The notes below the pieces were generated by a model. The model saw only the letters and a list, made by a program, of their open reading frames with translations, was not told the DNA's origin and made no database searches. A stretch of DNA of 64,000 bases from IMG/VR virus record IMGVR_UViG_3300043010_000145; one strand, given 5' to 3'. Both the position numbers and the translations under genes were made by a program. This DNA is from a virus (Duplodnaviria; Caudoviricetes). Numbering within the stretch: the stretch's first letter is position 1; each line of letters starts with the position of its first letter. Of the stretch, positions 1 through 64,000 are shown piece after piece.

Positions 1-357
1 CAGTCTATATCTGCATGCAGTGTTATTCTCGCCTGTCTGCTTTCTCGCCTGTCTATCCTCGCCTGTCTTTTCTCGCCTGTCTCTCCCTGTTGTAGTTCAG
101 CCAGCCAGCCTATCTGCTCTCGCCTATCCTCCCACCTCCTCACTTCATTGGGTATCTTGCAGTAGCAGATGCTTCTACCTACTGGTTATCTTGCCTTGCC
201 TTATCTTGCATCATTTCTATCTTGTAGGGTATTCTTGTCTGGGCTATCTTTTGTCTTAGCCTATCTTTATTCTTGCCTATCTTTATTCTTGCATATCTTT
301 ATTCTTGGCTTAGCTCTATCTCTGTCTATCTTTATTCTCGCCTATCTTTTGTCTTGC

Positions 358-456
358 CTTAGCTCTATCTCTGTCTATCTTTTGTCTTGCCTTAGCTCTA
401 TCTCTGTCTATCTTTTGTCTTGCCTTAGCTCTATCTCTGTCTATCTTTTGTCTTGC
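358..456. repeat. 33-bp tandem repeat x3 inside a pyrimidine-rich low-complexity tract (about 25-480)
   Basis: CTTAGCTCTATCTCTGTCTATCTTTTGTCTTGC is perfect at 358, 391 and 424, with degenerate copies on both sides. Confidence 0.95.
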
Positions 457-544
457 CTATCTTTTGTCTTAGCCTAGCTATATCTAGGTATAGAAAGGCG
501 GCCACGGTACTCCATTGCATTTCGTACCTAAGACCCGCCTTTGT

Positions 545-625
545 CTAGGCGAAGCAATATTTAGGCAAAGCAATCATTTAGGCGAAGTTATTATCTAGGC
601 AAAGTAATTAACTAGGCGAAGCAAA
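545..625 (+). repeat. Array of five TAGGCRAAG boxes at about 16-18 bp spacing
   Basis: ctaggcgaag, ttaggcaaag, ttaggcgaag, ctaggcaaag, ctaggcgaag; reverse complement of the TCGCCT/TTGCCT motif of the flanking arrays. Confidence 0.8.
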
Positions 626-1000
626 CCATATATTTGCACACAGTACGGTTCTTGCATATACCCAACAAGGAGAAGCAATTGCAAGCAAGAATATGTTTGC
701 ATGAAGCGATATCTACACCCGCCTTTGCATAGGTAACTAATTATTCAGGCACAGATATATTCAGGCGAAGCAATTAATCAGGCTGCTATACTGCACATCA
801 TTTCTGCACCAAGAAAGCCTATATTTAGATATTTTTGTATCTTGCCTTACTATGTATCATCGCCTGATATAATCTCGCCTGTTTATTCTCGCCCTACACC
901 ACTTCCTAGGGTATCCCTTCCACCCTTACAGTTGTGGCATACAGAAACACCTAGGCGGAGACGGATTTGCATACATATTATCTTCGCCCAGATTTATTTA

Positions 1001-1074
1001 TCGCCTGTACTTATTCTTCGCCTGTACTTATTCTTCGCCTGTACTTATTCTTCGCCTGTACTTATTCTTCGCCT
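1001..1074. repeat. 17-bp tandem repeat x4.3 (iteron-like)
   Basis: TCGCCTGTACTTATTCT at 1001, 1018, 1035, 1052, plus partial TCGCCT at 1069. Confidence 0.95.
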
Positions 1075-1545
1075 AGCTTTATCTCGCTTGCTATATTCTT
1101 GTCATAGTTTTAGCTTAGAAAAGGCGGTGGACATCGTTGCACGAGACCCACCGCCTTTGCCAATAGAAGCAGTCAGGTGCAGAAGATATAAGGAACAGTA
1201 TGAAGCAGTTCTAAGCAGGCATAAGGCACATAAACAAGGAGGGCAGGGTATTTACATCTAGCCACAGGCGAAACCTGGAATTGTACTATCTTGATGATAG
1301 CGGTGTTCGTGTATGGTTTTACAAGAAGCCTTCTCTAAGCCAAATAAAGGTTGCATGCAATTCTTCTAAATGCAGAAAATATCGCCGCTCGCACGAAGTA
1401 CGAGCGGCCCTCTGCATATGCACACAGCTAATATTGGAGCAGCCTTTCAGTTTTCACACAACAAACGGTTTCACATAGTATAATAAAAGTGAAACAACAC
1501 AACTCGTAAGCCAGCGGGTAATATTTCAAGGAGGAACAAGGAGAA

Positions 1546-2415
1546 ATGGCAAAAAACACAGTGAAGCAAGCAGGCGAATATGTCTGCAACGGCAAGTATT
1601 TTGTAAAAAGAGTACTAAAAGGTGGCGGAGACAGTCATATTTATCTAGCAACAGATGTAAAGTATGGTCAGGCATACTGCATCAAAGAATATGTGCACAA
1701 CAGTTCCGATGACGGTACCTTGCATGCAGGCAAGTTGATGCAGAAATTAAACCACCCCGCAATTCCCCGCATTATTTCCATTGAGCAAGAAGGCTACACA
1801 GATTACACAGTAATGGAATATGTGCAAGGAGATAATCTTCTTGACATAATTATTCTGGAAGAAGGTGGTTTGCCATTAGACAAAGCGGTGAATTATATGA
1901 AGCAGCTCTGTGGAGCGGTAGGGTATCTGCATGAAAAAACGGAAGGCAAGCCGGCGATTCTTTACAGAGACATGAAGCCTTTGAATATCATCATTTCGCC
2001 AGACGGAATGGTACATTTATTAGACTTTGATATAGCCGTAGAGCTTGAGGAAGAAGAAACAGGCGAGGCAGAAGTATCTATGGCAGCCAGTGAAAAGAAC
2101 ATCAACCGTCACCCAGTAGGAACACCTGGGTATGCCGCACCGGAGTTGTATCGCAAAGGTGCCAAGTATGATTTACGTTCCGATATTTTTGGATTAGGAG
2201 CAACATTCTACCATATGCTTACAGGGACTATTCCGAATCGGTATGTGAATTGCCGTGGTGAGTTAGAAAATCTTCCAAAAGTACATGATACCAAGCCAGA
2301 TATTCCGCCCGAAGTAGATGAAATTATAGATAAAGCTTTGAATACAGACATGGATAAGCGGTATGCAACTGTGTATGAGCTGTATCAGGCATTATGTGAA
2401 CTACCATATTGTTAA
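1546..2415 (+). CDS. Hanks-type Ser/Thr protein kinase (soluble, catalytic domain only)
   Basis: IKE lysine, LNHPAIP, VMEYV, YRDMKPLN catalytic loop, DFD in place of DFG, GTPGYAAPE, SDIFGLG; AAGGAG RBS. Confidence 0.92.
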   Translation: MAKNTVKQAGEYVCNGKYFVKRVLKGGGDSHIYLATDVKYGQAYCIKEYVHNSSDDGTLHAGKLMQKLNHPAIPRIISIEQEGYTDYTVMEYVQGDNLLDIIILEEGGLPLDKAVNYMKQLCGAVGYLHEKTEGKPAILYRDMKPLNIIISPDGMVHLLDFDIAVELEEEETGEAEVSMAASEKNINRHPVGTPGYAAPELYRKGAKYDLRSDIFGLGATFYHMLTGTIPNRYVNCRGELENLPKVHDTKPDIPPEVDEIIDKALNTDMDKRYATVYELYQALCELPYC

Positions 2416-2419
2416 TACA

Positions 2420-2452
2420 AACAAAAGGCTCGCCTACTGCGAGCCTTTTGTT
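2420..2452 (+). terminator. Intrinsic (probably bidirectional) terminator
   Basis: AACAAAAGGCTCGC-ctact-GCGAGCCTTTTGTT directly after the kinase stop. Confidence 0.85.
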
Positions 2453-2724
2453 GCATCTTATACTTATTTGTTGTGGCTTCTGCCTGCTCTACTATTACTT
2501 GGCATAGTTCCTGTGCACATTCATATTGGGTATTTCAACATTAGCGAAAATCAGGCAAACTTCACCTATGTGTAATGCAATCAGCCAAGCACAAAAAGCA
2601 GCCGAAGTCAACACTTCTCTTCACTTTTTATTTTTATCACATCACAACTCGTGTAGGTATACAATCAGGCAAAAGATAGTATCAGCTAGAGGAATATTAC
2701 TTTGGCGTCTTTAATGTGAAGTAT

Positions 2725-2890
2725 ATATGGGCGAAGATATTTTTTAGCACTAGTACCAGTCATACAAAGCAAGTAAACTTGCTTTGTATGACTATCTAGA
2801 TGAAGCAAGAATTCAAGTGGGGTTTTACTCTACAATAAGTCATTATTTTAATTTTAGCAATTGCCTTTAAGTAAAGCATATTAGGGTATG
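2725..2890. repeat. Partial (left arm) copy of the long fold-back repeat family
   Basis: GGCGAAGATAT...CATACAAAGCAAG/CTTGCTTTGTATG...AGATGAAGCAAGAATTCAAGTG, closely similar to 5116-5250. Confidence 0.8.
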
Positions 2891-3051
2891 CATGCACTTT
2901 GGGTTGAATCTAATGCAAGCCCAATTTCTAATTCTAATTCTAATTCTAATGCAAATGAAAACACAGAAAAACTAACAAAGTAAAAAGCAAGCAGTACTTT
3001 GCTTGCTTTTTACTTAAATGTGGTTTCTAAATCTTGATACTCACCAAGCAC

Positions 3052-3222
3052 AAAAAAAGCAGCCTGTGGCTGCTGTAAACATGCTCGCTGTGAGCAATCC
3101 TGATTGCATCTGATGACAGATAGCTGCAATCGTACATCATTTTTCAGACTTTGGATTTGCAGTCCATTTTATATGTCAGAGCAGTTCTAAGGTACTTGTA
3201 CTAGCAATCATCCCCAAGTACA
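3052..3222 (-). ncRNA. Candidate structured small RNA (about 170 nt)
   Basis: Lies between a consensus minus-strand promoter and terminator AGCAGCC-aca-GGCTGCT-T run; internal stems GTACTTG/CAAGTAC and CTGCAA-ATC/GATTGCAG; no convincing ORF. Confidence 0.55.
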
Positions 3223-3227
3223 TTCAT

Positions 3228-3256
3228 AGTATAGCCCAGCCGCCAGCCAAAGTCAA
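3228..3256 (-). promoter_or_regulatory. Sigma-A type promoter
   Basis: TTGACT-17 nt-TATACT on the minus strand. Confidence 0.75.
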
Positions 3257-3299
3257 CACTTTTCTTCACTTTTTATATTTTATTGCATCACAACTTGTG

Positions 3300-3975
3300 C
3301 GGGTATTTTACAGGCAGAATACATCTTGAAGGAAAGGTATCTGGGCGAAGACAAATTATGCACGAGTTAGCCATACAAAGCGAGTTTACCTACCATAAGT
3401 AAGTTAACTTACTTATGGTAGGTGGCTGTATGGCTGGTTGGATGCAGGCAGAAATCAAGTGAAGTTCTAATCTACAAGCAGTTATTATTCAACACTAACA
3501 AACACCTTTAAATAAAGCACATTCTGGTATTTTTAACTAGTAAGCATTCACCAGAGTGATTTCTGGGTATACTTGTTAGCACTTGTCTTGATTTTTGCTT
3601 AGAGTGTATGCTCTCGTGCTTTATTTCGTAAAAGCTCGGAAACAGCAATTTCCGAGCTTCTGCAAGTCCAGAAACTGCACTATTTGAGCTTTTAGCAAAG
3701 TAACAACTTTATCTACTTTTTCTAAGGAAAGTCAGTTAATTTTAAAATACATCTTCACTCAGCCATACATCTGCATCTCACCAGCTACAAAAAGCAAGGC
3801 ACCTTGCTTTTTGTAGCTAATCTCGTGCCAGCCACCTACCAGAAGCAAGAGACCTTGCTTCTGGTAGGTAGTCTTCGCCTAGCTCAATCTCTCATATTGT
3901 CATTTTATTAAGCAAGGGCGGACCCGAAGACAAGCTCATTACATTCGCTTACTTCTACACCCGCCCTTTGCTTGT
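3300..3975. repeat. Long non-coding fold-back repeat, copy I
   Basis: Shares CATTCACCAGAG...CACTTGTCTTGATTTTTGCTT...GCTTTATTTCGTAAAA core with copies II and III; complementary arms GGCGAAG/CTTCGCC, GCACGAG/CTCGTGC, AGTGAAG/CTTCACT; several perfect internal palindromes. Confidence 0.9.
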
Positions 3976-4197
3976 TGTAGTTTCTGCCTGATGTAGTTTC
4001 TTACTTGTCGTAATTTCTTCTTGCCCTAGTTTCTGCTAGCTGCCTTCTTTGCCCACAGTAATTTCTGCCCGCTCAGCTCTTGTCTTGCCCTATCTATTAT
4101 ATTCTTGCAGAACTTCAGTCTAACACTCTTCACATTTTATAGCTAATAATCAAGGAATATAAAAAGCCACATCGTAGATGTGGCTTTATTTCTTCAC

Positions 4198-4941
4198 CTA
4201 AATATTAAACCCCTCAGGAGCATCAGGCCAAGCAGCCTGATAGAAGGCCATCTTACCATTTTCATCAAAGAAGAGGCGAAAAGCACCATAAGGCATATCT
4301 GTTGTATAATCCAGAACCATTTCCTTTTTTCTTGCCTTAGCAAATTCACTCAGTTTAGTTACCAACTCAGCAAAGTCGATATCAGCATACGGAGCACCCC
4401 AAGCAAAGTTCAGTTTGTTGCCCGAACCTTCCATATAGCAATCTTCCAACATATCCCAATTAGCAATTTCTTGCACCGCATCGCTGTCTGCTGTAATGCA
4501 AGCCATACCATCTGTTTCATACTGTACCGCAGAGCTATGTTGTGCAATCACAGACTGGGTATCTACATAATCTTCCAACTTAGCTTCATTCGGCAGCACC
4601 ATAGTATCCCAATCCCAAACAACATCGCAGCCGTACTCATCCTCCTGAGCATAGATTCTTTTAGCGAATGGCAAGCCTAGTTTGTTTTTCTTACCATTGT
4701 CGTGATATTCCGCCACAACTTGCAAGTTCGGGTATAGGGAAGTCATATGAGTAATATGACCAATGATTTCTTGCACATCATTGACACAATACACAAGGTA
4801 TTCTGCCGTAGCATGCAGACAATCATTCTTCAATATTACAGAGGAACAGTATTGTTTGAATTCTCTTTTCATTGTTTTTACTGCATCAAGCACATCGCCT
4901 GTTCCATTTGAGAATAAGTGTATCGTTAAATTCAGTTGCAT
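4198..4941 (-). CDS. Hypothetical protein, probable paralog of 6542-7243
   Basis: AGAAAGGAG RBS before ATG at 4941; C-terminal GAFRLFFDENGKMAFYQAAWPD resembles GYYRFFFKNGKVDSYKAEFPD; terminator at about 4161-4190. Confidence 0.8.
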   Translation of the reverse strand: MQLNLTIHLFSNGTGDVLDAVKTMKREFKQYCSSVILKNDCLHATAEYLVYCVNDVQEIIGHITHMTSLYPNLQVVAEYHDNGKKNKLGLPFAKRIYAQEDEYGCDVVWDWDTMVLPNEAKLEDYVDTQSVIAQHSSAVQYETDGMACITADSDAVQEIANWDMLEDCYMEGSGNKLNFAWGAPYADIDFAELVTKLSEFAKARKKEMVLDYTTDMPYGAFRLFFDENGKMAFYQAAWPDAPEGFNI

Positions 4942-5087
4942 TGTTTTTCTCCTTTCTTGCATCTTCATCTATGTATTTGCAAGTTTTTATCTTTTTCTAT
5001 ATTTATATATTAGCACAGTATAGTTTTATTTGCAAATATTTATTCAATAATTAGTACGATATAGATAAGTACTCGCATAGCAAAGTT

Positions 5088-5775
5088 CGGGTATTTTCAG
5101 GCGGAGTCAGATTCAGGCGAAGATATGTTTAGCACGAGTTAGCCATACAAAGCAAGTTTCCTTGCTTTGTATGGCTAGGTAGATGAAGCAAGAATTCAAG
5201 TGAAGTGTTCCTCTACAATCAGTCATTATTCCAATTTAGCAATCACCTTTACATAAATTCCCAGCTATGCAAAGCAAATTTATTTTGCTTTGTATAGCTA
5301 ATCGTTCTTACAGAATGATTATTTGGGTATTCTTAGCCAGCAGACATTCACCAGAGCGATTTCTAGGGTCACATGTTACCACTTGTCTTGATTTTTGCTT
5401 AGAGTATATGCTCACGGGCTTTATTTCGTAAAAATGCGGAGAGTGAACTCTCCGCATTTGCAGAAACTCGGAAATTGCACTATTTGGACTTTTAGAAAAG
5501 ATACGGCTTTATCTACTTTTTCTAAGAAAATGTGGCTTAACACACCACGATACTGCCACAGGCAGTTAATTTTTGAGTACATCTTCACTTAACCACATAT
5601 TTTCATCCATCCAAGGATATGTGCAATCCACCTACCAGAAGCAAGGTCTCTTGCTTCTGGTAGGTGTTCTTCGCCTAGCTCCACCTCTGCCTAGCTTTAT
5701 ATCTAAACAAACAAGGGCGGACCCGAAGACAAGCTCATTACATTCGCTTGCTTCTAAACCCGCCCTTGCTTGCCG
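5088..5775. repeat. Long non-coding fold-back repeat, copy II
   Basis: Colinear with copy I including the distal AAGGGCGGACCCGAAGACAAGCTCATTACATTCGCTT block; carries an extra hairpin module at about 5255-5322. Confidence 0.9.
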
Positions 5776-6054
5776 TAGTTTCTTGCTTGCCGTAGTTTCT
5801 TGCTTGTTGCAGTTTCTTCGCTCCCTTATGGCATCTACTGTGGGGATGCTTGCCATAGCTTTTGCCTGTTGCAATTATTTCTTATTGTATTTTTCACTTG
5901 CTCTATATTTATCTTGCCCACTATTCCTCCTCCCTTTTGCCTGCTTCACTTCATCGGGTATTTTGTAAGCAATTTGTTTTCTAACCTAGCAGATAAGGTA
6001 TATGTACCGAAACATAGCAAGCTATGAATTACATAAGGCAGTAAGCAAAAGTTC

Positions 6055-6510
6055 GGCGGGTACGACAGTTAGGCGAAGCTGCATTATGCACGAGCCAGCC
6101 ATACCAAGCGAGTTTTCTCGCTTGGTATGGACAGTTAGATGTATGCAGAAACCAAGTGAAGTTGTATCTAAAATCATCCAGTATTCAATACAAGCAATCA
6201 CCTTTATATAAAGTATATTGGGGTATTTTCAAACAGCAGACATTCACCAGAGTGATTTCTAGGTGCACTTATTACCACTTGTCTTGATTTTTGCTTCAAG
6301 TATGCACTCACGAGCTTTATTTCGTAAAAGCTCGGAAACTGCGATTTCCGAGCTTGCAGAACATCAGAAATTGCACTATTTGAGCTTTTAGATAAGGAAC
6401 AACTTTATCTAATTTTTTCTAAGAAAAGACAGTTAATTTCTGAATAAATCTTCTCTCAGCCAAGGAACTTCATCCAGCCAATTCTCGTGCTAGGTAATTT
6501 CTCCGCCCAA
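6055..6510. repeat. Long non-coding fold-back repeat, copy III
   Basis: Same core and same complementary arms (GGCGAAG...GCACGAG / CTCGTGC...CTCCGCC). Confidence 0.9.
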
Positions 6511-6541
6511 CAAAAAACCATGCCGAACGGCATGGTTTTAT

Positions 6542-7243
6542 TTATTTCAAATCTTTCACAACTAAATCAGGGAATTCAGCCTTATAAGAATCCACTTTAC
6601 CATTCTTAAAGAAGAATCTGTAATATCCATCCCATGTATCTGATTCCAGTTCCAGCTTAATCATCTTTTCCGTATGCTTGCTTGCTTCCAACAGCAGTCT
6701 CAGCAGCGGTTCTAATTCCAACTCACAGCTTCCGTCATCATAGAAAGTCAGGCATTTGCCAGTCCAGTTGCCATTATATCCATCAGCCATATACTCAGGC
6801 AAGCCAACAGTGTTCAATGCTCTTTTTGGAGCATAGATGCAGCCGCTTACAACTTCAAAAACGGAAGGAATTTCCAACTCAATATGCAAAAGCAGGCATT
6901 TATCCAAGGCAACAAAATCTTTTTCCTTTGGTTCTTTAGGCAGATACAAATAGTAGGTTGCTCTTTTCTTGCCAAGTGCATAAATTACATAGCTGTGGTC
7001 TTCGTGCAAATCCGGGTTGAATGCTTGCAAACTGAACAGCACATCTGGGTATACCTTAGTAATTTCGTCCAGCAGCCAGTTTACCCAGTACTGTGTAGAC
7101 CAGTCCAAGCTTTTGTAATCAGACCAGCTATACGATGCAAAGTTTCTGATAAAATCCTCATTTGGTAAAAGTGATTGAAGTGTGCCTCCCACATTTTCCG
7201 TTTTTTGCGGGTCGGAAAGCAGTTCTAATACATACATTGCCAT
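6542..7243 (-). CDS. Hypothetical protein; its 5' end is matched by the mini-CRISPR spacer at 8028-8053
   Basis: 233-aa ORF, AAAGGAG RBS, terminator at 6511-6540. Confidence 0.85.
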   Translation of the reverse strand: MAMYVLELLSDPQKTENVGGTLQSLLPNEDFIRNFASYSWSDYKSLDWSTQYWVNWLLDEITKVYPDVLFSLQAFNPDLHEDHSYVIYALGKKRATYYLYLPKEPKEKDFVALDKCLLLHIELEIPSVFEVVSGCIYAPKRALNTVGLPEYMADGYNGNWTGKCLTFYDDGSCELELEPLLRLLLEASKHTEKMIKLELESDTWDGYYRFFFKNGKVDSYKAEFPDLVVKDLK

Positions 7244-7689
7244 TTTAATTAACTCCTTTTATTCATTCTCAGGGTATTCCACCCTCGTCTCTATCTGTAA
7301 TTATCTTACTATATTTTCTATCCTTTTTCAAGTGGTATGTAAGAATATTTATGAAATAGTATAGAATAATTTTATATTCACACACATCTTTGCTCAGGAA
7401 GTTTTTCTAAAAAAACCGCTTGCATTCACCTTCTATCTGTGATATATTATGGTTGCCCTCCGAAGAGGACAGTTATTTTTTTTGGACATGTTAAGACAAA
7501 AGCCACAGCGAATGCTGTGGCTTTTGTCTTTTAGTATTCATATTCTTCATCTTCGTCAGTTTCTACTGGCTCGTAAATCTTATATCTAGGTGTTGCATAT
7601 AGTTTTGCTTTTCATATGTAGTTCTTCTCCTTTTCAACTATTTCAATGTCGTACTAATTTTTTTTGTAAAAATTTAAATCATTTTTTTA

Positions 7690-7718
7690 TTGCATACTTA
7701 TTTTATTTGTGGTATACT
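7690..7718 (+). promoter_or_regulatory. Sigma-A promoter (extended -10) of RNA/mini-CRISPR cassette A
   Basis: TTGCAT-17 nt-TATACT preceded by TGTGG; same TTTGTGGTATACT at 41478-41490. Confidence 0.8.
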
Positions 7719-7728
7719 TTAAACAGAC

Positions 7729-7867
7729 AAGGAAAAGCATTAGATATTAGGGTGCTTGGGTGAAAAACCTAAGTGAGCCCCGCACGGGCGGGGAAATCCT
7801 ATATTATTTAAAGCTAGCAAAATGATATAGGTCAGTAAAAGTGCACGTTTACTGCAATGCTTTCCTT
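7729..7867 (+). ncRNA. Conserved multi-stem structured RNA, copy A
   Basis: Closing stem AAGGAAAAGCATT/AATGCTTTCCTT encloses four hairpins; homologous to 41501-41638 with compensatory changes. Confidence 0.75.
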
Positions 7868-7928
7868 CTAAAGATGTCAGGCTTGGGAACTAGTATGTCT
7901 TAACTATTCGATTGGAAAACACAGATAT

Positions 7929-7998
7929 GTTGCAAATTTGCGGATTTGTAACAAGGTATACCAAGTTAAGTATGAAAACGGAAAAGCATCTTTCTAGT
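7929..7998 (+). promoter_or_regulatory. CRISPR leader-like segment, copy A
   Basis: GTTGCAAATTTGCGGATTTGTAACAAGGTATACCAAGTTAAGTATGAAAACG conserved with 41671-41722; ends in AGT directly before the repeat in both copies. Confidence 0.65.
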
Positions 7999-8108
7999 AC
8001 TTGCCCCATAAGGGTGGGAATGTTTCTGTATGTATTAGAACTACTTGTTGACCGTTTGCCCCGCACGGGCGGGGATATGTTTCTTGTTTCAACAATCTAT
8101 ACAAGTTG
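7999..8108 (+). CRISPR. Orphan mini-array of two degenerate type I-E-like repeats (7999-8027, 8054-8084) with a 26-nt spacer and a trailing segment
   Basis: ACTTGCCCCATAAGGGTGGGAATGTTTCT and GTTTGCCCCGCACGGGCGGGGATATGTTTCT; CCCCGC-N4-GCGGGG hairpin as in I-E repeats; spacer matches 7210-7235 at 22/26 with an AAT flank. Confidence 0.8.
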
Positions 8109-8136
8109 GCACTCCGCAAATGCGGAGTGTTTTTTC
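8109..8136 (+). terminator. Intrinsic terminator closing cassette A
   Basis: GCACTCCGCA-aa-TGCGGAGTGT followed by a T run. Confidence 0.85.
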
Positions 8137-8203
8137 TATTGTCTAACAAGATAAAGCAGCGATACCTCGACACATAGGTCGGACTTCGCTGCTTTATCTT
8201 GTA

Positions 8204-8763
8204 TCAGATTTTATCTAACCATAACATTTGTTTTGTAGCAGATTTCACCTCGCTACAGTCTTTGTTTTGTACTAGATTTTGTCTAGTCGCAATCTTTATT
8301 TTGTTCCAGTATTTATCTTGTCCTATTTTCTCTACTCCACCTCTTCTGCCAGCACCAAACATTCTATGCATCAGCATTATACCCATACTATGATATTCTG
8401 CACCACCAGTAGAAGCACAGCAATCCTCTATTACAATAGGAATAATACCCGCATCCCAGAGCGAAATAGCACAGGCAAGCACACAAATTCCCAGCTATGC
8501 AAAGCAAATTTAGTTTGCTTTGCATAGCTAATTATTCTGTTAGAATAATTGCAAGTAAGCTCCTGTTCCGTAGCAGATTCCATTTTCATCCAACCTATTG
8601 CTTTTTCGTAGATACTTCCTTGTTCATTCTTGAATTGGGTACAAATTACGGTATCAAATTTCTTATTAGCAACCAGCTTCTGTATTCTTTCTGCACAAAC
8701 TTTTGTGTTTTCGTCTAAAAGAAAGCCTTGTTGTACATCTACAATCAGTAATATCTTCTGCAT
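8204..8763 (-). pseudogene. Isochorismatase/cysteine hydrolase family gene disrupted by a palindromic insert
   Basis: N-part MQKILLIVDVQQGF and C-part CVLACAISLWDAGIIPIVIEDCCAS lie in different frames, separated by a hairpin module at about 8486-8550. Confidence 0.8.
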
Positions 8764-8873
8764 TTTCCATTTCCACCTATCTATTTCTTCTTCTTTTATT
8801 TGTTTCCTCCTTTTCACCATTCACTCGCTCTATTTTCTTGAACCAACTTTCCATTCAGCACCAAGGGGAAATT

Positions 8874-9139
8874 ATGAACCAGCTCATTCTCGACATACTC
8901 CTATTTCGCCCGCAGACAGCTCCTATTATTACATCATTTCAGCAGCAGTTCTGCCAGAGCATCAAGGCAAAGGCATAGCTACGAAATTAATGCACAAACT
9001 TCTAATCAGTCTGCCTAGTTCTTGCAGTACCATTACAGCATCAGCCGTTTCTCACGAGGGTATCTCCTTGCTTGAAGCAAATGGTTTTGTCGCAGTGCAT
9101 TCTGCATCTACTTATACGGTTTATTGCAAGAACATCTAG
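8874..9139 (+). pseudogene. GNAT acetyltransferase fragment (frameshifted or internally deleted)
   Basis: YIISAAVLPEHQGKGIATKLM acetyl-CoA motif and EANGF; the RBS-preceded ATG at 8874 is in another frame. Confidence 0.65.
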
Positions 9140-9266
9140 TCGCACATATTCCCCGTTCCATTTTTTGTCTTGTGCCATTCTATTGCTTGTTCCTAGCCTT
9201 ATTTTTCTATATTTGTACAAGGTAAATTACTTATACTCTTTGAACAACAAGGAGTTGAGTTTAACT

Positions 9267-9893
9267 ATGATAAAATTTGGAAAATACAGAGTTCAGGCAT
9301 ATATTACTCTAACTCAAAAAGAAATCAATGAGATACTCACGGAGCAGAGCAACGGCTTGTATTTTTGGGAATACAATCGAAAACTAGACGATTATTGCGG
9401 GTATAAAAAGGGGAAACCCAGTGAAGAAGCATCACGAGAAGTTCGCCGAATTCTTAGCAGATATTACCATGTACGAATTACAGATATAATTTTTGTAGAT
9501 TTTTTTGAAACTGAAGAAGAGCCACCAGAAGATGAGTATATACCTTATTTTTGCATGCGAGTTGCTACATCAAAGCTTTTACCTGCTACCGTAGAATATG
9601 GTGCTGAGTATATGATAGAAATGCCGAAGCAAGAAGCTTTGAAATTATTGCAGAAAATAAATCCAGATATCGAATATTTAACTCATATCGTTAATAGTTT
9701 GGCATATAAGCTGAGGAATGATGACTATGAGTATTATGACAGTATGGATTTAGTTGCCACTTTATCTGCTTATTTTGGTATAGAGGTGTTCGATATCACT
9801 ACAAATATTACTAGGTATGTCTATATAAATGATAGGTATAAGTCTACTGAGTTCGACACAGTGTATTTTCACCTATTTCACTTCGACAAGTAA
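9267..9893 (+). CDS. Hypothetical protein (two-fold internal repeat; probable paralog of the next gene)
   Basis: AAGGAG RBS before ATG 9267; SEEASREVRRILSRYYHV versus SEEATAAVCQLLTKYFQV. Confidence 0.75.
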   Translation: MIKFGKYRVQAYITLTQKEINEILTEQSNGLYFWEYNRKLDDYCGYKKGKPSEEASREVRRILSRYYHVRITDIIFVDFFETEEEPPEDEYIPYFCMRVATSKLLPATVEYGAEYMIEMPKQEALKLLQKINPDIEYLTHIVNSLAYKLRNDDYEYYDSMDLVATLSAYFGIEVFDITTNITRYVYINDRYKSTEFDTVYFHLFHFDK

Positions 9894-9995
9894 TCATTTC
9901 ATGTATTCTTCTATTCACGGAGGAAGTACTTCGTTTTTTCTCTATTTTCAACCAGAAAACTCATATAATTTCTGAAACAAAAGGAGATGTAGAAA

Positions 9996-10556
9996 ATGTA
10001 TCAAGTATGCAACACAGAAGTAAAAAACTTGCTTGAAATTAAATATGAAGATTTAAAGAAACTTGTTTCAAATTTATCCAAAGGCTCTTTGTCCGTACAA
10101 TATGACCCATGGAGCTGCACAGGAGTAGATAAAGCAACAGGCGAAGCATCCGAGGAAGCAACAGCAGCAGTCTGCCAGCTTTTAACCAAATACTTTCAAG
10201 TACCAGTTGTCGGCTTACATTATTGGGACCCAGCTGGCTGGCGAGAAGCTGTCATCAAATTGGTTTTAGATGTAGATAGACCTCTGCGGTCAATCAAAGG
10301 GTATCCAGTGAAAAACACGATTGTGTTTGATTGGAATAGTTTTGATGCAAATGTGCATAATGCAGACACGAATTACAACGGTATGACAAGAGATACGGAT
10401 TTCAATCTGCTGTACAAAGATGCACACGGTACAGAGCACCCAGCAGAAGAATATTTCCCTAAGTTGTCTAAGATTTTAGGCGTGCATGTTTCCCATGTGT
10501 ATATGGACGCTGACGATGATTATTGCACAACATTGTATGTTGAGTATACAATTTAG
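9996..10556 (+). CDS. Hypothetical protein
   Basis: AAAGGAG RBS, 186 aa, terminator at 10565-10590. Confidence 0.8.
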   Translation: MYQVCNTEVKNLLEIKYEDLKKLVSNLSKGSLSVQYDPWSCTGVDKATGEASEEATAAVCQLLTKYFQVPVVGLHYWDPAGWREAVIKLVLDVDRPLRSIKGYPVKNTIVFDWNSFDANVHNADTNYNGMTRDTDFNLLYKDAHGTEHPAEEYFPKLSKILGVHVSHVYMDADDDYCTTLYVEYTI

Positions 10557-10880
10557 GTAAAGCAAAAGCACTCAATCGAGTGCTTTTTCTTTTGCCAGTT
10601 TCTATTTGCAGCAATCTTTGGAGAATACATATTGGAAGTTTCTATTAAGATACGGGCAGCACTAGTTGTTTATTGTACAAAACACAATTTATGATTAAAA
10701 AATTTGCACATTATTTTTTTACTTCATAGATTAAAATAAGGTTAAAATGATAAAAATAAGTGAAGTATGCTTTGACATATATTTGATTTTTATATTTATA
10801 AGCATGCACACTTGTATGCAGCATTTAAAAGGTAATACTGCAATACTACGATTAGTTTTATGGTTAAAGGAGATGATATT

Positions 10881-10913
10881 ATGTTTCTTAATATTCATTT
10901 AGCCTACCCTTAA
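10881..10913 (+). promoter_or_regulatory. Putative leader peptide MFLNIHLAYP
   Basis: AAAGGAG RBS, 10 codons, followed by a hairpin next to the RBS of the TTG-start adhesin. Confidence 0.4.
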
Positions 10914-10956
10914 TCTTTATTATTGGGGATTAAAAGAAAAAAGGGGTGAAATAAAT

Positions 10957-13900
10957 TTGGATAAATTAAAACGAACAGTATTGTTCTTATTTCTTGGAAT
11001 TCTAGTATTAGCAGATACTAGTATGTCTATTTTCGCAGCGGGAAGTAGAGCGGCTGACGTAATTTGGGGCGATATACGAACATATTCACAAGAGGACATG
11101 CCTTATTTAAGTGATGCAATCACAGCGGGAAATATAAGTTATTCAACGGCTTATCAAAGAGGTCGTTCCTCCTCAGATACAGTTAAGACAAGTGTATATC
11201 AGAGCCAGAGGTTTAGTTCTGAGTATTCCAGTGGTTATTTTGCACCACAAGCAGGTCGTGAAATGGCGGGATTATCTAGTACGGCTGCAAGTACGGGTAA
11301 AGTTAGTTTAGGTTATTCATGGACATATAATGGTGAAGCATCCTATTGGTATAGCAACACGGTATGTTGGAATTTCACAAATACAGCTTATAACTCAAAT
11401 ATATTTGTTTATTATAAGCAAGGGGCTTTTTATAAGGGTGAGTATTATGATGTTAAGGTGTATTATTGGATGGAAAAGACATCTGGTCTTGATACTTCTT
11501 ATAAAGTGTATTCTAGCGGCTCTGTACAGGTTGTAGTAGATGCTAATGGGGATACTGCAAGACAAGCCTGTAGTCAGGTACATATGAAGATGTATTTCTT
11601 TAAGTCAGATGATACAAATGTAACATTCACGGATAGTACAGACAAAAGTAATAATGGTGAGGGTTATAAATTAGCAACTTATTCTACTGTGCCTGCTAAT
11701 TCTAAGGCTGCTGAGTTCAAAGGTGTTCTTTGTATAACAGATATGGACGCTGGCGAGGGTATGTACTTTAAGAGTGGTGTAGCGAGTGCTGCAAATGTTT
11801 ATTTGTCATCCAATACATTTATACGTAGGGTGCATTCTGACTCAGATATGCATGGTGCTTTTAATGAATATTATAATACAGGTTATACTAGTGAATTAGA
11901 CACAGGTAGTTTGTATGGTGTTGTTGCATCGGAGAATGCTAGCTCAAATCTGTCTACATTACTTAAAGAATATATTGCAGACGGGATGAATGCATCTACT
12001 AAGAAATTCCCATTAGGAACAAGTACAGTTGCTTCAACCTTACAATCTGGTTATGATACTGGTTTAATGTATGTGAGTGCATTTAGTAATGTGAGCCCGG
12101 ATTCTTCGAATAGCTTGTTAGGTAATGAGCCTGAATATATGTCTATGTGGGCAGAGTTTTTTTCATCATATTCTACACCAACGGAATTGGTTTATTTTAC
12201 GCCAAGTTCTCGTGGTGCAGACATTGGTTACCGAGGTGTGAATATTAACTATCAGAGTGTAGTTGTAGATAATGACTGTCTCCAAACTACTGCTAAAAAA
12301 TCTAAGGAGCTGGCAGCAGACCATGCAACTGCTTACGGTTCTTATCCTGTAACAAACGCTAGTTCTGCGTATGCTCAGGCACAGAGTGTTTATGGTTCCA
12401 ATTATACTGTTGAGGGTATTTATGCAGATTCAACATTAAAAACAAAGTATACTAGTGAGGATATTATAAAATTAACAGATGAAGATATTACATTATATGT
12501 AAAGATAATACCTACATATACTGTTACTGCGAAATCTTCTACTGGGGGCGTTACAGTTACACCGTCTAGTACTACATTGGCAGAGGGTGATTCTTGTAAA
12601 ATATCTTGGACTGCCCAAACTGGGTATGTAATTGCGGATATTACTGTTACAGCTCAACAAACAACAGCTGCCTATGGCCTAGTTAGTTTAGGTGGCGAAT
12701 CACATGGTGTAACTAGTACGTATACAATGCCATCCAGTAATACTGTTACAGGTGGTTATGTTACTATTACAGAAAAAGACCAAGCCGCCACAGGAAGTAC
12801 ACATAACACACATCGAAATTATGTTGTGAATGTAAGAGCAGTGCCTATAACCACGGATACTGTGGAAAGTTCTTATCAGTATGAAGTGCCTGTAACCTTT
12901 AATCTGACAAAAACAGATTCAGGAGATTCTACGGTATTACTGCAAGGAGCTACATATAGTTTAAGTCCATATAAGGCATTATCAGGTTCAACTTCTTATA
13001 GTGCTGTAACGTCTGCAAATAGTACGGCTACAACAAGCAGCACGGGAAAAATATCGAAAAAGTTTACAGTTGCCTCAGGTACATCTAGTACGTATTCTAC
13101 TTCTATAAAGTATATTCAGTCATCTGATATACTATCTTCATATAGTTCAACGGCTCAGAAGAATTTATTTGAAACAGCTTATAAGAGTACTTATACAGAA
13201 TCAACAGTACGAGCGAATGCTGAATCAACAAATGTAACAAGTTTCACAAATTGGCTTACGTCCAGTAAATTGGTTGGCAGCAAGATACAAGTAAAATACA
13301 CAGAAACAACTGCACCGACAGGTTATCAGTTATCTTCTACTACGAAAACTAGTTCTTCTGCTACGGTGGGTAGTTTTTCAGCAGGCACAGATGGTGTTTA
13401 TAGACCAACAACTGCATTGACAATAACAGCAACAGATACAAATACACCGTATAGCGGTACAAGACAAGAAGCGAATTATTCTTGTAATTATCTTGTTTAT
13501 GTTCCTATAACCGTAACCTTAACTAAGAAAGATGCAGGTACAAGTGATTTATTATCTGGTGCTAAATTCAGTATGTCTAGTGCCATTACGACCAATTCCT
13601 CCGGTGTAACATTAAGTTTAACAAACAATACTGCAACGGCTACAACCAATACAAATGGAACATTAACGTTTACCTTCCAAGTAAAAGGTTCTTTCACAAA
13701 GAATCTCACATATTATTATTACGATATGGATTCCTTGACAGGTTCAGCTAAAACTGCAGCACAAGCAGACGTGAATGCAAATTCCAATGTGTATGCAACT
13801 AAAGATGAAGCAACAAAAGCAGTTCAAGCAGCAGTTCTAGCAGAAGCAAATGCTACTGCAACCAAGCTGAGTAATGTAGTTATAACTGTTTCAGCTAAAG

Positions 13901-16900
13901 AAACTACTGCACCTACGGGGTATGATTTACCTAGTTCTGCTACAACTACTAAAACTGTAACATTAGGAACATTGCCTTACGATTCTTCCACTACGAGTTA
14001 TGGAACTACTGTAACTTCCTCTATGACTGTTACAGATACGGCTACGGCAGGCACAACAGCTACGGCATCTAAAACACAGACTTATACTTATGAAATTCCT
14101 ACAAGTTTAGTTATTACAAAAACAGATGCTACATCAAATTCTGCTTTATCTGGTGCTGTTTTTTCTGTAACTAGTACTGCAACAGATTCTACAAAGACGT
14201 TAACAAGTGAAACTACAAACACACAATCCGTTACAACAAATAGCAGTGGTAAAGCAACGTATTCTAATACATTGACAGGCTCTTTCACATTGACAACAAA
14301 GAATTATACGTATTATACGAATTATTCTTCGTTAAAGGGTTCTGCATTAAAAGATGCAAATAATGCAATTAATAACACAACAGTTTTCAAAACAAAATCA
14401 GAAGCTGAAGCTGCCGCTGATTCCGAATTAGCAACACTGCTTTCATCTAAGCAAACAGATTTAAAGAATATTGCGGTTACATTCTCTGCTAAGGAAACAA
14501 CTGCACCCAGTGGTTATGCTTTAGATACAACAACACATACATCTTCCAGCATTAAATCATCAGCATTTACAACTTCTGGTACGAAATTAACTGGTTCTAT
14601 ATCTACAACTATGTCCGTAACAGACACTCCATCAGGTGGTTCCTTGTCTGTTTTGACTGCACAAACAAAGCAGTATAACTACACAATTCCAGTGTCTATT
14701 AAATTAACTAAGAAGGATTCTACTACTAATGATGCTCTTGCTAATGCTACATTTACTGTAGTGAGCAAGTTTGGTTCTGAATCTTACGGTAATTCTGTCT
14801 CCAAAACGACAGATGAAAACGGTTTATTAACAGCAACTAGAAATATTACAGGTACAATTTCTGTTACAACATCCGCTTATTTGTATTATACAGATTATTC
14901 TAGCCTCGTAAGCTCTGCAAAAACGGAAGCAGATACAAAGATAGCCAATGGTGAAGCTTATAAAACGAAAGAAGATGCACAGGCTGCCGCTGATGCAGAA
15001 TTGCCTAATTTGGTTAAAGCAAAGTTAGCTTCCTCCGTTACGAGTCAAGCGATTCAGGCAAAAGCAACAGAAACAAAAGCACCATCAGGGTATACGTTAG
15101 ATACTACTGCACATGAAAGCAGTAAAGTGTATCCTAGCAATTATACTCTATCTGGAACAACTGCAACGTATTCAACTGTATCCGTGGATATTGGTACAGT
15201 TACAAATGATGCAGCAGGTGCAGCTACGGCACAGGTAGAAGCTACTACAAAAGAATATACCTACAGTATTCCTGTAAGTATTTCTTTAACGAAAACAGAC
15301 GCTGATTCTGGTAATTTGTTGAGTGGTGCAGTTTTTGATATTACAACGAAAGGTGCTTCCGATACAACGTTTACAAGAAAACAGTCTAAAACAACAGATT
15401 CGAATGGTGCAATAACCACAACGGACACTATTACAGGGAAATTCTCAGTTACATCTAAGGCGTATAAGTATTATGTAGATTATGATTCACTTGTAAGCAC
15501 TGTCAAGACAGAGGCAGATAAAAAAATTGCAAGTGGTGAGATGTATAAAGATGAAACGGCAGCCAGAGCTGCCATGCTTGCTTCTTTGCCTAGTCTAGCA
15601 GAAGAATATCTTAAAACAAATATTTCTGCGGTTGCATTACAGGCACAAGCAATAGAAACCACAGCACCAGCAGGGTATGAACTTGATGCTACTGCACATA
15701 CAAGTAAAGAGGTTAAGCCAACAACGTATTCTTTATCTGACACTGTATTTACATATGATACTGTGGCTTTACAAATAGGTACAATTACAAATGAGCCAAA
15801 AGGTGCAGCAACATCTACATTGTCATCTGTAACACAAAATTATTCGTATACAATTCCCCTGCAAATTACTTTGACAAAGAAGGATTCAGATTCTGACAAT
15901 CTGTTACAAGGTGCGGTATTTGATATCACCACAAAGTCTGCCACAGATTCTAGTTTTACAAGAAAACAATCAAAGACAACAGATAATAACGGTGCTATTT
16001 CTACTGCGGATACAGTCAATGGTACCTTTACAATAACGTCTAATACATTTAAGTATTATGATGATTATGATTCTCTTGTAGGTACAGTAAAAGACGAAGC
16101 AGATAAGAAAATAGCGTCTAATCAAGTTTATAAAACAAAAGCAGATGCACAAGCAGCACAAGCTGCTTCATTACCCGTTCTTGCAAAGGAGTATGTTGAA
16201 GCAAATATTTCTGCAAAAGGAATTCAAGCACAGGCAATAGAAACAACAGCACCTGACGGATATACATTAGATACAACTGTACATACAAGTGAGGAAGTTA
16301 AACCTGATAAGTATACATTATCTGGCACAACTTTCACATACAATACTGTAACATTACCTATTGGTACAGTTATAAACACACCAAAAGGAGCTTCTGTTTC
16401 TACCGTAGCTGCCATTGAAAAGCAGTATTCGTATGTAATTCCTTTACAAGTTACTTTGACCAAGAAAGATTCCAGTACATCTTCCTTGTTAAAAGGTGCT
16501 ACATTTGACATTACAACTAAGGGATTGAATGATGTTGACTTTACAAGGAAACAAACAAAAACAACGGATACTAATGGAAGTATTATTGTAACAGACAGTA
16601 TAAATGGTACATTTAAGGTTAAATCCAAGGAATTTAAATACTATGATGATTATAATGCACTTGTAAGTACAGTTAAAGAAAATGCAGATAAGAAAATTGC
16701 TGCGGGAGAGATGTATAAAACAAAAGCAGATGCAGAGGCTGCCCAAGCCGCTTCGATTCCAGTATTAGCTACGGAATATCTCGCAAATAATATTTCCACG
16801 GAATCTATTCAGGCTCAGGCAATAGAAACAGCAGCACCTGACGGGTATACATTAGACACAACTGCACACCTTAGTAAAGAAGTTACACCAAGCAAATATT

Positions 16901-19860
16901 CTTTAACAGATTCTGTATTTACGTATGAAACTGTAAATTTAGATATTGGAGATATTACAAACACACCTAAAGGTGCAACAATTTCTACAATAGAACCAGT
17001 TACAACCACGTATACTTACACTATACCTATGTCTGTAACCTTAACAAAGAAAGATTCTACTGCGGATATTATGTTGGCGGATGCAAATTATACTTTGTCT
17101 ACAAAAACTTTGAAAGATTCAGACTTTGTTCGTAGTCAGAATGCTACCACAGATAAGAATGGCTCTTTAAATGTATTGGATTCTGTAAGTGGTACGTTTG
17201 ATGTAAAAACTTCTTCTTATAAGTATTATGATGACTATGACGCACTGGTAAGCACTGTAAAAGAAGAAGCAGATAAGAAAATTGCAGCCAACGAAGTATA
17301 TAAAACAAAAGCAGATGCACAGGCTGCACAAGCAGCTTCTATTCCAGTATTAGCTAAGAATTATGTAGAAAATAATATTTCAACGGAAGTCATACAGGCA
17401 AAAGCAGTGGAAACTAAGGCACCTAGTGGGTATGTATTGGACACAACAGAACATGTTAGTAAAGAAGTAAAACCAACAAAATATACTTTGACAGATACTA
17501 CTTTTATGTATGATACTGTGAATTTAAGCATAGGAACTTTAACGAATACACCTAAGTCTGCTGATGTAGAAACATTGAATGAAGTTACAACAAAGTATAC
17601 TTATACTATACCAATGTCTGTAACGTTAACAAAGAAAGATGCTACCGCTGATATTCTGCTGGCAGATGCTAGTTACACCTTGGCTACAAAGACTTTGCTA
17701 GATGCAGATTTTTCAAGAGCACAAGTGTCTGCTACAAATGAAGATGGAGTTTTAACTGTGAACGATAGTGTCAGTGGGGAATTTAGTGTAACAACATCTT
17801 CTTATAGCTATTATACAGACTATGATTCTTTGGTTAGTACAGTGAAGGAAGACGCAGATAGTAAAATTGCGGCTAAGGAAGTATATAAGACAAAAGAAGA
17901 TGCACAGGTTGCATTAAATGCGTCTATACCAGTTCTTGCTAAACTTTATCTTGAAAAGAATATTTCATCACAAGATATTCAAGCTAGTGCTACGGAAATT
18001 AAAGCACCTGATGGGTATGTAGTAGATTCAGAAGTGCATATTAGTGATGCAGTTAAACCAACAAATTCAACTTTGACAAATACAGAATTCACGTATGATA
18101 AAGTTTCCTTGAATATTGGTACTTTAACAAATACGCCTAAGCCCGCAGTAGTTGATGAGTTAGATGCTCAAACAAAAGAATATTCCTATAATTTACCAGT
18201 AGATATACAGTTAGTGAATCAAGATGTAGATACTGAGGAGCCCTTGATTGGTTCAGATTTTACTATTACATCTGCCACTTCTCAGAAAGATAGTTCTTTT
18301 GCGGAAACTTATAATGAAACAACAAATGAAGTCGGCAAAATTAACTTATCTCGGGAAATCACGAATAAATTCACTGTAACGTCTAGTTCTTACAAATATT
18401 ACGATGATTACGATGCACTTGTAAGTACTGTAAAAGCAGAAGCAGATGAAAAGATTGCAAATAATGAAATTTATCAGTCTAAGGAAACTGCACAAGCAGC
18501 TCTTGAAGAAGAACAAGAAAAGCTTGCCAATCAGTATATGACGAATAATATTTCAACTACAACACTACAATCTACTGCAAAACAAACGAAAGCTGCTACA
18601 CCTTATGTTCTTAATACAGAGACCTATGAGTTGAATGATGTTCCAATGACGAACTATGCTTTTGACGAAGATACAAATACCTTCAATTATGAAACAGTAA
18701 TTATGGATTATAAAGTTGTAAATAATTTGAAGTATCTTGTGGAATTAGTGAATATAGAGAATGAAGTATTAGAAGGTGCAGAATTCCAGATTCAAGATGT
18801 AAATGGTACTGTAATTGACGAATGGGTATCCTCCGAAGAGCCACATGCTATACCGGAACTCGTAGATAATCAAACATATACAATTGTAGAGGTGAAAGCA
18901 CCACAAGGCTATGTTTTAGCAAATTCAACTACATTTGAAACGATTGATGAACATAATACAAAGATAACCATTGTAAACGGTAAGTATAGTGTATCTCTTG
19001 TAGATTCCCAAGAAGAAACTATCGAAGGTGCAAAATTCCAGCTTTTAGATGAAGAAGGTAATATCTTAGAAGAATGGGTATCTACCGAAGATGTTTATAT
19101 TCCTGATTCTTTAACTGTTGGTAAAACGTATACTATTGTTGAAACATATACGCCAACTGGATTTAATCAAATGCAGCCTTATACATTCACAGTAGCAAAT
19201 GAAAATGAAGCTATTGTTTTAAAGAATAATTGCACAAGTATCTATAAGAAAACTTCCACGGGCAAAGCCGTGGTAGGTGCTGCATTACAGATACAAGACG
19301 AGGAAGGTAATGTAATTGATAGCTGGCTAAGTGGTCAACAAGTTGTTTCACTTGAGGATTCCGTAGTTAAAGAAGCAAATGAAAAGGGTATTGCATATAT
19401 TGTAAAACCTGATATTTCAGAGAATTCAACTGAAGAAACTATACCGTCTGATGAAGATTTAGCTATTATTATTATGCAGAAGGTTAAGCCAACAACAACC
19501 GAAAATACATATGTTTTGATAACAGAATATTCTGACGGTAATTGGACTTATCAAGAAGTTGATAGTAAAGGTATTGAATTAGGACATAGAGCAAATCTTA
19601 TCTCTGATACCAATTATGAACTTGTGGAAACTAAAGCACCAGATGGTTTTGAACTTGCTTCTAATATGAGTTTTATTGCAAAAGCCGATACAGATTATTC
19701 TGTAACAATGATTGATGAATATAAAGTAGAAGCTGCAATTCATAAGCTAGCTACGGGTATTCATTCTAACATTACATATATTGCAGTTGGTTTCGCAGCC
19801 ATTGTAATTCTTGTCGTTATTTTTGTTTTGCGAAAGAAAAAACATACTGCCACAAACTAG
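10957..19860 (+). CDS. Giant cell-wall-anchored adhesin with SpaA/prealbumin-like repeats (2967 aa)
   Basis: Signal peptide; many roughly 195-aa repeats with LTKKD..LxGA.F and ETxAPxGYxL motifs; C-terminal LATG, hydrophobic segment and RKKK tail. Confidence 0.9.
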   Translation: MDKLKRTVLFLFLGILVLADTSMSIFAAGSRAADVIWGDIRTYSQEDMPYLSDAITAGNISYSTAYQRGRSSSDTVKTSVYQSQRFSSEYSSGYFAPQAGREMAGLSSTAASTGKVSLGYSWTYNGEASYWYSNTVCWNFTNTAYNSNIFVYYKQGAFYKGEYYDVKVYYWMEKTSGLDTSYKVYSSGSVQVVVDANGDTARQACSQVHMKMYFFKSDDTNVTFTDSTDKSNNGEGYKLATYSTVPANSKAAEFKGVLCITDMDAGEGMYFKSGVASAANVYLSSNTFIRRVHSDSDMHGAFNEYYNTGYTSELDTGSLYGVVASENASSNLSTLLKEYIADGMNASTKKFPLGTSTVASTLQSGYDTGLMYVSAFSNVSPDSSNSLLGNEPEYMSMWAEFFSSYSTPTELVYFTPSSRGADIGYRGVNINYQSVVVDNDCLQTTAKKSKELAADHATAYGSYPVTNASSAYAQAQSVYGSNYTVEGIYADSTLKTKYTSEDIIKLTDEDITLYVKIIPTYTVTAKSSTGGVTVTPSSTTLAEGDSCKISWTAQTGYVIADITVTAQQTTAAYGLVSLGGESHGVTSTYTMPSSNTVTGGYVTITEKDQAATGSTHNTHRNYVVNVRAVPITTDTVESSYQYEVPVTFNLTKTDSGDSTVLLQGATYSLSPYKALSGSTSYSAVTSANSTATTSSTGKISKKFTVASGTSSTYSTSIKYIQSSDILSSYSSTAQKNLFETAYKSTYTESTVRANAESTNVTSFTNWLTSSKLVGSKIQVKYTETTAPTGYQLSSTTKTSSSATVGSFSAGTDGVYRPTTALTITATDTNTPYSGTRQEANYSCNYLVYVPITVTLTKKDAGTSDLLSGAKFSMSSAITTNSSGVTLSLTNNTATATTNTNGTLTFTFQVKGSFTKNLTYYYYDMDSLTGSAKTAAQADVNANSNVYATKDEATKAVQAAVLAEANATATKLSNVVITVSAKETTAPTGYDLPSSATTTKTVTLGTLPYDSSTTSYGTTVTSSMTVTDTATAGTTATASKTQTYTYEIPTSLVITKTDATSNSALSGAVFSVTSTATDSTKTLTSETTNTQSVTTNSSGKATYSNTLTGSFTLTTKNYTYYTNYSSLKGSALKDANNAINNTTVFKTKSEAEAAADSELATLLSSKQTDLKNIAVTFSAKETTAPSGYALDTTTHTSSSIKSSAFTTSGTKLTGSISTTMSVTDTPSGGSLSVLTAQTKQYNYTIPVSIKLTKKDSTTNDALANATFTVVSKFGSESYGNSVSKTTDENGLLTATRNITGTISVTTSAYLYYTDYSSLVSSAKTEADTKIANGEAYKTKEDAQAAADAELPNLVKAKLASSVTSQAIQAKATETKAPSGYTLDTTAHESSKVYPSNYTLSGTTATYSTVSVDIGTVTNDAAGAATAQVEATTKEYTYSIPVSISLTKTDADSGNLLSGAVFDITTKGASDTTFTRKQSKTTDSNGAITTTDTITGKFSVTSKAYKYYVDYDSLVSTVKTEADKKIASGEMYKDETAARAAMLASLPSLAEEYLKTNISAVALQAQAIETTAPAGYELDATAHTSKEVKPTTYSLSDTVFTYDTVALQIGTITNEPKGAATSTLSSVTQNYSYTIPLQITLTKKDSDSDNLLQGAVFDITTKSATDSSFTRKQSKTTDNNGAISTADTVNGTFTITSNTFKYYDDYDSLVGTVKDEADKKIASNQVYKTKADAQAAQAASLPVLAKEYVEANISAKGIQAQAIETTAPDGYTLDTTVHTSEEVKPDKYTLSGTTFTYNTVTLPIGTVINTPKGASVSTVAAIEKQYSYVIPLQVTLTKKDSSTSSLLKGATFDITTKGLNDVDFTRKQTKTTDTNGSIIVTDSINGTFKVKSKEFKYYDDYNALVSTVKENADKKIAAGEMYKTKADAEAAQAASIPVLATEYLANNISTESIQAQAIETAAPDGYTLDTTAHLSKEVTPSKYSLTDSVFTYETVNLDIGDITNTPKGATISTIEPVTTTYTYTIPMSVTLTKKDSTADIMLADANYTLSTKTLKDSDFVRSQNATTDKNGSLNVLDSVSGTFDVKTSSYKYYDDYDALVSTVKEEADKKIAANEVYKTKADAQAAQAASIPVLAKNYVENNISTEVIQAKAVETKAPSGYVLDTTEHVSKEVKPTKYTLTDTTFMYDTVNLSIGTLTNTPKSADVETLNEVTTKYTYTIPMSVTLTKKDATADILLADASYTLATKTLLDADFSRAQVSATNEDGVLTVNDSVSGEFSVTTSSYSYYTDYDSLVSTVKEDADSKIAAKEVYKTKEDAQVALNASIPVLAKLYLEKNISSQDIQASATEIKAPDGYVVDSEVHISDAVKPTNSTLTNTEFTYDKVSLNIGTLTNTPKPAVVDELDAQTKEYSYNLPVDIQLVNQDVDTEEPLIGSDFTITSATSQKDSSFAETYNETTNEVGKINLSREITNKFTVTSSSYKYYDDYDALVSTVKAEADEKIANNEIYQSKETAQAALEEEQEKLANQYMTNNISTTTLQSTAKQTKAATPYVLNTETYELNDVPMTNYAFDEDTNTFNYETVIMDYKVVNNLKYLVELVNIENEVLEGAEFQIQDVNGTVIDEWVSSEEPHAIPELVDNQTYTIVEVKAPQGYVLANSTTFETIDEHNTKITIVNGKYSVSLVDSQEETIEGAKFQLLDEEGNILEEWVSTEDVYIPDSLTVGKTYTIVETYTPTGFNQMQPYTFTVANENEAIVLKNNCTSIYKKTSTGKAVVGAALQIQDEEGNVIDSWLSGQQVVSLEDSVVKEANEKGIAYIVKPDISENSTEETIPSDEDLAIIIMQKVKPTTTENTYVLITEYSDGNWTYQEVDSKGIELGHRANLISDTNYELVETKAPDGFELASNMSFIAKADTDYSVTMIDEYKVEAAIHKLATGIHSNITYIAVGFAAIVILVVIFVLRKKKHTATN

Positions 19861-20053
19861 CAACTATCTCTAAATTAAAAGGAAAGGCAACCTCTCCTCC
19901 CACTCCGTGAGAGGAAGACCGCCTTTCCTTTTCTTGTGTTGACATTTCTTTTTTGCAGCAAAATAGGTTCTTTCGCATTTTATTTCTAATATTTTTACTC
20001 TGCTCTTATCAAACAAACAAAACCAATATAAATATCGAGAGGAAGGTTTTTAT

Positions 20054-20599
20054 ATGTACAAGAGATTGTTTATATTAACATTAGCCGTTATATTAGCAGG
20101 CTGCGGTTCAAAAACCCAAACATTTTATGAGGAAGGCGAAGAGAACAAAGCTATTTCTGGTGATTATACAGAGCAAGCAACAACAGTTGTTTCCGAGGGC
20201 TTACCTGGTACAAATGCAGCGAATACTATGAAATTGTTAAGTACTGTATTAACAGGTATTACTTTGTATGATGCAGAAGCGGTTCCAGACACTAACAGGG
20301 TATCTTATCACATGTATTATGGGGAAAAGACAGACGGTACACATGTTATCGTTCAGGCAGATAAAGATACAGGTGAAATTGCTTATCTAAATGTCTATCT
20401 TGATGCAGGTGATATTTCCAAGCAAGATACTGTTGTTAAGATTATTTCCAGTATAGGGTATGAGGACGTATCCTATGACGATTACTATGCTTTCTTTAGT
20501 AAGGAATACAACGATACACAAGTGTTTGGTTCTAGTATTGCAAGTTATTCGTATAATATGACAGCTTTTGAATATACAATCAAATCTTGTGGTATTTAA
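20054..20599 (+). CDS. Lipoprotein of unknown function
   Basis: Lipobox LAGC after a hydrophobic signal. Confidence 0.85.
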   Translation: MYKRLFILTLAVILAGCGSKTQTFYEEGEENKAISGDYTEQATTVVSEGLPGTNAANTMKLLSTVLTGITLYDAEAVPDTNRVSYHMYYGEKTDGTHVIVQADKDTGEIAYLNVYLDAGDISKQDTVVKIISSIGYEDVSYDDYYAFFSKEYNDTQVFGSSIASYSYNMTAFEYTIKSCGI

Positions 20600-20613
20600 A
20601 ATAAAGAAAGGAA

Positions 20614-23600
20614 TTGATTAATTTGGGGTGTTTAAAGCGAACATTTACGGTTTTTACAGCCTTATTTATAGTATTGTGCAGTTCTATCACTATGTTGTTT
20701 GCTGAAGAGCAAGAGTCATTAAAAAAGCAATATCATGACGCAAACACTTTTAATAAAGATTTAGAGAATTTTGAGTGGGGTGATGTTAGAACATATCCTA
20801 CGGAAACCATTGGTTGGTTATCTAATGCTATAAGTAAGGGTTATATTAAATATACAACAGATGCTGAACGTGGCGGTTCTTCTATTTATGCAAAGAACGG
20901 AAATACATCAAATTCAAAGTGTCATAGTTTCCGACAAGAGTACTCTAACGGGTATTTTTCCCCGCAGGGTGGCCACACAAAAGCTACAATTAGTTCTAAG
21001 TTGCGAGTAGCAACTTATGATGATTACAATAATTCACCAAGCTACAAAGCATTTCTCAATAATTTCGATGTTATTATAACGAATCATAATGAAAGTCGAA
21101 CAAATACATCCGTGGAGAGTTATTGGGCCATAGATAACGATATGTGGACTTTCTTTAATACTAGCTATAATGACAACATATATGTATATTATAAAGAGGG
21201 TGCTTTCTATAATGGTGAATATTATGACGTAAAGGCATATTACTGGACTGAAAGTACAGTAGAGGATTCCACAGATGTACCTATTCGTTATTCTGTGTTA
21301 TCTAGTGGTTCTATCTCAAATGGTTGGGCTGGCTCTGCTAGGAACGCACAAGCATTTACACAGGTGCATTGTAAGTTTTATTTCTTTAAATCATCTGATT
21401 ATCCTAATGCAAATGCAGATAATGCCCCTGCTAATTCTAAGGCAGTTGATTTTAAAGGTGTGTTTGGTATAACAGATTTAGATGCTGGGGAAGGTGTAAA
21501 ATTTATAAGCGGTGTGCAGTCTGACGAGAATGTGTATTTATATCAAAATACATTTGTTAAGAAGGCCACAGAGAGTACAATTCATGGTTTATTTAATGAG
21601 TTTTTCAATACGCAAAATTCTAGTACAGAAGATGGTGTTATTACTGCAAATGATGAAGAGTTAAACTTATTATATATTCAGGCTATGAAAGGCGGGGCTT
21701 CGAGTATTAACACTACAAATTGCCCATTTATTGCTACAACAGGTTTCAATACTACAACACATAAGTATGATTTAGCTAAAAGCACAGTCCCAACCAGTAT
21801 TTCTGGTACAGACGGTTCTTATGCTTTAACATATGTTGGTTCTTTTGATAATGTGAGTAGTAATTATTTATTAGGTAATGATGTGGAATCTATGATGCTC
21901 TGGGCGGAATTTTCCTCCACAGCTTCCGAGCCATTTGAAATAACTTATTTTAGTCCAAGTACTCGTTGCACAGATATTGCTTATAAAGGTCTAACTATTA
22001 ATTATAAGGCGAAAGTAGAAGATAATAATTGCTTGTCTAGCAGTAAGAAAACTACAACCGATTTAGCCACAGATTATGCAGATTATTATGGTACATATAC
22101 TTTACGTACCTTAGACGACACAAGTACTGATGGTTATACTGCTGAAAAATCTTTACTGCAAAAAGTAAAAGCAGAATATGGTGATGGTTACACTGTACAG
22201 GGTATTTATACAGATTCTACATTTAAAACACTAGCACCCGCAAGTGTAAGTTTAGGTGAAACTGACTTAACCTACTATGTCCTTGTTACACCAACCTACA
22301 ATGTAACTGCCGTAACAGATGCTGGTGCAACTCTGCTAACAGACGCTTCGGTTACAGGTCTAGCGGAAACATCTTCTACCAACACAAAGCTTGTGGAGGG
22401 CAGTACTGCAACCACTGTTAAATGGGAAGCAAAGAAAGGGTATATCATATCTGACGTAAAGATAGAAGCAATTCCCGCCACAGATACCGATTATTATGGT
22501 AATAGCAGTAAGATAAAAGATGTATCTAATACAGCGTATGCAAACAAGAATTATACATTGACAAGCGGTTCTGTTCAGATATGCGAGAAAGATGAAGATA
22601 ATATTCATAGAAATTACAAGGTAACTATATCTACGGTGGCCATAGGTTCTAAAGAAGATACTACATCTTTTGCATTAGAAGTTCCCGTCACATTTGAATT
22701 AACAAAAACGGATAGTGCCAATTCCAGTTTATTGCTAGAAGGAGCTACTTATGATGTTACATTCATGAAGGATTCAAAAGCAGTAACCACAGTGCAGGCT
22801 ACAACAGATGCAACAGGAAAATTAAGTGCAACTGCCGTTGTAGATTCTTACACGTATTCCAAATCTTTTGATACCACTAAATCATATATTGCGGGAACAT
22901 TGCCAAAGACGTATTCCAGTACAACACAGCAAGCATTGGTACAGAATGCAATTTCCAGCGGTAATTATTATGCAAATGAAAGTGCGGCATTAGCAGCATC
23001 TAAGGCTTTACGAGAAGAAGATTGGTTGAATGCAATAAAGAATAGAACTTCCAATATTACGGTGAAATATAAAGAAACGTCAGCACCATCCGGGTATGAA
23101 TTGTCTAGTAAAGAAAAGACTACATCAAGCATTACAGTGAATTCATATGCTGCCGATTCCAGTGGTGTGTATAAGCCTACAACAACAGTAAAACTTACTG
23201 CAACTGATACAAACACACCATATAGTGGTACACGAAAGACAGTTTCTAAGAGTGCTACTTATAATGTTTCTGTGCCTGTAAGTTTCCAAGTTACAAAGAA
23301 AGATGGCAGCACGAATGATTTATTATCTGGTGCAGATTTCTCAATCACAGGTACTATCTCTTCAAATACAACAGGTGTGAATTTGTCTTTAGCAAATTCT
23401 ACATCGACAGGTACAACAGATAGTAATGGTGTAGTAACTTATTCAACAAACTTGACGGGTTCGTTTACGAAAAATGCTACATGCTATTATTATGATTTAT
23501 CTTCCTTAGCAGGCTCTGCTAAAACAGAAGCACAGAAAGAGATAGATTCTAATAGTAATGTTTTTGCAACACAAGCGGAAGCAGAAGCGGCTGCATTAAA

Positions 23601-26283
23601 AGAAGTGGAAAGTGCTGCCCAAACAACGGCTAACGCATTAAAAGATGTCGAATTAACTTTTAAAGCAACAGAAACAAAAGCACCAAGCGGGTATAATCTT
23701 CCAGCAAATGCTGCCACAAGTAAAACTGCTACATTGGGTGAGTTGACATATGACAGTACTAAGAAACTATTTAGTACGAATGTTTCAGCAAAAACAGATG
23801 TTACAAATACAGCCACAGATGGTGTAACAGCTAAAACGTCTGCTAGCAGTACATATACTTACGAGATTCCAGTTACATTTACTTTAACAAAGACGGATGA
23901 AGCAAAGAATACACCATTAGCCAATGCAACATATTCGGTTGCTATGAACGTAGTTGACCCAACAGGCACTGTAACTTTACCAAATACATCTTCACAATCT
24001 GTAACAACGAATGATAAAGGTGAAGCAACAGTTACAAACACTTTGACAGGTACATTCCAGTTGGAAACTGGTCAATATAGCTATTATACAGACTACAGTT
24101 CTTTAAAAGGTGAAGCTTTAACAAAAGCAACAGCTGCTATTGATAATAAAACAGTATTTAAAACAAAAGAAGACGCAGATGCAAAAGCGAAACAAGATTT
24201 AGCTGAGTTATTGAAAGCAAAGCAAGAATCTTTAAAGACAATTTCTGTAAGTTATACGGCAACAGAAACAAAAGCACCAGACGGGTATACTTTGAGTTCC
24301 ACAGAGCTTACTACAAATGCAGTAAGTCCTACGGATGTTCAAGTGAACGGTACAAAATTATCTTCCACTATTTCCTTAAACTTAGAAGCAACAGATAAAC
24401 CAATTGAGCCAAGTATTGATGTGATTCAAGCTGTTGCAAATGAGTTTACATATAAAATTCCTCTTGAAACAACTTTGAAGAAAGTAAATGCAGAAACAAA
24501 TGACGGTTTGCAAGGTGCTGAGTTTACAATTCAAAGTAAATTAGGTGAAGATAACTTTACAGATACAGTTACACAAACAACTGACGATAATGGCTTATTA
24601 ACAGATACTCGTGAAATTACAGACACGTTTAAAGTCAAAACTTCTGCTTATTTGTATTATACAAATTATGATTCACTCGTAAGTACTGCCAAGATTGATG
24701 CTGATGCCAAGATAGCTTCCGGCGAAGTTTATAAGACAAAAGCAGACGCTGAGGCAGCAAGAGATGCAGAAATAACAAAGCTTTTAGAAGAATATACAGA
24801 AAAAAATATCACATCGCAATCTGTACAAGTACAAGCAACTGAAATTAAAGCTCCAACAGGTTATGTATTAGATATGACTGCACATGTAAGTGATGAGGTG
24901 AAACCGTCTAATTATACACTTAACGGTTCAACATTAACGTATGAAACAGTTAAATTTGATTTAGGTACAATCAAGAATGTGCAATATCTTGTTGAAAAAG
25001 TAGATAAGTCTAATACTTCCCTAGAAAATGCAGAATTGCAAGTTGTAGATTCCAGTGATACTGTAATTGATTCTTGGGTATCAGCAGCAGAGCCACATGC
25101 TGTTGATGGTTTAAAAGCAAATCAGACATATACTTTAGTGGAAACAAAAGCTCCGAAAGGGTATGCTATTGCAAAGCCTATTGAATTTACAACAGATGCT
25201 GAGGCTACCACAAAAGTAACTATGACAGATGTGAAGATTTCTATTTCTTTATTAGATGAGCATGATATGCCAGTGGAAGGTGCACAGTTACAATTGACTG
25301 ATGAAGATGGGAATGTAATTGCCACTTGGACTGTAACAGACGAACCTTATATTCCAGAAGGTTTAGAAGTTGGTAAAAAATATACTATTACCGAAATCTA
25401 TACACCGGATGGTTTTAATCAAATGCAGCCATATACTTTCACAGTTGGCGAAGAAGATATGAATATTGTTGTAAGAAATGGAGCAACTTTACTTTATAAG
25501 AAATCGCCTGATGAGAAAGAAGTAAAAGGTGCAGAATTGCAGCTTGAATCTAAAGACGGTACAGTAATAGATTCTTGGGTATCTGGGCAAGAGATTGTGC
25601 AATTAACGGATGAGTTGAAGCAAGAAGCAGATACAACAGGTGTTGCATATCTGATTGATAACAAGGAAGATACGCTATCCGTTTCTCTGAATAAAGAGCC
25701 TGATGAATCAAATAATTCTACCACCTTAGCAGATAGCTCTACTACTGTATCTGATATCGTATCTGAAACCACATCGGATACTGCCTTGGCAAGCGAAGAT
25801 GAAGATATTGTTTCTTACAATGAACCAAATAAACAGGCAAGTGATTCTGATGCAAATACTGAGAAAACGATTGTCATGCAGAAAATTAAACTAGCTTACA
25901 CAAAGAATTGCTATACTTTAATTACACAGTATAGTGATGATACTTGGACATATCAGGAAGTTAATGCGTATGGTAATGAAGCTGGGCATAGGGCAAGCCT
26001 TGTTGAAGGTGAAGAGTATTCTTTTGTAGAATCAAAAGCACCAAAAGGATACGAAGAAGCTGCTACGATTACATTTAAAGCAGAAGCTGAACAATCTTAT
26101 ACTTTAACTATGTATGACGAGTATCTCGTGGAAGGTGCAAGGAATAAAGCCGACACTGGTATTATGGGTAATAGTACTGTTATTGCAGTGGCTGCGATTG
26201 CTGCTGTGATATTGTTAGTCCTTATTCTTCTTGTTTTGAAAAAGAAAAAGAGTAAGCATACTTCCGATAATAGTTTGAATTGA
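20614..26283 (+). CDS. Cell-wall-anchored SpaA-repeat adhesin, paralog 2 (1889 aa)
   Basis: Same N-domain (WGDVRTY, GAFYNGEYYDVK, DLDAGEG) and repeats; ADTG, TM and KKKK tail. Confidence 0.9.
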   Translation: MINLGCLKRTFTVFTALFIVLCSSITMLFAEEQESLKKQYHDANTFNKDLENFEWGDVRTYPTETIGWLSNAISKGYIKYTTDAERGGSSIYAKNGNTSNSKCHSFRQEYSNGYFSPQGGHTKATISSKLRVATYDDYNNSPSYKAFLNNFDVIITNHNESRTNTSVESYWAIDNDMWTFFNTSYNDNIYVYYKEGAFYNGEYYDVKAYYWTESTVEDSTDVPIRYSVLSSGSISNGWAGSARNAQAFTQVHCKFYFFKSSDYPNANADNAPANSKAVDFKGVFGITDLDAGEGVKFISGVQSDENVYLYQNTFVKKATESTIHGLFNEFFNTQNSSTEDGVITANDEELNLLYIQAMKGGASSINTTNCPFIATTGFNTTTHKYDLAKSTVPTSISGTDGSYALTYVGSFDNVSSNYLLGNDVESMMLWAEFSSTASEPFEITYFSPSTRCTDIAYKGLTINYKAKVEDNNCLSSSKKTTTDLATDYADYYGTYTLRTLDDTSTDGYTAEKSLLQKVKAEYGDGYTVQGIYTDSTFKTLAPASVSLGETDLTYYVLVTPTYNVTAVTDAGATLLTDASVTGLAETSSTNTKLVEGSTATTVKWEAKKGYIISDVKIEAIPATDTDYYGNSSKIKDVSNTAYANKNYTLTSGSVQICEKDEDNIHRNYKVTISTVAIGSKEDTTSFALEVPVTFELTKTDSANSSLLLEGATYDVTFMKDSKAVTTVQATTDATGKLSATAVVDSYTYSKSFDTTKSYIAGTLPKTYSSTTQQALVQNAISSGNYYANESAALAASKALREEDWLNAIKNRTSNITVKYKETSAPSGYELSSKEKTTSSITVNSYAADSSGVYKPTTTVKLTATDTNTPYSGTRKTVSKSATYNVSVPVSFQVTKKDGSTNDLLSGADFSITGTISSNTTGVNLSLANSTSTGTTDSNGVVTYSTNLTGSFTKNATCYYYDLSSLAGSAKTEAQKEIDSNSNVFATQAEAEAAALKEVESAAQTTANALKDVELTFKATETKAPSGYNLPANAATSKTATLGELTYDSTKKLFSTNVSAKTDVTNTATDGVTAKTSASSTYTYEIPVTFTLTKTDEAKNTPLANATYSVAMNVVDPTGTVTLPNTSSQSVTTNDKGEATVTNTLTGTFQLETGQYSYYTDYSSLKGEALTKATAAIDNKTVFKTKEDADAKAKQDLAELLKAKQESLKTISVSYTATETKAPDGYTLSSTELTTNAVSPTDVQVNGTKLSSTISLNLEATDKPIEPSIDVIQAVANEFTYKIPLETTLKKVNAETNDGLQGAEFTIQSKLGEDNFTDTVTQTTDDNGLLTDTREITDTFKVKTSAYLYYTNYDSLVSTAKIDADAKIASGEVYKTKADAEAARDAEITKLLEEYTEKNITSQSVQVQATEIKAPTGYVLDMTAHVSDEVKPSNYTLNGSTLTYETVKFDLGTIKNVQYLVEKVDKSNTSLENAELQVVDSSDTVIDSWVSAAEPHAVDGLKANQTYTLVETKAPKGYAIAKPIEFTTDAEATTKVTMTDVKISISLLDEHDMPVEGAQLQLTDEDGNVIATWTVTDEPYIPEGLEVGKKYTITEIYTPDGFNQMQPYTFTVGEEDMNIVVRNGATLLYKKSPDEKEVKGAELQLESKDGTVIDSWVSGQEIVQLTDELKQEADTTGVAYLIDNKEDTLSVSLNKEPDESNNSTTLADSSTTVSDIVSETTSDTALASEDEDIVSYNEPNKQASDSDANTEKTIVMQKIKLAYTKNCYTLITQYSDDTWTYQEVNAYGNEAGHRASLVEGEEYSFVESKAPKGYEEAATITFKAEAEQSYTLTMYDEYLVEGARNKADTGIMGNSTVIAVAAIAAVILLVLILLVLKKKKSKHTSDNSLN

Positions 26284-26471
26284 TTGAAATAAAGGTTAGT
26301 ACTATGTACTAACCTTTACTATTTTTTTGAATTGCATTTTGTAACTCATACATTAAACATAGATTAAATAAATATAAATATTGAAAGTGAGATTATTTTT
26401 CACTTATATTTTTTACGTATTACAGGCATACTGCCACAAGTATAATTTATTTAAGAAAGGAACGGTATTTT

Positions 26472-26531
26472 ATGTTTATGTATAAATTTTTGGTTCATTG
26501 TGCTTCTCCTCCCCCCCTAATGTTCTATTAG
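26472..26531 (+). promoter_or_regulatory. Putative leader peptide MFMYKFLVHCASPPPLMFY with C7 tract
   Basis: AGAAAGGA upstream; its TCTCCTC is complementary to the GAGGAGA RBS of the downstream GTG-start gene. Confidence 0.4.
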
Positions 26532-26568
26532 TATTTCAATTTAGTAATATAGAGAGGAGAAAGATAAT

Positions 26569-28962
26569 GTGAAAAGATTAAAGAAACTTAGTGCAATTCC
26601 GTTAGCCTTCTTCACGGTATTGTGCTGTGCAATATCTACGATAACAATGAGTGCAGATACAACGAGTACGTCTAATCAGGTTACTTGGGGTGATATACGT
26701 ACTTATTCTAAAACGAATATGCCGAACTTAGAGGATATTGCAAGTAAAACTGACATCAAGAATCCTATAAAATTTTCTACTACGATTCAAAAGGGCGGTG
26801 CTAGCACTTATGCAAAGACGAGATTTGATAAGGAGTATTCCAGTGGGTATTTTTCACCACAACCTGGTGTTAATAGTGCTGCTGTACCGACTAGTGCATT
26901 GTTGTCTGGTTATTTTCATGGTTCTTATGTTGCATCTGAAAAAAGCGATTCTGAAAGAGCAGCAGATAATTATCAGTATTGGTATGATAACACAGTAATT
27001 TGGGAATTTAATAATACTAGTAAAAATTCTAATATTTTTGTTTATTATAAGAATGGTGCATTTTATAATGGGGAATATTATGACGTAAAAGTTTATTATT
27101 GGATGAGTACCACGGATGACGCAAAATCTGAGGAGTATTATCAAGTATTATCTAGTGGTTCTATTCAGGTTGTAAATAATAGAACGGCGGATAAAAATGA
27201 AAAAAATAAGGATTTTTCCCAGATTCATATGGAGATGTACTTCTACAAGTCTTCCGGCTCCGTTGCTTCTAAGGTAACATTTGCAGACAGTTCAAAGGGT
27301 TTTAAAGTAATTAATAATATTAATTCTGTACCAGCAGATAGTGCTGGTGAAGAGTTTAAAGGTGTTTTATGTCAGACAGATATGGACGCTGCTGAGGGCG
27401 TTTGGTTTAAACAAGGTGCTAATAACACAAGTGGTGTTAAGAGTGCAAGTAATGTTTTCTTGTCGGCTAATACTTTTATAAGGCGGGCGTTATCAGATGC
27501 TGATATGCATGGCTCTTTTTATGAATATTTAAATTCCAATGTGCATGATAATGATAATAATATAGGTAATATATATGAATATGCTACGCAAGATGGTGCG
27601 GATAATGATAGCACGTTAAAAACATTGCTACAAGCTTATGCTGCAAATACTAATTATGGTTTTAATTTAAGTACTTTTAAATACACGTATTCTGAAAGTT
27701 CTTCTGAGGTACCAGAGGAGTATTTAAATGCCATTACTCACCATGAGCTTATATTTGTAGGTTCTATTTCTAATGTTGGAAGTAACACTGGTTCTCATAT
27801 TTTAGGTAACAATCCTGAATATATGTCTTTATGGGCAGAGTTTTATACTACGGCAGGAAATCATCCATTCCAGATGGTCTACTTTACACCTCATTCTAGG
27901 GGTGGAGACCTTGCATATCGTGGCGTAGATATTAATTATAAGTATACAATTGTAGATAATAGTTGCACAGCAGACACAAAATCAGGTGATTTGAGTGCAG
28001 ACCATGCTACAGCTTATGGTACGTATGATATCTTATCTGCAACATCTATATATAATCAAGTTAAAAGTCTGCTTGGTACTGCATACAGTGTAGAAGGAAT
28101 TTATACGGACAAAAGTTTTAGTGCAAGCAGTAAAATAGCTGCCGGAAGTACAGTAGATTTAACAGATGTTGATGAAACATATTATGTAAAGTTAGTGCCA
28201 AATTATACAGTAACCACAGTTGCGGATTCACATTCAACTATAACAAAGTCTAGTGGAAATGTAAAAGAGGGGGATAGTTATACAGTTACATGGAAAGCAG
28301 ACGATGGGTATGTAATAAGTGATGTTAAAGTGGAAGCTACGGCTGCTTCAAATGCACCGTCTGGAACAACAACATCAAATGTTACAAATACCAGAATTAC
28401 ATCTAGTAATATAACAAATGGTACTATTACAGAAACAGGTGGTACACTCGTTATAAATGAGGGCGATGAAAAGTATGGCTCTTCAAAAGCACATAGAAAT
28501 TATACAATAACTGTAACTACTACTGAATTATTGAGTAAGGACGTATCATCAACGTATAGCTATGAAATTCCTTTAACTTTTACTTTAACGAAAAAAGATA
28601 GTGGTGATTCCAGCGTATTATTGCAAGGTGCAACGTATAGTTTAAAAGCCCTAGGAAAAGATTCAACTGATACATCTTATTCTACTAAAACAAGTGCTAC
28701 TGCTACTACAAATTCAAGTGGTAAGTTAACGTCTACAATGACTGTAGAAAAGAATACTGCTTATACTATCACAAGCCCAGTATCTTATATCGTAGCACCA
28801 ACACAATCAAATTGTAGTGCATTATATGACTTACTATGGAGTACGTATGTAATGTCAGACACTGTTATAAAAACTGTGGGTACAACAGAGAATGACAAGG
28901 AGTGGAATAATTTCCTAGCAAAGAAAGCTGAACGAAGTTCAGCCAAATCTAGCACAAAGTGA
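26569..28962 (+). pseudogene. Adhesin paralog 3, C-terminally truncated (no anchor)
   Basis: Homologous to paralogs 1 and 2 until EWNNFLAKK, then 11 unrelated codons and a stop in the middle of the first repeat. Confidence 0.75.
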
Positions 28963-29686
28963 ATATGATACCATAGGTTCAACTCGCACCACTGTTTTGC
29001 AAGGTGTAAGACATTGCTACCACCAAGGAATCTGCAACTATGTAAATTTTGTCTTAGACTGGCTTTCCAGTGTGCAAGATACGGTACACATTTGGGACAA
29101 AGGTTTCTATTCAAACACTCCCGCTTATGCCTTATATGTTGCGGTAGAAATGAGCCGCTGGATTGATGTCTACACACAAGATGAATGGCTCAATCTCTTT
29201 CTGCCCGACAATGTTCAACAGCAGTCTATGGCGAACAACTACTTATACTACAATGGAAACCAGCAAGACAGACCAGACCCGTTGATGACTTCCGTGAACT
29301 TGTGCTTATATCTTCACCAAATTATGTCTAGTGCTGCTTGTGCTTATGCAGTTGTGCCTTGTGCCGAGTGGGATGACCGTGGGCAACCTACTGCTCAATA
29401 TGTTTGTCTGTTCCGCATAGACCAGATGATGAAGCAAGGTTTGTTGAAATATGGAGCAGCACAAGACAGACGAGGATTACCAAACAATGGCGGTGGCGGT
29501 TTAGCACTTCCAAATAATCAAGCACAGGCTCAATTGGGTATGCAAGCACAAGCACAGCTTCCATATCATGCAAATACGGGCAATGGCAACCAGCTCCAAG
29601 TATATAACGATAGTACCAGCATCAATCAGCGAAAAGACTGGCGATTGTATTTAGATGATGTAAAGAAGCGGTTTTTGTATAAATAA
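28919..29686 (+). pseudogene. Probable 5'-truncated gene of unknown function (Gln/Asn-rich C-part)
   Basis: Frame of the 28997 ORF is open back to 28919, overlapping the adhesin end; no RBS before the TTG at 28997. Confidence 0.55.
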
Positions 29687-29746
29687 GAATTTTCACTACC
29701 GTAATTTTCTATATAATATGTACCTATTTGAAAGGAGATTTTAACT

Positions 29747-30055
29747 ATGTCTATGCCTAGACCTTTTACTATTCACTACCCAGAAGAAAAGAAATTCCCG
29801 TTCCAGTTAGACGGAGACGATATTATTGCAACTATTCCCGTAACTGTTGCAGGGCAAAAAGTTGCCGTACTCTATATTGAGGCTTATCCACAACGAGACG
29901 GAACATACAAATATGTGGCAGACCAGCAATACCCAGACGGTTTCGAGGAATCAATTACACCATATGCAACAAGCAAGGATGCTGTTCGTGGAGTTGTTGA
30001 ATATGTTCTTGGAAAACTCATTGGTGATGAAGTCAATAATTACAAATTAGACTAA
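29747..30055 (+). CDS. Hypothetical protein
   Basis: GAAAGGAG RBS, upstream TATAAT, terminator at 30066-30090. Confidence 0.8.
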   Translation: MSMPRPFTIHYPEEKKFPFQLDGDDIIATIPVTVAGQKVAVLYIEAYPQRDGTYKYVADQQYPDGFEESITPYATSKDAVRGVVEYVLGKLIGDEVNNYKLD

Positions 30056-30177
30056 TTCAGCATCTACCCGCCAAATCAGGCGGGTTTTCTTTGCTCTCAT
30101 ATTTTTTATTATTTTCGTACAAACACAATGTATATTTGAGAAAATACATATATTCACTAGAAGCAAAGGGGGAAATT

Positions 30178-30660
30178 ATGCGAAAAGATTTTGATTTAAC
30201 TAAAGGGTATGTTTACATAGAATCACTTTGTGGTATTCGTATTAAAACGAAATTCCTCAGTTCCCCATCTTATATTGCCCAATATCGTTATTTAACCAAT
30301 CCATTGAGTAAAGCAAAAGTGAAATTTTCCAGTGGGTCAAGAGTGGTATTTAGAGATGGTTTTCGCAAATATACTTTTATTGAATTTGATAAAAATCTTA
30401 TGCTGGAGGGTGATATTACTGCTGTAACAGATAAGATTGAGTTATTGCAAGAAAGTATGCCACCAGTAAATTTATGTAAGTTCCCTTATGTTACAAAAGA
30501 ACAAGAAAAGGCAGAAGAACTGATTCTTAGTGAAATGGCAGGCAATCCACATATCAAATATCTGTTTGGAAAGATAATCTTTTATAAGGTTTCAAAAAAA
30601 AAGATTGTGTACAATATCAAAGAGAACTCTTGGAAAGCAAAAGGGAGGATGATTCTGTGA
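30178..30660 (+). CDS. Hypothetical basic protein
   Basis: AAAGGGGG RBS before ATG 30178. Confidence 0.7.
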   Translation: MRKDFDLTKGYVYIESLCGIRIKTKFLSSPSYIAQYRYLTNPLSKAKVKFSSGSRVVFRDGFRKYTFIEFDKNLMLEGDITAVTDKIELLQESMPPVNLCKFPYVTKEQEKAEELILSEMAGNPHIKYLFGKIIFYKVSKKKIVYNIKENSWKAKGRMIL

Positions 30661-31037
30661 TTTTTACAAATTCTTTATATTTAGAGAAAGATGGTACAGG
30701 TGCTACAATTTCACAAAATATCAGGCTTCAAAAGGTATCGGGGATTTCAGACACAACAATTGTTCTTGATTTACGAGAAATGTTACAGGCAGCTTACGAG
30801 GATTGCAGAGAATTAGCAAGAAAAACAGAAAGTATTGAATCACATAGAAGTTATCAGTTATTTTCTGATTTAAGTTCTCTTGTAGAACAGGCATCTACAA
30901 TCACATTAGATGAGGAAACAGATACAGTGTTTTTATATAATACAGAGTTATCTGTTTGTGCAGGATATAATTATAAGACAAATGAATGGGTATCGTACAC
31001 TTATCCATGCTCATCTTATGTAGGAAGAATAGACTAG
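30657..31037 (+). CDS. Hypothetical acidic protein, translationally coupled
   Basis: GGAGG RBS; GTG overlaps the TGA of the previous gene. Confidence 0.7.
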   Translation: MIFTNSLYLEKDGTGATISQNIRLQKVSGISDTTIVLDLREMLQAAYEDCRELARKTESIESHRSYQLFSDLSSLVEQASTITLDEETDTVFLYNTELSVCAGYNYKTNEWVSYTYPCSSYVGRID

Positions 31038-31046
31038 TATAAATAC

Positions 31047-31184
31047 AAAAAGAAAAACCCCGCATCAGCATTATGCGAGGTTTTTCTAATATCTAAAAAG
31101 GTTTTTCTTGTGATTCACGCCACCACAGATTGAATGATGCGAAGGAGGAAACTTACGCATTTTACAGGAACCTTTTACCTGTTA
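31047..31184 (-). ncRNA. Candidate sRNA with an anti-Shine-Dalgarno loop
   Basis: Minus-strand promoter TTGACA-17-TACAAT (31218-31190); hairpin AUGCG-[UAAGUUUCCUCCUU]-CGCAU; terminator at 31047-31086. Confidence 0.55.
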
Positions 31185-31299
31185 ATAGTATTGTATACCT
31201 TTTCGTTTTGCCTGTCAACACATAAAACAACAGTTTCCATTAAATTTTCTACACATTCTTGTATAATATACATAGATAAACAAAGAAAGGAGCTAACCA

Positions 31300-34200
31300 T
31301 TGAACAACTTAAAGAAACTGCTTTATACAGTCATAGCTGTATCTATGTCTGTAATGTCTGCCTTACCTACAACCGTAGCAGCTACTGAAACTGAAAGTAG
31401 CTCAGACACTTCCTATGTTTATTGGGACGAAACCCGCCCGCCAACTCTCTATGGTGCTGGTGATATTAAGATTCCCGTAAACCATTTAACTGAATTCAAC
31501 CCACTAGATACTCGTTTTAGGGTATTTGCCACCGATTTTGAGGACGGAGATTTAACTCAATCCATTGCAGTAACAGGTGCAGATACCGTAGATACAACAA
31601 ATATTGGTACATATCATGTAACATACACTGTTACAGACAGTGATGGAAACACTTCAACTCTGAACAGTACGATAGAAGTTGTTGCCGAGGATGAGAATTA
31701 TTATGTGGAAAGAATTCTGTACACACTACCTTCCATGTGGAACTTGCAGAAAGCGGGTACACAGCGAGCCAACTATGGCGACAGACAAATTCTTGGTGTT
31801 ATGTTGCCACAAGGTGTAACAATGACGGTAACGCCACTTGATGTATCAGGCAATTCTTTTACCATTTCCAATCTTGGCAACGATTCAGCCTATGAAAATA
31901 GTCAAAATTTGACTTCTACCGATTCCTTGACTGTACAGAATACCCTAGGCGATTCCGTTCCATTGATTTCTACAAAGGTTTTAGGCCCTAGCGATGCCCC
32001 TACGGATTCTTCTCTGATTGGTACAACTTATAAGATAGCATTAGAATATGGCGATGATGTATTAGAATTGCCATATTACCATAACGGTGATGATGAAACA
32101 GAATTCCGCACAAACTGGAAAGCTTCTCAATATTCTTATGCTGTTGTTGAAGGGCAGAGTGTTATGGTGCTTGTACCATTCGCAGATGAGAAATGGTTAA
32201 CAGGTAAATCTTCTGACAATCGTTTTGCTACATTAGATGAGTTCTTTGAATATTATGACAAAGTACTTACTCGTATGGACGAAATTCTTGGTGTTGAGCT
32301 GAAAACAACTGACCCAGTTCAGCAGAATGTCCGTGTTCAATACCTTGTAAAAGCCAATGTGAACGGCTGGGGTTCTGCTTATTATACAAGCAGCCATGTC
32401 GGAACACATTCAGCAAGTGTTGGTTCTTTCTTCCAAGTCAACTGGGGCGGTTTGCACGAAATAGCCCACGGCTATCAAGGTTCTCTCGGACAAGGTATAA
32501 TGAACCTAGGTGAAACAAGCAACAACATATACGGGTACTATATTCAGTCAGATAAATCTATTTACCCATTTGCTGGCAGCTGGCTTGGTGATTTAGATAA
32601 GATTGAAACATCTAAAAACACGGGCAGATTGCTTGGTAAATCATTGACAGATTGCGAAGTAGATGTCCGATTATACTTCCTTATCAATTTATTTGATTCC
32701 TTTGAAGGTGCAGATACCTATGCAAAAATGAATGCTTGGTACAGACAACAGCTTGTGGACGGACGGTCTATGAACAATGTAGATGCCTATGTGGAAGCTT
32801 TGGCGGATATTTACGGTGTAAACATTACTCCTTATATGGAAGCTTGGGGTATGACAGTTTCCCAATCTCTGCAAGAAGAACTGCTCGAACGAAATCTTAC
32901 CTTGATGTCAATTGCTTATGACACATCAGATTCTTCTGCACAAATGGTACAAGACGGAACAATTCCACACAGATATTCTCTAGCTACAACAAGTGATTAT
33001 GCTACCGTAGGGGAAACAGGTTATTTAACAATTCAATTTGATACAGATACACCAGAAGATGTTATCGGTAAATTTGTAAAGATTTATGACGGAGATACCG
33101 TTGTAGCTATGCAACAGATTGAATCCGTTACAGATACTTTGACATTTTCAAATCTTCCAATTGGAACATATCAGGTAAAGCTGCCAGCAGTAGATAATTA
33201 CGAACAGAACTACGGGTATGCAACAGTTAAGCCAGATAGATATACAACCTATACTGCTACATATACACCAATGGAAGTATTACCAATCAACGATACACCA
33301 GTGTTTATGTTCTATGGTTGGTATGACACTTACGGTTTGAAATTGGCTTTCAATGATGATTATTCTCAAATGACTGTATCATTTGGACAGGCAAACATTA
33401 TTTCCAGCGACCCGTATGCAGTTGTTACATCAGCAGACGGAACGGAAAAGATGCGAGAAGCGATTGCAAGCACAACAAACGGCAATTACTTTGATTTCAA
33501 CAAAGGAACTTACACATTAGACCTTGAAGTTGGTGATGAAATCACTTTATCCTATGCAAGTCAGCACAGAATTATGGTTCGTAATGCTCTTACAAATGAG
33601 AATATTACTTCTTTGAAGCCTACAACAAAAACAACAACTTATGTTGTAACAGAAAATGGTTTAGTGCCAAAAGGTACAGACGAACAAGTTGTTATTGATG
33701 AGATTTACGAACAGACAAAAGTGTATCTGAAAAATATCATTGATACTTATAAAGCAGAAGTTACACAAGATGAATTAGAAAATCGCTACATTAACTTTAA
33801 GGAAAAAGCTAAAGTAGTTGCAGCCTACAATCAGTTGCGAGAAGAAGACCAAGAAGAATATGCCAGCTTTATTCAGCAGATTTTAAATGGTGGACTTCCT
33901 ACTGCCACATATACAGGTATTACAACTTTGGATAATACAAAAACAAGCAAATTGCCAAATTTCCTAGACTATGTTACCGTGCAAGATAACGAGGACGGAA
34001 ATTACCTTGTAAAAGCCGAAGTGAAGCAAAGTATTGATATTAAAACTCCAAAAACTTATCCAGTAATCATTACGGTATACGATTCTGACGGCAATACAGA
34101 TACGATTACATTTGACTTTGTTGTAACAGGAAAGGCAGCTTCTAAGCCTAGTACTTCTACTTCCAATTCAAGTTCTTCAACAAAGCCAAGTACAGATACA

Positions 34201-34773
34201 GAGACTTCCAACACAACTGACAATCGGGTTGAAATCAAAATCCCAGAAAAAACTGAGGACGAAGTAGAAATTACAGAGAAAGGCACTACCTTTGGAAATG
34301 GTAGTGATACAGGTGTACGTATGATGTTACATAAATTTATTCTGCCAGCTGTTACACTTGGTGTAGCTGCTGTATATGCTGCTACGAAATTGGTAAAACG
34401 AGAAGAAGATGAAGACGGTAATGTTACTTACACTATGGAAGTGAAAGTAAAAAATCCGTTTAACGAACCCGTTGATGATGAAGTAGTAGATACAAGAGCA
34501 GAGCATTCTGATGAAGAAGCCGATGCCGAACCAAAGGTAGAAGTAGAAGATAAGCCAGAAGAACAATCCGAAGCAGAGGATAAACCAGAAGCAGAGGAAG
34601 AAGTTCAGACAGAACAGCCAGAAGCAGAGGAAGAAGTTCAGGCAGAACAGCCAGAAGCAGAGACAGAACCAACAACCAAAGCCGATGAATGCGAATGCCC
34701 AACAGTTGAGCTTGTTCTGGACGAAGAAGTAAAAACAGTTATTATTCCATTAGAGGAAGAACCAAAAGAATAA
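31300..34773 (+). CDS. Surface M60/enhancin-like metallopeptidase (mucinase-like) with Ig-like domains
   Basis: Signal peptide; DFEDGDLT...GTYHVTYTVTDSDGN Ig-like domain; WGGLHEIAHGYQ...GETSNN gluzincin motif; SDTG, TM and acidic tail. Confidence 0.85.
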   Translation: MNNLKKLLYTVIAVSMSVMSALPTTVAATETESSSDTSYVYWDETRPPTLYGAGDIKIPVNHLTEFNPLDTRFRVFATDFEDGDLTQSIAVTGADTVDTTNIGTYHVTYTVTDSDGNTSTLNSTIEVVAEDENYYVERILYTLPSMWNLQKAGTQRANYGDRQILGVMLPQGVTMTVTPLDVSGNSFTISNLGNDSAYENSQNLTSTDSLTVQNTLGDSVPLISTKVLGPSDAPTDSSLIGTTYKIALEYGDDVLELPYYHNGDDETEFRTNWKASQYSYAVVEGQSVMVLVPFADEKWLTGKSSDNRFATLDEFFEYYDKVLTRMDEILGVELKTTDPVQQNVRVQYLVKANVNGWGSAYYTSSHVGTHSASVGSFFQVNWGGLHEIAHGYQGSLGQGIMNLGETSNNIYGYYIQSDKSIYPFAGSWLGDLDKIETSKNTGRLLGKSLTDCEVDVRLYFLINLFDSFEGADTYAKMNAWYRQQLVDGRSMNNVDAYVEALADIYGVNITPYMEAWGMTVSQSLQEELLERNLTLMSIAYDTSDSSAQMVQDGTIPHRYSLATTSDYATVGETGYLTIQFDTDTPEDVIGKFVKIYDGDTVVAMQQIESVTDTLTFSNLPIGTYQVKLPAVDNYEQNYGYATVKPDRYTTYTATYTPMEVLPINDTPVFMFYGWYDTYGLKLAFNDDYSQMTVSFGQANIISSDPYAVVTSADGTEKMREAIASTTNGNYFDFNKGTYTLDLEVGDEITLSYASQHRIMVRNALTNENITSLKPTTKTTTYVVTENGLVPKGTDEQVVIDEIYEQTKVYLKNIIDTYKAEVTQDELENRYINFKEKAKVVAAYNQLREEDQEEYASFIQQILNGGLPTATYTGITTLDNTKTSKLPNFLDYVTVQDNEDGNYLVKAEVKQSIDIKTPKTYPVIITVYDSDGNTDTITFDFVVTGKAASKPSTSTSNSSSSTKPSTDTETSNTTDNRVEIKIPEKTEDEVEITEKGTTFGNGSDTGVRMMLHKFILPAVTLGVAAVYAATKLVKREEDEDGNVTYTMEVKVKNPFNEPVDDEVVDTRAEHSDEEADAEPKVEVEDKPEEQSEAEDKPEAEEEVQTEQPEAEEEVQAEQPEAETEPTTKADECECPTVELVLDEEVKTVIIPLEEEPKE

Positions 34774-35055
34774 AGATTTAAAGAGTTTTTGCAAAAGCAA
34801 AAACTCTTTTTCATTTTCTTTAATTTTTGTATTGCTTTCTATATTACAATATGCTACTATATACACACCAACACAAATGCAGCCTGTGTTGGAAGAACAT
34901 TTCGCCCATTTGATGAGTTGTGGGCGATTATTATCCTTTCTTTTATACTTTACAAATCGAATACAAATTTTGAGGACCCTCCACAGCCGAGGGTTCTTAT
35001 TTTTTGTTTGTTTATCTATCTTTCTTATTCTATAATATTTGTAGAGGTACAAGAC

Positions 35056-35349
35056 ATGAACTATAAACGAGCAGAACACATTTCCGTACATCATTTATGC
35101 AAAGAAAAAGAATTCGAGCAAATACAACCAACACCAAACGGAACACACAACTCTACATTGGAATACTGGGTATTGGTAGTGGAAGCTATTCGTAAGCAGC
35201 TGCCACAAGAACCTATTGTAGCTAGCCATAAACTTTCCGCAGACGGCAATAGTATCACTTATACTTATGCTTGCCCTAGTTGCCATACTGAGTTATGCAC
35301 ACATTTTACTTATTGCCCAACATGTGGGCAAAAAATTTCAAAAAAATAG
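35056..35349 (+). CDS. Small double zinc-ribbon protein (phage-like)
   Basis: AIRKQLP...YACPSC...YCPTCGQKI; GAGG RBS. Confidence 0.75.
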   Translation: MNYKRAEHISVHHLCKEKEFEQIQPTPNGTHNSTLEYWVLVVEAIRKQLPQEPIVASHKLSADGNSITYTYACPSCHTELCTHFTYCPTCGQKISKK

Positions 35350-35539
35350 TAAAAAGTTGTTGCAATCTATTTTATCTAGTGATATTCTATCTATGTAATC
35401 ATATTAAACACAGCACCTAGTTCAAGAATGTGAAGTTGAGCGGGTATAAGATTTGTGTTGAGTATTAATTACCTCCTTTCTATTATTTGTAGAAAAAGCT
35501 GCCCAAGTAGTCAGGGCAGCTTTTTCTTTTGTCTATTTT

Positions 35540-37177
35540 CTATTTTTTGTCTACTCCAAATGCTTGTATCATTTTCGTGGAAAGGCTGATATATCCGCCA
35601 GATTTGTCTGCACCTACCAGTTTGCAATACCTACAAAAATCCTCAGAAGCAAATATATTCTGTAACCAGCTTAGTGTTTTGTCGTACTCTTCCACATTAA
35701 ACAGACATTTTTCGCCGTCAGAACTTCCCGTACAGAGTTCAAGCTGAACCGTTGTATAGATGCCAGAATAGGCTATAACATCACTATCTAAGATATAAGG
35801 AACGACATTACCCGTTTCCTTAGCAATAATATGTTTGAATACTATCTTCTTGAAGCAACTGTTCACAATTCCTTGACTTCTGCCAAACAAGAACCATGCT
35901 GTATTTTTATCTATATCACGAGCCACGAGTTCTTCCTTAATAGATAAGAGATAGACATAAGCCAACGGGTATTTTTCAGCCAGTTCGTTTTCTGTTAGGG
36001 GCACATACTTGCTATCCATTAGTAAGCCAGCATTATCTTGAAATCGCTTTTCTGCTTTATATGGGAATAGAATGTATTTGTTTTCAATATTACCGTTAAA
36101 TTTAGAAGCCTTTACACACCTATGAAGAATACTGCTTTCAATTGCTGTGCTTACACCTTTATTATTAAAATAGACAATTTGTTCTATATCTGTATGCTTG
36201 CCATAATATGCTTGTGTAAGTTCCTTATCCTTAAATACTTTAAAAATATAGGCTAAATCTTTGTATGTTGCAACTGCATTCTGTATAACAGCAAGGTCTT
36301 TTACTTTCAAGGCTGTCTGCCTATTTTCCGCAAGAAACAGAGTATCTTCCGCAGAGCCTAAGTTCCAAGGTTTACTGCCTAATTTTTCAAAATAGGCATA
36401 TTCAAGTGTGTTTTGTGTTACAACATCGTACATTCGGTATTCTTTGTATTCTACTGTATTTTTTTGTCGTTTATTATCATTATTCAGTACACAAATGCAA
36501 GTATATGTGCTAGTATCTCCGAAGATTTTAGAAGTTTTAAAATCGTAGATAGCCTCTAAATATCTGTTTTCTATTAGATATTGACAAAATTTCGCTTGTG
36601 ATGAGTTTCGAAGAAAAGAGTTTGCTGAGATATAACCAAGTTTACCAGTAGAATTGAGCATAGCTAAACCAATCTCGTAGAATGTAATATATAAGTCCAA
36701 CATGCCGCCACTAAATTGGAATTCCTTTATAATTTCTCTATATTCAGGCTGAATATTATGTATTCGTACAAAAGGAGGATTACCAACACAATAATCTTTA
36801 CTGTGCAAGTGTTTATTATATTCCAGCAAGGTATCGCCATTAGTTAAATTTGACCAAGAAATAGTAGCTATGCCTTCCGTTTTCAATAAGCCAGTTAGCC
36901 TTGCAATCGCTTTATTGTATAGTTCTGTATCTTTTTCTATTCCGTAAACATTTTGCTGAATAATCTCTGCTATTTCTGAGTTTGTTAGTCCTTTATTTCT
37001 TCCTTCTGTAATTATTCGCCGTATTATTTCCACTAAAAAAGCACCTTCACCAAAAGACGGTTCTATGATGCTTTTTGTTAATATCTTTTCCCCAGTGTAT
37101 CCAACACTATCCAGTACCATATTTACCATTCTGTCTGGTGTCATATATTGCCCCAGATTTTTTTGTTTTGAAGCCAC
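35540..37177 (-). CDS. Orphan amino (N6-adenine) DNA methyltransferase, Eco57I/TaqI-like gamma class
   Basis: LGQYMTP, IEPSFGEGAF motif I, GNPPF motif IV, DLYITFYE; no adjacent endonuclease. Confidence 0.9.
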   Translation of the reverse strand: MASKQKNLGQYMTPDRMVNMVLDSVGYTGEKILTKSIIEPSFGEGAFLVEIIRRIITEGRNKGLTNSEIAEIIQQNVYGIEKDTELYNKAIARLTGLLKTEGIATISWSNLTNGDTLLEYNKHLHSKDYCVGNPPFVRIHNIQPEYREIIKEFQFSGGMLDLYITFYEIGLAMLNSTGKLGYISANSFLRNSSQAKFCQYLIENRYLEAIYDFKTSKIFGDTSTYTCICVLNNDNKRQKNTVEYKEYRMYDVVTQNTLEYAYFEKLGSKPWNLGSAEDTLFLAENRQTALKVKDLAVIQNAVATYKDLAYIFKVFKDKELTQAYYGKHTDIEQIVYFNNKGVSTAIESSILHRCVKASKFNGNIENKYILFPYKAEKRFQDNAGLLMDSKYVPLTENELAEKYPLAYVYLLSIKEELVARDIDKNTAWFLFGRSQGIVNSCFKKIVFKHIIAKETGNVVPYILDSDVIAYSGIYTTVQLELCTGSSDGEKCLFNVEEYDKTLSWLQNIFASEDFCRYCKLVGADKSGGYISLSTKMIQAFGVDKK

Positions 37178-37359
37178 TTTATCAAACCTTCCTACTTTCT
37201 TACTATTTGTATTACCTTTAATATAATTTTACCATTTAAACATCTCTTTTCTTGCCGAAACAGTTGGCAATATCTTTACTGAAATTTTTCTTTTTCTTTG
37301 TTAGTAAATTGATATAATTTAAGCCAACTCACATAGAATAGAAAGGAGATTTCCACCGA

Positions 37360-37836
37360 ATGCTTCTATATCTAATAGAAATACTTCTTGCCTGTTCCAT
37401 TTTTCTAATCACAACAGGCATACTTCACATACATTCCCCACTTATGCTGTTGCACCTTTATCCGCAAGAAGTCTACGATAACCTCGTATATTTTCCCGAA
37501 CAAGTAAAGAAGCCGAAACTATGGCAATACATCTTATCTGCCTTATTTACTTCTTGCCTGATTGCCTTTACTTTCCACATATTCAACCGTATTCATCACC
37601 CATTCCATGCTTTTTGCCTTGCCTTTGGTTTATGCCTTGCAATTATTTTTGTAGACTTTTTTATTGTCGATTTATTCTTCTCTAAATACAACATTGTCTA
37701 CCAAAAAGCACATATTGAACCATATTCTAAGCCAGCCATTCGGCAGCATATCAAACACACTTTCTGCTTGCTCCTTGCGGGTATTCTTGTTTCACTCGCT
37801 GTTGCTTTGCTTATCTTTTGTCTGCAACAAGTCTAA
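37360..37836 (+). CDS. Four-TM membrane protein
   Basis: GAAAGGAG RBS; four hydrophobic segments. Confidence 0.75.
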   Translation: MLLYLIEILLACSIFLITTGILHIHSPLMLLHLYPQEVYDNLVYFPEQVKKPKLWQYILSALFTSCLIAFTFHIFNRIHHPFHAFCLAFGLCLAIIFVDFFIVDLFFSKYNIVYQKAHIEPYSKPAIRQHIKHTFCLLLAGILVSLAVALLIFCLQQV

Positions 37837-37896
37837 TTTTTGGTTTTTAGCCGTTCATTTGCTACAATATTCTCACACAGAAAGGAATCTTAAACC

Positions 37897-38358
37897 ATGC
37901 CAGAAGTTTTTAAACCCACACAACTGCGGGAAGAATATCCTGATATTCCTATCCTTTACGAAGAATTTTGTTTCAATCCCCTTGATGCCCAAGCCAAAGC
38001 TGACTATTTGCACACAAAAGAAACTAAACCCGTTGCAATTCCATATTTAGATGCACCAACTCAATCTTATGCAAACATCTGGAAGAAGATATTCAATATA
38101 CAATATTCTATGCACCTTATAGAAAACAATTGGAGTCCTAAATCCAGTTCTACAACATGTTCCTCTTGTGGTTCAGTTATCAACACCAACCTTTACCACG
38201 GTATGACTTGCCCAATTTGTGGCGAGCAGCTACCAGATACAGAACAAGCAGAGGAACTAGCAAAGCGAAAGCAAGAAATACACGAATTAGAAACGAAAAT
38301 GTTGGAATGTGAGCCAACTTTGTACTTTCTTGTGGTATTTCCCGCAAGAACAAAATAA
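37897..38358 (+). CDS. Zinc-ribbon protein
   Basis: CSSC...CPICG followed by a coiled coil; AGAAAGGA RBS. Confidence 0.75.
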   Translation: MPEVFKPTQLREEYPDIPILYEEFCFNPLDAQAKADYLHTKETKPVAIPYLDAPTQSYANIWKKIFNIQYSMHLIENNWSPKSSSTTCSSCGSVINTNLYHGMTCPICGEQLPDTEQAEELAKRKQEIHELETKMLECEPTLYFLVVFPARTK

Positions 38359-38452
38359 GTAAAACTTTTTACATATTTTGCTTGCATTCCTTTCTTTCAT
38401 TTGATATACTAACGATGTGCAGAAAAGCCATAGTTTGCTGCACCTCCTCCCT

Positions 38453-38540
38453 CCCGTCATGGTGGAATCGGCAGACACACCGGACTTAAAATCCGTTGCT
38501 CATTTCGAGCGTTCCAGTTCAAATCTGGATGACGGGACCA
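38453..38540 (+). tRNA. tRNA-Leu (anticodon TAA)
   Basis: Acceptor CCCGTCA/TGACGGG-A-CCA, anticodon loop CTTAAAA, long variable arm GCTC/GAGC, T-arm TCCAG-TTCAAAT-CTGGA. Confidence 0.95.
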
Positions 38541-38630
38541 TATATCTGCTTTGCGGTTAACAGCCTTACGAGCAGACCTTCTGACATACAAAAAACGAGA
38601 AAAAGTGCGAGCTTGCTCGCACTTTTTCTT

Positions 38631-38861
38631 TTACTGTTTGTCTAACATATAATCTTCTTTTGAAATTTCTACAATATAATCAATGTTGTAAACATCGTAA
38701 TCCGCTTCAAATCTGTTTTGTTTGACTGCTCGTTCCACAGCATCTTGCTCGGAGTTTCCTTTCATAAAAATAGAATAACCCGGCTTGCAGTCATCTTCTA
38801 CAACAACATGAATATCCCAATATCGCAGACTAGTTCCTTTCTTTATCTCTAATATAAGCAC
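38631..38861 (-). CDS. Small acidic hypothetical protein (start uncertain)
   Basis: ORF ends at a bidirectional terminator; internal AGAAAGGA suggests a later start; SEQDAVERA resembles the small acidic family. Confidence 0.55.
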   Translation of the reverse strand: MLILEIKKGTSLRYWDIHVVVEDDCKPGYSIFMKGNSEQDAVERAVKQNRFEADYDVYNIDYIVEISKEDYMLDKQ

Positions 38862-39021
38862 AGTTTTTGTGCTACACTTTATAATTATTTCTTTATTTGT
38901 TCTTGGTAGTAGAAAGAGTAATACCCACTGCTAAGTATTTTTCTTCTATTGTTCCATACTTACTAAACCCTTACCAATTTTTGTGAAAACTCTTACATAT
39001 TGTAAGAAAGTAGGGATACTT

Positions 39022-39270
39022 ATGTTTCGCAAAGATGTATTAGAAGAAGCCTACACAACATTTGGTGGGCACAAAGCCTTTTTCGTAGGCGAAGAAAATT
39101 ACAGTATTCAACTTGAATACACCAACAAGCAACCAATCGTAACGGTTGTAATGCACAAGAATGTCTGCCCCGGCTCTGATGTGTATTTTTCTACTGCAAA
39201 AGAAGCAGAATGCTTCGCTCACTGCATGACAGATGAGCAAAAAAGAGCTTATTTTCGATATTTTTCTTGA
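39022..39270 (+). CDS. Hypothetical protein
   Basis: AGGGA RBS before MFRKDV. Confidence 0.55.
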   Translation: MFRKDVLEEAYTTFGGHKAFFVGEENYSIQLEYTNKQPIVTVVMHKNVCPGSDVYFSTAKEAECFAHCMTDEQKRAYFRYFS

Positions 39271-39436
39271 CAGCAACATATCCTTAGGCTAATATAATAA
39301 GTGAAAAATCCTTTGGATTTTGTGTTGCCATAAGCGAGCAGTTCTAACTTTTAGACTTGCTCGCTTTTTGTTTTCCCACCGTTTTGTAGTACAATTAAGT
39401 ATATCTTTTATAAGCTGGAAAGGAAGTGTTTTTTTA

Positions 39437-39748
39437 ATGTCAGCTTATCCACAAGAAATACAAACCAATCTGTTCGATGCCATTGGCGACCAAATCACTT
39501 TATGGCAGACAGATTCTAAAACAATCTATGACGCCAATGATATTCTAGCTTTTTTAAATATATACGGAACTTTGCAGCCGAATCTGGAACAAATCAAAAA
39601 CCTTGCCACAGAAAACCATGCCCGCATTGATGTAGATGATGAAGATATTTTTGTTTACAATCCAAAGGGTATCACCGAAGCAGACCAGCAAAATCTTGCA
39701 CAAGCAATTCAGCAAATCAGTCAATTCTTGAAGAGGATTTCTAAATGA
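39437..39748 (+). CDS. Hypothetical protein
   Basis: GAAAGGA upstream of MSAYPQ; stop overlaps the next start. Confidence 0.65.
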   Translation: MSAYPQEIQTNLFDAIGDQITLWQTDSKTIYDANDILAFLNIYGTLQPNLEQIKNLATENHARIDVDDEDIFVYNPKGITEADQQNLAQAIQQISQFLKRISK

Positions 39749-39930
39749 TTGAGAAATTAGATGCCTATCTTGAACTTTTGCTCGATTTCTTACTTTATGC
39801 AGTTGCTCTGGTAATTGTTTTCTTTGTCTTGCTTTTCTGCGGTGCAACTGTTGTACTTGCTGTTGCATTATTGCCACTGTTTGCACTTATTTATTATGGG
39901 TATACCAACTTTAAGAAAAAGGATAAGTAA
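39745..39930 (+). CDS. Small membrane protein
   Basis: GAGGA RBS, long hydrophobic stretch, KKKDK tail. Confidence 0.65.
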   Translation: MIEKLDAYLELLLDFLLYAVALVIVFFVLLFCGATVVLAVALLPLFALIYYGYTNFKKKDK

Positions 39931-40145
39931 ATTTATGGTTCTGTAAAGATTTCTAAGGGAAAACACTTATATCTTTTGTATTGGTGGACAGGTATAATAG
40001 AAAGGTGTCGGACAAGGCACGGTTCACCGCTCAAAATACGGATTACTGGAATGGCTAATTAGGGAGTGGCTGTTTCAGTTTTTTCTTGCTCTTTTTCTTA
40101 CTTAATACCACTTGCAAAATTTTCGATTCTACGAACATTTCAAGA

Positions 40146-40280
40146 CACTTGCCTTGATTTTTGTCCAGCACTTGCCTTCACAGGCTTTATTTCGTAAAAC
40201 TTCATTTAGATTAATTTCCGAGCTTGCGGAAATGCGGAGAGTGTACTCTCCGCATTATCATCAACTTTTCCAACTTATCT
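40146..40280. repeat. Distant partial copy of the fold-back repeat core
   Basis: CACTTGCCTTGATTTTTG...GGCTTTATTTCGTAAAA...TTTCCGAGCTT...AATGCGGAGAGTGTACTCTCCGCATT. Confidence 0.75.
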
Positions 40281-40553
40281 ATTTATTCTGCCTACAATCT
40301 AGTCTTTTTCTTCTGGCATATCCTCACATTCTGTTTCCGTTTCATACGAGTAAAGTGAGAATTTACGAACTTCTTCGGTATCCTCGTAGATTTCTGAATT
40401 GTCAGCTTCGTATTCTTTTTCGTGCATAAAATTGCTCCTCCTAGTACAAACTATATGTGTTTTACTGTTTCTGCTTTCTCTTTGCCTTGTTTCAGAACCA
40501 GTGAAGAGAAATTATCTATAAATATATGAATAGACCTAGGAAGGTGGGTATTT

Positions 40554-40739
40554 ATGAAATATTTTGTAAATGTACGTATTGACGGATGCTATACGGCTGC
40601 TGTAAATGCAAAAGATATTGACGAAGCTATCGAGAAAGCACAAGAAAAATATGCAAAAAAGAATTTTGGTGAAGATGTTTATTTGCTTGATGGCTTCGAA
40701 GTGATGTCTGTGGAAGACGAAGATGGTAACGAACTCTAA
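40554..40739 (+). CDS. Small acidic protein, family member 1
   Basis: MKYFV..DG....VNA..IDEAIEKA...VEDEDGN shared with 41944 and 42137. Confidence 0.8.
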   Translation: MKYFVNVRIDGCYTAAVNAKDIDEAIEKAQEKYAKKNFGEDVYLLDGFEVMSVEDEDGNEL

Positions 40740-40843
40740 AATAGGAAGAAGTTTGTGTGAATACAAACTTCTTTTCTTTGGGTATTATTTTTGTAATTTA
40801 GTCTATGATAACTATTTTTTGTTTAAAATAGTTAATCTTATGC

Positions 40844-40985
40844 TTGATTTAATTGTATAGATGGGTATAATAATACTCAGAAAGAGGCAAAACAAAATAA
40901 TACATCTCGGTGCCTCTTTTAGTAGTAAAGTTCCTTTCTAAATTCATTACATTGAAAAAGTCATGATTCCCCACATGGCTTTTTC
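40844..40985 (+). ncRNA. Promoter-sRNA-terminator cassette 0
   Basis: TTGATT-16-TATAAT; stem AAAGAGGCA/TGCCTCTTT; TTCCTTTCT; terminator with ATTCCCCA loop. Confidence 0.55.
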
Positions 40986-41073
40986 TTTTGCTTGTTTCTT
41001 CTGTTTGCAAACAGTTATATCTTTTAGAAAGGAATATGTACAAGATATTATTGCTTGTACCATAATATGTAAA

Positions 41074-41274
41074 ATGAAATATAATGTGCAATATCTATTT
41101 AACGGTGAGATAGACCTTGAAGTATCCGCAAATAGCCCAGAAGAAGCCGTGCAGAAGTTCTGGAACAAATTCCCAAAAGCAACTATGGATAATCTAAGCA
41201 TTACAGAAGCAAATGAATTGAATATATGCGATAAAGACTGGAACTTCATTTGCTCCGCTGATTTTGAAGAATAA
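41074..41274 (+). CDS. Small acidic protein, family member 2; its 3' end is matched by the guide at 41757-41807
   Basis: MKYNVQYLFNGEIDLEVSANSPEEAVQK...ICDKDWNFICSADFEE. Confidence 0.8.
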   Translation: MKYNVQYLFNGEIDLEVSANSPEEAVQKFWNKFPKATMDNLSITEANELNICDKDWNFICSADFEE

Positions 41275-41462
41275 TACATTGTATTATCTTGCTCGTGCAA
41301 AGCACGAGCTTTTCTTTTGTTTTAGTATTTTAGAAAACCTTTAGATTTTCCTGAACTATTACTTAGAGAAGAAATTATACAAGGGTGATAAATTCTATCT
41401 AATTTTGATTTTATTGAACTAGTTGAATACTGTGATTAATTGTTAAAGTTTTTAACTTTTAC

Positions 41463-41490
41463 TTGCAGTTCTTCTAATTTGTGGTATACT
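41463..41490 (+). promoter_or_regulatory. Sigma-A promoter of cassette B
   Basis: TTGCAG-16-TATACT with TGTGG extension, homologous to 7690-7718. Confidence 0.75.
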
Positions 41491-41500
41491 GTATTCATAT

Positions 41501-41638
41501 AAGGAATAGCATTATATTATGGTGCTTGATTAGAAACATTTAAGTAAGCAATTTAGAACGGTGGAAAAGCATATATTATTTAAAGCTAGCTAAATGATAT
41601 ATGATGGTAAATGTGCACGTTTACTGTGATACTTCCTT
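41501..41638 (+). ncRNA. Conserved multi-stem structured RNA, copy B
   Basis: AAGGAA...TTCCTT closing stem; hairpins CATATATTATTTA-AAGCTAGC-TAAATGATATATG and GGTAAA-TGTGCACG-TTTACT. Confidence 0.75.
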
Positions 41639-41727
41639 GTAAAGCTACCAGTCAGAAAACTCGAAGGTGTGTTACAAAGTTGCGAATTTGTAACAAGGTG
41701 TACCGAGTTAAATATGGAAACGAAAGT

Positions 41728-41807
41728 GTTTGCCCCGCACGGGCGGGGATGTTTCTGTTTGCGATAAAGACTGGAATTTTATTTTATCCGCTGATTTCAA
41801 TGATTAA
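41728..41807 (+). CRISPR. Solitary type I-E-like repeat (41728-41756) followed by a guide-like segment
   Basis: GTTTGCCCCGCACGGGCGGGGATGTTTCT (29 nt); the next 51 nt match 41224-41274 at 41/51; leader-like segment at 41671-41727. Confidence 0.8.
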
Positions 41808-41826
41808 ATTGCTGCTTGGTATGGTT

Positions 41827-41856
41827 AAAAAGCTCATTTAATGAGCTTTTTCTTTT
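41827..41856 (+). terminator. Intrinsic terminator closing cassette B
   Basis: AAAAAGCTCATT-t-AATGAGCTTTTT. Confidence 0.8.
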
Positions 41857-41943
41857 TGCCTGTCTGTTTGCTTGCAAATAGCTATATCTTTTAGAAAGTG
41901 AGGTTCTGCACCAAAGTAATAATATAGGTGCAATATTCATTGT

Positions 41944-42132
41944 ATGAAATATTATGTAACTTATGTAATAGACGGAAGATTAACCGTTGAAGTGAATGCG
42001 AATAGTTTAGAAGAAGCTGTAACAAAAGCAGATTATGCCTATGATGATGCTAATCTTGGTAAAACAGAAGTTGTTGATTCGTTCTTATCTTTGATAGAAG
42101 ATGAAGATGGGAATTATTTGTTTGAGAGGTGA
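41944..42132 (+). CDS. Small acidic protein, family member 3
   Basis: MKYYVTYVIDGRLTVEVNANSLEEAV...IEDEDGN. Confidence 0.8.
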   Translation: MKYYVTYVIDGRLTVEVNANSLEEAVTKADYAYDDANLGKTEVVDSFLSLIEDEDGNYLFER

Positions 42133-42136
42133 TTGT

Positions 42137-42310
42137 GTGAAATATTCTGTAACTTATGCAGTAACGATTGATGTAGATGCAAATAGTTTAGAAGAAGCTG
42201 TATCTGCTGCTAATTTTGTCTTATATACTCAGCTTACTCCTAGTGAGTTTCTAACTTATTATTTAGCTTCCGTAGAAGATGCTAAGGGAAATTGTATTTA
42301 TGAAAGCTAG
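42137..42310 (+). CDS. Small acidic protein, family member 4
   Basis: GAGGTG RBS, GTG start; KYSVTY...VDANSLEEAV...VEDAKGN. Confidence 0.75.
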   Translation: MKYSVTYAVTIDVDANSLEEAVSAANFVLYTQLTPSEFLTYYLASVEDAKGNCIYES

Positions 42311-42478
42311 GCTTATACAGTTTATAAAATAACTTCTTGCATGAAATCTAGCTACTAATTTCTATTTATTCTCCACAAAAACTATTTTTAAAACTATTCT
42401 TAACAAAAATACTTGCAATATTCACATATTGCAAGTATAATTATATACAAAGATAATAGCAAAAGGAGATAGCAACAC

Positions 42479-43060
42479 ATGACAAACACAAAACCAACGA
42501 TTAAAGCTGAACGAACTGCCCTCTTGCACGAACTTAATCTTACCGAAGAAGAAATGAACCAAATCTGGAAAGATTGTGTTAAAAATTCTTACAAGTGCAG
42601 AGTAATCGCTGACACTGGCAGAGATTGGACAGACCTTGCCTTATCCGAAATTCGCAAGCTGCCTAACCTTGTAGAAGAAACAAAGAAATATCAGGCAGAG
42701 AAAGAACGGATTGCACGAGAAAAGCAAGAGCAGAAAGAAAAAGAAGAGCAAGAAAAAGAGTATTATAAGCACCATTTTGATGAGTTGATGCTGAAAAAGA
42801 TTGATTCCGAAGAAGAACTTACTTCTGATGAACTTTCCGAACTTGTATACGGGTATGATGTAGAAACAAATTATGATGACAACCGCCGTTGGACAAGAAC
42901 AGCACACACTATTGTAAAACTTGCAGATAGATATTTTGAAATCGAATGGGAAGAAGGCTTAACAGAATATCAAGAGAACGAATTCTTAGAGCAGCCTGTC
43001 GAAGTAGTAAAGCACGAATACCAGAAAACAATTACAGTTGTAGAATGGTTAGCAAAATAG
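42479..43060 (+). CDS. Acidic hypothetical protein (one copy of the KLADRYFxIEW domain)
   Basis: Own promoter TTGCAA...TATAAT, AAGGAG RBS; paralog of 43518. Confidence 0.85.
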   Translation: MTNTKPTIKAERTALLHELNLTEEEMNQIWKDCVKNSYKCRVIADTGRDWTDLALSEIRKLPNLVEETKKYQAEKERIAREKQEQKEKEEQEKEYYKHHFDELMLKKIDSEEELTSDELSELVYGYDVETNYDDNRRWTRTAHTIVKLADRYFEIEWEEGLTEYQENEFLEQPVEVVKHEYQKTITVVEWLAK

Positions 43061-43140
43061 CATAATATACAACTTATGCAACCTATACTCGCTTGAATAA
43101 TTCAGGCGGGTATTTTGTTTGCTTGCTATTTTATTCTATG

Positions 43141-43370
43141 TAGTTAGTAAATACTAACTAGTTTTTTATAAAAATATTCATTTTATGCTTGCAATTCATT
43201 TATATAAGAGTATACTTATAGATAGAAAGAAACAAGTAAATCTTCAACAAAGTAAAATTCAATCGTGTAATTATAATTTCAACAAACTACTTGTTTCTTT
43301 CCGTTTCATAATAATTTCCTTTCTAAAAAGCGAAAGAGCTGTGAATTCCCCACACGGCTCTTTCCTTTTT
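43141..43370 (+). ncRNA. Operator-promoter-sRNA-terminator cassette 1
   Basis: TAGTTAGTA-aa-TACTAACTA palindrome; TTGCAA-16-TATACT; stem GAAAGAAACAAGTA/TACTTGTTTCTTTC; CAT-N7-TCCTTTCT; terminator. Confidence 0.65.
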
Positions 43371-43517
43371 TTATTTTGCTATTTTCCTTAATTGCTATTC
43401 ATTCTGCTATATTCTATACAATACTATTTTTAAAAAAAATTTCTATGTAACTATTGCAATATATTCTTATTTGGTGTATATTATATATGCAGATAGCGAT
43501 AGGCTATTAAGGAGGAT

Positions 43518-44120
43518 ATGAATATGACTAATACTGAATGGAACAATTTTGAGGAAATCAATCGCTGGAATCAGCACGAAGCGGATTTGCTTAAACAAAT
43601 TGATGCTCACGAGCAACTCACTGCTGCCGAATTATCTGAACTTGTAGAAGATTGCGGTATTGAAACAACTTATGAAGAAAACAATCATTTCTACCAAACA
43701 GCTTATACCACAATTAAATTGGCAGACAGATATTTCACAATTGAGTGGCAAGAAGCATTAAGCCATGTGAATGAGAATATTTTTGAAGAACAGCCTGTTG
43801 AAGTAAAGCAGTTTGATGAAATATACTGGAAAAACTTTGAAGGAATTGCCTTGCACAAGATTGATGCAAAGGAAGAACTGGAATCAATCGAATTGAGCGA
43901 ACTTGTTTCCTTGTACGAAGTAGACCGAAGCTATGAAACAGAAGGGCATTGGTCTAATACAATTCATTCCATTGTAAAACTTGCAGACAGATATTTCTTA
44001 ATTGAATGGGACGAAGATACAACAGAATGTGGTGAAGATGAATTTGTTGCTCAGCCTATTGAAGTTTTAAAAGAAGAAGTTCAGCAAACAATTACAGTTG
44101 TGAACTGGGTTGAAAAATAA
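43518..44120 (+). CDS. Acidic hypothetical protein (two tandem copies of the KLADRYFxIEW domain)
   Basis: AAGGAGG RBS; ELSELV...KLADRYFxIEW...QPVEV occurs twice. Confidence 0.85.
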   Translation: MNMTNTEWNNFEEINRWNQHEADLLKQIDAHEQLTAAELSELVEDCGIETTYEENNHFYQTAYTTIKLADRYFTIEWQEALSHVNENIFEEQPVEVKQFDEIYWKNFEGIALHKIDAKEELESIELSELVSLYEVDRSYETEGHWSNTIHSIVKLADRYFLIEWDEDTTECGEDEFVAQPIEVLKEEVQQTITVVNWVEK

Positions 44121-44192
44121 ATTAAATACAGCATATACTCGCTTGAACAACTCAGGCGGGTATTTTTATTTGCTTGCTTTTTTATTCTATTC

Positions 44193-44397
44193 AGTTAGTA
44201 AACACTAACTATTATTTGATTAAAATATTTATTTTATGCTTGCATTTCGTAAATATAGGAGTATACTTATAATCAGAAAGAGGTACAGAAAACCTTATAA
44301 TAAAACCTTTTGCAAAAACTTCCCCTCTTTCTAATTTAGACATTATTTTTTCCTTTCTGAGAAGAAGCCGTGAATTCCCCACACGGCTTTTTCTTTG
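44193..44397 (+). ncRNA. Operator-promoter-sRNA-terminator cassette 2
   Basis: AGTTAGT-aaac-ACTAACT; TTGCAT...TATACT; stem AGAAAGAGG/CCTCTTTCT; CAT-N7-TCCTTTCT; terminator with ATTCCCCA loop. Confidence 0.65.
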
Positions 44398-44460
44398 TCA
44401 AAATTTCTATATCTAATATCAGTAATTAAACAAATAGAAATATACGGAAAGGTGAAAATT

Positions 44461-45621
44461 ATGAACTACATCTCATTATTTAGCAGTGCTGGTGTTGGCT
44501 GCTATGGTTTTCAAAAAGAAAATTATGATTGCATAGCAACAGTGGAAATGTTACCAAGACGAATGGCAATACAACGATATAACAACAAATGTAAATACGA
44601 TACTGGATATATTTGTGGAGATATAACAAAGAAAGATATTCACAACCAAATATTCGAGCAAATTAAACTTTGGAATGAGCCAGTTGATGTCGTCATTGCC
44701 ACTCCGCCATGTCAAGGTATGTCCGTAGCGAATCTAAAAAAGAAAGCAGATAAGGAACTCATTCGTAATTCATTAGTAGTTGAAGCAATTAAGCTCATTA
44801 AATCTATTCAGCCAAAATTCTTTATTTTTGAGAATGTGCCAACTTTTTTGAAAACAATCTGTACGGACACAGACCATTTAGATAAACCAATAGGGCAAGC
44901 CATAGAAGAAAATCTTGCACAAGAATATATTTATGAAGCAAGAACACTAAATTTTGTAAATTATGGCAACAATTCCAGTAGAACGAGAACTCTTGTGATA
45001 GGAGTTTCTCGTTCATATTCTACAAAAATCAAGCCAGCATCATTGTTTCCACAAGAAACAAAGGCAAAGACCGTAAGAGAAGTAATCGGGTATTTGCCAG
45101 CATTACATACTTTTGAAGAAATATCTGCAACAGACATTTATCATTCTTTCCGACCTTATGCTCCACAAATGCGAGAATGGATTTCTTGTCTAAACGAAGG
45201 TGAATCTGCTTTCGATAATGAAGATGATTTAAAGAAACCGCATAAGGTTGTAGACGGGAAGATTGTAATACATCAGCAGAAAAGCCATGATAAATATAAG
45301 CGACAATTCTGGGATAAGCCAGCTTTTTGTGTACACACAAGAATGGATACCTTATCCAGCCAGAATACAATTCACCCACAAGACGATAGAGTTTTTAGTA
45401 TAAGAGAACTAATGCTTCTAATGACCATACCCGAAGATTTTAAATGGTGCGAGCAAAGTTTGGAAGAACTCAATGCTCTGCCAGTAGAAGAAAAGAAGAA
45501 ATATTTGCGAAAAGAAGCACCTACAATTCGTAAAGCAATAGGTGAAGCTGTGCCTACAAGTATATTTCAGCAGATAGCAAGAAATATAAAAGGACAATCT
45601 AGTCTGCTACTGAATAATTAG
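44461..45621 (+). CDS. Orphan C5-cytosine DNA methyltransferase
   Basis: SLFSSAG motif I, TPPCQGMS catalytic motif, FENV, RTR, R.FSIRE, IGEAVP; GAAAGGTG RBS. Confidence 0.92.
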   Translation: MNYISLFSSAGVGCYGFQKENYDCIATVEMLPRRMAIQRYNNKCKYDTGYICGDITKKDIHNQIFEQIKLWNEPVDVVIATPPCQGMSVANLKKKADKELIRNSLVVEAIKLIKSIQPKFFIFENVPTFLKTICTDTDHLDKPIGQAIEENLAQEYIYEARTLNFVNYGNNSSRTRTLVIGVSRSYSTKIKPASLFPQETKAKTVREVIGYLPALHTFEEISATDIYHSFRPYAPQMREWISCLNEGESAFDNEDDLKKPHKVVDGKIVIHQQKSHDKYKRQFWDKPAFCVHTRMDTLSSQNTIHPQDDRVFSIRELMLLMTIPEDFKWCEQSLEELNALPVEEKKKYLRKEAPTIRKAIGEAVPTSIFQQIARNIKGQSSLLLNN

Positions 45622-45816
45622 TAAATACTAATTACTTTTATTCATAAATTTATATTTTGTGCTTGCAATTTATTTATATATGAGTATACTTATAGATAGA
45701 AAGAAGCTAGAGAAAACCTATTAAATACAACAAACTATAATATTCGCTTCTTTCCATTTAAATTACGTCATTGATTTTCAGAAAGAGCAGTGGTTGTTTA
45801 CCACTGTTTTTTCTTT
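45615..45816 (+). ncRNA. Operator-promoter-sRNA-terminator cassette 3
   Basis: TAATTAGTA-aa-TACTAATTA; TTGCAA...TATACT; stem GAAAGAAGC/GCTTCTTTC; terminator CAGTGGT/ACCACTG. Confidence 0.6.
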
Positions 45817-45837
45817 GTCTGTACTAGCCATTTTTGA

Positions 45838-46047
45838 AGTTAGTAAGTACTAACTATATTTCTACACAAATTTATATTTTATGCTTGCAATCTAAAACTA
45901 TAAGAGTATAATAATAATCAGAAAGAGGGTTCACATCTAACGAGCTATGCAAAACAAAAACATTAAATAATTAAAAAGAACCCATCTTTCATGTATATTT
46001 CATTTTGTGTCCTTTCTGAAAACACCGTGCGACTGCACGGTGTTTTC
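45838..46047 (+). ncRNA. Operator-promoter-sRNA-terminator cassette 4
   Basis: AGTTAGTA-ag-TACTAACT; TTGCAA...TATAAT; stem GAAAGAGGGTTC/GAACCCATCTTTC; CAT-N6-TCCTTTCT; terminator AAAACACCGTGC/GCACGGTGTTTT. Confidence 0.65.
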
Positions 46048-46143
46048 CATTTTCTCCTCCAATCCAAAAGATTTTCTGTTTCTATCATTATTTCTCAAAA
46101 ATATAGTATACTAATTATACACACAAGGAGGAAATTGCCCACT

Positions 46144-46551
46144 ATGGAAAATAACAACGAAGCATTACTTCACGAAGCAGAACTCGAAGCAGAAAAAGGC
46201 TTAAACGAGCAACTTCAACCTGAACCAGAAACTTTCACGGGTTTCCGTCCGGGAGCTTTCGATAACCCACCGCAACAGCCAATGCCACCACATCAGCCAC
46301 AGCCATTAGATGCAAAATTTGATGAGTTACACCGTAAACTTGATGCTTTTGAAGTGAAGCTGTCAGCCATGGAAGGTGAGGCTGCTAAAATTCACGAAGA
46401 CTTAGGTGTTATACGTGAAGAATTTGACAAACAAGATGAAGAATTATCCGTTCAGCACGATAAACTGAATTCTATCATTACTGTTGCAGTAATTGTTTTA
46501 CTTGCTACGGGATATATTGCGGGTATTCTTACTTCACAAGTTTTCTTTTAA
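46144..46551 (+). CDS. Coiled-coil protein with C-terminal membrane anchor
   Basis: AAGGAGG RBS; Pro/Gln linker, heptad region, terminal TM helix. Confidence 0.75.
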   Translation: MENNNEALLHEAELEAEKGLNEQLQPEPETFTGFRPGAFDNPPQQPMPPHQPQPLDAKFDELHRKLDAFEVKLSAMEGEAAKIHEDLGVIREEFDKQDEELSVQHDKLNSIITVAVIVLLATGYIAGILTSQVFF

Positions 46552-46651
46552 TTTGTTTTACCAAGTCCTTGCCTAAGGACTTTTTATTTTGTCTGCTCTT
46601 TTCTCTTTTACTTGAAATCTGTATGTATTATAGAAAAGGAGTTTTTACAAA

Positions 46652-47545
46652 ATGATTGATTTAGACAAGTATTGGGAAAAACATATCAATTTTCTTTCTA
46701 ACTCTGCACATATAAATTTTTTAGCTAAAAACAAAGATTCCAGTTCTGCACCATTTAATCAGATTTTCTATAAACACGGTTTTGATGTTTCTGTTTATGC
46801 TCAAATCTTCTGGAACTATGCTAATACCACAGACAAGAATTTTCTTGAACTATTTCCAAATAAAACGGAAGAAGATATTCAAAGATTGCTTGTTGCTCTT
46901 TCGTACTTGCACGATATAGGGAAACTGGCAGAAAGCAACCAACAACTCATTTGCAACAACAAGGTAACACCTACACACCCATTTGCAAGTGTTGTTGTTC
47001 TTTCTAATCTTTCCAACATTTCTACACAAGAATTATCTGCAACCAACCTACCAAGCTGGCTTGAACTTATCTATATGCACCACGGCTGGCTGTCCGAAAA
47101 GTTTGAAGCAAGTTTGTCTGCTTATAGCCACTCTGACAAAATTTCTAACCTATTTGCTCTAAGCAAAGAAGCGGTAGAATATATTCGTACTTATTACCGA
47201 ACTTATATTGAAGATTTGCAGAATTTAGCACAAGACTTGGATTTATGGCAAGAACTTGTACTTCTTAATATTTTAATTCTCGCAGACAATATTGCTTCTA
47301 ATCTGGAACAATACAAACTTCCGACAGAGTTCCAATCCGCCACAGATTATCAGACATATCTGCAACAGCAACCAGATTATAATTTCTATGATTTTGCCTA
47401 TGTCTATCGGGTATTACACAACAGTATGGAGCAAGATACTCGTTCCATTATGCAATATTGCAAAGACAATGATATTACAAAGCTGGAAACATTGAGGAAG
47501 CTAGGGTATCAGTTTTGTGCAAAAGAGCTTGAATTAGCATTATAA
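46652..47545 (+). CDS. Stand-alone Cas3''-like HD nuclease domain protein 1
   Basis: LAK...KHGFD...YLHDIGK...HPFAS...MHHG...LADNIAS: motif order of Cas3 HD domains; no helicase part. Confidence 0.75.
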   Translation: MIDLDKYWEKHINFLSNSAHINFLAKNKDSSSAPFNQIFYKHGFDVSVYAQIFWNYANTTDKNFLELFPNKTEEDIQRLLVALSYLHDIGKLAESNQQLICNNKVTPTHPFASVVVLSNLSNISTQELSATNLPSWLELIYMHHGWLSEKFEASLSAYSHSDKISNLFALSKEAVEYIRTYYRTYIEDLQNLAQDLDLWQELVLLNILILADNIASNLEQYKLPTEFQSATDYQTYLQQQPDYNFYDFAYVYRVLHNSMEQDTRSIMQYCKDNDITKLETLRKLGYQFCAKELELAL

Positions 47546-47721
47546 AAGCAGAAAGAGTTTTCTTTCTGCTTTTCTTTTCGCTTAGCAGAAGCAAGCCTCC
47601 TCATACTTCGGAAACCTTGCTTCTGCCTGATATTAGTTATTTCTTATATTAAACTAAGGCACGAGACCTCGCTTTCTTTCATTCCATTCAAGAAACCGGA
47701 CTTCGTGCCTTGTCTTGCACC

Positions 47722-47910
47722 AGTTTTTATCTAACCGTAGTTTTTGTCTTGCCCTAGTTTTCATCTAACCGCAGTTTTTGTCTTGCCCTAGTTTTCATCT
47801 AACCGCAGTTTTTGTCTTGCCCTAGTTTTCATCTAACCGCAGTTTTTGTCTAGCCGTAGTAATTGTCTAGCCGTAGCTTTTATCTAGCCACAGTAATTGT
47901 CTAGCCATAG
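47722..47910. repeat. 34-bp (2 x 17 bp) tandem array decaying into 17-bp units
   Basis: AGTTTTCATCTAACCGC + AGTTTTTGTCTTGCCCT repeated nearly four times. Confidence 0.92.
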
Positions 47911-48041
47911 CTCCCGCATAGCCTCACCATTTTCTTGCCCTAGTTTCTTTTCAGCCACATTTCCATTTTGCCCGCTGACATTTTGCCCAATATTTAGCAA
48001 AAAACAATATGATTTGTGTAAAACTTAGAAAGGAGAACATC

Positions 48042-49124
48042 ATGAATGAAAAACTTTTCCAAGAACTCTATGCCCAAAGCCAAAGCAGTCAGCACAAAGA
48101 ATATCTTGCCAAAACATCGAGCCTTGCACCATTAGAAAGCAATGGGTACTTCTTTACTCATGCCATGGACTCAGCCATATTTGCAGATATGTTTGTCGAA
48201 GAATTTATTGCCCAATGTAAGCATTACCCAGACCTTCTTGCTTTCATTAAGGCAAATGTCAATCTTGAAGAAATTGTTGTCAGCTATGCAAAACTGCACG
48301 ACTTAGGAAAGTTAGAGAAAAAACTTCAAGCTATGTTTAAAGATAATAATAAAACAGATTCGCTTGATTCACATTCTTTTGGTTCAGCAGTTATCTGCAA
48401 CAATATTCTAAACCACAAACCAATAACACAGTTTGAATTAGAAAAATTAGAAACTTTGCCCGCATTTATTGATATTTTGAGTCTGCATCACCTACAACTT
48501 GTAGATACTTATATTACTAGAATGAGAAATTATGAAATTAATCTAGGTTCAAAAGAACCTAACCACTACATTACCAAAGAAACCGTAAAGTATCTGCAAA
48601 CCTATTTTGCCCGAGATATAGAGAATATGCGAGGGCAAGACAAATCTATTCCGCTTGTTGTTCGTATGCTTGTGTTGAATTTAGTAAAAATGGCCGATGA
48701 TTTAGCCTCGAATAAAGAAAGGTACACAGAGCAGCCGTTCAATTCAGCCAAAGTGTATGCCACTTATTATGATAAACACAAGTATGAATATGGCTATACC
48801 AATATGGCTCATACTTATAATTTGTTGTACCAATCATTAGGCAATAGGCAAGAGAGCATTTTGTATTATTGCAAGCGAAACAACATTAAAGACTTAATTC
48901 CAAAGCGAAAGCTAGGGTATGCATTTGTTCTTAGTGAAGCACAGAGCTTAATCAACTTACGGTATCAGCAAGAGAAAGATAAACAGCAGTACTTAGCGAC
49001 AATCAGCAAACAAGCTGGGACAATACAGATATTACAGAAGTATAAGCAAGATTTAGAGCAAGAGAATGCTCAGCTTAAAGCACAATTGCCTAAGCCAAAG
49101 AAGAAAAGATTCTTTTGGTTCTAA
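48042..49124 (+). CDS. Stand-alone Cas3''-like HD nuclease domain protein 2 with coiled-coil/basic tail
   Basis: LAK...THAMD...LHDLGK...HSFGS...LHH...MADDLAS; shares SIxxYCKxNxI...RKLGY with protein 1. Confidence 0.75.
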   Translation: MNEKLFQELYAQSQSSQHKEYLAKTSSLAPLESNGYFFTHAMDSAIFADMFVEEFIAQCKHYPDLLAFIKANVNLEEIVVSYAKLHDLGKLEKKLQAMFKDNNKTDSLDSHSFGSAVICNNILNHKPITQFELEKLETLPAFIDILSLHHLQLVDTYITRMRNYEINLGSKEPNHYITKETVKYLQTYFARDIENMRGQDKSIPLVVRMLVLNLVKMADDLASNKERYTEQPFNSAKVYATYYDKHKYEYGYTNMAHTYNLLYQSLGNRQESILYYCKRNNIKDLIPKRKLGYAFVLSEAQSLINLRYQQEKDKQQYLATISKQAGTIQILQKYKQDLEQENAQLKAQLPKPKKKRFFWF

Positions 49125-49749
49125 TCCGAAGCAAGATGAACTACATCTTGCTTTTCTTTTGCTCTAACATTCTGATTTCATAGGGTATTTTTCGTTCTAA
49201 AACCTCGGAAACTGTACTCTCCGTCTTGTTGTAAATAGCTAAAATAGAACGAAATCAAGCCATTTTAGAAGTATTATAAACATATTTAACACCATATTAG
49301 AAAAGAATTAAGCCAAATAAGAAAAGAACTCAAAAAAAGAAAGCAAAAATAATTGCAGACTTTTTGTTTTTCATTATCACATTAGACATAGAACAAAATC
49401 AAAATAGAAAGAATTTTTCTTCTCTCTTTCAGAAAATTTCTTTCATATTTAGCTAATGAAACATATTGTTTTCATAATTATAAAAATACATAAAAATTTT
49501 GTAATTTTTGCTTGCAAATGAGTTCAAATTTGATAAAATATACTTGTCTCATGGCAAAGCAGAGACCTCAAACAAATTCCAATTGGTACTCTCTCCTACA
49601 ACCTTTAGAATTTGACCTCACATTTGTCATGGAAAAGCTGTTTTAGGTAAAAAATTTGGGAACTATATCTGAAACTAGCAAAATCTGAAACTAGCAAAGG
49701 ACAAAGGCGAACAGTTACCTCCTGTTCGCCTTTTTTAATTTTGCTCTAT

Positions 49750-50124
49750 TCACTTTTTAAAAGTATAAACTACACCGTCATAATACACGATAGCATAGCC
49801 ATTTCTTTCACCCGAACATTGTCTGCCGTTAGTACATCTGTTAACCATTTGTCTTGTTGTCTTGTCTAATGTGAACTTACTTGTAAACTCTTTCCAAAAC
49901 TCTTGACTTCGTTCGGATTCTGCAACAGTTTCTACACTCCAAAGCGGCAAGCTTTCCTTAAATTGAACCATATCTTGAATTGTGCTGTCTGCCTGAGCAT
50001 AAAAAGATTGTTCCGCTTCTTGCTGTTCTGCCGTTTTATCTTCGTAGAACTCAAATGTTTCTGTTAATGAATTTTCTTGCATGGTAATCATAACCTCCAA
50101 TTCATAAAGATATATCTTTTTCAA
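49750..50124 (-). CDS. Hypothetical protein
   Basis: 124-aa ORF, GAGGG upstream of TTG. Confidence 0.55.
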   Translation of the reverse strand: MKKIYLYELEVMITMQENSLTETFEFYEDKTAEQQEAEQSFYAQADSTIQDMVQFKESLPLWSVETVAESERSQEFWKEFTSKFTLDKTTRQMVNRCTNGRQCSGERNGYAIVYYDGVVYTFKK

Positions 50125-50350
50125 GATTATTTCGTTTCAACACCCTCAGTTTTCTATGTTGTATCTTCTTTATTTTACTATATCTTTTAAATTTTGCATT
50201 CCCTACTCGCCAGAACTCCTTTATTGATATCAGCCTAACAGTTTGCTCTTAGCTTCTTTTATCCTTTGCTACACTAACTATTTTTCCTCTCTTTTAACAT
50301 ACATTTAATATAAAAAGGTATAGCATTTGCTTATAATAGGAGGTAAAAAT

Positions 50351-50968
50351 ATGAGCAAGAGATACTATTTAGGTGTCTTGTCTGCGGGACTATTGGCAGT
50401 AAGTCTCGGCATAACAGGCAGCCTTGCTTTTAGAACTACGACCAATTCCAAAGAGAATGTATTTCTTATCGGAGATGATTTTGGCACGGGTGATACAAGC
50501 AAGATTACTCTTACTGAACCAAGCTGGAAAGACAGCTCGGCAAATGGTGTGATTGCCAGTCAGAGTATAAAAAAAGACCCAACTGTAACCAACAATTCAG
50601 ACATTCCAGTCTATGCCTTTCTTGTTGTGGAAGAGCCTTTAATTACTTTGAATTCACAATCAACAACTTTATTCAATTATACTTTAAATGACGGTTGGGT
50701 AAAACTATCCAGCTACCAAATTCCAGACATGAAGACAACGGTATATGCTTATGCCAAGGATTCAGCTATGACCGTTCTTGCACCAACGGAAAGTGCTACA
50801 CTCTTTAATAAGATTGTAGCAGCCAGTTCTTTTGGTACAGAAACACAAGTGGCTGGAACAGAGCAGACTTTCACCGTTCGAGCTTATGTCATTCAGTCGC
50901 AAGGATTGAAAAGCACCAATCCTTATGATGTATGGGATATTGTAGAAGAACAAGGAGAAACAGCATGA
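50351..50968 (+). CDS. SipW-dependent TasA/pilin-like subunit
   Basis: Signal ending GSLAF-RTTTNSKENVFLIG (SipW-cognate pattern), KKDPTVTN motif; AGGAGG RBS. Confidence 0.8.
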   Translation: MSKRYYLGVLSAGLLAVSLGITGSLAFRTTTNSKENVFLIGDDFGTGDTSKITLTEPSWKDSSANGVIASQSIKKDPTVTNNSDIPVYAFLVVEEPLITLNSQSTTLFNYTLNDGWVKLSSYQIPDMKTTVYAYAKDSAMTVLAPTESATLFNKIVAASSFGTETQVAGTEQTFTVRAYVIQSQGLKSTNPYDVWDIVEEQGETA

Positions 50969-53628
50969 CGTTGAGAAATTATTTACGAAAGGTTGCTGTT
51001 TCCGTTTCTGTTTTGCTTTCTTCTATTCTTTCTAGTTCTTATTCCGCACCTTTACTTGTTTATGCAAAGGATTCGACAGATATTTCTTTTACGGTAAATA
51101 CTTCTTTTACAGACAGTGAAGGAAATTCCACAGATACCTATACGGGCGGAAAAGTTTATGACCGCACAACTGTTGATGAAGTTGCTTCTGTCACCAACAC
51201 GGGTGCTTCTTGCTATCTGCGAGCAAAGATAAAAACGAACAACTGGGACGATTTTGTTGAAGTTTCCTTCGGTTCTGATTGGGTTGAGAAACCTGACGGG
51301 TATTATTACTACACAAATGTTGTTGCTTCAAAGGAAACTGTAACGATTTTCGATAGTATTACTTTTGCTGACGGTATCGTGAAAGAATCTGATAAGCGGT
51401 TGTCTAAATCAATCACCTTGGGTATTTCCGTAGATGCTGTTGCAGATGCTATTGCTCCCGATTTTAATTCGGATACACCATGGAATGCTTCTCCAAGTGA
51501 AATTGTAACAAAGGAAACGAATAGCTTCTCTACGGGTATTGATTCTAATTTATGGTATGCAGTTGCGGTTGTTCTTGCTTTATTTTCTTTGCTGCTTCTT
51601 GTGTATTTGAATAAGCAAACTATTCTTTCACATTTACAGAATAAAAGCATAATTTTTATTTTGATAGTTCTGCTCGTTTTAATTGGTTCTATTAGTTTAT
51701 TTACCAAAGGAACATATTCTTATATTTTATCTACGGATAAAGTGATTGAAAGAAAAATACAATTTGCTAAGGAATCGTATGCTGCTACTCTTGAACTAGG
51801 TACAAAGTTTAATGCACATATTCCTGATACTGCAACAGAAGTTATATTTACAGATGTAGCTGCTCCGAGTGGTGCTTCTTTAATAGATGTATCTGAGGCA
51901 CAAGATAATTCTATCGTAGCTTGGTTAGCTGACACAACATTTTATGTTTCTACACAAGATTCGGCGGGTAAGATATATGCAAATAAATCTTGCAAAGATA
52001 TGTTCTACAATAAAAAATCTATTGAAACAATACAGTTTTTGAATTTTGATACGAGCAATACAACTAGTATGTTTCAAATGTTCAAGTTTTGTACGAATTT
52101 AAAAAGCATAGATTTATCTTCTTTTGATACAAGAAATGTTACGTCAATGTATTATATGTTTCAAGGTTGTAATGCTTTGAGTAATTTAGATGTTAGTGCT
52201 TTTGATACATCAAAAGTTACAAATATGGCGGGAATGTTTTCATCTTGCAGCAACTTAGAGAGTATTGATTTGTCTAATTTTGATACATCAAAGGTTACAA
52301 CTATGCAGAGTATGTTTCAATATTGTAGTAATATGAAATCATTAGATTGTAGTATGTTTGACACGAGTTCCTTGGAAAGTATATATTATATGTTCTTTGG
52401 CTGCAGTAATCTGGTCTCTTTAAATTTAAATGGATTTAACACAGAAAAAGTGGATTCTTTTGATTCATTGTTTAGGAGTTGTAGCAGTTTAGAAAAGATA
52501 GATGTATCAAGTTTTGATACGAGTAATGCTACCGGATTTGGTTCTATGTTTAGGGAATGCACATCATTAGTTAATCTCAATCTAACAAATTTTGATACAA
52601 GCAAGGCTACGGATTGTTCCTATATGTTTAGTGGTTGTTCAGCTTTAACAGAACTTGATATAACGAATTTTGATGTGAGTAATGTTACGACCTTTGATTA
52701 TATGTTCAAATCTTGTGCAAAGCTATCTAGTTTAAATTTAGAGAACTTTTATACAAGTAAAGCTACTAGTATGACTGCTATGTTTATGAATTGTAGTTCC
52801 ATAAAAGAGTTAGATGTGGAAGCCTTAGACTTGTCTAATGTAACTAATACAGATTATATGTTCCAGAATATGTCAAGTTTAACTACATTATCAATTATTG
52901 ATAGCTATAAAAGTACAAAATCTGTAACCAGTTCAAGCTATATGTTTGACGGTTGTACTTCATTGGTTGGCGGTATAAAATACAATTCCTCGAAAATTGA
53001 TATTACTTACTATAAATCTAGCGGAGGATATCTAACAGTTGCACCTTATAGCTATGCTATTAAATCAGTTGATGTATTTAGGGAACAGCTGACAGACAGC
53101 ATTACGGGTATTGTCTTTACAACAGAGGGTGCTCCATTCTGGGCAATTTGCAGCGGTTTGTCCAGAGATGATTCCGTAATTTGTTGGACAAATCAAAATA
53201 TATTGTATGTTTCTGTAACTCTTGGCTATGATGATATTTATGGTGATGCAGAAGAACATTTCATACATGCACCAACGGATATGACGGGCATGTTTAAGGA
53301 TTTGCCGAATGTTACATCAATAGACTTTACTGGTTTGATTACTGATAACACTACAAATATGAAAGATTTATTTTCAGGCAGTACTGGTTTAACAGAATTA
53401 GACCTTAGTACATTTACATTTGATAAGGTAACGAATACAAGTCGTATGTTTAAAAACTGCTCCAATTTAACAACTATTTACACTTCTTCCAATCCAAACC
53501 TTTCAGCTGTAATCAACAGCACAGATATGTTCGCTGGTTGTACTTCATTAAAAGGTGCAAAAGCTTTTGATGTAGATAAGATTGATTTCAAATACTTTAA
53601 TTTATCCTATTATCTAACACAGAAATAA
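50965..53628 (+). CDS. Pilin-like domain + two TM + BspA-like (DUF285-type) surface repeat protein
   Basis: ATGA overlap; VTNTGASCYLRAK...DGYYYY domain; FSTG + TM; many FDTSxVTxMxxMFxxCxxLxxLDLS repeats. Confidence 0.85.
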   Translation: MTLRNYLRKVAVSVSVLLSSILSSSYSAPLLVYAKDSTDISFTVNTSFTDSEGNSTDTYTGGKVYDRTTVDEVASVTNTGASCYLRAKIKTNNWDDFVEVSFGSDWVEKPDGYYYYTNVVASKETVTIFDSITFADGIVKESDKRLSKSITLGISVDAVADAIAPDFNSDTPWNASPSEIVTKETNSFSTGIDSNLWYAVAVVLALFSLLLLVYLNKQTILSHLQNKSIIFILIVLLVLIGSISLFTKGTYSYILSTDKVIERKIQFAKESYAATLELGTKFNAHIPDTATEVIFTDVAAPSGASLIDVSEAQDNSIVAWLADTTFYVSTQDSAGKIYANKSCKDMFYNKKSIETIQFLNFDTSNTTSMFQMFKFCTNLKSIDLSSFDTRNVTSMYYMFQGCNALSNLDVSAFDTSKVTNMAGMFSSCSNLESIDLSNFDTSKVTTMQSMFQYCSNMKSLDCSMFDTSSLESIYYMFFGCSNLVSLNLNGFNTEKVDSFDSLFRSCSSLEKIDVSSFDTSNATGFGSMFRECTSLVNLNLTNFDTSKATDCSYMFSGCSALTELDITNFDVSNVTTFDYMFKSCAKLSSLNLENFYTSKATSMTAMFMNCSSIKELDVEALDLSNVTNTDYMFQNMSSLTTLSIIDSYKSTKSVTSSSYMFDGCTSLVGGIKYNSSKIDITYYKSSGGYLTVAPYSYAIKSVDVFREQLTDSITGIVFTTEGAPFWAICSGLSRDDSVICWTNQNILYVSVTLGYDDIYGDAEEHFIHAPTDMTGMFKDLPNVTSIDFTGLITDNTTNMKDLFSGSTGLTELDLSTFTFDKVTNTSRMFKNCSNLTTIYTSSNPNLSAVINSTDMFAGCTSLKGAKAFDVDKIDFKYFNLSYYLTQK

Positions 53629-53773
53629 TATAATTAAGCAAATATAAAGCACATTCGGAGAATGTGCTTTCTTTTTATATTTCTTATACTTTTCAAACCC
53701 ACTTTTTCCTCCTACATTCTCTTACATTTTTACAAAAATGTTATACTTTTTGCTTATGCTAGGAGGTAGATAC

Positions 53774-54388
53774 ATGAGCAAAAGACAACATTTAGGCATT
53801 TTGTCTGCGGGGTTACTGGCAGTAAGCCTCGGAATAACAGGCAGCCTAGCTTTTATGACCACTACCCAAGCGAAAGAGAATGTATTTCTCATAGGGGATG
53901 ACTTTGGTACTGGTGATACAAGCAAGATAACTCTCACAGAGCCAAACTGGAAAGAAAGTTTGGCACAAGATGTTGTTGCAAATCAAACACTAAAAAAAGA
54001 CCCGACTGTAACCAACAATTCGGACATACCAGTGTATGCTTTTATTGTTGTAGATGAGCCTTTGATTACAGTTGATTCAAAGACAACACCTTTATTTTCT
54101 TATTCTTTAAATTCAGGCTGGATTGCATTAGCAACAAGTGAAACTACTGACACCAAGACAACAGTATATGCTTATGCAACAAATCTAGCCATGACAACAC
54201 TCTCGCCAACTTCTAGCACAACTTTATTCGATTCCGTTACCACTGCTTCATTCCCTAGTGGTAATGCTGTGCAAGGAACAGACCAGACGATTACAGTAAA
54301 ATCTTATGTTATCCAAACACAAGGCTTGAAGAGTAATTATCCACAAGATGTTTGGCAAGTTGTTCTCGGACAAGGAGTGAATGCATGA
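53774..54388 (+). CDS. SipW-dependent TasA/pilin-like subunit, paralog 2
   Basis: N-terminus nearly identical to that of 50351. Confidence 0.8.
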   Translation: MSKRQHLGILSAGLLAVSLGITGSLAFMTTTQAKENVFLIGDDFGTGDTSKITLTEPNWKESLAQDVVANQTLKKDPTVTNNSDIPVYAFIVVDEPLITVDSKTTPLFSYSLNSGWIALATSETTDTKTTVYAYATNLAMTTLSPTSSTTLFDSVTTASFPSGNAVQGTDQTITVKSYVIQTQGLKSNYPQDVWQVVLGQGVNA

Positions 54389-57300
54389 CTTTAAAGAACC
54401 ATTTACAAGTTTTATTTCTAACCTTATTCACTCTTCTTTCTTCTTTGCTGACACAGCCTACACAGATTTTTGTAGCTGCTGTCGAAGATTCAGACGATAC
54501 AGTTCTGTCATTTACGGTAGACACTTTCTTTACCGATTCCACGGGCAACCAGTCGGAAAGCTACACGGGCGGGAAAGTGTACGATTTATCTACGGTTAGC
54601 GAAGTTGCTTCTGTTACCAATACGGGAAGTTCTTGCTATATACGAGCCAAGGTAACGACAAATGATTGGGACGATTATGTAACATGTTATTTTCTTTCTG
54701 ATTGGATAATGAAACCTGACGGGTATTATTACTACATGAAAGCAGTTCAGCCAAATGAAACTGTAACTATTTTCGAGGGTATTGAATTTGCAGATGGTTT
54801 AGTAAAAGAATCCAATAAAAGATTGTCTAAATCTGTTACGGTTGGCATTTCCGTTGATGCAATCACAGACGAGTTAGAAGCAGATTTCACTTCTGACACA
54901 CCTTGGGCTGCTCTGCTTGCTTATACACCAGAATTACCAGAGGAAGATGCTGATGTTGATACGGATACAGATTCTAACTCGAACTCTAATTCCAATTCTA
55001 ATTCCAACAGCAATACAGCAAATTCTAATAATGCAACTAACAGCAACACTTCCACAAACGGAGCAAATGAAATTGTTCTGCCTGATGATAAGATTGTAAC
55101 CGTTGAAAAGAATGTAGTTTCTACGGGTATCAATACAAATTTAGGTTATCTTGTAGCTTTATTGTTTGCAGCAGCTGCCTTACTTATTCTGATTTATCTG
55201 CACAAAGATTCCTTTACACCGACAATGCAGAATAAGACATTATCTTTATTTGCCTTATTTGCTCTTTTCGGTTCTGCAAGCATTTGTACTGCGGGAACAT
55301 ATTCCTACATTACTTCTACTGACCAAGGGATTGATAATAAAGTTTCTTTTGCCGCTTATGAGCCAAAAGCATTTCTTGAAACTGGGGGTAATTTCAATAG
55401 TCATATTCCGTATGGTACAACGGCTATTGTTTTTACAGATGAATCCGCACCAGCTTCTGCAAGTTTGATAGATGTTTCCGAAGATAAAGATAATTCTGTT
55501 GTTGGCTGGTCTGATAATGATACTTTCTATGTTTCCTCTCAACAAGACGGTGTGATAATTTATGCGAATGAATTATCCGATAATATGTTCTCTTATCAGT
55601 CTGATTTGGAAAGTATTGATTTTACAAATTTAAACACAAAAGATGTTACAACAATGGCGAGTATGTTCGAGGGCTGCAGTAGTCTGCAAAGTCTAGACCT
55701 TTCTAGTTTCGATACTTCCAATGTTACAAATATGTATTATATGTTTGGCGATTGCACGGAGTTGGAAACCTTAGATATTTCTAATTTTGACACTTCCAAG
55801 GTTGAGAATATGTCATATATGTTTTTCAGTTGCGAGGACTTAGGAACACTTGACCTGACACATTTTGATACATCAAATGTAACAACAATGGAACGAATGT
55901 TTCACGATTGTATGAATTTAACATCTTTAAATGTGAAAGGTTGGAATACTTCAAATGTAACTAACATGTCAAATATGTTTGCTTATTGTGAATTGTTGAC
56001 TTCATTGAATGTTTCTAGTTTCGATACAAGCAATGTTACAGATATGAGTTGCATGTTCTATTATGACCGTGGCTTAGAAAAGCTAAATATTACGAATTTT
56101 GATACTTCCAAGGTAACAACAATGCAAGGAATGTTCTATTCTTGTTCAAGTATTAAGACATTAGATGTTTCCAAACTCGAAACAAAGAATGTAACAAGCA
56201 CTAATGCAATGTTCGGGTATATGACTAGCCTGACAACTCTTTATGCAGAGAAAGACCCAACAGTAAGCAATGTAACAAATTCAAAGAATATGTTCTATGG
56301 CGATACTGTTCTGAAAGGAACGATTAAATACAATAGCAGCTATGTTACAGTTTCTTACTATAATTTCAAAGGGTATTTAACGAAGAAAGTATCCACTTAT
56401 GCTTTACTTTCAGGCACAGATTTCGCTGATGCCATTCCATCTTCTGCTACAAAGATTGTATTCACAGACAGTACTGCACCAGCTAGTGCCGAGTTAATTG
56501 ATATGACAGATGGCCAAGACGGTTCTGTTGTAGCTTGGCTTGACGGTACAATATTGTATATTTCCAGTCAAAAGAGCGGGCAAGTCATTTATGCACCAAC
56601 AAATGCGAGTGGAATGTTTGAGAATTTGACAAATATTGTTTCTATTGATTTGAGTAATTTAGATACAACTAAGACAACAAATATGAAAGGAATGTTCTAT
56701 AACTGTTCTTCCTTAACTGATGTGAACACCGATAAATTAGACACAACGAGTGTTACAGATATGTCATTTATGTTCGGTAAATGCTCTGCTTTAACAGATG
56801 TTGATACAAGCAATTTTACAACTTCAAAGGTAACAACTTTCGAGGGTATGTTCAACGGATGTACTTCGCTTACAGATTTAGATTTATCTAACTTTACAAC
56901 GAGTGCTGCTACAAATACTTCATTTATGTTTGCAGCTTGCTCTAACCTTAAAACCGTAGATATTTGTCATTGGAGTTTTGCCAATGTTACAGATTTAAAT
57001 AGTATGTTCCAAGGTGATTCAGCCTTAACTACAATCTATGCAAGCAGAACACCAGATTTGCAGAAAGTTACCGCACACAGCAATATGTTTGTAGGAGATA
57101 CAAATCTTGTTGGCGAAACTTCTTTCGATTCTGCCAACGTTGATGCAAATTATTTTAATTTAAACTCTTATTTGACGAAGCATGATGACGATAGCCTGAC
57201 TTATATTATGAATACTGGTTTATTTGTAAGAGATAATATATCCTCTGATATGACAGAAGTTATCTTTACGGGTATAACGGCACCAGTAGGTGTAGCTTTA

Positions 57301-59820
57301 ACAGATTTTTCTAATGCAAAGGACGGTTCTGTTGTCGGCTGGGTAGTTGATACAAAATTGTATATATCTTCACAGTATAACAAACAAGTTGTATATGCTT
57401 ATTCTGATTCAACTTATATGTTCCAAGATAAGTCTAATTTAACGAATATTGACTTTTCAAATTTAGACACTTCTAAGATTACGAATTTTGTCTATTTCTT
57501 CTTTAATTGTTCTGGTTTGAAAACATTAGATGTTAGCAATTTTAATACAGAAAGTGCCTACAATATGCAATATATGTTCTACGGTTGCAGTGGCTTGACG
57601 GAGTTGGATTTAACTTCTTTCAACACAGAAAATGTTACAGTTGCACAGAGAATGTTTATGAACTGCACAAATCTGGAATCATTAGATATTAGTAGTTTTC
57701 GCACACCTAAATGGGAGCAGTTCTACGGTATGTTTACAAATTGTGAGAGTTTGGAACAGATAGACCTAAGTAATTTTGATACTTCCGTAGCTACAACTAT
57801 GAGTTATATGTTCTCTGGTTGTGAGAGTCTAACATCATTAGATGTTAGTAACTTTAAGACTAGTAAAGTAAAAGATATGGATAGTATGTTTGCTTACTGT
57901 TCTAGTTTAACATCATTAGATGTTAGTAGTTTTGATACTTCAAATGTTACAAGTATGTCATATATGTTTTATAGTATGACTAATATTAAGACATTGGATT
58001 TATCTAACTTTAATACTGCAAAAGTTACAACAATGGAGTATATGTTCTGTTATGATAGCTCTCTTATAACAGCAGATGTTTCTAATTTTAACACAAAAAA
58101 TGTTACAAAAATGCAGTGGATGTTTAATCAATGTAAATCATTAGAATATTTTGATATAAGTGCTTGGGATATGTCCTCCGTTCAATATATAGGGTATTTC
58201 TGCTACGGTGATTCTAAACTTAAAACTATTTATTCCTTAACAGATAAAACTTACCCTAAGCTAAGAGATGGAATGTATGCTTTTGTGGATTGTACAAGCC
58301 TTTCTGGCTCGCAGAAATTTTATCAGTATTATACTTCTATTGCTTACATGACATTTGATTATTATTTAACATATAGAGATAAAACAGATGCTTCTTATAC
58401 TCTCAAAAATGGTTATGATTTAAATGAATTGATACCTGATAATACAACACAAGTTATTTTTACAGATGCTACTGCACCAACTTCTGTTTCTGTTACAGAT
58501 GTGAGCGATACAGAAGATTCTTCCGTTGTGGCTTGGTCAGTAGGTACGAAGTTCTATATTTCTACTCAGACGGAAAATCAGAAAGTATTAGCCAACAGTA
58601 ATACGAATCAGATGTTTAAGGATAAAACATCTTTGACAAGTATTGACTTTACAAATTTTGATACAAGCACGGCTAAATCTTTCTATGGTCTGTTCCGAGG
58701 TTGTACTGCTCTGAAAACCTTAGATTTAAGTAATTTTGATACAAGTCAGGTTACCAATATGTCCCTTATGTTCTATCAGTGCCGTGCTTTAACGAGTTTG
58801 AATGTTTCCATGTTCAACACAAGCAATGCAGTATTGATGGATTCTATGTTTGCATATTGCTCTGGATTAACAGCATTAAATGTGTCTAATTTTAATACAA
58901 GCAAAGCCACCACTATTGCAGGTATGTTTGCTGGGTGTAGTTCAATTACTTCCTTAGATATTTCCAATTTTGATACAAGCAAAGTAACATCTATAAGTTC
59001 TTTATTCTATAATTGTAGAAATCTTACGAATTTAAATATTACAGGATTAACAACAAGTAAAGCTAAGAGCTTGCAAAGTATGTTTAGTGATTGTATTAGT
59101 TTAACAGAGTTAACTCTTGACTTTGATTTAAGTTCTTGTACAACTTTAAATAGTATGTTTTCAAATTGTTACAGTTTAACAAATTTAACATTAAACTTTA
59201 AAAATACAACAGGTATTACGGATATGGATAATTTTGTATCCTCTTGTACGAGTCTGACAAGTATAGACTTAACTTGTCTTGCTAATTCAAGTTTAACGAC
59301 AATGGCAAGTTGGTTTAAGGGTTGTACCAACTTAGTTAGTATAGATTTAAGTATGTTAAATACAAGCAAAGTTACATACTTTACTAGCTTATTTGCTAAT
59401 TGTACATCTCTTGAAGAAGTGAATATGAGTTCATTTGATACGAGTAAGGTAATAAGTATGGCTTATATGTTCCAAAATTGCACTAGCCTTGAATCCATTG
59501 ATTTATCTAATTTTAATACTGCTTCCGTAACATCGAACTATGATATGTTCGCTGGCTGTACTTCTTTAACAGTATTAGATTTATCTTCTTTTACCTTTAC
59601 GAAGGTTTCCAATATGGCAGAGTTTGTTAAAGGTTGTACAAACCTTACAACAATCTATGTGTCCGAGAACCCTACTTTATCCGCCTTAAAACTTGGCGGC
59701 GGAAATGACCGTGAAATGTTCTCCGGCTGTACATCTCTGCAAGGAGCGATTGCTTACTCCGAAGATTGCATCGGCGGTGCATATTTCAACACAGAAACTG
59801 GGTATTTAACAATTAAATAG
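54385..59820 (+). CDS. Pilin-like domain + two TM + four BspA-like repeat modules (about 1810 aa)
   Basis: Paralog of 50965; VSTG + TM; repeated cap (IVFTD..AP...SVVAW) plus LRR-like blocks; terminator at 59838-59870. Confidence 0.85.
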   Translation: MTLKNHLQVLFLTLFTLLSSLLTQPTQIFVAAVEDSDDTVLSFTVDTFFTDSTGNQSESYTGGKVYDLSTVSEVASVTNTGSSCYIRAKVTTNDWDDYVTCYFLSDWIMKPDGYYYYMKAVQPNETVTIFEGIEFADGLVKESNKRLSKSVTVGISVDAITDELEADFTSDTPWAALLAYTPELPEEDADVDTDTDSNSNSNSNSNSNSNTANSNNATNSNTSTNGANEIVLPDDKIVTVEKNVVSTGINTNLGYLVALLFAAAALLILIYLHKDSFTPTMQNKTLSLFALFALFGSASICTAGTYSYITSTDQGIDNKVSFAAYEPKAFLETGGNFNSHIPYGTTAIVFTDESAPASASLIDVSEDKDNSVVGWSDNDTFYVSSQQDGVIIYANELSDNMFSYQSDLESIDFTNLNTKDVTTMASMFEGCSSLQSLDLSSFDTSNVTNMYYMFGDCTELETLDISNFDTSKVENMSYMFFSCEDLGTLDLTHFDTSNVTTMERMFHDCMNLTSLNVKGWNTSNVTNMSNMFAYCELLTSLNVSSFDTSNVTDMSCMFYYDRGLEKLNITNFDTSKVTTMQGMFYSCSSIKTLDVSKLETKNVTSTNAMFGYMTSLTTLYAEKDPTVSNVTNSKNMFYGDTVLKGTIKYNSSYVTVSYYNFKGYLTKKVSTYALLSGTDFADAIPSSATKIVFTDSTAPASAELIDMTDGQDGSVVAWLDGTILYISSQKSGQVIYAPTNASGMFENLTNIVSIDLSNLDTTKTTNMKGMFYNCSSLTDVNTDKLDTTSVTDMSFMFGKCSALTDVDTSNFTTSKVTTFEGMFNGCTSLTDLDLSNFTTSAATNTSFMFAACSNLKTVDICHWSFANVTDLNSMFQGDSALTTIYASRTPDLQKVTAHSNMFVGDTNLVGETSFDSANVDANYFNLNSYLTKHDDDSLTYIMNTGLFVRDNISSDMTEVIFTGITAPVGVALTDFSNAKDGSVVGWVVDTKLYISSQYNKQVVYAYSDSTYMFQDKSNLTNIDFSNLDTSKITNFVYFFFNCSGLKTLDVSNFNTESAYNMQYMFYGCSGLTELDLTSFNTENVTVAQRMFMNCTNLESLDISSFRTPKWEQFYGMFTNCESLEQIDLSNFDTSVATTMSYMFSGCESLTSLDVSNFKTSKVKDMDSMFAYCSSLTSLDVSSFDTSNVTSMSYMFYSMTNIKTLDLSNFNTAKVTTMEYMFCYDSSLITADVSNFNTKNVTKMQWMFNQCKSLEYFDISAWDMSSVQYIGYFCYGDSKLKTIYSLTDKTYPKLRDGMYAFVDCTSLSGSQKFYQYYTSIAYMTFDYYLTYRDKTDASYTLKNGYDLNELIPDNTTQVIFTDATAPTSVSVTDVSDTEDSSVVAWSVGTKFYISTQTENQKVLANSNTNQMFKDKTSLTSIDFTNFDTSTAKSFYGLFRGCTALKTLDLSNFDTSQVTNMSLMFYQCRALTSLNVSMFNTSNAVLMDSMFAYCSGLTALNVSNFNTSKATTIAGMFAGCSSITSLDISNFDTSKVTSISSLFYNCRNLTNLNITGLTTSKAKSLQSMFSDCISLTELTLDFDLSSCTTLNSMFSNCYSLTNLTLNFKNTTGITDMDNFVSSCTSLTSIDLTCLANSSLTTMASWFKGCTNLVSIDLSMLNTSKVTYFTSLFANCTSLEEVNMSSFDTSKVISMAYMFQNCTSLESIDLSNFNTASVTSNYDMFAGCTSLTVLDLSSFTFTKVSNMAEFVKGCTNLTTIYVSENPTLSALKLGGGNDREMFSGCTSLQGAIAYSEDCIGGAYFNTETGYLTIK

Positions 59821-59955
59821 TTTGCTTAATCTATTACAAAAAGCACATTCTAACCGAATGTGCTTTTCTTTTACACAAAACCTTGACAATTTTGCCACAT
59901 TTTGCTATACTATTATATGTAATCAAATAGATTTAAGTTTTAGAGGGTTTTTATT

Positions 59956-60102
59956 ATGTTAGTTTTAAGTATTATATACACGGTATTCTTCGCCTTTCTC
60001 GAATCTACAACAAGAAAGCTCGAACGAAAAGATTTCTTTATCTATGCAACATTCTGCCTAATAGCAGCTAGTACATTATCCTATATTTTCAGCCTTGCTT
60101 AA
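59956..60102 (+). CDS. 48-aa two-TM peptide (not in the ORF track)
   Basis: Promoter TTGACA-17-TATACT at 59883-59911, GAGGG RBS, MLVLSIIYTVFFAFLE...FIYATFCLIAASTLSYIFSLA. Confidence 0.55.
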   Translation: MLVLSIIYTVFFAFLESTTRKLERKDFFIYATFCLIAASTLSYIFSLA

Positions 60103-60250
60103 AAGCAAGGCTTTAATTATTTAGCACCAAATTTTCTAGGATAATATTGTATTATTGAACCTTATACAGTATACTGTGTGTAATTACTACTGCCTTTTTG
60201 CAAGTATTATCATCTTTACTTAATCTATTGTTTTTTAGAAAGGACTTCCC

Positions 60251-60640
60251 ATGTTTCAAAAATACCGCAACTTATTCACACTCAACACCGATTCCCGCTA
60301 TCCCTTGCTTCTTATTCTTGCTTATACTTGCCTGAATATTTGCTTTTTATCTTGTGCAATCTATCTTCGCCACTTAGTCTTAACCAACACAATAGACTTA
60401 CCAACAACTTCCCCGCTGCCATTAGCAATTTTTAGTGCTTGTGTAGTATTTGCCCTAGTGATTTTTGCAACCAGCTTAATTTTAATCCTCAGTCGAGCCA
60501 CTCGCCTATTCTGTGTGGATACTTCTAAGCTCACCTATTCACTTGTTTACATTCTAGGTGGTTCTATTGCTTTTCTTTGCTTGTACTATATTGTGCTTTA
60601 CTGTTTGTACTTATATTACAATCTGGCTACCTTCGGATAA
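60251..60640 (+). CDS. Three-TM membrane protein
   Basis: AGAAAGGA RBS, hydrophobic segments, terminator follows. Confidence 0.7.
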   Translation: MFQKYRNLFTLNTDSRYPLLLILAYTCLNICFLSCAIYLRHLVLTNTIDLPTTSPLPLAIFSACVVFALVIFATSLILILSRATRLFCVDTSKLTYSLVYILGGSIAFLCLYYIVLYCLYLYYNLATFG

Positions 60641-60778
60641 AAAGCCTTGCCTAACGGCAAGGCTTTTCTTTTTACTCTCATTTTTATACAAAACTATTTT
60701 TCAAAAAAATATGAATAAAGTGTTGCAATATTGCCAAATAGGAGTATACTGTAAGTATAAATAAAGGAGGAACTTAAT

Positions 60779-61045
60779 ATGTTCGAAAATACTGTCATCA
60801 CAATCTTTGCAATCGCAACTCTTTCCATTCTTGCTGTTACTATTCTTAAAAAAGTGATTTCTCACACACTTCGCACAATCATCCTTCGCACCGCACTCGC
60901 AACAATTCTTACTTGCTTTATTGCAGAAGGCTGGGCTCAAATTTACCACCCACAGATTTCAGCACTTGCAGATACAACAAATTATTGGCAGAATGTAGTA
61001 GATGCTTGGAACTCCTTCCCCGAAATCCCTGAATTCCCATTCTAA
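60779..61045 (+). CDS. Small membrane protein
   Basis: Own promoter TTGCAA...TATACT, AAGGAGG RBS, terminator. Confidence 0.75.
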   Translation: MFENTVITIFAIATLSILAVTILKKVISHTLRTIILRTALATILTCFIAEGWAQIYHPQISALADTTNYWQNVVDAWNSFPEIPEFPF

Positions 61046-61138
61046 TAGAATTATACAGAACAGGCTCTAAGCCTGTTCTTTTTGGTTTCTAGTTTATTTG
61101 TGGTAAAATAATATTCATATAAGAAAGGCGGTATTTTC

Positions 61139-62677
61139 ATGGCAATACATTTCTACAAAGGACACTTAACAGGCGATTACTTAGATGATGCTCTTTGCGA
61201 TAGGCTCCTTAAAATTCAACAGCTTTCCGAAGAAGGTGTTTCATTTGAAGCATTAAGGCATATCATATATGATTTAACACCAGAGCATATTGCACAAGTC
61301 ATGCAAACCAAAGAACCAATTTCACCCGAAACACTTGCACCCGAAGAAACTGGAACATTGACCTCTTTACAAACCGTTGGTGTTGCCTATATGTATCTTG
61401 CCAAGCGATTACTCTTAGCCGATTCCGTTGGTTTTGGTAAAACTCCGCAAGTTGCTGGTTTAATCAGATATATGCAAGAATTATCCCCAGATAAACAACC
61501 GCCCCGTTTTCTATATTGCACAAAAGCTAGTCTAATCGACAAAGACCACAGCGAGTTAATTCGCTTCACCAACTTACCCGTTCAACTATTACACGGTACA
61601 ACAAGTAAGCTAAAAAAAGAACTTGCTAAAAATCCAGATAGTTCCTATGTTGCACCGCATTCCATTATAAAAAATGCCACATTTCAAGAATGGCTGCTCC
61701 TTCACCCAGATGTTTTCGATATTATTGTTATAGATGAATCTGGTGCAGTTGGAACGGCTGGCACAACAGATTTCACCAAACCCGCTCAGCGAATTTGCAG
61801 TATGTCAGACCGAGTGATTTTGTTAAATGCCACACCATTCGAGTGTCGCTTAGATTCCTTTTGGAGTCAGCTCAATCTTGTAGACCCTACATTATTGCCT
61901 TCCCGTACAGAATTCCGCAGAATGTTCCAGCAGCAAGAATTTGACGGGTACTCTTGGCATTTCGTAGAAAAATACAAAAACCCCGCAGAGTTTAAAGAAG
62001 CAATACAACTTCGCTTTTTATCTCGCAAACGAATTACAACAGGCGGAACTATGACAAACTGTTCCGCAGAACTGATTACCCTAGGTAAGTCTGCTATACA
62101 AAAGAAGCTTGATGCCCTAACTACACAACATCAGCTTGTCTATGATTGTCCGAGCTTGATTGACAAAGATATTGATACCGATGTATCTACAACACCAAAA
62201 CTAGCCAAAACATTGGAACTTGTGCAATCACACCCAGATGAGCCAAGAATTCTAATTTATTGCCCGTATATCGAAGCACAAGCAGCTATACAACAGACTT
62301 TACAGCAATATGGATACAATACTCTTATTTTAAACGGACAAACTAAGCAAGATGACCGCTTAGCCATTACACAGCAGTTTACAAACAATGAAAAGCAAAT
62401 TCTCATAACCAATGTTATGGAGGGTATGAACCTAGGTAATTGCCACATGCTCATTTACTACACCTTATGCCCTAGTGCCAGCAAAATCGTGCAAGTGGAA
62501 GGTCGTATTACTCGTGAGCAAAATATCCAAGACAAACATGTTTATGTTTTAGCTACAAAAGGTAGAGAAATTAGCTATATACATAAAACGATAGCAAACA
62601 GAGCACGAGCTATGCAAGAGTTCCAAGGCAGAGATTTTAGCATGGTGCTTGACTTGTTAGAACAGGCGGGAGTTTAA
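61139..62677 (+). CDS. SNF2-family (SF2) helicase-like ATPase
   Basis: LLADSVGFGKT Walker A, IVIDES, LNATP, EGMNL, QVEGRITR. Confidence 0.85.
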   Translation: MAIHFYKGHLTGDYLDDALCDRLLKIQQLSEEGVSFEALRHIIYDLTPEHIAQVMQTKEPISPETLAPEETGTLTSLQTVGVAYMYLAKRLLLADSVGFGKTPQVAGLIRYMQELSPDKQPPRFLYCTKASLIDKDHSELIRFTNLPVQLLHGTTSKLKKELAKNPDSSYVAPHSIIKNATFQEWLLLHPDVFDIIVIDESGAVGTAGTTDFTKPAQRICSMSDRVILLNATPFECRLDSFWSQLNLVDPTLLPSRTEFRRMFQQQEFDGYSWHFVEKYKNPAEFKEAIQLRFLSRKRITTGGTMTNCSAELITLGKSAIQKKLDALTTQHQLVYDCPSLIDKDIDTDVSTTPKLAKTLELVQSHPDEPRILIYCPYIEAQAAIQQTLQQYGYNTLILNGQTKQDDRLAITQQFTNNEKQILITNVMEGMNLGNCHMLIYYTLCPSASKIVQVEGRITREQNIQDKHVYVLATKGREISYIHKTIANRARAMQEFQGRDFSMVLDLLEQAGV

Positions 62678-62681
62678 TTCT

Positions 62682-64000
62682 ATGGCAACAATTTTACAAT
62701 GGTTACACAAAGATGATGTGTGTACCACAATACAGCTAACCGATGACGGTATGGTGCAGTTCGAGAACCATACATCAGACCCTTTTCTTTGTGCATTTGG
62801 CACATTGCCAAGTCCAGTGGATTTTGGCGAATTTGATGCTTTACTCAAAACAAGATTTTGCCCGAAACGTGGCAAGTATGCCGATTATATGCTTGCTAAA
62901 AATTTAGGCATTGATAAAGCCAAAGTAGGCGAGCAGTTAGTTGATATCAATCATGGTATGGTTATTGATGACTTTTTCTGGTTAAAAGCACCAGAAGAAA
63001 ATCTGACATTTGCACAAGTTCGTTCCAAACTAGGTATATCAGGCAAAAAAACGAGTTGGCAGAATCTATCAACAAAACCACTTCGGACTGACAATTTTTA
63101 TTCTAAGCTGGCTGTTACAACCAAAGCAAGCCAAGTGAAATATGCCAAAAATGGCTGGTTGATTAAAAGAGATACTTATGCTTGCGAGGGCTTGTGCGAA
63201 GCTTTAAATTACTTAATCAGTCGGTATGTCAAGGATTTAGATATTTTAGAGTATCGTTTACTTCCGCAAGAAGTGGAAGGCAGAGGAGTTTGTGCTTCAC
63301 CAATTTTTACAGACAGTAACGATATTGAGATTTTTACACAATGGGATATTATACAAAAGTTTGATTTATATCCTGTTTTGTCTATGTATCAGGATAATGG
63401 TGCAGAATTGCTTGCTCAAACTATTGCTATGACAAGCGATATATTGGGTATCACTACTCACGATTATATTCACCGTATGCTTATGTGGGATGCCCTCACG
63501 ATGAATTTAGACAGACATTACAATAATTGGGGTTTTGGTAGGCGACAAGACGGTACATTTTGCTATATACCATATTATGACCAAGGTTTAACATTACACG
63601 GTTATTCTTTGTTGGGTATACAGAAAGGTGTAAAAGAGTGTGTGTACGATGCTAGACCTCGTATGTATGCAGCCAGTTTTGATGACTTAGCTTTAATGCT
63701 AGATTCTTCTTTAATTTTGCAGATTGACCTTGACGGACTGGTTGGGTGCTTAAAACGGCAGCACAAGAAATTCCGTAAAATTGGCGGGGTTTTATACGAG
63801 GAATATGTTGTACTAGAAAATTTCTTATATAAACGACTTCGTAATACAGAAGGCACGATTTGGAAAGAAAATCCTGAAAAACCGTCCACTGCAAAGTATA
63901 GGAAGTATTTCGAGCAACATGCTGATTCTTTACCAGATAGCTGTGTGCCAGAACAAAGACATCTGTTGGGTACGGACACTTCTAACACATTAGCCGAAGA
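62682..64000 (+). CDS. HipA/CtkA-like kinase (runs off the window end; not in the ORF track)
   Basis: Manual translation MATILQWLHKDD...HGMVIDDFFWLK...WDALTMNLDRHYNNWGF...IPYYDQGLTL; open to 64000. Confidence 0.8.
   Translation, partial: MATILQWLHKDDVCTTIQLTDDGMVQFENHTSDPFLCAFGTLPSPVDFGEFDALLKTRFCPKRGKYADYMLAKNLGIDKAKVGEQLVDINHGMVIDDFFWLKAPEENLTFAQVRSKLGISGKKTSWQNLSTKPLRTDNFYSKLAVTTKASQVKYAKNGWLIKRDTYACEGLCEALNYLISRYVKDLDILEYRLLPQEVEGRGVCASPIFTDSNDIEIFTQWDIIQKFDLYPVLSMYQDNGAELLAQTIAMTSDILGITTHDYIHRMLMWDALTMNLDRHYNNWGFGRRQDGTFCYIPYYDQGLTLHGYSLLGIQKGVKECVYDARPRMYAASFDDLALMLDSSLILQIDLDGLVGCLKRQHKKFRKIGGVLYEEYVVLENFLYKRLRNTEGTIWKENPEKPSTAKYRKYFEQHADSLPDSCVPEQRHLLGTDTSNTLAE

Follow-up and report, generated by a model that had tools for sequence, protein, structure and literature searches.

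Three paralogous mini-CRISPR arrays with a type I-E-like repeat, each bearing a guide that resembles the gene beside it, were found on a giant conjugative-type element of the animal gut with a Firmicute-like host; two of them lie in the window, the 64,000-nt stretch of DNA that was analysed. We put at about an even chance the reading that these units serve competition between elements, acting through a Cascade complex supplied in trans. Among the functions suggested in the initial annotation, allele exclusion with a borrowed Cascade is the best reading, and a CreR-like repressor fits one of the units (unit 1).

Two homologous units had been described, and both are present at the positions given for them (units 1 and 2, which share long invariant blocks and a mean column identity of 78%), but the family has three members in total. 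The third, unit 0, lies on the minus strand of L023 at about 4215-3830, 30.9 kb upstream of the window, and has the form repeat-spacer-repeat with a 32-nt spacer. All three share an extended -10 promoter, a 5' domain of ~160 nt, one or more 29-nt repeats, a single guide and a terminator. The TGTGGTATACT promoter block is invariant in the three-unit alignment, and the 5' domain was folded by RNAalifold into a closing stem and three hairpins (39 pairs, 2 compensatory). A search of Rfam matched no family to the units or to the repeat. In unit 1, what had been called a repeat plus guide is a repeat-spacer-repeat mini-array. Its features, with the corresponding site in the neighbouring gene, are as follows.

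7690-7718, plus strand: promoter-like site with extended -10, TTGCAT-17-TGgTATACT, read from the sequence (TGTGGTATACT block)
7719-7880, plus strand: conserved multi-stem 5' RNA domain (nhmmer E = 5e-51)
7773-7801, plus strand: repeat-like hairpin inside the 5' domain, CCCCGCACGGGCGGGG core exact, flanks different
7881-7998, plus strand: leader, with a hairpin block common to unit 2 and the leader-repeat junction motif AAAGCATCTTTCTAGT
7999-8027, plus strand: degenerate (psi) repeat, 7 mismatches, stem weakened, ATGTTTCT tail intact
8028-8053, plus strand: 26-nt spacer (32 minus 6), 22/26 match to the neighbour gene
8054-8084, plus strand: second repeat, with a 2-nt AT insertion 3' of the hairpin
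about 8108-8137, plus strand: intrinsic terminator, 10-bp stem and T run
7210-7238, minus strand: resident look-alike of the spacer including the 5' AAT, codons 2-11 of the ORFan 6542-7243

The fold of the entire unit 1 has z = -4.6; a simple consensus promoter scan made no call at 7690-7718. Unit 2 (41463-41856) has the following features.

41463-41490, plus strand: promoter-like site, TTGCAG-16-TGgTATACT, from the sequence and the three-unit alignment
41491-41652, plus strand: conserved multi-stem 5' RNA domain (nhmmer E = 6e-43; RNAalifold structure)
41653-41727, plus strand: leader, from the unit alignment
41728-41756, plus strand: single perfect 29-nt type I-E-like repeat, GTTTGCCCCGCACGGGCGGGGATGTTTCT, from the repeat search
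41757-41807, plus strand: 51-nt guide, 41/51 to 41224-41274 (0/200 shuffles)
about 41827-41856, plus strand: intrinsic terminator, from the terminator scan
41221-41274, plus strand: AAT and resident tail of the small neighbour gene (guide match 41224-41274)

The type I-E form ascribed to the repeat was borne out by its length of 29 nt, its CCCCGC/GCGGGG stem, its 8-nt tail and the 32-nt spacers. It reads GTTTG-CCCCGC-ACGG-GCGGGG-ATGTTTCT, that is, a GC stem-loop followed by the 8-nt tail (5' handle), and its stem is, we take it, identical to that of the E. coli I-E repeat. The designation I-E-like refers to form, in which type IV-A repeats look alike. In three public runs (X1, X2 and X3), contigs join the identical 29-nt repeat to five different spacers, all of 32 nt as in unit 0 (26 nt in unit 1), with T or C as the last repeat base; in X1 these array contigs have a depth of 32-48 vs 30 for the element. 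The exact repeat and the 32-nt spacers thus place a full cognate array in the same communities. None of the five spacers has a match in 127 kb of the element, so there is no sign of that array targeting it. Contigs from RNA runs also overlap the repeat, and may come from loci other than the units. A near-identical leader-repeat junction (AAAGCATCTTTCTAGT) recurs at the contig ends of further copies, which speaks against the earlier view of the upstream RNA as a separate new device; the likelier identity is a transcribed CRISPR leader belonging to this repeat family.

The solitary repeat of unit 2, with its own promoter and terminator, also recalls RNA anti-CRISPRs (Racr decoys), in which the 5' RNA and repeat hairpin would shield the element by sequestering a host I-E-like Cas6e/Cas7 and the guide would be incidental. 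The extra repeat hairpin in the 5' domain of unit 1 (7773-7801) points the same way, as does the terminator-like score of the repeat followed by ATGTTTCTGT, owing to which many transcripts may stop directly after the hairpin; moreover, the element has to persist in a community with a full array of this repeat. The five array spacers, however, lack a match in the 127 kb, and a decoy leaves unexplained both the repeat-spacer-repeat form of units 0 (32 nt) and 1 (26 nt) and the neighbour-gene match of three guides and one type I-C spacer, at a level that no shuffle reached (0/200). We regard the decoy explanation as very doubtful.

In order to assess the guides, each was compared with 127 kb on both strands alongside 200 shuffled versions. 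The sole significant match of each guide was the adjacent ORFan gene (25/32, 22/26 and 41/51 for units 0, 1 and 2), and no shuffle reached the level of the real match for any unit (0/200). The resemblance of guides 1 and 2 to their adjoining genes, with the match directly after AAT, is therefore as initially noted, and so is its imperfection. All three matches are in frame at 79-85% identity, and the differences between guide and resident gene do look coding-like. The target sites lie within coding sequence, which for units 0 and 2 means the gene tail. The last repeat base equals the base preceding the resident match in all three units (T, T, C), as initially noted for the T of AAT. During type I-E acquisition the last PAM base enters the array; the repeat ends are thus as such acquisition leaves them behind. 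Searches of 5.8 billion proteins and 1.8 billion representatives brought up no homologue of any of the three neighbour genes, and domain and system scans gave no toxin or defence signature for them. With neither a sister element nor a neighbour-gene homologue in these collections, a perfectly matching target was never seen.

The units differ in how the guide departs from the resident gene. The match proper of guide 1 is on the minus strand at 7235-7210, covering codons 3-11 of the 233-aa ORF 6542-7243; positions 1-15 are perfect and all mismatches are PAM-distal (16, 20-22). This guide lies 790 nt from the gene, in inverted orientation, and its target site is ~60-85 nt downstream of a promoter-like site. 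The resident copy for unit 0, by contrast, mismatches the 32-nt spacer at seed positions 3, 4 and 6 and is flanked by AGC, and the resident copy for unit 2 has mismatches at seed positions 1 and 3. The unit 2 guide is an in-frame copy of the last 16 codons and stop of a diverged allele of its neighbour, an ORF at 40963-41274 with a likely true start at about 41074 (66 aa) and one of three tandem paralogs; the match runs in frame to the stop codon.

As the resident target of unit 1 keeps AAT and a perfect 15-nt seed, it should be bound under type I-E rules, and regulation or decay fits this unit better than exclusion. It may instead be a crlRNA-like repressor: degenerate repeats, a 26-nt spacer, intact AAT, pairing at positions 1-15 and PAM-distal mismatches form a crlRNA signature, and the site lies early in the gene, a short way past the promoter-like site. 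Unit 2, for its part, is shaped like those crlRNAs that consist of one psi-repeat and a 3' hairpin (bioRxiv 10.1101/2024.12.27.630466). Were all units crRNA-like regulators (CreA/CreR/crlRNA), the guide would pair in part with the neighbour gene and Cascade would bind and repress it without cutting, so that the element's genes would be tied to an active Cascade. For the family as a whole this is unlikely. The seed mismatches of units 0 (together with its flank) and 2 mean that binding to the neighbour gene should fail there; crlRNAs adjoin their own cas operon and hit promoters, whereas here no cognate operon is nearby and the sites are coding; and the neighbour ORFans carry no toxin or defence signature.

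Decay of arrays without present function, the neighbour matches being leftovers of local duplication, would account for the degenerate repeat of unit 1, the 2-nt insertion in its second repeat and its spacer 6 nt short, as well as for the loss of the second repeat from unit 2, and the region does contain tandem paralogs and duplicated terminator-promoter modules. Nevertheless, the three copies, although diverged to 67-78% identity, still keep the -10 block, a terminator and one or more perfect repeat cores, as well as the 5' stems, among whose pairs there are compensatory changes. Random duplication predicts neither the start of all three guides precisely at the base next to the PAM nor the canonical or canonical-minus-6 length of two of them. 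Decay is the least probable of the explanations weighed here.

Unit 2 lends itself to a further explanation, in which it, and perhaps the whole family, would be a homing cassette with the repeat as its right end and displaced target DNA as the guide; the logic is that of transposon-end omega RNAs, except that a CRISPR repeat is involved and recombination replaces the transposase. The segment 41224-41756 reads as an insert exactly after AAT, in which a replacement gene tail is followed by terminator, promoter, leader and repeat. On its 3' side come the original tail with its own terminator and then the next gene's promoter block (41869-41898), which shares 90% identity with the one preceding the neighbour gene (41002-41031), and the 51-nt homology to the stop codon extends far beyond a 32-nt spacer. 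We nonetheless hold a homing cassette to be decidedly unlikely: the guides of units 0 and 1 are closed by a second repeat and flank homology is absent, neither an empty site nor a second insertion has been seen, the guide of unit 1 is inverted and remote from its gene, no transposase, TnpB or IscB was found in scans of the element (Pfam, PADLOC, NCBIfam), and a single spacer-protospacer crossover yields the same structure without a dedicated cassette. Unit 2 looks like the footprint of such recombination. A sub-threshold zinc-ribbon hit at 37897-38358 was the sole hint of TnpB/IscB.

The units had been called cas-less, which stands insofar as no I-E-type cas gene or array was found in record positions 1-146389 of the 156,966-nt contig (146 kb of 157 kb covered). 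The element does, however, encode a type I-C operon and, inside the window, two ORFs with only the HD domain of Cas3.

46652-47545, plus strand: Cas3 HD-only protein 1, best PADLOC model Cas3e
48009-49124, plus strand: Cas3 HD-only protein 2, 31% identical to protein 1

The type I-C operon, the only cas operon found on the element, begins about 1.2 kb past the window end, 24-58 kb from units 1 and 2; it lacks adaptation genes and has its own arrays, whose 33-nt repeat is unrelated to that of the units. One of its spacers (L028:4372-4405) matches the adjacent gene at 27/34, with a TCC flank and mismatches confined to the PAM-proximal half. The element's own type I-C array thus has the same neighbour-gene habit as the mini-arrays. 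In another assembly the element reaches at least 577 kb, so that Cascade need not be supplied in trans by the host.

Since published virus mini-arrays target the neighbouring genes of relatives, we read the units as modules of competition between elements. The promoter of each unit would yield a transcript that opens with a long structured leader and continues with the repeat or repeats and one guide; cleavage at the repeat would fall to a Cas6e-type enzyme provided in trans, and the guide would load into a Cascade not encoded in the 146 kb. The loaded complex is predicted to attack related elements with a matching allele of the unit's neighbour gene, such a sister allele being presumed, while the resident allele would be spared because its PAM-proximal seed differs (units 0 and 2), as does its PAM in unit 0. 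With the guide kept beside the immune allele, recombination between relatives could not part the two. The single repeat, 51-nt tail, stop and foreign terminator of unit 2 would be what remains of a crossover that joined an earlier spacer to its protospacer in a targeted relative. Several observations count against competition: no sister element was found and the resident target of unit 1 keeps its AAT and seed, as set out above; without a downstream repeat a normal Cas6e-capped crRNA cannot form from unit 2; and the element's contigs from several samples are uniform, 99.9-100% identical to one another.

Comparison with known systems shows partial likenesses in several directions. Unit 2 resembles the omega RNA of TnpB/IscB in that a structured RNA is followed by a guide of insert-flanking DNA beside AAT; unlike there, no TnpB/IscB, transposase or transposon ends were found and Rfam gave no hit, the scaffold ends in a Cas6e-type CRISPR repeat, and units 0 and 1 fall outside this pattern. 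As for RNA anti-CRISPRs, I-E Racrs have proved functional, and in RacrIF1 Cas7f coats the RNA that precedes the hairpin (PMC10651486). The likeness is that a mobile element carries a solitary repeat under its own promoter, with an upstream RNA ending in the repeat hairpin, but that RNA is far longer in the units (230-280 nt), a gene-derived guide follows the repeat, and of the three units two are true repeat-spacer-repeat arrays. The crlRNAs come from solitary repeat units beside the genes they regulate, with ~16 bp of pairing, a PAM and PAM-distal mismatches; they are encoded inside or beside the cas operon they need and target promoters (bioRxiv 10.1101/2024.12.27.630466). Unit 1 is like CreA/crlRNA in its degenerate repeats, PAM, ~15 nt of seed-side pairing and adjacent-gene target, and unit 2 in having one repeat, a guide and a 3' hairpin; the lack of an adjoining cognate cas operon, the coding-sequence targets and the seed mismatches of units 0 and 2 set the family apart.

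The closest counterparts are already published, and the units are therefore not the new system they were proposed to be: leader-bearing mini-arrays without cas genes are known from mobile elements, with spacers that match array-near genes of close relatives and a resident locus that carries mutations (PMC6858448; PMC7099407; PMC8730458). For viruses, such arrays directed at relatives' neighbouring genes were described by Medvedeva 2019 (PMC6858448), which cites Faure 2019. As in the virus and plasmid mini-arrays (Medvedeva, PMC6858448; Iranzo 2020, PMC7099407; Faure 2019), there are one or two spacers with an own promoter or leader, no cognate-type cas on the element within the 146 kb examined, a repeat that recurs unchanged in a full array of the same community, and spacers that correspond to an array-near gene whose resident copy is mutated. 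Unlike them, the carrier is not a small virus but a bacterial giant conjugative-type element (at least 157 kb; a 577-kb contig elsewhere), the three paralogous units have a conserved ~160-nt structured 5' domain, the spacer of unit 2 is fused to a 51-nt gene tail, and the same element bears a type I-C system of its own with the same neighbour-gene habit.

The two homologous units proposed in the initial annotation (7690–8136, unit 1, and 41463–41856, unit 2) were borne out, with a mean column identity of 78% and long invariant blocks upon alignment, and were joined by a third, unit 0, located upstream of the window on the neighbouring stretch L023 of the same contig. Units 1 and 2 share the order of an extended −10 promoter-like site with an invariant TGTGGTATACT block, a 5' domain, further leader, repeat, guide and intrinsic terminator. 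The repeat is of the type I-E form, 29 nt long, with a 4-nt loop closed by a CCCCGC/GCGGGG stem and followed by an 8-nt tail. The described succession of repeat and guide holds for unit 2, which has a single repeat followed by 51 nt that copy the end of the neighbouring small gene (its final 16 codons plus stop), but not for unit 1, which is a repeat-spacer-repeat mini-array. Unit 0 shares the promoter block and 5' domain with the other two and contains a 32-nt spacer between two repeats, both ending in C, and then a terminator.

7999–8027: unit 1, degenerate repeat
8028–8053: unit 1, spacer of 26 nt
8054–8084: unit 1, second repeat, with a 2-nt insertion
41728–41756: unit 2, single perfect repeat
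L023 ~4215–3830, minus strand: unit 0, 30.9 kb upstream of the window

The 5' domain is ~160 nt long, and a profile search of ~146 kb retrieved exactly three copies, those of units 0, 1 and 2, and none beyond them. Its consensus fold comprises three hairpins inside a 14-bp closing stem, with 39 pairs, two of which show compensatory changes among the three sequences. No Rfam family was found for the 5' RNA or the repeat, whether gathering scores or E values of up to 10 were applied. A TnpB/IscB omega-RNA was considered and rejected, as there is neither a nuclease nor transposon ends.

Several features of the surroundings of the units deserve mention. A ~95-nt terminator-promoter module is duplicated at L023:4153–4251 and 4877–4976 (blocks 75–96% identical); since one copy precedes the 164-aa gene and the other unit 0, the two look like cassettes with the same boundary module. 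Unit 2 lies between the first and second of three tandem paralogs of ~62–66 aa (MKYxVxY...ANSxEEAV; 41074–41274, 41944–42132 and 42140–42310), and the promoter blocks at 41002–41031 and 41869–41898 are 90% identical. Unit 1 and the first Cas3-HD gene are each followed by iteron-like tandem repeats (8140–8330 and 47690–47960, respectively), with units such as TTTTCATCTAACCGCAGTTTTTGTCTTGCCCTAG. Further short units consisting of a promoter, ~100–200 nt without an ORF and a terminator are found at 45650–45830, 45880–46060 and 49500–49740; they possibly encode small RNAs and have no sequence relationship to the CRISPR units.

The imperfect resemblance of the guides of units 1 and 2 to their neighbour genes, already recognised in the initial annotation, was confirmed and extends to unit 0:

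Unit 1 guide: codons 3–11 of the divergent 233-aa ORF (6542–7243); 22/26 identical; 5' flank AAT; mismatches at 16 and 20–22
Unit 2 guide: tail of the small gene (ending at 41274), 533 nt upstream; 41/51 identical; 5' flank AAT; mismatches at 1, 3, 21, 24, 29, 30, 42, 43, 45 and 48
Unit 0 guide: 164-aa ORF, near its 3' end; 25/32 identical; 5' flank AGC; mismatches at 3, 4, 6, 26 and 29–31

The neighbour gene was the sole match of each guide in 127 kb, on both strands, and none of 200 shuffled versions per guide reached the observed match level; the matches are not due to chance. All guides run in the sense of the gene, and in 3/3 units the last base of the preceding repeat equals the base before the resident match. 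Differences between guide and gene are all in frame, synonymous ones being mixed with conservative changes. A diversity-generating retroelement was rejected because the differences lack adenine specificity and a reverse transcriptase was not seen. Searches of Pfam, PHROG, NCBIfam and Atlas gave no lead to the function of the neighbour genes, and no homologues of the three were found in any collection searched.

The element carries the following cas genes:

46652–47545: Cas3 HD-only paralog, best PADLOC model Cas3e
48009–49124: Cas3 HD-only paralog, best PADLOC model Cas3e
L028:3990–11319 (on a stretch of the same contig, ~1.2–8.5 kb past the window end): type I-C system, in the order array, cas3, cas5d, csd1, cas7, second array

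The description of the units as 'cas-less' stands insofar as exact-protein look-ups revealed no I-E-type cas genes or array at positions 1–146389 of the 156,966-nt contig, but it requires qualification given the two HD-only ORFs in the window and the I-C operon beyond. The two HD-only proteins share 31% identity and both keep the LHD(I/L)GKL motif. As the type I-C Cas3 has an HD-like motif of its own, these stand-alone paralogs are extra, and may act as decoys for, or partners of, the I-E-like system. The I-C locus lacks cas1, cas2 and cas4 and is adaptation-less. Its two arrays have homologous leaders and a common 33-nt repeat, GTTGCACTCCATACGGAGTGCGTGGATTGAAAT. This repeat is unrelated to that of the units, and therefore the I-C system is not their partner; service by its Cas5d was likewise rejected, the I-C repeat and 11-nt handle being unrelated. 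Array 1 of this system nevertheless contains a spacer (L028:4372–4405) matching the 129-aa gene immediately to its left (27/34), with a TCC flank that departs from the usual TTC by a single base; the distal 17 nt match perfectly, every mismatch being confined to the PAM-proximal half. The element thereby presents four independent neighbour-target cases across two CRISPR types, and neighbour-gene matching is a general habit on it, the I-C array included.

Contigs from three public sequencing runs were compared with the region: one DNA-like run (type not on record), in which the whole stretch is contained, plus two metatranscriptomes of animal gut that belong to other studies. The contigs contain joints in which the exact repeat of the units is followed by a 32-nt spacer and the repeat again, with five different spacers; the final base of the repeat in these full-array contigs is T or C. 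Depth of the repeat-spacer contigs was 32–48 in the DNA run, versus 30 for the element, and 19–125 and 46–154 in the RNA runs, versus ~3–16 over element genes. RNA-run contigs cover the bin of unit 2 more deeply than neighbouring genes, but this depth includes contigs of other loci that share the repeat and need not reflect transcription of unit 2 itself. A full cognate array with an identical repeat thus exists in the communities sampled. None of the five spacers matches the element over the 127 kb compared. At contig ends, the repeat-bearing hairpin of the 5' domain recurs in another copy, and a unit-2-like leader is joined to a leader-repeat junction that is almost the same as in unit 1. 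Given these further copies, the unrecognised upstream RNA and its leader probably represent a leader common to the whole of this CRISPR family. A scan of JGI metagenomes for one RNA block retrieved nothing.

Other searches yielded no relatives of the element in any collection searched. Unit 1 had no BLAST match among PLSDB plasmids and INPHARED phages, and exact-motif scans of IMG/VR (repeat, three RNA blocks, I-C repeat) retrieved nothing. In JGI metagenomes the repeat matched only a single degenerate array, unrelated and rich in GC, which occurs three times and has no adjacent cas operon. Across 185,579 species genomes, the repeat core had 12 single, chance-like matches, all of them in genomes of high GC content, and arrays were absent. 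All copies of the element, which come from several samples, are 99.9–100% identical. The 233-aa and 164-aa neighbour genes also reside on a 576,898-bp contig, which puts the size of the replicon, or of its host chromosome, far above the part read.

In its gene content the element resembles a giant conjugative plasmid or an ICE. Its flanks encode a VirB4-like ATPase, TerD, TelA, a PARP-like protein, a Ser/Thr kinase, an M60 peptidase and an intein-bearing C5 methylase. Very large surface-type proteins, with SpaA domains (2967 and 1889 aa) or of the DUF285/LRR type (898, 1822, 2559 and 1277 aa), are encoded at 10957–19860, 20614–26283 and 50932–59820 and on the outlying stretches L037/L040. GATC is absent from positions 1–64000 (~213 sites expected from base composition), and several orphan DNA methyltransferases are present in the window and flanks. 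A lone Leu-type tRNA with a long variable arm and the anticodon loop CUUAAAA is located among ORFans at 38453–38537.

Unit 2 has the appearance of a physical scar left by an encounter between guide and target. Its homology is overlong, includes the stop codon and begins exactly at the PAM-adjacent base; downstream lie a different terminator and then the promoter block of the next gene. The best explanation of this arrangement is that a former spacer underwent crossover with its protospacer in a relative. Homing insertion would leave an identical arrangement: Cascade-Cas3 would cut the rival allele right beside the array position, and recombinational repair from the carrier would copy the array and its immune allele into the rival, unit 2 being the direct product and its guide the very target that was displaced. 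The type I-C arrays would follow the same logic. That neighbour-allele guides make arrays self-propagating, as a natural CRISPR homing drive with the immune allele copied along, strikes us as unlikely; if true, it would explain the published, unexplained closeness of mini-array targets to their arrays. Sister elements, if recoverable, would make linkage of guide and immune allele versus outright homing testable, and the unit 2 scar, taken with the neighbour-allele pattern in both CRISPR types, could do so for the unexplained array-target proximity.

The units are most likely competition modules using Cascade supplied in trans. The findings also indicate that guides for a second, unlinked CRISPR type can occur on a giant conjugative-type element alongside an adaptation-less type I-C system of its own. 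In units 0 and 2 and in the I-C case, differences in seed and PAM would spare the resident allele. Unit 1 departs from this pattern: AAT and a perfect seed of 15 nt are retained at its resident site, and the array itself is degenerate and short by 6 nt. These features are the signature of crRNA-like repressors (bioRxiv 10.1101/2024.12.27.630466) or of an array disabled against self-targeting. The mechanism initially suggested is partly right, but not new in kind. Cas-less mini-arrays on mobile elements, with their own leaders, host-like repeats, spacers against close relatives and mutated resident loci, have been published (PMC6858448, PMC7099407, PMC8730458, PMC8616872, PMC11656645). Virus mini-arrays target relatives near the array's own position, a proximity the origin of which their authors call unclear, and it is this published kind of cas-less mini-array that the units described here fit.

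Follow-up and report, generated by a model that had tools for sequence, protein, structure and literature searches.

The RNA domain at positions 7729 to 7867 of the DNA analyzed here (a stretch of 64,000 nucleotides, hereafter the window) is, as read from its surroundings, the first ~140 nt of a predicted ~400-nt non-coding unit and not a free-standing gene. An earlier note on this DNA had taken it for a stand-alone RNA with an unexplained link to type I-E CRISPR, whereas the unit that it opens runs on into I-E-like repeats and a guide. We consider it quite possible, and hold as our tentative first choice, that the domain acts in cis as a structured leader for plasmid-borne crRNA-like RNAs. 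These would be of the Racr/crlRNA mini-array kind and would use the Cas6e and Cascade of a type I-E host. We regard it as a real candidate RNA domain, unusual and unclassified; the structural evidence is modest, and the function (transcription, use of Cas6e, and a stabilizing or dimerizing role of the domain) is what we infer from it. The observation made in the earlier note was partly confirmed, and its interpretation partly supported, by the results below.

Copy A of the domain folds with an MFE of −49.8 kcal/mol (z = −4.97 against dinucleotide shuffles) into a closing stem, P1, around four hairpins, P2 to P5 (Table 1). A second copy in the window, B, is less stable (−34.3 kcal/mol; z = −2.99, same shuffles). 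A third paralogue, C, was located ~31 kb before the window begins (L013, minus strand, about 4135 to 3990; z = −2.80, dinucleotide shuffles). Copy C was reached by walking the contig via exact-protein look-ups, which took the analysis from about −44.6 kb to +72.7 kb in window positions. In the ~117 kb of element so examined, a CM built on the three copies (R1) found exactly A (163 bits), B (135 bits), and C and nothing more. Because copy A is 100% identical between contigs of different samples, the three paralogues are all the diversity to hand.

The closing stem and internal hairpins that had been seen in copies A and B have equivalents in both, namely P1, P4, and P5, and the consensus fold of the three copies keeps these same stems. 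The domain is retained in full-length folds of units A and C. In copy B, P1 carries one C·A mismatch and one bulge, and it is absent from the full-length fold of unit B. P2 and P3, in the middle of the RNA, are conserved across the copies in neither sequence nor fold. P1 encloses two parts: a fast-evolving left half, made of P2 and a repeat hairpin, and a nearly invariant right half, made of P4 and P5, which is the most conserved stretch of the whole unit.

Table 1. Positions of the domain, its hairpins, and the other parts of units A and B in the window
Feature	Position	Strand	Basis or remark
Inferred promoter, unit A	7690-7718	+	TTG-type −35 (7690-7695), 17-nt spacer, TG-extended −10 (7710-7718); conserved in three copies
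Structured RNA domain, copy A	7729-7867	+	5′ domain of unit A; MFE, CM R1, consensus fold
Closing stem P1, copy A	7729-7741/7856-7867	+
Hairpin P2, copy A	7754-7761/7767-7774	+
psiR0 (= P3), perfect I-E-like repeat stem-loop within copy A RNA	7778-7794	+	Stem 7778-7783/7788-7793; exact 17-nt match to cassette repeats at 8059 and 41733
Hairpin P4, copy A	7798-7809/7820-7831	+
P4 loop, 10 nt	7810-7819	+	Self-complementary hexamer GCTAGC at 7813-7818; identical in A, B, and C; unpaired probability 0.92-1.0
Hairpin P5, copy A	7833-7839/7848-7854	+
P5 loop, 8 nt	7840-7847	+	Self-complementary hexamer GTGCAC at 7841-7846; identical in A, B, and C; unpaired probability 0.63-0.99 in A
Leader hairpin P6, then 8-nt palindrome, unit A	7929-7962	+	Hairpin 7929-7936/7945-7952, palindrome 7955-7962; A/B alignment
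psiR1, degenerate 29-nt I-E-like repeat	7999-8027	+	Sequence; 3′ handle kept
Spacer, unit A, 26 nt	8028-8053	+	Matches 7235-7210, minus strand
R2, I-E-like repeat	8054-8084	+	Sequence; hairpin intact, small insertion in handle
Intrinsic terminator, unit A	8108-8137	+	Terminator scan
Inferred promoter, unit B	41463-41490	+	Conservation with unit A
Structured RNA domain, copy B	41501-41638	+	P4 41570-41581/41592-41603; P5 41605-41611/41620-41626; P1 weakened; P3 decayed; GCTAGC at 41585, GTGCAC at 41613
Leader hairpin P6 and palindrome, unit B	41671-41704	+	A/B alignment; hairpin 41671-41694
Single I-E-like repeat, unit B	41728-41756	+	Sequence
Guide-like tail, unit B, 51 nt	41757-41807	+	41/51 identical to 41224-41274
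Intrinsic terminator, unit B	41827-41856	+	Terminator scan

Pairing in P1, P4, and P5 holds in 95.7% of alignment cells, a share that drops to ~40% once the partners are shifted by one to three columns. The compensatory change that had been pointed out in P4 (CCTATA/TATAGG in A, CATATA/TATATG in B) is present as a C-G to A-U double change, and so are the two G-U changes in P5 (CAGTAAA/TTTACTG in A, TGGTAAA/TTTACTG in B). Two further changes come from copy C, a double one from G-C to U-A in P1 and one from U·G to C-G in P4; P4 of this copy also has one C·A mismatch. Across the three paralogues, this amounts to two double compensatory and five wobble-preserving changes. However, with three paralogues from one element, the covariation does not attain significance (the observed score is equaled or exceeded in 57 of 500 column shuffles). 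The earlier description of the stems as covarying thus stands for the compensatory changes themselves and falls short on significance; we take covariation in P1, P4, and P5 as suggestive and as too thin to serve as evidence.

The loops are the stronger signal. Both invariant self-complementary hexamers reported earlier were found where they had been placed in A and B, and copy C retains them as well. Palindromes are strongly avoided in the window, where 27 of the 64 palindromic hexamers are absent and those with at least 4 G/C number only 52 in 64 kb. Since GC-rich palindromic hexamers are rare in this genome, two such loops are unlikely to have arisen by chance: the joint probability of finding one in a 10-nt and one in an 8-nt loop is ~1 × 10−5 (~2 × 10−3 for any palindrome), an estimate made post hoc and for paralogues that are not independent. 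The window contains 196 perfect 7-bp hairpins, and a GC-rich palindromic loop is found in just one of them, P5 of copy A. The six hexamer bases of each loop are predicted to be unpaired at probabilities of 0.6 to 1.0, except that the first and last bases of the P5 hexamer in copy B (G and C) are predicted to pair with each other. P4 and P5 both present their GC-rich 6-nt palindromes between unpaired purines, the arrangement of DIS-type loops, so that the description of the loops as kissing-type was apt in form. For such invariant, purine-flanked palindromic loops, the best explanation would be that transcripts pair loop to loop or that a dimeric protein binds them.

The plus strand folds better than the minus strand for copies A and B, whereas for copy C the minus strand folds better. 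On the plus strand, G·U pairs outnumber A·C mismatches 6 to 3. In copies A and B, the G·U pairs speak for the plus strand. Taken with the orientation of promoter, repeats, and terminator, the G·U excess and the folding of A and B favor an RNA made from the plus strand.

Units A, B, and C are built in the same order: upstream terminator of the preceding gene, promoter, fold, variable leader, repeats with a guide, and terminator. In none of the three does a terminator separate the domain from the repeats. We infer a promoter for unit A and a transcription start near 7724 to 7726; both rest on conservation, since a consensus promoter scan did not call the promoter, whose −35 element matches in 3 of 6 positions. 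The exact 9-mer of the extended −10 element occurs within the window only at 7710 and 41482. The fold begins 4 to 8 nt past the inferred start, and 24 to ~190 nt of leader lie between it and the first repeat. Hairpin P6 and the palindrome that follows it are common to units A and B and absent from unit C; P6 has a G·U pair in A where B has A-U.

Units A and C hold degenerate repeats around a short spacer, as crRNA-like mini-arrays do (in C, a repeat, a 32-nt spacer, and a repeat). The repeats score as terminator-like hairpins in the terminator scan. The guides resemble genes next to the units. The spacer of unit A is identical in 22 of 26 positions (the first 15 without a mismatch) to the start of the ORF at 6542 to 7243, with AAT at the 5′ flank; the match takes in the first codons of this divergent gene and falls on its coding start rather than on a mapped promoter. 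The tail of unit B matches the last codons of the upstream small gene, again with AAT at the 5′ flank, and the spacer of unit C matches a neighboring gene in 25 of 32 positions; the B and C matches fall in 3′ portions of genes.

In shape, the cassette repeats follow the classical I-E pattern: 5 nt lead into a 6-bp GC stem with a tetraloop, and an 8-nt handle follows. A type I-E setting had also been assumed in the earlier note. The cas genes of the element, just beyond the window end, are instead of type I-C (Cas5d, Csd1, Cas7, and a Cas3 helicase that lacks an HD domain), accompanied by a typical 33-nt I-C repeat; two stand-alone Cas3 HD proteins are encoded within the window. The domain itself contains an I-E-like repeat hairpin in copy A. 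No I-E cas genes were found in the ~117 kb of element examined. Solitary repeat hairpins (7778, 8059, and 41733) therefore sit on a mobile element outside any I-E cas locus over that length.

Genuine arrays of the same family exist elsewhere. A metagenome scan for the stem and handle returned dozens with a 61-nt period, many of them in contigs labeled human gut (42 to 53% GC), and one array (L066) adjoins cas3, cse1, cse2, cas6e, cas7, cas5, and cas1. The gut I-E arrays have the same 6-bp stem and 3′ handle as the cassettes and differ in the tetraloop and 5′ flank. This shared stem and handle suggest that the cassettes mimic a real I-E repeat family, and the likely user of the cassettes would be a host I-E Cascade. 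The identical repeat was absent from GTDB genomes and IMG/VR in exact and pattern scans. A looser pattern gave 50 loci in GTDB, of which only two were array-like loci with multiple matches, both distant; two loci that were examined (L023 and L045) are chance terminator-like hairpins. When 1055 unique gut I-E spacers were compared with 170 kb of the element, none matched it better than expected by chance.

We found no sign that the domain is a CRISPR leader taken from a host. The CM had no hit at E values up to 10 in 352 kb of sequence (the 53 loci that the metagenome scan returned, most of which are I-E array contigs), blastn of the units against these 53 loci returned repeat matches only, and 30 extracted host leaders had no evident similarity to the domain when judged by eye.

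The repeat hairpin within copy A (psiR0) is perfect, while in copies B and C the alignment places homologous flanks around a counterpart that has decayed by two different routes. The perfect hairpin in A and its decayed remnants in B and C suggest that the domain probably originated around a CRISPR repeat. Its loss in two of the three copies also means that docking of Cas6e cannot explain the invariance of P4 and P5. Two side observations concern the same region: the pentamer of the P3 loop (7782) recurs in the P5 loop (7843) at an offset of exactly 61 nt, the I-E period, and a near copy of the repeat handle follows P5. P5 as a remodeled repeat was considered and rejected: for all its striking 61-nt register, the P5 region aligns to the repeat without significance (P = 0.19 to 0.75).

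The domain matches no known RNA class among those compared, in keeping with the earlier description of it as unrecognized, and it stands as a candidate structured RNA. Rfam 15, in a comparison that took in tracrRNA, CRISPR-DR, ROOL, GOLLD, OLE, raiA, riboswitches, and ribozymes, gave a single hit in the window at the gathering threshold (a tRNA at 38453); at E values up to 10, positions 7600 to 8200 gave three chance-level hits, all outside the domain. According to ARAGORN, the domain is neither a tRNA nor a tmRNA, and the only call was tRNA-Leu at 38453 to 38540. A tracr-like anti-repeat was rejected, the longest Watson-Crick complement to the cassette repeats being 4 to 5 nt in A, 8 nt in B, and 6 nt in C. 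So was a coding region, as two overlapping ORFs have in common only the translated repeat. A CreT-like tRNA-sequestering toxin RNA was set aside as well: the Met-Ile-stop mini-frame in the 3′ strand of P4 (A and C) has no ribosome-binding site and lies inside a stem, it extends to 12 codons in B, and its Ile codon, AUA, is presumably no rare codon in a genome so rich in AT. A single-strand origin or ssDNA promoter of a conjugative plasmid fits poorly, since C lies on the opposite strand to A and B and every copy is tied to a promoter and repeats. A MITE with terminal inverted repeats was dismissed because homology between the copies runs past P1 on both sides.

The longest contig of the element is 576,898 bp. 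The genes include an FtsK/SpoIIIE-like ATPase and a DUF87 ATPase (conjugation-type ATPases), giant SpaA-type and DUF285 surface proteins, many methylases, TerD, TelA, and a PARP-like protein, and the element is rich in defense and counter-defense genes. From this gene content we read it as a giant, uncultured, conjugative-plasmid-like element; a huge phage is a possible alternative identity. Two proteins encoded next to the cassettes (233 and 164 amino acids) had only self matches among 5.8 billion proteins. No relatives of unit A were found by blastn in PLSDB plasmids or INPHARED phages, nor did loop-pattern scans of IMG/VR and metagenome contigs or a repeat-pattern scan of IMG/VR return any.

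The giant element carries at least three diverged paralogous units, each leading from promoter through fold and leader to repeat(s) with a guide and a terminator. If the domain is a structured leader, their crRNA-like RNAs would rely on host type I-E Cas6e and Cascade, because the element shows type I-C cas genes only. The autonomous 5′ fold would stabilize and insulate the short guide part; it may have arisen around a repeat acting as a Cas6e-binding hairpin, and its palindromic loops might pair transcripts loop to loop, with themselves or with paralogues, or bind a dimeric protein. A need for a generic stabilizer or antiterminator is not evident, since host arrays with the same handle lack the domain, and conservation of P4-P5 rather than of the repeat hairpin also argues against such a role. 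Further observations count against the leader: P1 is weak in copy B, the internal repeat hairpin is lost in two copies, neither I-E cas genes in the part examined nor a matching host turned up for the element, no gut I-E spacer matches it, the promoter scan made no call, and the covariation among only three paralogues is non-significant.

It is unlikely, though worth weighing first among the alternatives, that the 140-nt domain is a trans-acting, self-assembling RNA, released or modular, which would form homodimers, rings, or larger assemblies via its kissing loops and carry the crRNA-like tail as passenger or cargo. This is the idea of the earlier note, which also allowed that the RNA may scaffold a protein. 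The two GC-rich palindromes with their unpaired purine flanks, invariant in three diverged copies and placed in the best-conserved part of the unit, are what such an RNA would have; GUGCAC is a natural HIV-1 DIS palindrome (PMC5874298), and bacterial RNAs, some shorter than 200 nt, do homo-oligomerize (PMC12286853; 10.64898/2026.07.01.735769). However, each of the three copies continues into a repeat cassette with no terminator in between, GCUAGC has two central A-U pairs of a kind less favored in DIS selection experiments (PMC5874298), and the outer bases of the P5 hexamer in copy B are predicted to pair with each other. Distinctly doubtful, in our view, is a hitherto unknown class of small self-assembling RNA modules, in which the 5′ domains of the crRNA-like transcripts would join through two different kissing loops into dimers, rings, or mixed paralogue assemblies. 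Such an RNA hub would capture host Cas6e/Cascade, either to load the guides of the plasmid by preference or to act as a sponge against I-E immunity.

We think it doubtful that the domain and the repeat hairpins form a Racr-type anti-CRISPR decoy, which would soak up host Cas6e/Cascade subunits and shield the plasmid as it enters I-E hosts, with the guides secondary. Solitary or degenerate repeats in units of their own on a mobile element, outside I-E cas loci, are how Racr candidates are defined (PMC10651486); repeat-like hairpins number three in unit A and one in unit B, and the wealth of defense and counter-defense genes on the element would suit such a role. Nevertheless, P4 and P5 stayed invariant even where the internal repeat hairpin decayed (B and C), the Racrs described so far mimic a repeat in short form and have no large fold beside it (PMC10651486), and the PAM-like AAT flanks and long neighboring-gene matches of the guides suggest real targeting.

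Improbable, too, is that the domain is a fossil, left by an older repeat-spacer-repeat array and of little function today, or a put-like antiterminator or riboswitch-like leader governing read-through into the terminator-like repeats. The 61-nt register between the P3 and P5 loop pentamers, the near handle copy after P5, and the terminator-like scores of the repeats would fit one or the other; against them, the P5 region does not align significantly with the repeat, no such leader precedes the host arrays that share the handle, the invariance of P4 and P5 would be unexpected in a fossil, and no alternative terminator/antiterminator pairing is evident in the full-length folds. We consider it highly improbable that P4 and P5 are DNA-level elements (imperfect palindromic operators, or methylation- or restriction-type sites for a dimeric protein) with the RNA fold as a by-product: P5 is a 22-bp near-perfect palindrome and P4 one of 34 bp, their centers are classical type II recognition-type hexamers, and copy C folds better on its minus strand, but non-symmetric A-rich flanks part the centers from the stems and fit loops better than operators, P1 joins ends 115 nt apart with a G-C to U-A double change, and the G·U pairs exceed the A·C mismatches on the plus strand.

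Mobile elements fight or hijack CRISPR-Cas with repeat-mimicking RNAs, among them Racrs and viral crlRNAs, and a conserved fold fused to such RNAs is undescribed. The structured-leader reading is closest to these two groups. As with Racrs (PMC10651486), repeat mimics sit here in small non-coding units of their own, carried by a mobile element and separate from the matching cas genes; unit B has a single repeat, and in copy A a repeat hairpin is embedded in another RNA. Unlike them, the units carry guides resembling neighboring genes, and Racrs are short mimics for which no 140-nt, multi-stem domain with palindromic loops has been described (PMC10651486). With CreA/CreR and viral Cracr/crlRNA arrays (10.1101/2024.10.29.618823; 10.1101/2023.03.03.530964), the units share the order of degenerate repeat, short spacer, and repeat; the 26-nt spacer of unit A, with its perfect 15-nt PAM-proximal match, is a further likeness to crRNA-like RNAs. 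Arrays of this kind on phages and plasmids include type I-E ones with 21- to 24-nt spacers (10.1101/2024.10.29.618823). Known viral crlRNAs target promoters of host cas or toxin genes, whereas the units here match the element's own neighboring genes, and the sections consulted mention no structured 5′ domain (10.1101/2024.10.29.618823; 10.1101/2023.03.03.530964). Virus-borne mini-CRISPR arrays (PMC6858448) are Cas-less, one-spacer arrays with spacers like alleles of element-type genes, as here; they belong to archaeal viruses and, unlike the units here, are not known to have a conserved leader RNA. Functional leaders of type II and VI systems offer a parallel: transcription covers the stretch before the first repeat, and the structure of that RNA shapes crRNA production (PMC13187072 and PMC12080349). 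Such leaders act by pairing with the first repeat, whereas here the complement is at most 4 to 8 nt and the first repeat begins 24 to ~190 nt away.

The context is unusual in itself: the cassettes are Cas-less, of I-E type, and equipped with neighbor-like guides, and the giant element that bears them has a type I-C system of its own. Everything rests on three paralogues in one uncultured element. If the structured-leader reading is true, repeat-mimic RNAs would include an extra structural module that serves stability, loading, or self-assembly. The comparison to retroviral dimerization made in the earlier note proved sound at the level of the motif, GUGCAC being one of the three prevalent HIV-1 DIS palindromes (PMC5874298). 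As in DIS, an 8- to 10-nt hairpin loop presents a GC-rich 6-nt palindrome between unpaired purines; the two differ in that there is no homology, the context here is bacterial, and two different palindromic loops are present, with a putative role in dimerization. The homo-oligomeric bacterial and phage RNAs ROOL, GOLLD, OLE, and manA (PMC12286853; 10.64898/2026.07.01.735769) are likewise structured; they assemble by RNA-RNA contacts that include kissing loops, some in fewer than 200 nt. The domain has no Rfam match to them and, in contrast, is fused to CRISPR-like cassettes on one element; if its loops pair as proposed, it would be one more small candidate for the short list of natural RNAs that oligomerize via RNA-RNA contacts.

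In copy A of the folded ~140-nt RNA domain, the internal repeat hairpin (P3/psiR0, a copy of the type I-E-like repeat stem-loop) has a loop pentamer (position 7782) that was found again in the loop of hairpin P5 (7843), at a spacing of exactly 61 nt, which equals the I-E repeat-plus-spacer period. Downstream of P5 in copy A comes a sequence nearly identical to the crRNA handle; alignment of the P5 region with the I-E-like repeat was without significance. Units A and B, two of the three paralogous units that carry this domain, also have a second conserved leader hairpin (P6) and, after it, an 8-nt self-complementary motif, the third palindromic element on their predicted transcripts. The unit B version of the motif includes one G.U pair, and both hairpin and motif are absent from unit C.

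Palindromes are strongly depleted across the window (1 to 64000). Twenty-seven of the 64 palindromic hexamers are absent, five of them with an expected count of ~22 each, and those built on GATC, CCGG, GCGC or GGCC are at zero occurrences in 14 of 16 cases. The loop hexamers of P4 (GCTAGC) and P5 (GTGCAC) are found at their expected frequency.

Unit B lies between two members of a tandem family of small paralogous genes, and its 51-nt tail resembles the 3′ end of a further member. Iteron-like arrays are numerous between genes in the window, and some of those at distant sites have a consensus in common. A second, ~260-nt repeat family, which sits in a low-coding stretch (2400 to 6500) and contains GC-rich hairpins, may represent another small-RNA family.

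Coordinates of features in the window and in two further stretches of the element (L001 and L007)
Feature	Stretch	Position
Second leader hairpin with 8-nt self-complementary motif	Window	7929-7962 (unit A), 41671-41704 (unit B)
Intergenic tandem repeat arrays, 16-17 bp and 33-34 bp, iteron-like	Window	235-476, 544-624, 1001-1074, 5765-5818, 8190-8318, 47710-47923
~260-nt intergenic repeat family	Window	3470-3730, 5270-5530, 6166-6426, 40178-40247
Tandem family of small paralogous genes, ~60-70 aa	Window	40554-42310
tRNA-Leu, anticodon UAA	Window	38453-38540
Two stand-alone Cas3 HD-domain proteins	Window	46652-47545, 48009-49124
Type I-C CRISPR-Cas of the element	L001	14060-15110, 15142-20951 (window about 65200-72100, just beyond its end)
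C5 DNA methylase split by an intein	L007	926-2887

The tRNA-Leu is the single tRNA seen on the element (64-kb window searched). Near the intein-bearing methylase are encoded TelA, a WGR-PARP protein, two D12-class methylases, an AlwI-type restriction enzyme and two TerD proteins.

In its type I-C locus, the element has an array of 33-nt I-C repeats together with Cas5d, Csd1, Cas7 and a Cas3 helicase that lacks an HD domain; ~18 nt of one array spacer (about L001 14437-14470) are shared with a neighboring gene (L001 13420-13460). The two stand-alone Cas3 HD genes, separated by a 34-bp tandem repeat array, are ~17 kb away from this HD-less cas3. Among metagenome contigs, a family of type I-E repeats whose 8-nt handle ends in TTTCY was found at L066 338-10621 and ~50 more loci (L066 to L118), many on contigs labelled human-gut metagenome. 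Its gene order in L066 is cas3-cse1-cse2-cas6e-cas7-cas5-array-cas1, and one conserved leader is common to many of the family's arrays.

Follow-up and report, generated by a model that had tools for sequence, protein, structure and literature searches.

What does a single CRISPR-type guide do when it matches the start of the gene next door and the surrounding DNA carries no cas genes of the same type? This question is raised by a small repeat-spacer-repeat unit, cassette A, found in the window (the whole 64-kb stretch of DNA that was analyzed). The initial annotation had read its 26-nt spacer as a CreA/CreR-like guide that may keep the divergent neighboring gene silent as long as Cascade is present. 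Our preferred reading, to which we would give a probability of about 0.45, is different: cassette A appears to be an element-borne mini-CRISPR of type I-E, with a guide taken from another version of the neighboring gene, and its complex would probably bind the resident gene without cutting it.

The similarity between the spacer and its neighbor was recovered exactly as first described. Compared with the reverse complement of positions 7210-7235, the spacer (8028-8053) is identical at 22 of 26 positions, with identity unbroken at positions 1 to 15 and mismatches at positions 16, 20, 21, and 22, and the minus-strand bases directly 5' of the matched site (7238-7236) are AAT. The match was also said to involve the first codons of the divergent gene, and so it does: it is in frame, covers codons 3 to 11 of the 233-aa ORF 6542-7243, and begins at the final base of codon 3. 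The differences follow the codon structure, one being synonymous (third codon position) and the other three swapping one whole codon, from Ser to Val. When 500 shuffled spacers were compared with both strands of the 64-kb window, the best ungapped match was 20/26 and 22 was never reached. The binomial expectation of a match of at least 22/26 is 1.7e-4 for the whole window and 5e-6 within 1 kb on either side. The match between spacer and neighbor is real and non-random. A chance resemblance of an arbitrary spacer to a gene start, in favor of which there is the AT-rich composition and nothing else, has next to no probability in view of these figures and of the same relation in two further cassettes (see below).

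Cassette A consists, in this order on the plus strand, of a promoter, a structured RNA of ~140 nt, a leader-like segment, a degenerate repeat, the 26-nt spacer, a second repeat, a tail, and a terminator (Table 1). Its promoter -10 block is invariant in two paralogous cassettes, B and C, and the fold z-score of the whole unit is -5.4. For the three copies of the structured RNA (7729-7867 and 41501-41640 in the window and L021:6700-6840 before it), 37 consensus pairs were obtained, 2 of them with compensatory double changes; the palindromic loop hexamers are invariant, and the domain is located before the repeats in all three cassettes. No Rfam family matched it, and this conserved structured RNA ahead of the repeats is undescribed. 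The position of the lone repeat hairpin (R1) that forms one of its arms in cassette A is degenerate in cassettes B and C.

Although degenerate, the first repeat (7999-8027) retains its stem thanks to a compensatory pair and a wobble, and all 8 nt of its 5' handle are unchanged. The probability that seven random changes would all miss the 8-nt handle is 0.075. The insertion in the second repeat lies beyond the expected Cas6e cut, so that the first crRNA would keep its 3' end and the next unit would be spoiled. The parts for one mature crRNA, i.e., the complete handle, the spacer, and the 3' hairpin, are all intact in cassette A. The state of the first repeat suggests that the capacity for spacer acquisition has been lost. 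No match was found anywhere for the tail after the second repeat. Between the 233-aa gene and cassette A (7420-7530), there is also a plus-strand promoter-like sequence and, ~70 nt beyond it, a strong bidirectional terminator with a 17-bp hairpin (7493-7530); this stretch may correspond to a small RNA or to the remnant of a gene end.

Table 1. Features of the three cassettes, their matched sites, and the surrounding CRISPR-related genes. Positions are those of the window unless preceded by L008 or L021.
Feature	Position	Strand	Remarks
Divergent neighboring gene	6542..7243	-	233 aa, acidic (pI 4.8) orphan; good ribosome-binding site and terminator
Protospacer-like site	7235-7210; 5' AAT flank 7238-7236	-	Codons 3-11 of ORF 6542-7243
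Predicted promoter of the 233-aa gene	7303..7331	-	Consensus scan only
Promoter, cassette A	7690..7718	+	Weak -35 (7690-7695), 17-nt spacing, extended -10 (7710-7718); read directly
Structured RNA domain, ~140 nt	7729..7867	+	Multi-stem junction; 5' end of the transcript
Lone I-E-type repeat hairpin R1	7773..7801	+	One arm of the structured RNA; exact 16-nt stem-loop, other flanks
Leader-like segment	7868..7998	+	Includes a conserved 9-bp hairpin; also conserved in cassette B, lacking in cassette C
Degenerate first repeat	7999..8027	+	7/29 positions changed; folds, -7.8 kcal/mol
26-nt spacer	8028..8053	+	22/26 to minus strand 7235-7210
Second repeat	8054..8084	+	Hairpin perfect and separated from the handle by a 2-nt insertion
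Terminal tail (23 nt) and intrinsic terminator	8085..8137	+	Stem 8108-8131 plus T run
Cassette B matched site	41221..41274	+	5' AAT flank; positions 1 and 3 mismatched; homology extends to the stop codon
Sister cassette B	41482..41860	+	Promoter, structured RNA, and leader as in cassette A; a single repeat, which is perfect (41728-41756)
Two tandem stand-alone Cas3 HD-domain proteins	46652-47545, 48009-49124	+	Best model is I-E Cas3
Cassette C	L021:6684-7010		32-nt spacer between two repeats; ~31 kb before the window
I-C array / I-C module	L008:14046-15054 / 15142-20951		~1-9 kb beyond the window end

The repeats have the geometry of type I-E, i.e., 5 nt, a 6-bp GC stem, a 4-nt loop, and then 8 nt. 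Repeats of this 29-nt type with 8 nt after the stem were found at 41728-41756, at 8054-8084, and at both repeat positions of cassette C. Besides, the 22-nt repeat core is identical to the repeat of an array with a 61-bp period in a Dehalococcoidia genome, which directly follows Cas1 and a Cas2 of the CT1978 (E. coli subtype) family. Judged by shape and core sequence, the cassette repeat is type I-E in nature. As for the spacers, that of cassette C has 32 nt, in line with the ~32 nt expected for I-E, and that of cassette A, with 26 nt, is shorter. No I-E cas genes (cse1, cse2, cas7, cas5, cas6e, or cas3) were found in the window and ~45 kb of its flanks (contig of up to 577 kb). The type I-E frame of the initial annotation thus holds for the repeat, but the adjacent CRISPR-Cas system is type I-C and uses a different repeat. 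Its module, ~1 kb past the window end, comprises a cas3 helicase, cas5d, csd1, and cas7 and is accompanied by a 14-unit array with a 33-nt repeat unrelated to that of the mini-array. The possibility that the mini-array serves this I-C system was rejected because of the unrelated repeats. For one spacer of the I-C array (L008:14438-14471), 27 of 34 positions agree with a site (L008:13423-13456) in the gene that adjoins the array on its left side, with PAM-proximal mismatches; to judge from this match, the array shows the same neighbor-matching habit as the I-E cassettes.

The adjacent I-C Cas3 (L008:15142-17331, 729 aa) has helicase and C-terminal domains and no HD match. The two stand-alone HD proteins of the window may be split nuclease partners or Cas3 decoys. 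The guide also has a 10-nt seed match at 46621-46630, upstream of the first of the two HD-only genes; we discarded this site as a possible second target, given that its flank equals the repeat end instead of being PAM-like and its frequency is at the chance level. The guide matched no other promoter within the ~110 kb of contig sequence examined.

The unit is not unique on this element. There are at least three paralogous cassettes, all with the order promoter, ~140-nt structured RNA, leader, I-E repeat, guide, and terminator. In cassette B, the 51 nt that come after the repeat and ahead of the terminator share homology with the tail of the upstream gene. The guide of cassette B matches that tail at 27/33 positions (41/51 over the whole tail to the stop codon), and that of cassette C matches a site near the 3' end of its upstream gene at 25/32, with positions 3, 4, and 6 mismatched. 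In the ~110 kb of sequence, each first guide matches only its own neighbor, and always at the gene end nearest to the cassette (3/3). All three guides are in frame and have the appearance of diverged coding sequence, with synonymous and replacement differences, those of the sister cassettes being ~80% identical to their neighbors. As in-frame, diverged copies of the neighbor in every case, the guides seem to derive from another allele or paralogue of it. The PAM and seed are retained in the resident copy of cassette A only. The homologous sites of the carrier have seed mismatches in B and C, whereas that of A has PAM-distal mismatches only. Since the sister cassettes show the relation between guide and neighbor despite their seed mismatches, the relation itself would stem from this allelic or paralogous origin and not from regulation.

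In E. coli, type I-E acquisition is known to derive the final repeat base from the PAM. The last repeat base is the same as the base preceding the matched site in cassettes A, B, and C (T, T, and C, respectively), which fits I-E acquisition. From this base and the flank of cassette B, we infer AAT as the working PAM; at the site matched by cassette A, this AAT is followed by 15 consecutive PAM-proximal matches. The origin of the guide of cassette B was probably different. Its repeat is fused directly to the 51-nt in-frame tail (41757-41807) of a paralogue of the upstream gene, and since this homology, which runs to the stop codon, is longer than any spacer, the guide would be a gene remnant joined to a repeat and not a product of Cas1-Cas2. 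Cassettes B and C are flanked by 85 to 91% identical copies of the promoter regions of their neighbors (41845-41898 and L021:6594-6678). Their location between duplicated promoter pieces suggests that, in tandem arrays of paralogues, each of the two cassettes took the place of the greater part of one member. The guides may thus come from in-genome paralogues rather than from rival elements.

The gene matched by cassette A gave few clues to its function. The guide site is inside the coding region, ~60 to 85 nt downstream of the predicted transcription start, and the predicted -10 is ~60 nt upstream of it, so that the target is neither within nor next to the predicted promoter. A weak paralogue of the 233-aa protein is encoded at 4198-4968. 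The protein had no match in Pfam, PHROG, PADLOC, or NCBIfam, and no homologues were found in collections of 5.8 billion and 1.8 billion proteins or among plasmids or phages. Protein searches with the products targeted by the guides of cassettes B and C returned only themselves, and all three targets are orphans. The AlphaFold model of the 233-aa protein has a pLDDT of 45, and its Atlas neighbors have TM scores of ≤0.46, with no usable fold match.

Relatives of the locus were equally scarce. Searches by blastn for the cassette, repeat, or spacer found none in plasmids and phages, and five patterns run against IMG/VR gave chance matches only. Two patterns run against metagenome contigs gave none, or chance single matches in high-GC DNA, and two run against species genomes gave unrelated single matches plus one true I-E array, that of the Dehalococcoidia genome. 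No array or cas operon with the cassette repeat appeared in any collection searched. The initial annotation had suggested looking in relatives for a target identical to the spacer at all 26 positions; the phage, plasmid, and viral collections contained none, and when the protein collections were added there was neither such a 26/26 target nor an allele of any of the three target genes. All the metagenome contigs carrying the locus were 100% identical and provided no natural variation for covariation.

The rest of the gene content gives an idea of the kind of element involved. In a region of long palindrome-rich noncoding modules, ORF 1546-2415 codes for a Ser/Thr protein kinase with a strong match to PD-T4-6 defense kinases (E value of 5e-49). 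Orphan methyltransferases are found at 35540-37177 and 44395-45621 and in L018/L019, namely, an Eco57I-like N6 enzyme, C5 enzymes (one with intein domains), and two of the D12 class beside an AlwI-type nuclease. The element also encodes TerD/TelA, a PARP-like protein, and a DUF87 (VirB4-like, weak) ATPase. This cargo is consistent with a large conjugative element carrying defense and counter-defense genes. In addition, there are four giant surface proteins of up to 2,967 aa (10957-19860, 20614-26283, 50932-53628, and 54352-59820), with SpaA-type prealbumin repeats or with DUF285 and leucine-rich repeats.

With these data, we propose that a large mobile element of the conjugative type carries cassette A as a mini-CRISPR of the I-E style, with a single guide, no cas genes, and a functional appearance. 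The RNA of the cassette would be processed by Cas6e of the host and would then enter an I-E Cascade that is likewise supplied by the host and not encoded by the element. A rival element with a perfectly matching allele would be cut, and the carrier's own allele would be spared through its mismatches, so that the cassette family would act as a weapon in conflicts between related elements, with the Cascade-Cas3 of the host being borrowed for the purpose. This reading of the cassettes as element-borne guides against rival alleles follows from the proximity of guides and targets and from the escape of the carrier in the mini-arrays of Sulfolobales viruses (see below). The initial annotation had linked the short spacer to binding without cleavage, but a length of 26 nt does not in itself prevent cleavage. 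In E. coli, interference was retained with spacers of >20 nt, Cascade then containing fewer Cas7 subunits (PMC5159557), and a 26-nt guide is therefore compatible with interference. Cassette A would be special in that both the AAT flank and 15 seed-proximal matches are still present in the resident allele. The four distal mismatches, three of them within one 5-nt segment, should halt completion of the R-loop and recruitment of Cas3, and for this reason the complex would be expected to bind the start of 6542-7243 and not to cut it. Binding of Cascade without cleavage at the resident site is thus plausible from this analysis. Repression of the gene is live but unproven, an add-on and not the primary explanation. 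One finding does not sit well with the weapon: by retaining PAM and seed, the resident allele of cassette A shows poor self-avoidance, and this is a better fit to a regulator.

A dedicated regulator of the CreA/CreR kind is, in our opinion, a rather doubtful but serious alternative. Host I-E Cascade would be guided to the start of 6542-7243 and the gene would stay silent until Cascade is absent or inhibited, its product being a toxin, an anti-defense protein, or the output of a sensor. As regards architecture, the initial proposal fared well. The first repeat provides the 5' handle and the second the 3' hairpin around a short spacer, as in the I-E CreR of Salmonella, and the match has 15 consecutive PAM-proximal positions beside a PAM-like flank. 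Guides of 24 and 21 nt are on record for Cracr RNAs of type I-E, and there is a precedent for a protein toxin under CreA control in CrePA. The target is at the promoter-proximal end of the divergent gene, and among the three cassettes this is the only one in which PAM and seed against the neighbor are kept. The position of the site and the cas context speak against it. The targets of CreTA, CrePA, and CreR are in or beside a promoter, whereas this one is within a coding region and away from the predicted promoter, and the module is neither inside nor beside a cognate I-E cas locus in the window and ~45 kb of its flanks. The crRNA would pair with the template strand; E. coli Cascade represses transcribed regions only when on the nontemplate strand or near the polymerase footprint, as we read the strand naming in that report (PMC4288209), and on the same reading there would be no repression at this distance, beyond the footprint. 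The codon-structured mismatches, the sister cassettes, which cannot regulate their neighbors, and the 233-aa product, which has neither a family match nor an assigned function, also speak against a regulator.

Two other explanations seem to us very unlikely, and to the same degree. One is an RNA anti-CRISPR or decoy, like Racr or Cracr, in which the repeats (R1, the two repeats of the array, and the solitary repeat of cassette B) would soak up Cas6e or Cascade subunits of the host, or re-aim Cascade at a host cas promoter, with the neighbor match as a historical by-product. Solitary and mini-array repeats on a mobile element without cognate cas genes, transcribed from a strong promoter behind a stable structured 5' domain, would suit such a role, as would the methylase and kinase genes nearby, and Racrs and Cracr arrays are known from phages and plasmids, among them I-E examples in which the repeats are degenerate and the guides short (PMC10651486). 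But it leaves unexplained why three of three guides match their own neighbor, and no other promoter in the ~110 kb examined is matched by the guide. The other is a relic in decay: the unit would be what is left of an old mini-array or of a recombination event, neither processed nor used any more, and its similarity to the neighbor would reflect shared ancestry. In cassette A, the changes (a degenerate first repeat, a shortened spacer, and the 2-nt insertion in the second repeat) spare exactly what one mature crRNA needs, i.e., the handle, a stem pair maintained by compensation, and a perfect 3' hairpin, and this is difficult to reconcile with decay, as is the conservation of promoter, structured RNA, and terminator, with compensatory changes, in three copies. 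What remains in favor of a relic is the degeneration itself, the fusion of a repeat to a gene remnant in cassette B, the location of the cassettes among duplicated promoter pieces and paralogues, and the failure to find cognate cas genes.

The crRNA-like regulators described so far are located inside cas loci (CreA and CreR) or are phage or plasmid copies of host regulators (Cracr), and viral mini-arrays are known as weapons against sister viruses. The locus described here joins both themes. Three cas-less I-E cassettes on a bacterial mobile element, each apparently aimed at a version of the adjacent gene, make the proximity rule explicit (3/3), and the geometry of cassette A is that of a Cascade repressor acting on a gene of the element. 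If confirmed, this would mean that a mobile element reads the state of the CRISPR effector of its host or exploits that effector for allele exclusion. A bolder version, which we consider quite unlikely, is that the cassettes are self-promoting units of a guide plus an immune allele. The host Cascade-Cas3 would cut the sensitive neighbor allele of a rival, and recombinational repair would then copy the cassette together with the resistant allele, i.e., a CRISPR-guided allelic drive. Cassette A would additionally be a sensor of Cascade, with the 233-aa protein switched on when Cascade is missing or blocked.

Among known systems, the mini-arrays of the Sulfolobales viruses SPV1 and SPV2 are similar in several respects. 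Their spacers target regions of the sister virus close to the position of the array, a proximity that the authors left unexplained (PMC6858448). Like them, the cassettes qualify as mini-arrays, with one or two spacers, their own leader and promoter, and no cas genes of the same type (in the window and ~45 kb of its flanks), and the carrier's own copy of the target differs from the guide (PMC6858448). SPV1 and SPV2 use the Cas proteins of the host, and the use of a host Cascade is what we infer for the cassettes. The viral arrays are archaeal, of types I-A and I-D, and have perfect targets in the sister virus and disabling mutations in the carrier, whereas no perfect target was found here and the copy next to cassette A keeps PAM and seed. 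A structured RNA before the array is found in the cassettes and not in SPV1 or SPV2.

Other resemblances are to Cascade-guided regulators and to their counterparts on mobile elements. The I-E CreR of Salmonella enterica represses casA ~8.6-fold without cleavage (bioRxiv 10.1101/2023.03.10.532045). Like cassette A, it is a degenerate mini-CRISPR of two repeats, the first keeping the 8-nt 5' handle and the second the 3' hairpin, and it shares 15 consecutive nt with a PAM-flanked target, the same match count as in cassette A. Unlike CreR, which is inside its own cas locus and acts on the casA promoter region, cassette A is on a mobile element with no cognate cas locus in the window and ~45 kb of its flanks, and its site is in the coding region of an orphan gene of that element. 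With CreTA and CrePA, cassette A shares a crRNA-like RNA that adjoins a partly matched divergent gene, which codes for a protein in the case of CreP (bioRxiv 10.1101/2024.01.05.574328). Only in CreTA and CrePA do the targets abut the -35 or the -10, are the modules placed between cas genes, and has toxicity been shown. Cracr (bioRxiv 10.1101/2024.10.29.618823) and Racr (PMC10651486) are, like the cassettes, repeat-like RNAs on mobile elements, and they make use of Cas proteins of the host, as the cassettes would. The I-E Cracr RNAs have guides of 21 to 24 nt (24 and 21 nt on prophages), degenerate repeats, and an altered number of Cas7 subunits (bioRxiv 10.1101/2024.10.29.618823). Cracr guides are copies of the CreR or CreA of the host and target its cas or creT promoters, whereas the sole visible partial target of cassette A is the neighbor gene of the element itself.

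Follow-up and report, generated by a model that had tools for sequence, protein, structure and literature searches.

Two groups of multicopy bacterial small RNAs provide the closest comparisons for the locus described here. The cia-dependent small RNAs (csRNAs) of Streptococcus are sibling copies of 51–202 nt, five of them in S. pneumoniae, and most form two stem-loops separated by an unpaired region that carries an anti-SD sequence and a CAU anti-start codon; all copies are under promoters of one regulator, and some are located on a plasmid or have similarity in phages (Marx et al. 2010, PMC3091779). The LhrC1–5 RNAs of Listeria monocytogenes are multicopy and partly tandem, each with its own promoter and terminator, and the SD of their targets is bound by UCCC or CU-rich sites located in the terminator loop as well as in a single-stranded stretch (Sievers et al. 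2014, PMC4132741). The motif also recurs in loop A of these RNAs.

The locus is carried by a giant mobile element that comes from an animal gut and is at least 577 kb long, of which we analysed one 64-kb stretch (the window). Between positions 40844 and 46047 there are five related plus-strand units (U1–U5), each with a predicted RNA of about 115–150 nt, and all five share a sigma-70-type promoter, an AGAAAGA start and a 5'-terminal hairpin whose large loop is A-rich, followed by a single-stranded linker that leads to an intrinsic terminator. The motif TATAMT-WATANWN-AGAAAGA occurs five times in the window where 0.15 occurrences are expected, a count reached by none of 100 shuffles; upstream/promoter segments and terminators are similar between units (z of 2–7 relative to shuffles), and the loops are identical only at a random level. 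Together with the folds given below, these observations bear out a preliminary description that had placed five plus-strand units at these positions and read them as self-contained sRNA genes, which is what they look like. In a search of the 64-kb window with the Rfam 15 covariance models, only a tRNA-Leu passed the gathering threshold and only noise was seen in the cassette region at E values up to 5; none of the collections searched yielded a relative of the cassettes.

In U1, the promoter (TTGATT-16-TATAAT, 40844–40871) has no palindrome upstream, and the predicted RNA of ~114 nt (40879–40992) consists of a 5' hairpin (40880–40920), a linker (40921–40953) with UCCUUUCU at 40932–40939, and a terminator (40954–40985) with the loop AUUCCCCA. 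U2 begins with an operator-like palindrome, AGTTAGTA-AA-TACTAACT (43142–43159), centred 73.5 bp 5' of the predicted start, followed by the promoter TTGCAA-16-TATACT (43189–43216) and a predicted RNA of ~149 nt (43224–43372); its 5' hairpin (43225–43301) has 14 bp and a 49-nt loop, its linker (43302–43324) contains CAU at 43307–43309 and UCCUUUCU at 43317–43324, and its terminator lies at 43325–43370. The palindrome of U3 (44193–44210) differs by one base in the spacer and precedes the promoter TTGCAT-16-TATACT (44240–44267) and a predicted RNA of ~123 nt (44275–44397), with a 5' hairpin at 44275–44332, a linker at 44333–44358 (CAU, 44341–44343; UCCUUUCU, 44351–44358) and a terminator at 44359–44395. 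U4 has a palindrome (AATTAGTAAATACTAATT) at 45616–45633, the promoter TTGCAA-16-TATACT at 45663–45690 and a predicted RNA of ~121 nt (45698–45818) that includes a 5' hairpin (45699–45754), a linker lacking the anti-SD (45755–45779) and a terminator (45780–45814). U5 follows directly with no intervening gene; its palindrome (45838–45855) and promoter (TTGCAA-16-TATAAT, 45885–45912) precede a predicted RNA of ~137 nt (45920–46056) with a 5' hairpin at 45921–45990, a linker at 45991–46017 (CAU, 46001–46003; UCCUUUCU, 46010–46017) and a terminator at 46018–46047.

The predicted fold of each RNA, in which an open linker is flanked by a hairpin at the 5' end and by the terminator, is better than those of its shuffles (z-scores of −3.7 to −6.9). 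The stem starting with GAAAGA had been described as changing in sequence while keeping its pairing, and this holds for pairs 7–12, where both sides differ between units and pairing is retained (six compensatory pairs); pairs 1–6 (GAAAGA/UCUUUC) are invariant, and the loop that the stem closes is very large, at 21–49 nt. Six further compensatory pairs are present in the terminator stems. The linkers have predicted unpaired probabilities of 0.60–0.98, and UCCC(C) is located in the terminator loop of U1–U3 only; U3 has one more UCCC, which falls within the 3' arm of its stem and not in the first loop. Within the window the 18-bp palindrome is present only at U2–U5, in each case with its centre 73.5 bp 5' of the predicted start, and it probably corresponds to the binding site of one dedicated regulator.

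The linkers relate to translation starts. The element's favoured Shine-Dalgarno sequence is AGAAAGGA, and AGAAAGGA/TCCTTTCT occurs 17 times in the window as compared with 2.4 expected, mostly as real SDs. The anti-SD TCCTTTCT is present in U1, U2, U3 and U5 (at 40932, 43317, 44351 and 46010 respectively), and UCCUUUCU is identical to the final eight nucleotides of the 16S rRNA tail in Firmicutes. In agreement with the preliminary description, three units (U2, U3 and U5) have CAT upstream of the anti-SD, at distances of 7, 7 and 6 nt respectively; U1 has the anti-SD but no CAT at this spacing, and U4 has neither motif. The complements of these three linkers score as typical starts of the element, ranking 15–25 among its 42 real starts in a start-site matrix and within the top 1.4–4.5% of all ATGs. 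With up to 3 mismatches allowed, none of these 'starts' has a second occurrence in the window, also as described, and shorter complements of 12–13 nt are present. The proposals that the segments are swappable and directed against different mRNAs are not supported: the linkers of U2, U3 and U5 are 63–74% identical to each other (z of 1.7–2.4), which makes them look like copies of a single ancestral anti-start sequence that have drifted apart, and they form duplexes of about equal strength (−14 to −20 kcal/mol) with many window starts because AGAAAGGA is the element's usual SD. No specific target beyond the generic SD stands out in the 64-kb window.

The organisation resembles that of the csRNAs in having several siblings with two stem-loops and, in U2, U3 and U5, an unpaired anti-SD and CAU. 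It differs in that U1 has only the anti-SD and U4 neither motif; the lack of the anti-SD in U4 and of the anti-AUG in U1 also counts against an sRNA reading. Further differences are the 21–49-nt loop of the 5' hairpin with its invariant GAAAGA base and no Rfam match, the carrier, which is a giant mobile element and not a streptococcal chromosome, and the promoters: csRNA promoters have the CiaR repeat NTTAAG-N5-TTTAAG ten bases 5' of the −10 box, whereas the cassettes have a −35 box (TTGCAA or TTGCAT in U2–U5, TTGATT in U1) and a distal palindrome. With up to 2 mismatches the CiaR repeat has 12 matches in the window against 25 expected, none of them in or next to a cassette, and the csRNA nonamer [A/C]UCCUAAA[A/C] that follows the first stem-loop is absent from all five RNAs. 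The likeness to LhrC lies in the multicopy, partly tandem units, in UCCUUUCU in four of the five linkers and in UCCC(C) in the terminator loops of U1–U3, but the first loops of U1–U5 have no CU-rich motif, there is no sequence similarity, the regulator is another one and the CAU anti-start codon is a feature of the units here. In view of the absent CiaR repeat and nonamer and the lack of an Rfam match, the units do not appear to be members of either family.

We consider that U1–U5 are best explained as paralogous, co-regulated small-RNA genes, and that the chances are roughly even that they are csRNA/LhrC-like siblings blocking translation starts. The host sigma-70-type polymerase would transcribe each unit from its strong promoter, and one dedicated regulator would act at the shared palindrome at a fixed distance from four of the promoters; the 5'-terminal hairpin may shield the RNA 5' end from decay, and the transcript would end at the intrinsic terminator. 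The CU-rich stretch that is predicted to remain unpaired between the hairpins (UCCUUUCU in four units, with CAU or UUUCAU 6–7 nt upstream in three) would pair with the SD and AUG of an mRNA and block ribosome entry, as in the csRNAs and LhrC1–5, and the UUCCCCA terminator loop of U1–U3 may contribute to pairing. The reach of the RNAs is probably broad and not gene-specific, extending to mRNAs with a AGAAAGGA-type SD, the element's own included. As a side effect or second role, read-through of the terminator could express a methylase gene and a 135-aa gene. A design that mirrors the ribosome site is already known from bacterial translation-blocking sRNAs, so the units would represent a new family and not a new system.

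The two genes just mentioned bear on a possible alternative, which we consider unlikely but the most serious of those weighed here, that the cassettes are mainly cis-acting leaders consisting of a regulated promoter and an attenuator, in which the anti-SD masks the SD of the next gene and the short RNA is a by-product. A plus-strand C5 cytosine DNA methylase gene (44461–45621), with its stop codon inside the U4 palindrome, follows U3, and the 135-aa gene (46144–46551, plus strand) is downstream of U5. A consensus scan found no promoter-like site in the 64 nt from the U3 terminator to the methylase ATG and no promoter on the plus strand in the stretch from the U5 terminator to the ATG at 46144; a promoter-like site precedes a 200-aa gene, and weak ones precede gene 41074. 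The cassette promoters are thus the only visible ones for the methylase and 135-aa genes, a point that the preliminary description had missed; read-through of the terminators would express both, and the units may also serve as attenuating leaders. This arrangement is like that of the lambda PR' leader (6S RNA, tR') and of other phage antitermination leaders, where a strong promoter, a short RNA and a terminator precede genes without a promoter of their own, although neither an antiterminator gene nor a qut/nut-like element was identified here, U4 has no gene, and the anti-SD motif of the cassettes is without counterpart in those leaders. Two or three genes downstream are without a promoter of their own, and for these a leader fits at least as well. 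A gene follows four of the five units, and in the read-through folds of all four an anti-SD is paired with the next SD: U1 forms 13 bp with 41022–41034, and in U3 16 of 18 positions are paired with the methylase start, a region (about 44443–44463) that can pair with the U3 linker; in U2 and U5, CU-rich stretches just past the terminator pair with the next SD.

Several observations argue against leaders as the main function. U4 is directly followed by the U5 promoter and so cannot be a gene leader, and the gene that follows U2 is preceded by its own good promoter (TTGCAA-17-TATATT at 43454). Folds of truncated RNAs gave no convincing antiterminator structure competing with the terminator: in RNAs ending before the 3' arm, pairing involves no more of the 5' arm than its A/U-rich base, and the GC core is left free. 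The linkers pair no better with the adjacent start than with others (for the U3 linker, the methylase start ranks seventh of 46, so that better partners exist than the gene next to it), and a leader that both terminates and masks the SD has no evident on-switch.

It is improbable that the units form a modular antisense arsenal, as was originally proposed, in which one mRNA of host defence or of a rival element would be the specific target of each linker, and perhaps of each loop. Loops and linkers do vary between units on scaffolds that are kept, and the neighbourhood, with two orphan methylases, a tRNA-Leu and small acidic proteins, resembles a counter-defence island. Over 13 nt, the U5 linker is complementary to the AUG region of the small gene 41074, and U1 and U2 have complements of 12–13 nt to an SD-like site 5' of the same gene; these matches are, however, AU-rich, weak and near chance level (−12.2 kcal/mol for U5 with 41074, rank 20 of 45), the best loop matches in the window are within the tail of the background distribution or inside terminators, and the homology of the three anti-start linkers argues against separate guides. 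The target search was confined to the 64-kb window, within an element of 577 kb or more. What stands of this proposal is the exposed linker with anti-SD and anti-AUG in three of five units, and with the anti-SD alone in a fourth; swappability and a specific target do not. More doubtful still is its extension to a duplicating, re-targetable RNA toolkit, in which linkers, and perhaps loops, evolving or exchanged on a fixed scaffold (operator, promoter, 5' hairpin, terminator) would silence starts of host-defence or rival genes as a protein-free, RNA-guided exclusion.

We think it very unlikely that the cassettes are inert promoter–terminator 'insulator' modules, by-products of segmental duplication with their paralogous neighbours and without RNA function. 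The units do sit in duplicated gene–terminator–cassette blocks and their loops drift freely, but compensatory changes preserve pairing in both stems, CAU and UCCUUUCU are retained while surrounding bases change, and the operator spacing is fixed. That the minus-strand mini-ORFs are the real genes, in a type I toxin–antitoxin-like arrangement, is hardly credible: minus-strand sequences score like normal translation starts of the element, but the frames opened by AGAAAGGA-N6/7-ATG have 12, 43 and 4 codons and are mutually unrelated (they had been described as unconserved) and not hydrophobic, so that no small, usually hydrophobic toxin ORF conserved among the copies was found, U1 and U4 have no such frame, there is no good minus-strand promoter to the right of U2 or U3, and the neighbouring genes are all on the plus strand.

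Sibling sRNAs directed against start sites are well studied in Streptococcus and Listeria, and there is little on them in phages or giant elements. The units sit in what looks like a counter-defence and early-gene region, and if the RNAs are made, a giant gut element or phage would run an operator-controlled set of five translation-blocking RNAs.

Five units on the plus strand, U1 to U5, are built alike, with their parts in one common order; they lie at 40.8–46.1 kb of the window, and their RNAs are predicted to start near 40879, 43224, 44275, 45698 and 45920 respectively. Each has a sigma-70-type promoter composed of TTGCAA or TTGCAT, a 16-nt spacer and TATACT or TATAAT (with the exception of U1, in which the first element is TTGATT), and in all five the -10 box is followed by 7 bases and then AGAAAGA. 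The -10 box and AGAAAGA occur as a joint motif five times in the window, against 0.15 expected, and a structure-descriptor scan of the window found no sixth member of the family. The RNAs open with a hairpin that begins at transcribed base 1 or 2 and has a large, A-rich, G-poor loop of 21–49 nt; a linker of 23–33 nt and an intrinsic terminator follow. Fold z-scores of the five RNAs relative to their own shuffles range from -3.7 to -6.9.

Identity between the units is 69–84% in the upstream and promoter segments and 56–85% in the terminators, mostly well above shuffles, and is at the random level in the loops. The first six pairs of the 5' stem are invariant (GAAAGA/UCUUUC), whereas pairs 7–12 vary on both sides with pairing kept, as do six pairs of the terminator stems; because these compensatory changes keep the pairing, we infer that both stems are selected as structures. 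A palindrome, AGTTAGTA-NN-TACTAACT, is present at U2–U5 (four of the five units) and nowhere else in the window, with its centre constantly 73.5 bp upstream of the predicted RNA start, and its presence at this fixed spacing would fit one dedicated DNA-binding regulator. The excess of the joint motif and the compensatory stem pairs bear out the preliminary description of five cassettes with a common promoter, a paired 5' stem and a terminator; U1–U5 form a real and clearly delimited family, made up of five sibling genes for small RNAs that share an operator.

Three of the linkers resemble the complement of a translation start. The sequence TCCTTTCT lies at the linker 3' end in U1, U2, U3 and U5, with CAT upstream of it by 7, 7 and 6 nt in U2, U3 and U5 respectively, and the U2 and U5 linkers read TTTCAT, the complement of ATGAAA. 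The favoured Shine-Dalgarno (SD) sequence of the element is AGAAAGGA, an 8-mer that occurs 17 times in the window against 2.4 expected, mostly preceding real genes. Scored with a start-site matrix built on 42 of the window's gene starts, the complements of the U2, U3 and U5 linkers rank 15th to 25th among these 42 real starts and within the top 1.4–4.5% of 2,125 ATGs. Prediction leaves most of the linker sequence single-stranded (unpaired probabilities 0.60–0.98), and a C-rich terminator loop, (A)AUUCCCCA, is kept in U1–U3. The anti-start linkers of U2, U3 and U5 are 63–74% identical to one another (z 1.7–2.4), and resemble copies that have drifted apart from a single ancestor, with CAU and UCCUUUCU retained, more than swapped inserts; UCCUUUCU equals the 3' end of Bacillus-type 16S rRNA.

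An alternative is that the cassettes act purely in cis on the genes behind them. A consensus scan detected no promoter-like site in the 64 nt that separate the U3 terminator from the C5 methylase ATG (44461), nor in the stretch from the U5 terminator to ATG 46144, which opens a 135-aa gene; the gene behind U2 has TTGCAA-17-TATATT, and that behind U1 has weak sites only. The methylase gene runs directly into the U4 palindrome, its first terminator being U4's own, and in folds of the read-through transcripts an anti-SD pairs with the SD of the next gene in four of four cases. On these results U3 and U5, at the least, probably serve as attenuating leaders as well. A purely cis role is argued against by U4, which has no gene behind it, by our finding no real antiterminator alternative, and by pairing with adjacent starts that is no better than pairing with other starts.

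A second alternative, proposed in the preliminary description, is a modular arsenal whose different, swappable segments silence specific host or rival mRNAs. The homology of the linkers speaks against swapping. Duplexes of -14 to -20 kcal/mol are predicted between the linkers and many starts, whether all 40-nt windows of the window or 45–46 gene starts are scanned, and the adjoining gene is not the top partner (the methylase start ranks 7th of 46 for the U3 linker); neighbouring genes were therefore rejected as targets. U5 is complementary over 13 nt to the sequence around the AUG of a small gene at 41074, and U1 and U2 are so over 12–13 nt to a AGAAAGGAA site 40 nt upstream of that gene; U2 pairs best with two further genes of this small-protein (MKY-type) family. 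These 12–13-nt complements are AU-rich, weak and near the shuffle level, so the matches are suggestive leads only, and the MKY-type genes were rejected as targets because the energies and ranks of the other pairs are unremarkable. No convincing loop partner was found within the window: the site that the U3 loop matches over 14 nt is part of a terminator palindrome, and the strongest U5-loop duplex is irregular and rich in G-U pairs, and both were ruled out. The target search was confined to the 64-kb window, the element itself being at least 577 kb long. A swappable, target-specific arsenal is possible, and no finding here supports it.

A type I toxin-antitoxin or small-protein reading is rejected because the minus-strand frames opened by the linker complements (12, 43 and 4 codons) are, as had been noted, unconserved, being unrelated to one another, and are not hydrophobic, and because neither U2 nor U3 has a good minus-strand promoter. 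The cassettes have no match in Rfam at gathering or permissive thresholds. A CRISPR link was also dismissed, since the type I-C repeat is unrelated to the cassettes and the spacers of the I-C arrays, beyond the window end, match none of them.

The exact pattern of promoter plus 5' motif has 0 matches in the viral, metagenome and species-genome collections that were scanned, and these collections contain no close relative of the element. The methylase is the sole match when the region is compared by BLAST with phage and plasmid records. The best relatives of a neighbouring 193-aa protein are only 51% identical, and the cassettes are absent from the phage-like contigs carrying these relatives (L003–L013); the identical contigs L001 and L002 contribute no further information. 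Two gut metatranscriptome runs (contigs only, low depth) cover small parts of neighbouring genes, and neither the methylase nor any cassette is among the covered stretches. Given the shortness of the RNAs, the low depth and the chance of DNA carry-over, the runs are uninformative on cassette transcription. Contigs of two runs start at 46129 and 46131, just before ATG 46144, at most a weak hint of a start there. Two orphan methylases (one N6 and one C5), a tRNA-Leu, four small acidic proteins and a pair of paralogous 193-aa and 200-aa proteins give the surroundings of the cassettes the appearance of a counter-defence or early region.

Four paralogous acidic proteins of about 60 aa are encoded at 40554–40739, 41074–41274, 41944–42132 and 42137–42310; they start with M/V-K-Y, have the common motifs NANSLEEAV and EDEDGN, and match a PHROG 'RNA polymerase inhibitor' family weakly (E about 3e-4). 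A 30-nt repeat, 90% identical, lies at 41002–41031 and 41869–41898, directly after a terminator and before ATGs 41074 and 41944. These two MKY-type genes lack an SD at normal spacing and have AGAAAG(G) 40–45 nt upstream; a possible intervening hairpin might bring SD and AUG together, and hairpin folds upstream of the two genes are no better than shuffles. Paralogous 193-aa and 200-aa proteins (42479–43060 and 43524–44120) belong to no Pfam family, and their homologues occur in large phage-like contigs adjoining RNA-repair and methylase genes (RNA ligase, Thg1, kinase and methylase). The AlphaFold model of the 193-aa protein (pLDDT 88.8) has a helical N-terminal part and a small C-terminal beta domain; it gives no clear fold match and no pointer to an RNA chaperone, and the beta domain has a weak local match to 7jta, a 56-residue protein with anti-Cas9 activity (E 1.2, TM 0.75 by target).

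Elsewhere, a tRNA-Leu(UAA) at 38379–38540 has its own promoter of the TGCTTGCAT type, a leader with a hairpin and then a CU-rich run, CACCTCCTCCCTCCC, and a two-way terminator after the tRNA. The plus strand within 31047–31218 reads GAAGGAGGAAAC; a putative promoter-to-terminator RNA with CCUCCUU in a loop would be on the minus strand, and could be another anti-SD sRNA of the element, unrelated to U1–U5. About ten iterons of 17 nt (34-nt double units) at 47676–47940 look like a replication origin or other protein-binding array, and are flanked by genes at 46652–47545 and 48009–49124 whose products match the Cas3 HD domain. A solitary I-E-like CRISPR repeat at 41725–41758 is joined to many different flanks, at high depth, in both the DNA and the RNA contigs from the same samples, so real arrays with that repeat exist in those samples; a search for the repeat gave one chance match, in an unrelated genome. 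Two type I-C arrays with the repeat GTTGCACTCCATACGGAGTGCGTGGATTGAAAT lie just past the window end (14061–15046 and 21191–21497 of contig L014, about 65.2–66.2 kb and 72.3–72.6 kb in window coordinates), flanking cas3, cas5d, csd1 and cas7. Very large ORFs, the longest of 2,967 aa, are located at 10957–19860, 20614–26283, 31300–34773, 50932–53628 and 54352–59820, and Pfam matches in those scanned include DUF285, LRR, M60 peptidase and Ig-like surface domains; such cargo would be atypical of a phage and is in keeping with a giant plasmid-like element.

The design of U1–U5 is like that of the Streptococcus csRNAs, a set of five siblings controlled by one regulator, with two stem-loops and with an anti-SD plus CAU left unpaired (PMC3091779), and like that of Listeria LhrC1–5, which has CU-rich sites both in single-stranded sequence and in its terminator loop (PMC4132741). 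Membership of either family fails, in that the cassettes lack the CiaR repeat, the five RNAs lack the csRNA nonamer, and both an Rfam match and sequence similarity are missing. We conclude that the cassettes would work like csRNAs and LhrC but form a separate family. U1–U5 are most likely translation-start blockers of this kind, a reading that we hold with confidence and doubt in about equal measure, and some copies probably have a second role as attenuating leaders.

Follow-up and report, generated by a model that had tools for sequence, protein, structure and literature searches.

The solitary repeat, its gene tail and gene X1

In this study, we analyzed a stretch of 64,000 nt (IMG/VR record IMGVR_UViG_3300043010_000145; hereafter the window) in which a single CRISPR-like repeat of 29 nt, GTTTGCCCCGCACGGGCGGGGATGTTTCT, is joined directly to the in-frame end of a gene copy (Table 1). 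The repeat belongs to cassette B, one of three homologous CRISPR-like cassettes (A, B and C) that are carried by the same element without matching cas genes. It has a 6-bp GC stem (CCCCGC/GCGGGG), the loop ACGG and the handle ATGTTTCT, the 8-nt tail 3' of the stem being ATGTTTCN, and it thereby shows the form of type I-E repeats (28–29 nt with a GC stem of 6–7 bp, a tetraloop and an 8-nt handle). The 28-nt repeat core (41728–41755) has one other match in the window at three or fewer mismatches, at position 8054 in cassette A, where none would be expected by chance. Judged by these features, the cassette repeat is type I-E-like.

The 51 nt that follow the repeat occupy the position of a spacer and correspond to the end of gene X1 (41224–41274), with 41 of 51 positions identical and both sequences in frame to a TAA stop codon. 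The ten differences fall at positions 1, 3, 21, 24, 29, 30, 42, 43, 45 and 48, and the two translations are VCDKDWNFILSADFND and ICDKDWNFICSADFEE, each ending at the stop codon. For the first 35 nt of the tail, the next-best match in the window reaches 22/35. The homology is sharply bounded, with 5 of 30 positions identical upstream of the junction and 20 of 60 past the stop codon; it begins no more than 3 nt from the end of the repeat, and the X1 counterpart is preceded by AAT (41221–41223). No second repeat was found after 41756: the best repeat-like 29-mer in 41757–42100 has 12 of 29 positions in common with the repeat, which is background, and at any offset of 24 to 36 nt there are at most 10 of 29, so that there is no decayed copy either. 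A preliminary description of this DNA had reported the direct junction with an in-frame tail, the AAT directly before its counterpart, the lack of a second repeat and self mismatches that include positions 1 and 3, and each of these observations was confirmed.

JGI sample 3300043085 and a Logan contig of SRR11793928 both contain the identical junction. Since these contigs come from independent samples, the junction is not an assembly artefact. Seven of the ten differences between the tail and X1 are at third codon positions (P = 0.02), and this mostly third-position divergence indicates that the tail derives from a gene copy that was functional until recently.

X1 is one of four tandem paralogues (40554, 41074, 41944 and 42137), and its family is widespread, with 376 cluster representatives at E ≤ 1e-3, both of which identify X1 as a real gene. 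No Pfam model was found for the family, whose small acidic proteins are possibly anti-defence proteins. The paralogue block (40554–42307) encodes proteins of 57–66 aa with a pI of about 4.1 and the motif V.ANS.EEA, and most of its genes have their own promoter-like block and terminator. Past the X1 terminator, a partial promoter block of the X family was set aside because the similarity was too weak to use.

Cassette B has an intact promoter and 5' module, a perfect consensus copy of the repeat and a terminator after it, a set of parts which suggests that its RNA is probably made. The promoter was assigned by consensus and was not listed by a simple promoter scan; its block, GTGGTATACT, is common to cassettes A, B and C. 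It lies ~240 nt upstream of the repeat, with a long structured RNA in between. We considered and rejected the idea that a fusion protein ends in the tail, since the tail frame has upstream stops and its only possible start, an in-frame TTG inside the repeat, would give ~24 aa; no ribosome-binding site was seen for that frame. A 76-aa open reading frame at 41611–41841 is in a different frame from the tail. Without a second repeat, cassette B RNA cut by Cas6e would carry the 8-nt handle and the tail, with no 3' hairpin. Such an RNA could be at best an inefficient guide, perhaps a repeat decoy, or it could be inactive.

Table 1. Positions of the cassette parts, of gene X1 and of the type I-C locus. 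Numbers refer to the window unless a contig (L001, L014) is named.
Feature	Position	Strand	Remarks
Gene X1	41074–41274	+	66-aa acidic protein, pI 4.2; last 51 nt are the resident, mismatched counterpart of the tail
Intrinsic terminator of X1	41291–41319	+	
Cassette B promoter	41463–41490	+	TTGCAG, 16-nt spacer, TGgTATACT (extended −10); by consensus
Cassette B structured 5' RNA module	41499–41640	+	~140 nt; closing helix and three hairpins; conserved in alignments of all three cassettes
Cassette B leader-like linker	41641–41727	+	one hairpin; present in cassette A, absent from C
Cassette B repeat, type I-E-like	41728–41756	+	single, 29 nt
X1-like gene-copy tail	41757–41807	+	16 codons and TAA; in spacer position, continuing across the expected site of repeat 2
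Intrinsic terminator inherited with the gene tail	41827–41858	+	predicted now to terminate the cassette B transcript
Cassette A	7690–8136	+	promoter, 5' module, linker, two repeats, trailer, terminator; same order of parts as B
Cassette A 5' module	7722–7880		
Cassette A repeat 1	7999–8027	+	degenerate; compensatory stem changes read from the sequence
Cassette A spacer	8028–8053	+	26 nt
Cassette A repeat 2	8054–8084	+	
Resident match of cassette A spacer	7210–7235	−	22/26, first 15 nt perfect; 5' flank AAT
Cassette C	L014 ~4170 to 3810	−	~31 kb left of the window; repeat, 33-nt spacer, repeat, trailer, terminator
Cassette C 5' module	L014 3972–4136	−	
Type I-C locus with two arrays	L001 13782–21539		~64.9–72.7 kb in window numbering

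Cassettes A and C and the shared 5' RNA module

The three cassettes have a common layout of a promoter (TTGnnn, 16–17 nt, TGgTATACT), a structured RNA of ~140 nt, one or two repeats and a terminator. A leader-like linker separates the module from the repeats in A and B, whereas the module of cassette C joins its repeat directly. Cassette C was reached by walking contigs that encode the proteins of the window, and no further cassettes were found from about −45 kb to +72 kb. The repeats of both A and C form ordinary mini-arrays (repeat-spacer-repeat). The period is 55 nt in A, one step of 6 nt below 61, and 61 nt in C, in keeping with the period of type I-E arrays (~61 nt, from 29 + 32, or steps of 6 nt from this value), and 61 nt is also the period of a related array in a human-gut contig, L020. 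The preliminary description had proposed that cassette B takes its guide from flanking DNA in place of a normal spacer. That proposal is not supported, because the normal units in A and C mark cassette B as a derived form that has lost repeat 2. The same description had named related loci with normal units and a decayed second repeat as evidence against its reading; A and C come close to this picture, but the second repeat of B is deleted and not decayed.

In three of three cassettes, the best match of the sequence at the spacer position is an adjoining gene, an adjacency whose chance, roughly estimated, is about 0.02 per cassette. These matches are to coding DNA, in the sense orientation. The cassette B tail matches the 3' end of the upstream co-directional gene X1, a geometry also seen in cassette C, whose spacer has 25 of 33 positions in common with the 3' part of its upstream co-directional gene. 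The 5' flank is AAT for A and B and AGC for C, so that AAT as a PAM is based on two sites. Seed mismatches in the resident sites fall at positions 1 and 3 for B and at 3, 4 and 6 for C. The match to the neighbour lies in the internal spacer of both A and C, their trailers past the last repeat matching nothing, which argues by analogy that the tail of cassette B corresponds to a spacer now missing its downstream repeat.

The cassette A spacer corresponds to codons 3–11 of a divergent neighbour gene (6542–7243; 233 aa, no family match), an arrangement that looks like self-targeting or Cascade-mediated repression of that gene. Possibly, cassette B could likewise be a crRNA-like regulator of the CreA, CreR or Cracr type, with Cascade binding a partly matching site and repressing it without cutting. 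Cassette A fits such a role well: its spacer has 26 nt, the flank is AAT, and at the first codons of the neighbour the 15 PAM-proximal nt match perfectly and the mismatches are distal. In addition, short spacers and terminal units with long 3' tails are found in type I-E Cracr arrays of phages (bioRxiv 10.1101/2024.10.29.618823), and the cassettes resemble these and CreA/CreR in their degenerate repeats, shortened spacers (26 nt in A) and long unprocessed 3' tail. However, those RNAs match cas or toxin promoters through a PAM-proximal seed, whereas B has a single match within the element, to the 3' end of a gene and not to its start or promoter, with mismatches at the first and third positions. 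B thus lacks the PAM-proximal match (9 bp or longer) to a promoter or gene start that is typical of such regulators, and cassette A would have one. The 51-nt homology up to the stop codon also far exceeds any guide, and we consider a regulatory role of this kind very unlikely for cassette B.

The 5' module is the best-conserved part of the cassettes and is predicted to form a closed multi-helix junction, in which 2 of 39 predicted pairs have compensatory changes among the three copies. The cassette transcripts fold better than shuffled sequences (z = −3.35 for the whole cassette B transcript, and z = −4.71). No family was identified for the repeat or the 5' module in Rfam at gathering or permissive thresholds, and searches by DNA for relatives of the cassettes in PLSDB, INPHARED, IMG/VR and JGI metagenome contigs gave none. 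The module is an undescribed structured RNA attached to CRISPR-like repeats. In cassette A, one variable hairpin of the module itself copies the repeat stem (7778–7797).

The conservation of the ~140-nt module, the terminator-like score of the repeat hairpin with its U-rich flank and the lack of cognate cas genes at hand would also fit hairpins that have nothing to do with CRISPR, being terminators or attenuators of a structured non-coding RNA next to leftovers of local duplication. That is highly improbable given the periods of 61 and 55 nt, the conserved 8-nt handle and the compensatory stem changes in repeat 1 of cassette A. Moreover, the stem and handle recur in a true array (L020) and in an array beside cas7e-cas5e (L018), and the matches at the spacer position are to coding DNA in the sense orientation.

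A long structured scaffold 5' of a hairpin, with flank-derived sequence 3' of it, is likewise the arrangement of a TnpB- or IscB-like omega RNA or of a fused tracr-crRNA that takes its guide from flanking DNA, and the preliminary description had drawn an analogy with TnpB and IS200/605 elements. That analogy is not supported. Omega RNAs adjoin or overlap a TnpB or IscB nuclease gene at a transposon end. Around A and B, and in the wider surroundings of C, searches with Pfam, PHROGs, PADLOC and NCBIfam recognised no RuvC-type effector, the genes there encoding methylases, Cas3 HD proteins and proteins of unknown function; the 408-aa open reading frame encodes a C5 DNA methylase. The repeat-spacer-repeat units of A and C, and the absence of part of the 'scaffold' from cassette C, also speak against it. 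An omega RNA or tracrRNA identity was rejected as a candidate and is, in our estimation, extremely unlikely.

The element and its CRISPR-Cas genes

Contigs identical to the window over the stretches compared were found in several samples, the longest of those examined being 156,966 bp, and the element is therefore at least 157 kb in length. Samples with the element are JGI 3300035506, 3300043085 and 3300049150 and the runs SRR11793927 and SRR11793928. Its surface proteins include giant SpaA and DUF285/LRR proteins. The element also encodes orphan N6 and C5 methylases, an SNF2 helicase and TerD/TelA proteins, as well as two ATPases, one FtsK/SpoIIIE-like and one DUF87. No phage hallmarks were recognisable among the proteins scanned, and the two ATPases point to a conjugative element. 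The element is probably of a large conjugative type, judging from its gene content, and less probably a huge phage. Very large surface-type open reading frames occur at 10957–19860, 20614–26283, 31300–34773 and 50932–59820 in the window, and among them are proteins with SpaA prealbumin-fold repeats and an M60 peptidase that has an Ig-like domain, and DUF285/LRR repeats also occur, of up to 2967 aa. There is a tRNA gene at 38453–38537 (Rfam RF00005, 51.6 bits). In contig L009, a C5 DNA methylase gene (926–2887) has matches to Hint/intein-splicing domains, and the block around it also encodes TelA, a PARP-like protein, two Dam-type methylases and an AlwI-type restriction enzyme.

No type I-E cas genes were found in the gene lists over ~118 kb of the element, in which the only cas genes are those of a type I-C system and of two Cas3 HD-only proteins. 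The type I-C system (cas3, cas5d, csd1, cas7) lies just right of the window and has an unrelated 33-nt repeat, and the possibility that the cassettes are served by it was rejected on that ground. No cas1, cas2 or cas4 was found at the type I-C locus in the stretch seen. Its Cas3 (L001 15142–17331) has no Pfam HD match in the first 240 residues. The two stand-alone Cas3 HD (Cas3'') proteins are encoded in tandem (46652–47545 and 48009–49124), 5 kb downstream of cassette B and far from the type I-C operon, and their best PADLOC model is Cas3e.

The Cascade that would use the cassette RNAs presumably belongs to the host. When the repeat pattern was loosened, two relevant relatives were identified in human-gut metagenome contigs, and both have relatives of the ...GCGGGGATGTTTC handle. 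One of these, L020, is the true array noted above, whose stem and handle are the same as those of the cassette B repeat, and in the other, L018, a similar repeat occurs within a degenerate array immediately after cas7e and cas5e. The repeats in L018 (1730–2130) are heterogeneous and degenerate I-E repeats. At 1100–1210 of a separate short contig, L021, a promoter precedes two repeats spaced by 33 nt, of which the first is degenerate and the second has the same handle, ATGTTTC. Among 185,579 species genomes, the exact repeat was found in none, and the loosened pattern gave one single hit that is probably due to chance.

Origin and possible activity of cassette B

Mini-arrays and solitary repeats are already known from mobile elements. 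Taken with its two sister cassettes, cassette B is most likely a mini-array cassette whose spacer has become fused with target-like DNA and which carries an undescribed structured RNA. More specifically, we give an about even chance to the explanation that it was a mobile-element mini-array aimed at sibling elements, which was fused by spacer-protospacer recombination to an X1-like tail. Each cassette is its own transcription unit, with a strong predicted promoter and a spacer that copies a diverged version of the adjoining gene. A type I-E Cascade of the host would process and load the cassette RNAs, and the loaded RNAs would attack sibling elements with the matching allele, the resident allele being mismatched. 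Cassette B would formerly have held a spacer of ~32 nt, acquired next to an AAT-type PAM from an X1-like gene. Through recombination of this spacer with a gene copy bearing its protospacer, the last 17 codons of the gene and its terminator would have come to follow repeat 1 directly, with the loss of repeat 2, the trailer and the original terminator of the cassette, the product being formally a solitary repeat unit.

The start of the homology no more than 3 nt from the repeat, with AAT as in cassette A, is what would be expected if spacer acquisition had set the 5' edge of the match. The preliminary description had also proposed that the cassette was joined at the PAM to a gene copy. A join to a gene copy is in agreement with the register of the spacer start, the AAT flank shared with cassette A and the evidence for a functional gene copy, and what drops out is the guide-from-flank design that had been attached to it; as a whole, that interpretation is partly supported.

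Two donors of the tail can be envisaged. The donor may have been a downstream paralogue on the same molecule, in which case the event would have been a deletion that also ended any self-targeting, or it may have been the allele of a sibling element, in which case the event would have been an exchange between elements. The terminators that follow X1 and the tail are unrelated (20/60), which favours the paralogue donor, and the geometry common to B and C favours the allele donor. An allele ending in the tail peptide was sought by word-indexed protein search, with a degenerate DNA pattern, by tblastn against plasmids and phages, and by an exhaustive search with a profile, and only X1 and distant family members were returned. 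No sibling element or 'empty' locus was found by these searches or by those with the cassette DNA in PLSDB, INPHARED, IMG/VR and JGI metagenome contigs. We therefore infer the recombination from one genome.

The cassettes have much in common with the mini-arrays of viruses and plasmids (Faure et al. 2019, as cited in PMC6858448; SPV1 and SPV2, Medvedeva et al. 2019, PMC6858448). Like them, they lack cas genes, have one or two spacers and their own promoter and leader, are carried by a mobile element and are presumed to use host Cas proteins against siblings. The spacers of viral mini-arrays match nearby genes as present in relatives, the copy of the carrier being mutated (PMC6858448), and the spacer matches described here may follow the same rule. 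Mismatched resident copies were found, whereas a relative with the matching allele was not found in the databases searched, nor was the host array. The one or two repeat-flanked spacers that define a mini-array are present in A and C and not in B, which is a derivative in that it has no second repeat and its spacer runs into a gene tail. Further differences are that the carrier is large, bacterial and conjugative-like, with its own type I-C system of another repeat type, and that a conserved structured RNA of ~140 nt precedes the repeats. Recombination between spacer and target is documented by Varble et al. 2019, to the extent cited in PMC8616872, where spacer-target homology is likewise the crossover point that joins repeat-flanked to target-flanking DNA. 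That work, as cited, concerns host arrays and phages during transduction, whereas here mobile elements would be involved and the event is read from a single junction.

One element thus shows normal mini-arrays beside a repeat that is fused in spacer register to a target-like gene tail. These side-by-side forms suggest that spacer-target recombination shapes the cassettes and can convert a mini-array into a solitary repeat.

The fused form could still have an activity of its own, and one that must be weighed is that of a Racr-type RNA anti-CRISPR, with cassette B as a solitary repeat unit (SRU) acting as a decoy against a host type I-E system and the tail being passenger DNA of an X1 paralogue into which the unit landed, in a register that is coincidental. 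Cassette B agrees with the definition of an SRU (Camara-Wilpert et al. 2023, PMC10651486): its one repeat is intergenic, lies behind a promoter on a mobile element, has no partial copy within 100 bp and is accompanied by no cognate cas genes. Type I-E Racrs have been experimentally validated (PMC10651486). The repeat is a perfect consensus copy behind an intact promoter and 5' module, and the setting of the cassette resembles an anti-defence island, where orphan N6 and C5 methylases occur together with tandem small acidic proteins and stand-alone Cas3 HD proteins. However, B is the sister of two spacer-bearing mini-arrays, its promoter is separated from the repeat by ~240 nt of structured RNA in contrast to the compact SRUs described, and this reading leaves unexplained both the AAT flank and the register in which the repeat is joined to target-like coding DNA. 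We therefore think a Racr role unlikely, though far from negligible, and treat inhibition by cassette B as a candidate activity. It concerns present function and is compatible with an origin of cassette B as a recombination scar.

Free-standing homing endonucleases of T-even phages bring about intronless homing, in which a selfish cassette attacks a site in its relatives and has a resistant variant of that site next to it. The cassettes described here would similarly adjoin resistant variants of their sites, and a homing role is possible. In one form, cassette B would be a working RNA-guided module for homing or exclusion directed against an uninterrupted X1-type allele, with X1 protected by its seed mismatches and the cassette copied when the sibling is repaired, which we regard as rather improbable. 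The geometry of intronless homing is seen in all three cassettes and in at least one type I-C spacer (L001 14438–14471), which has 27 of 34 positions in common with the gene immediately left of its array (L001 13392–13781), the mismatches being PAM-proximal. The resident sites are seed-mismatched for B and C, and Cascade of E. coli can reportedly function without Cas6e and the 3' hairpin (Semenova et al. 2015). On the other hand, the target allele is absent from every database searched, no repeat 2 is present to set the 3' end of the crRNA, and no cognate Cascade or Cas3 is known. In addition, the resident site of cassette A, with an intact flank and a perfect 15-nt seed, does not agree with self-protection. 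The proximity of targets to mini-arrays has also been reported before, and its reason was stated to be unclear (PMC6858448).

In a broader form, all the cassettes would be RNA-guided analogues of intronless homing and cassette B a repair fossil, in which the spacer served as the right-hand homology arm and the 5' RNA as an accessory part, an extension to which we assign a slender chance. Each cassette would then aim a borrowed type I-E Cascade-Cas3 at the sensitive allele of sibling elements and be spread through repair. Unlike homing in T-even phages, specificity would come from an RNA and a borrowed Cascade, and cutting and co-conversion are hypothetical here. If homing were nevertheless correct, it would also explain how solitary repeat units arise from mini-arrays, and the ~140-nt 5' RNA would be a previously undescribed accessory part. 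The locus represents a concrete and cheap test system for RNA-guided exclusion or homing between plasmids.

A minor observation concerns the junction in SRR11793928, where Logan contig L004 starts exactly at the second base of the repeat (L004 1–30, window 41729 onward). No 31-mer is in common with the other known cassettes, which may point to a variant in that sample or to another context upstream of the repeat.
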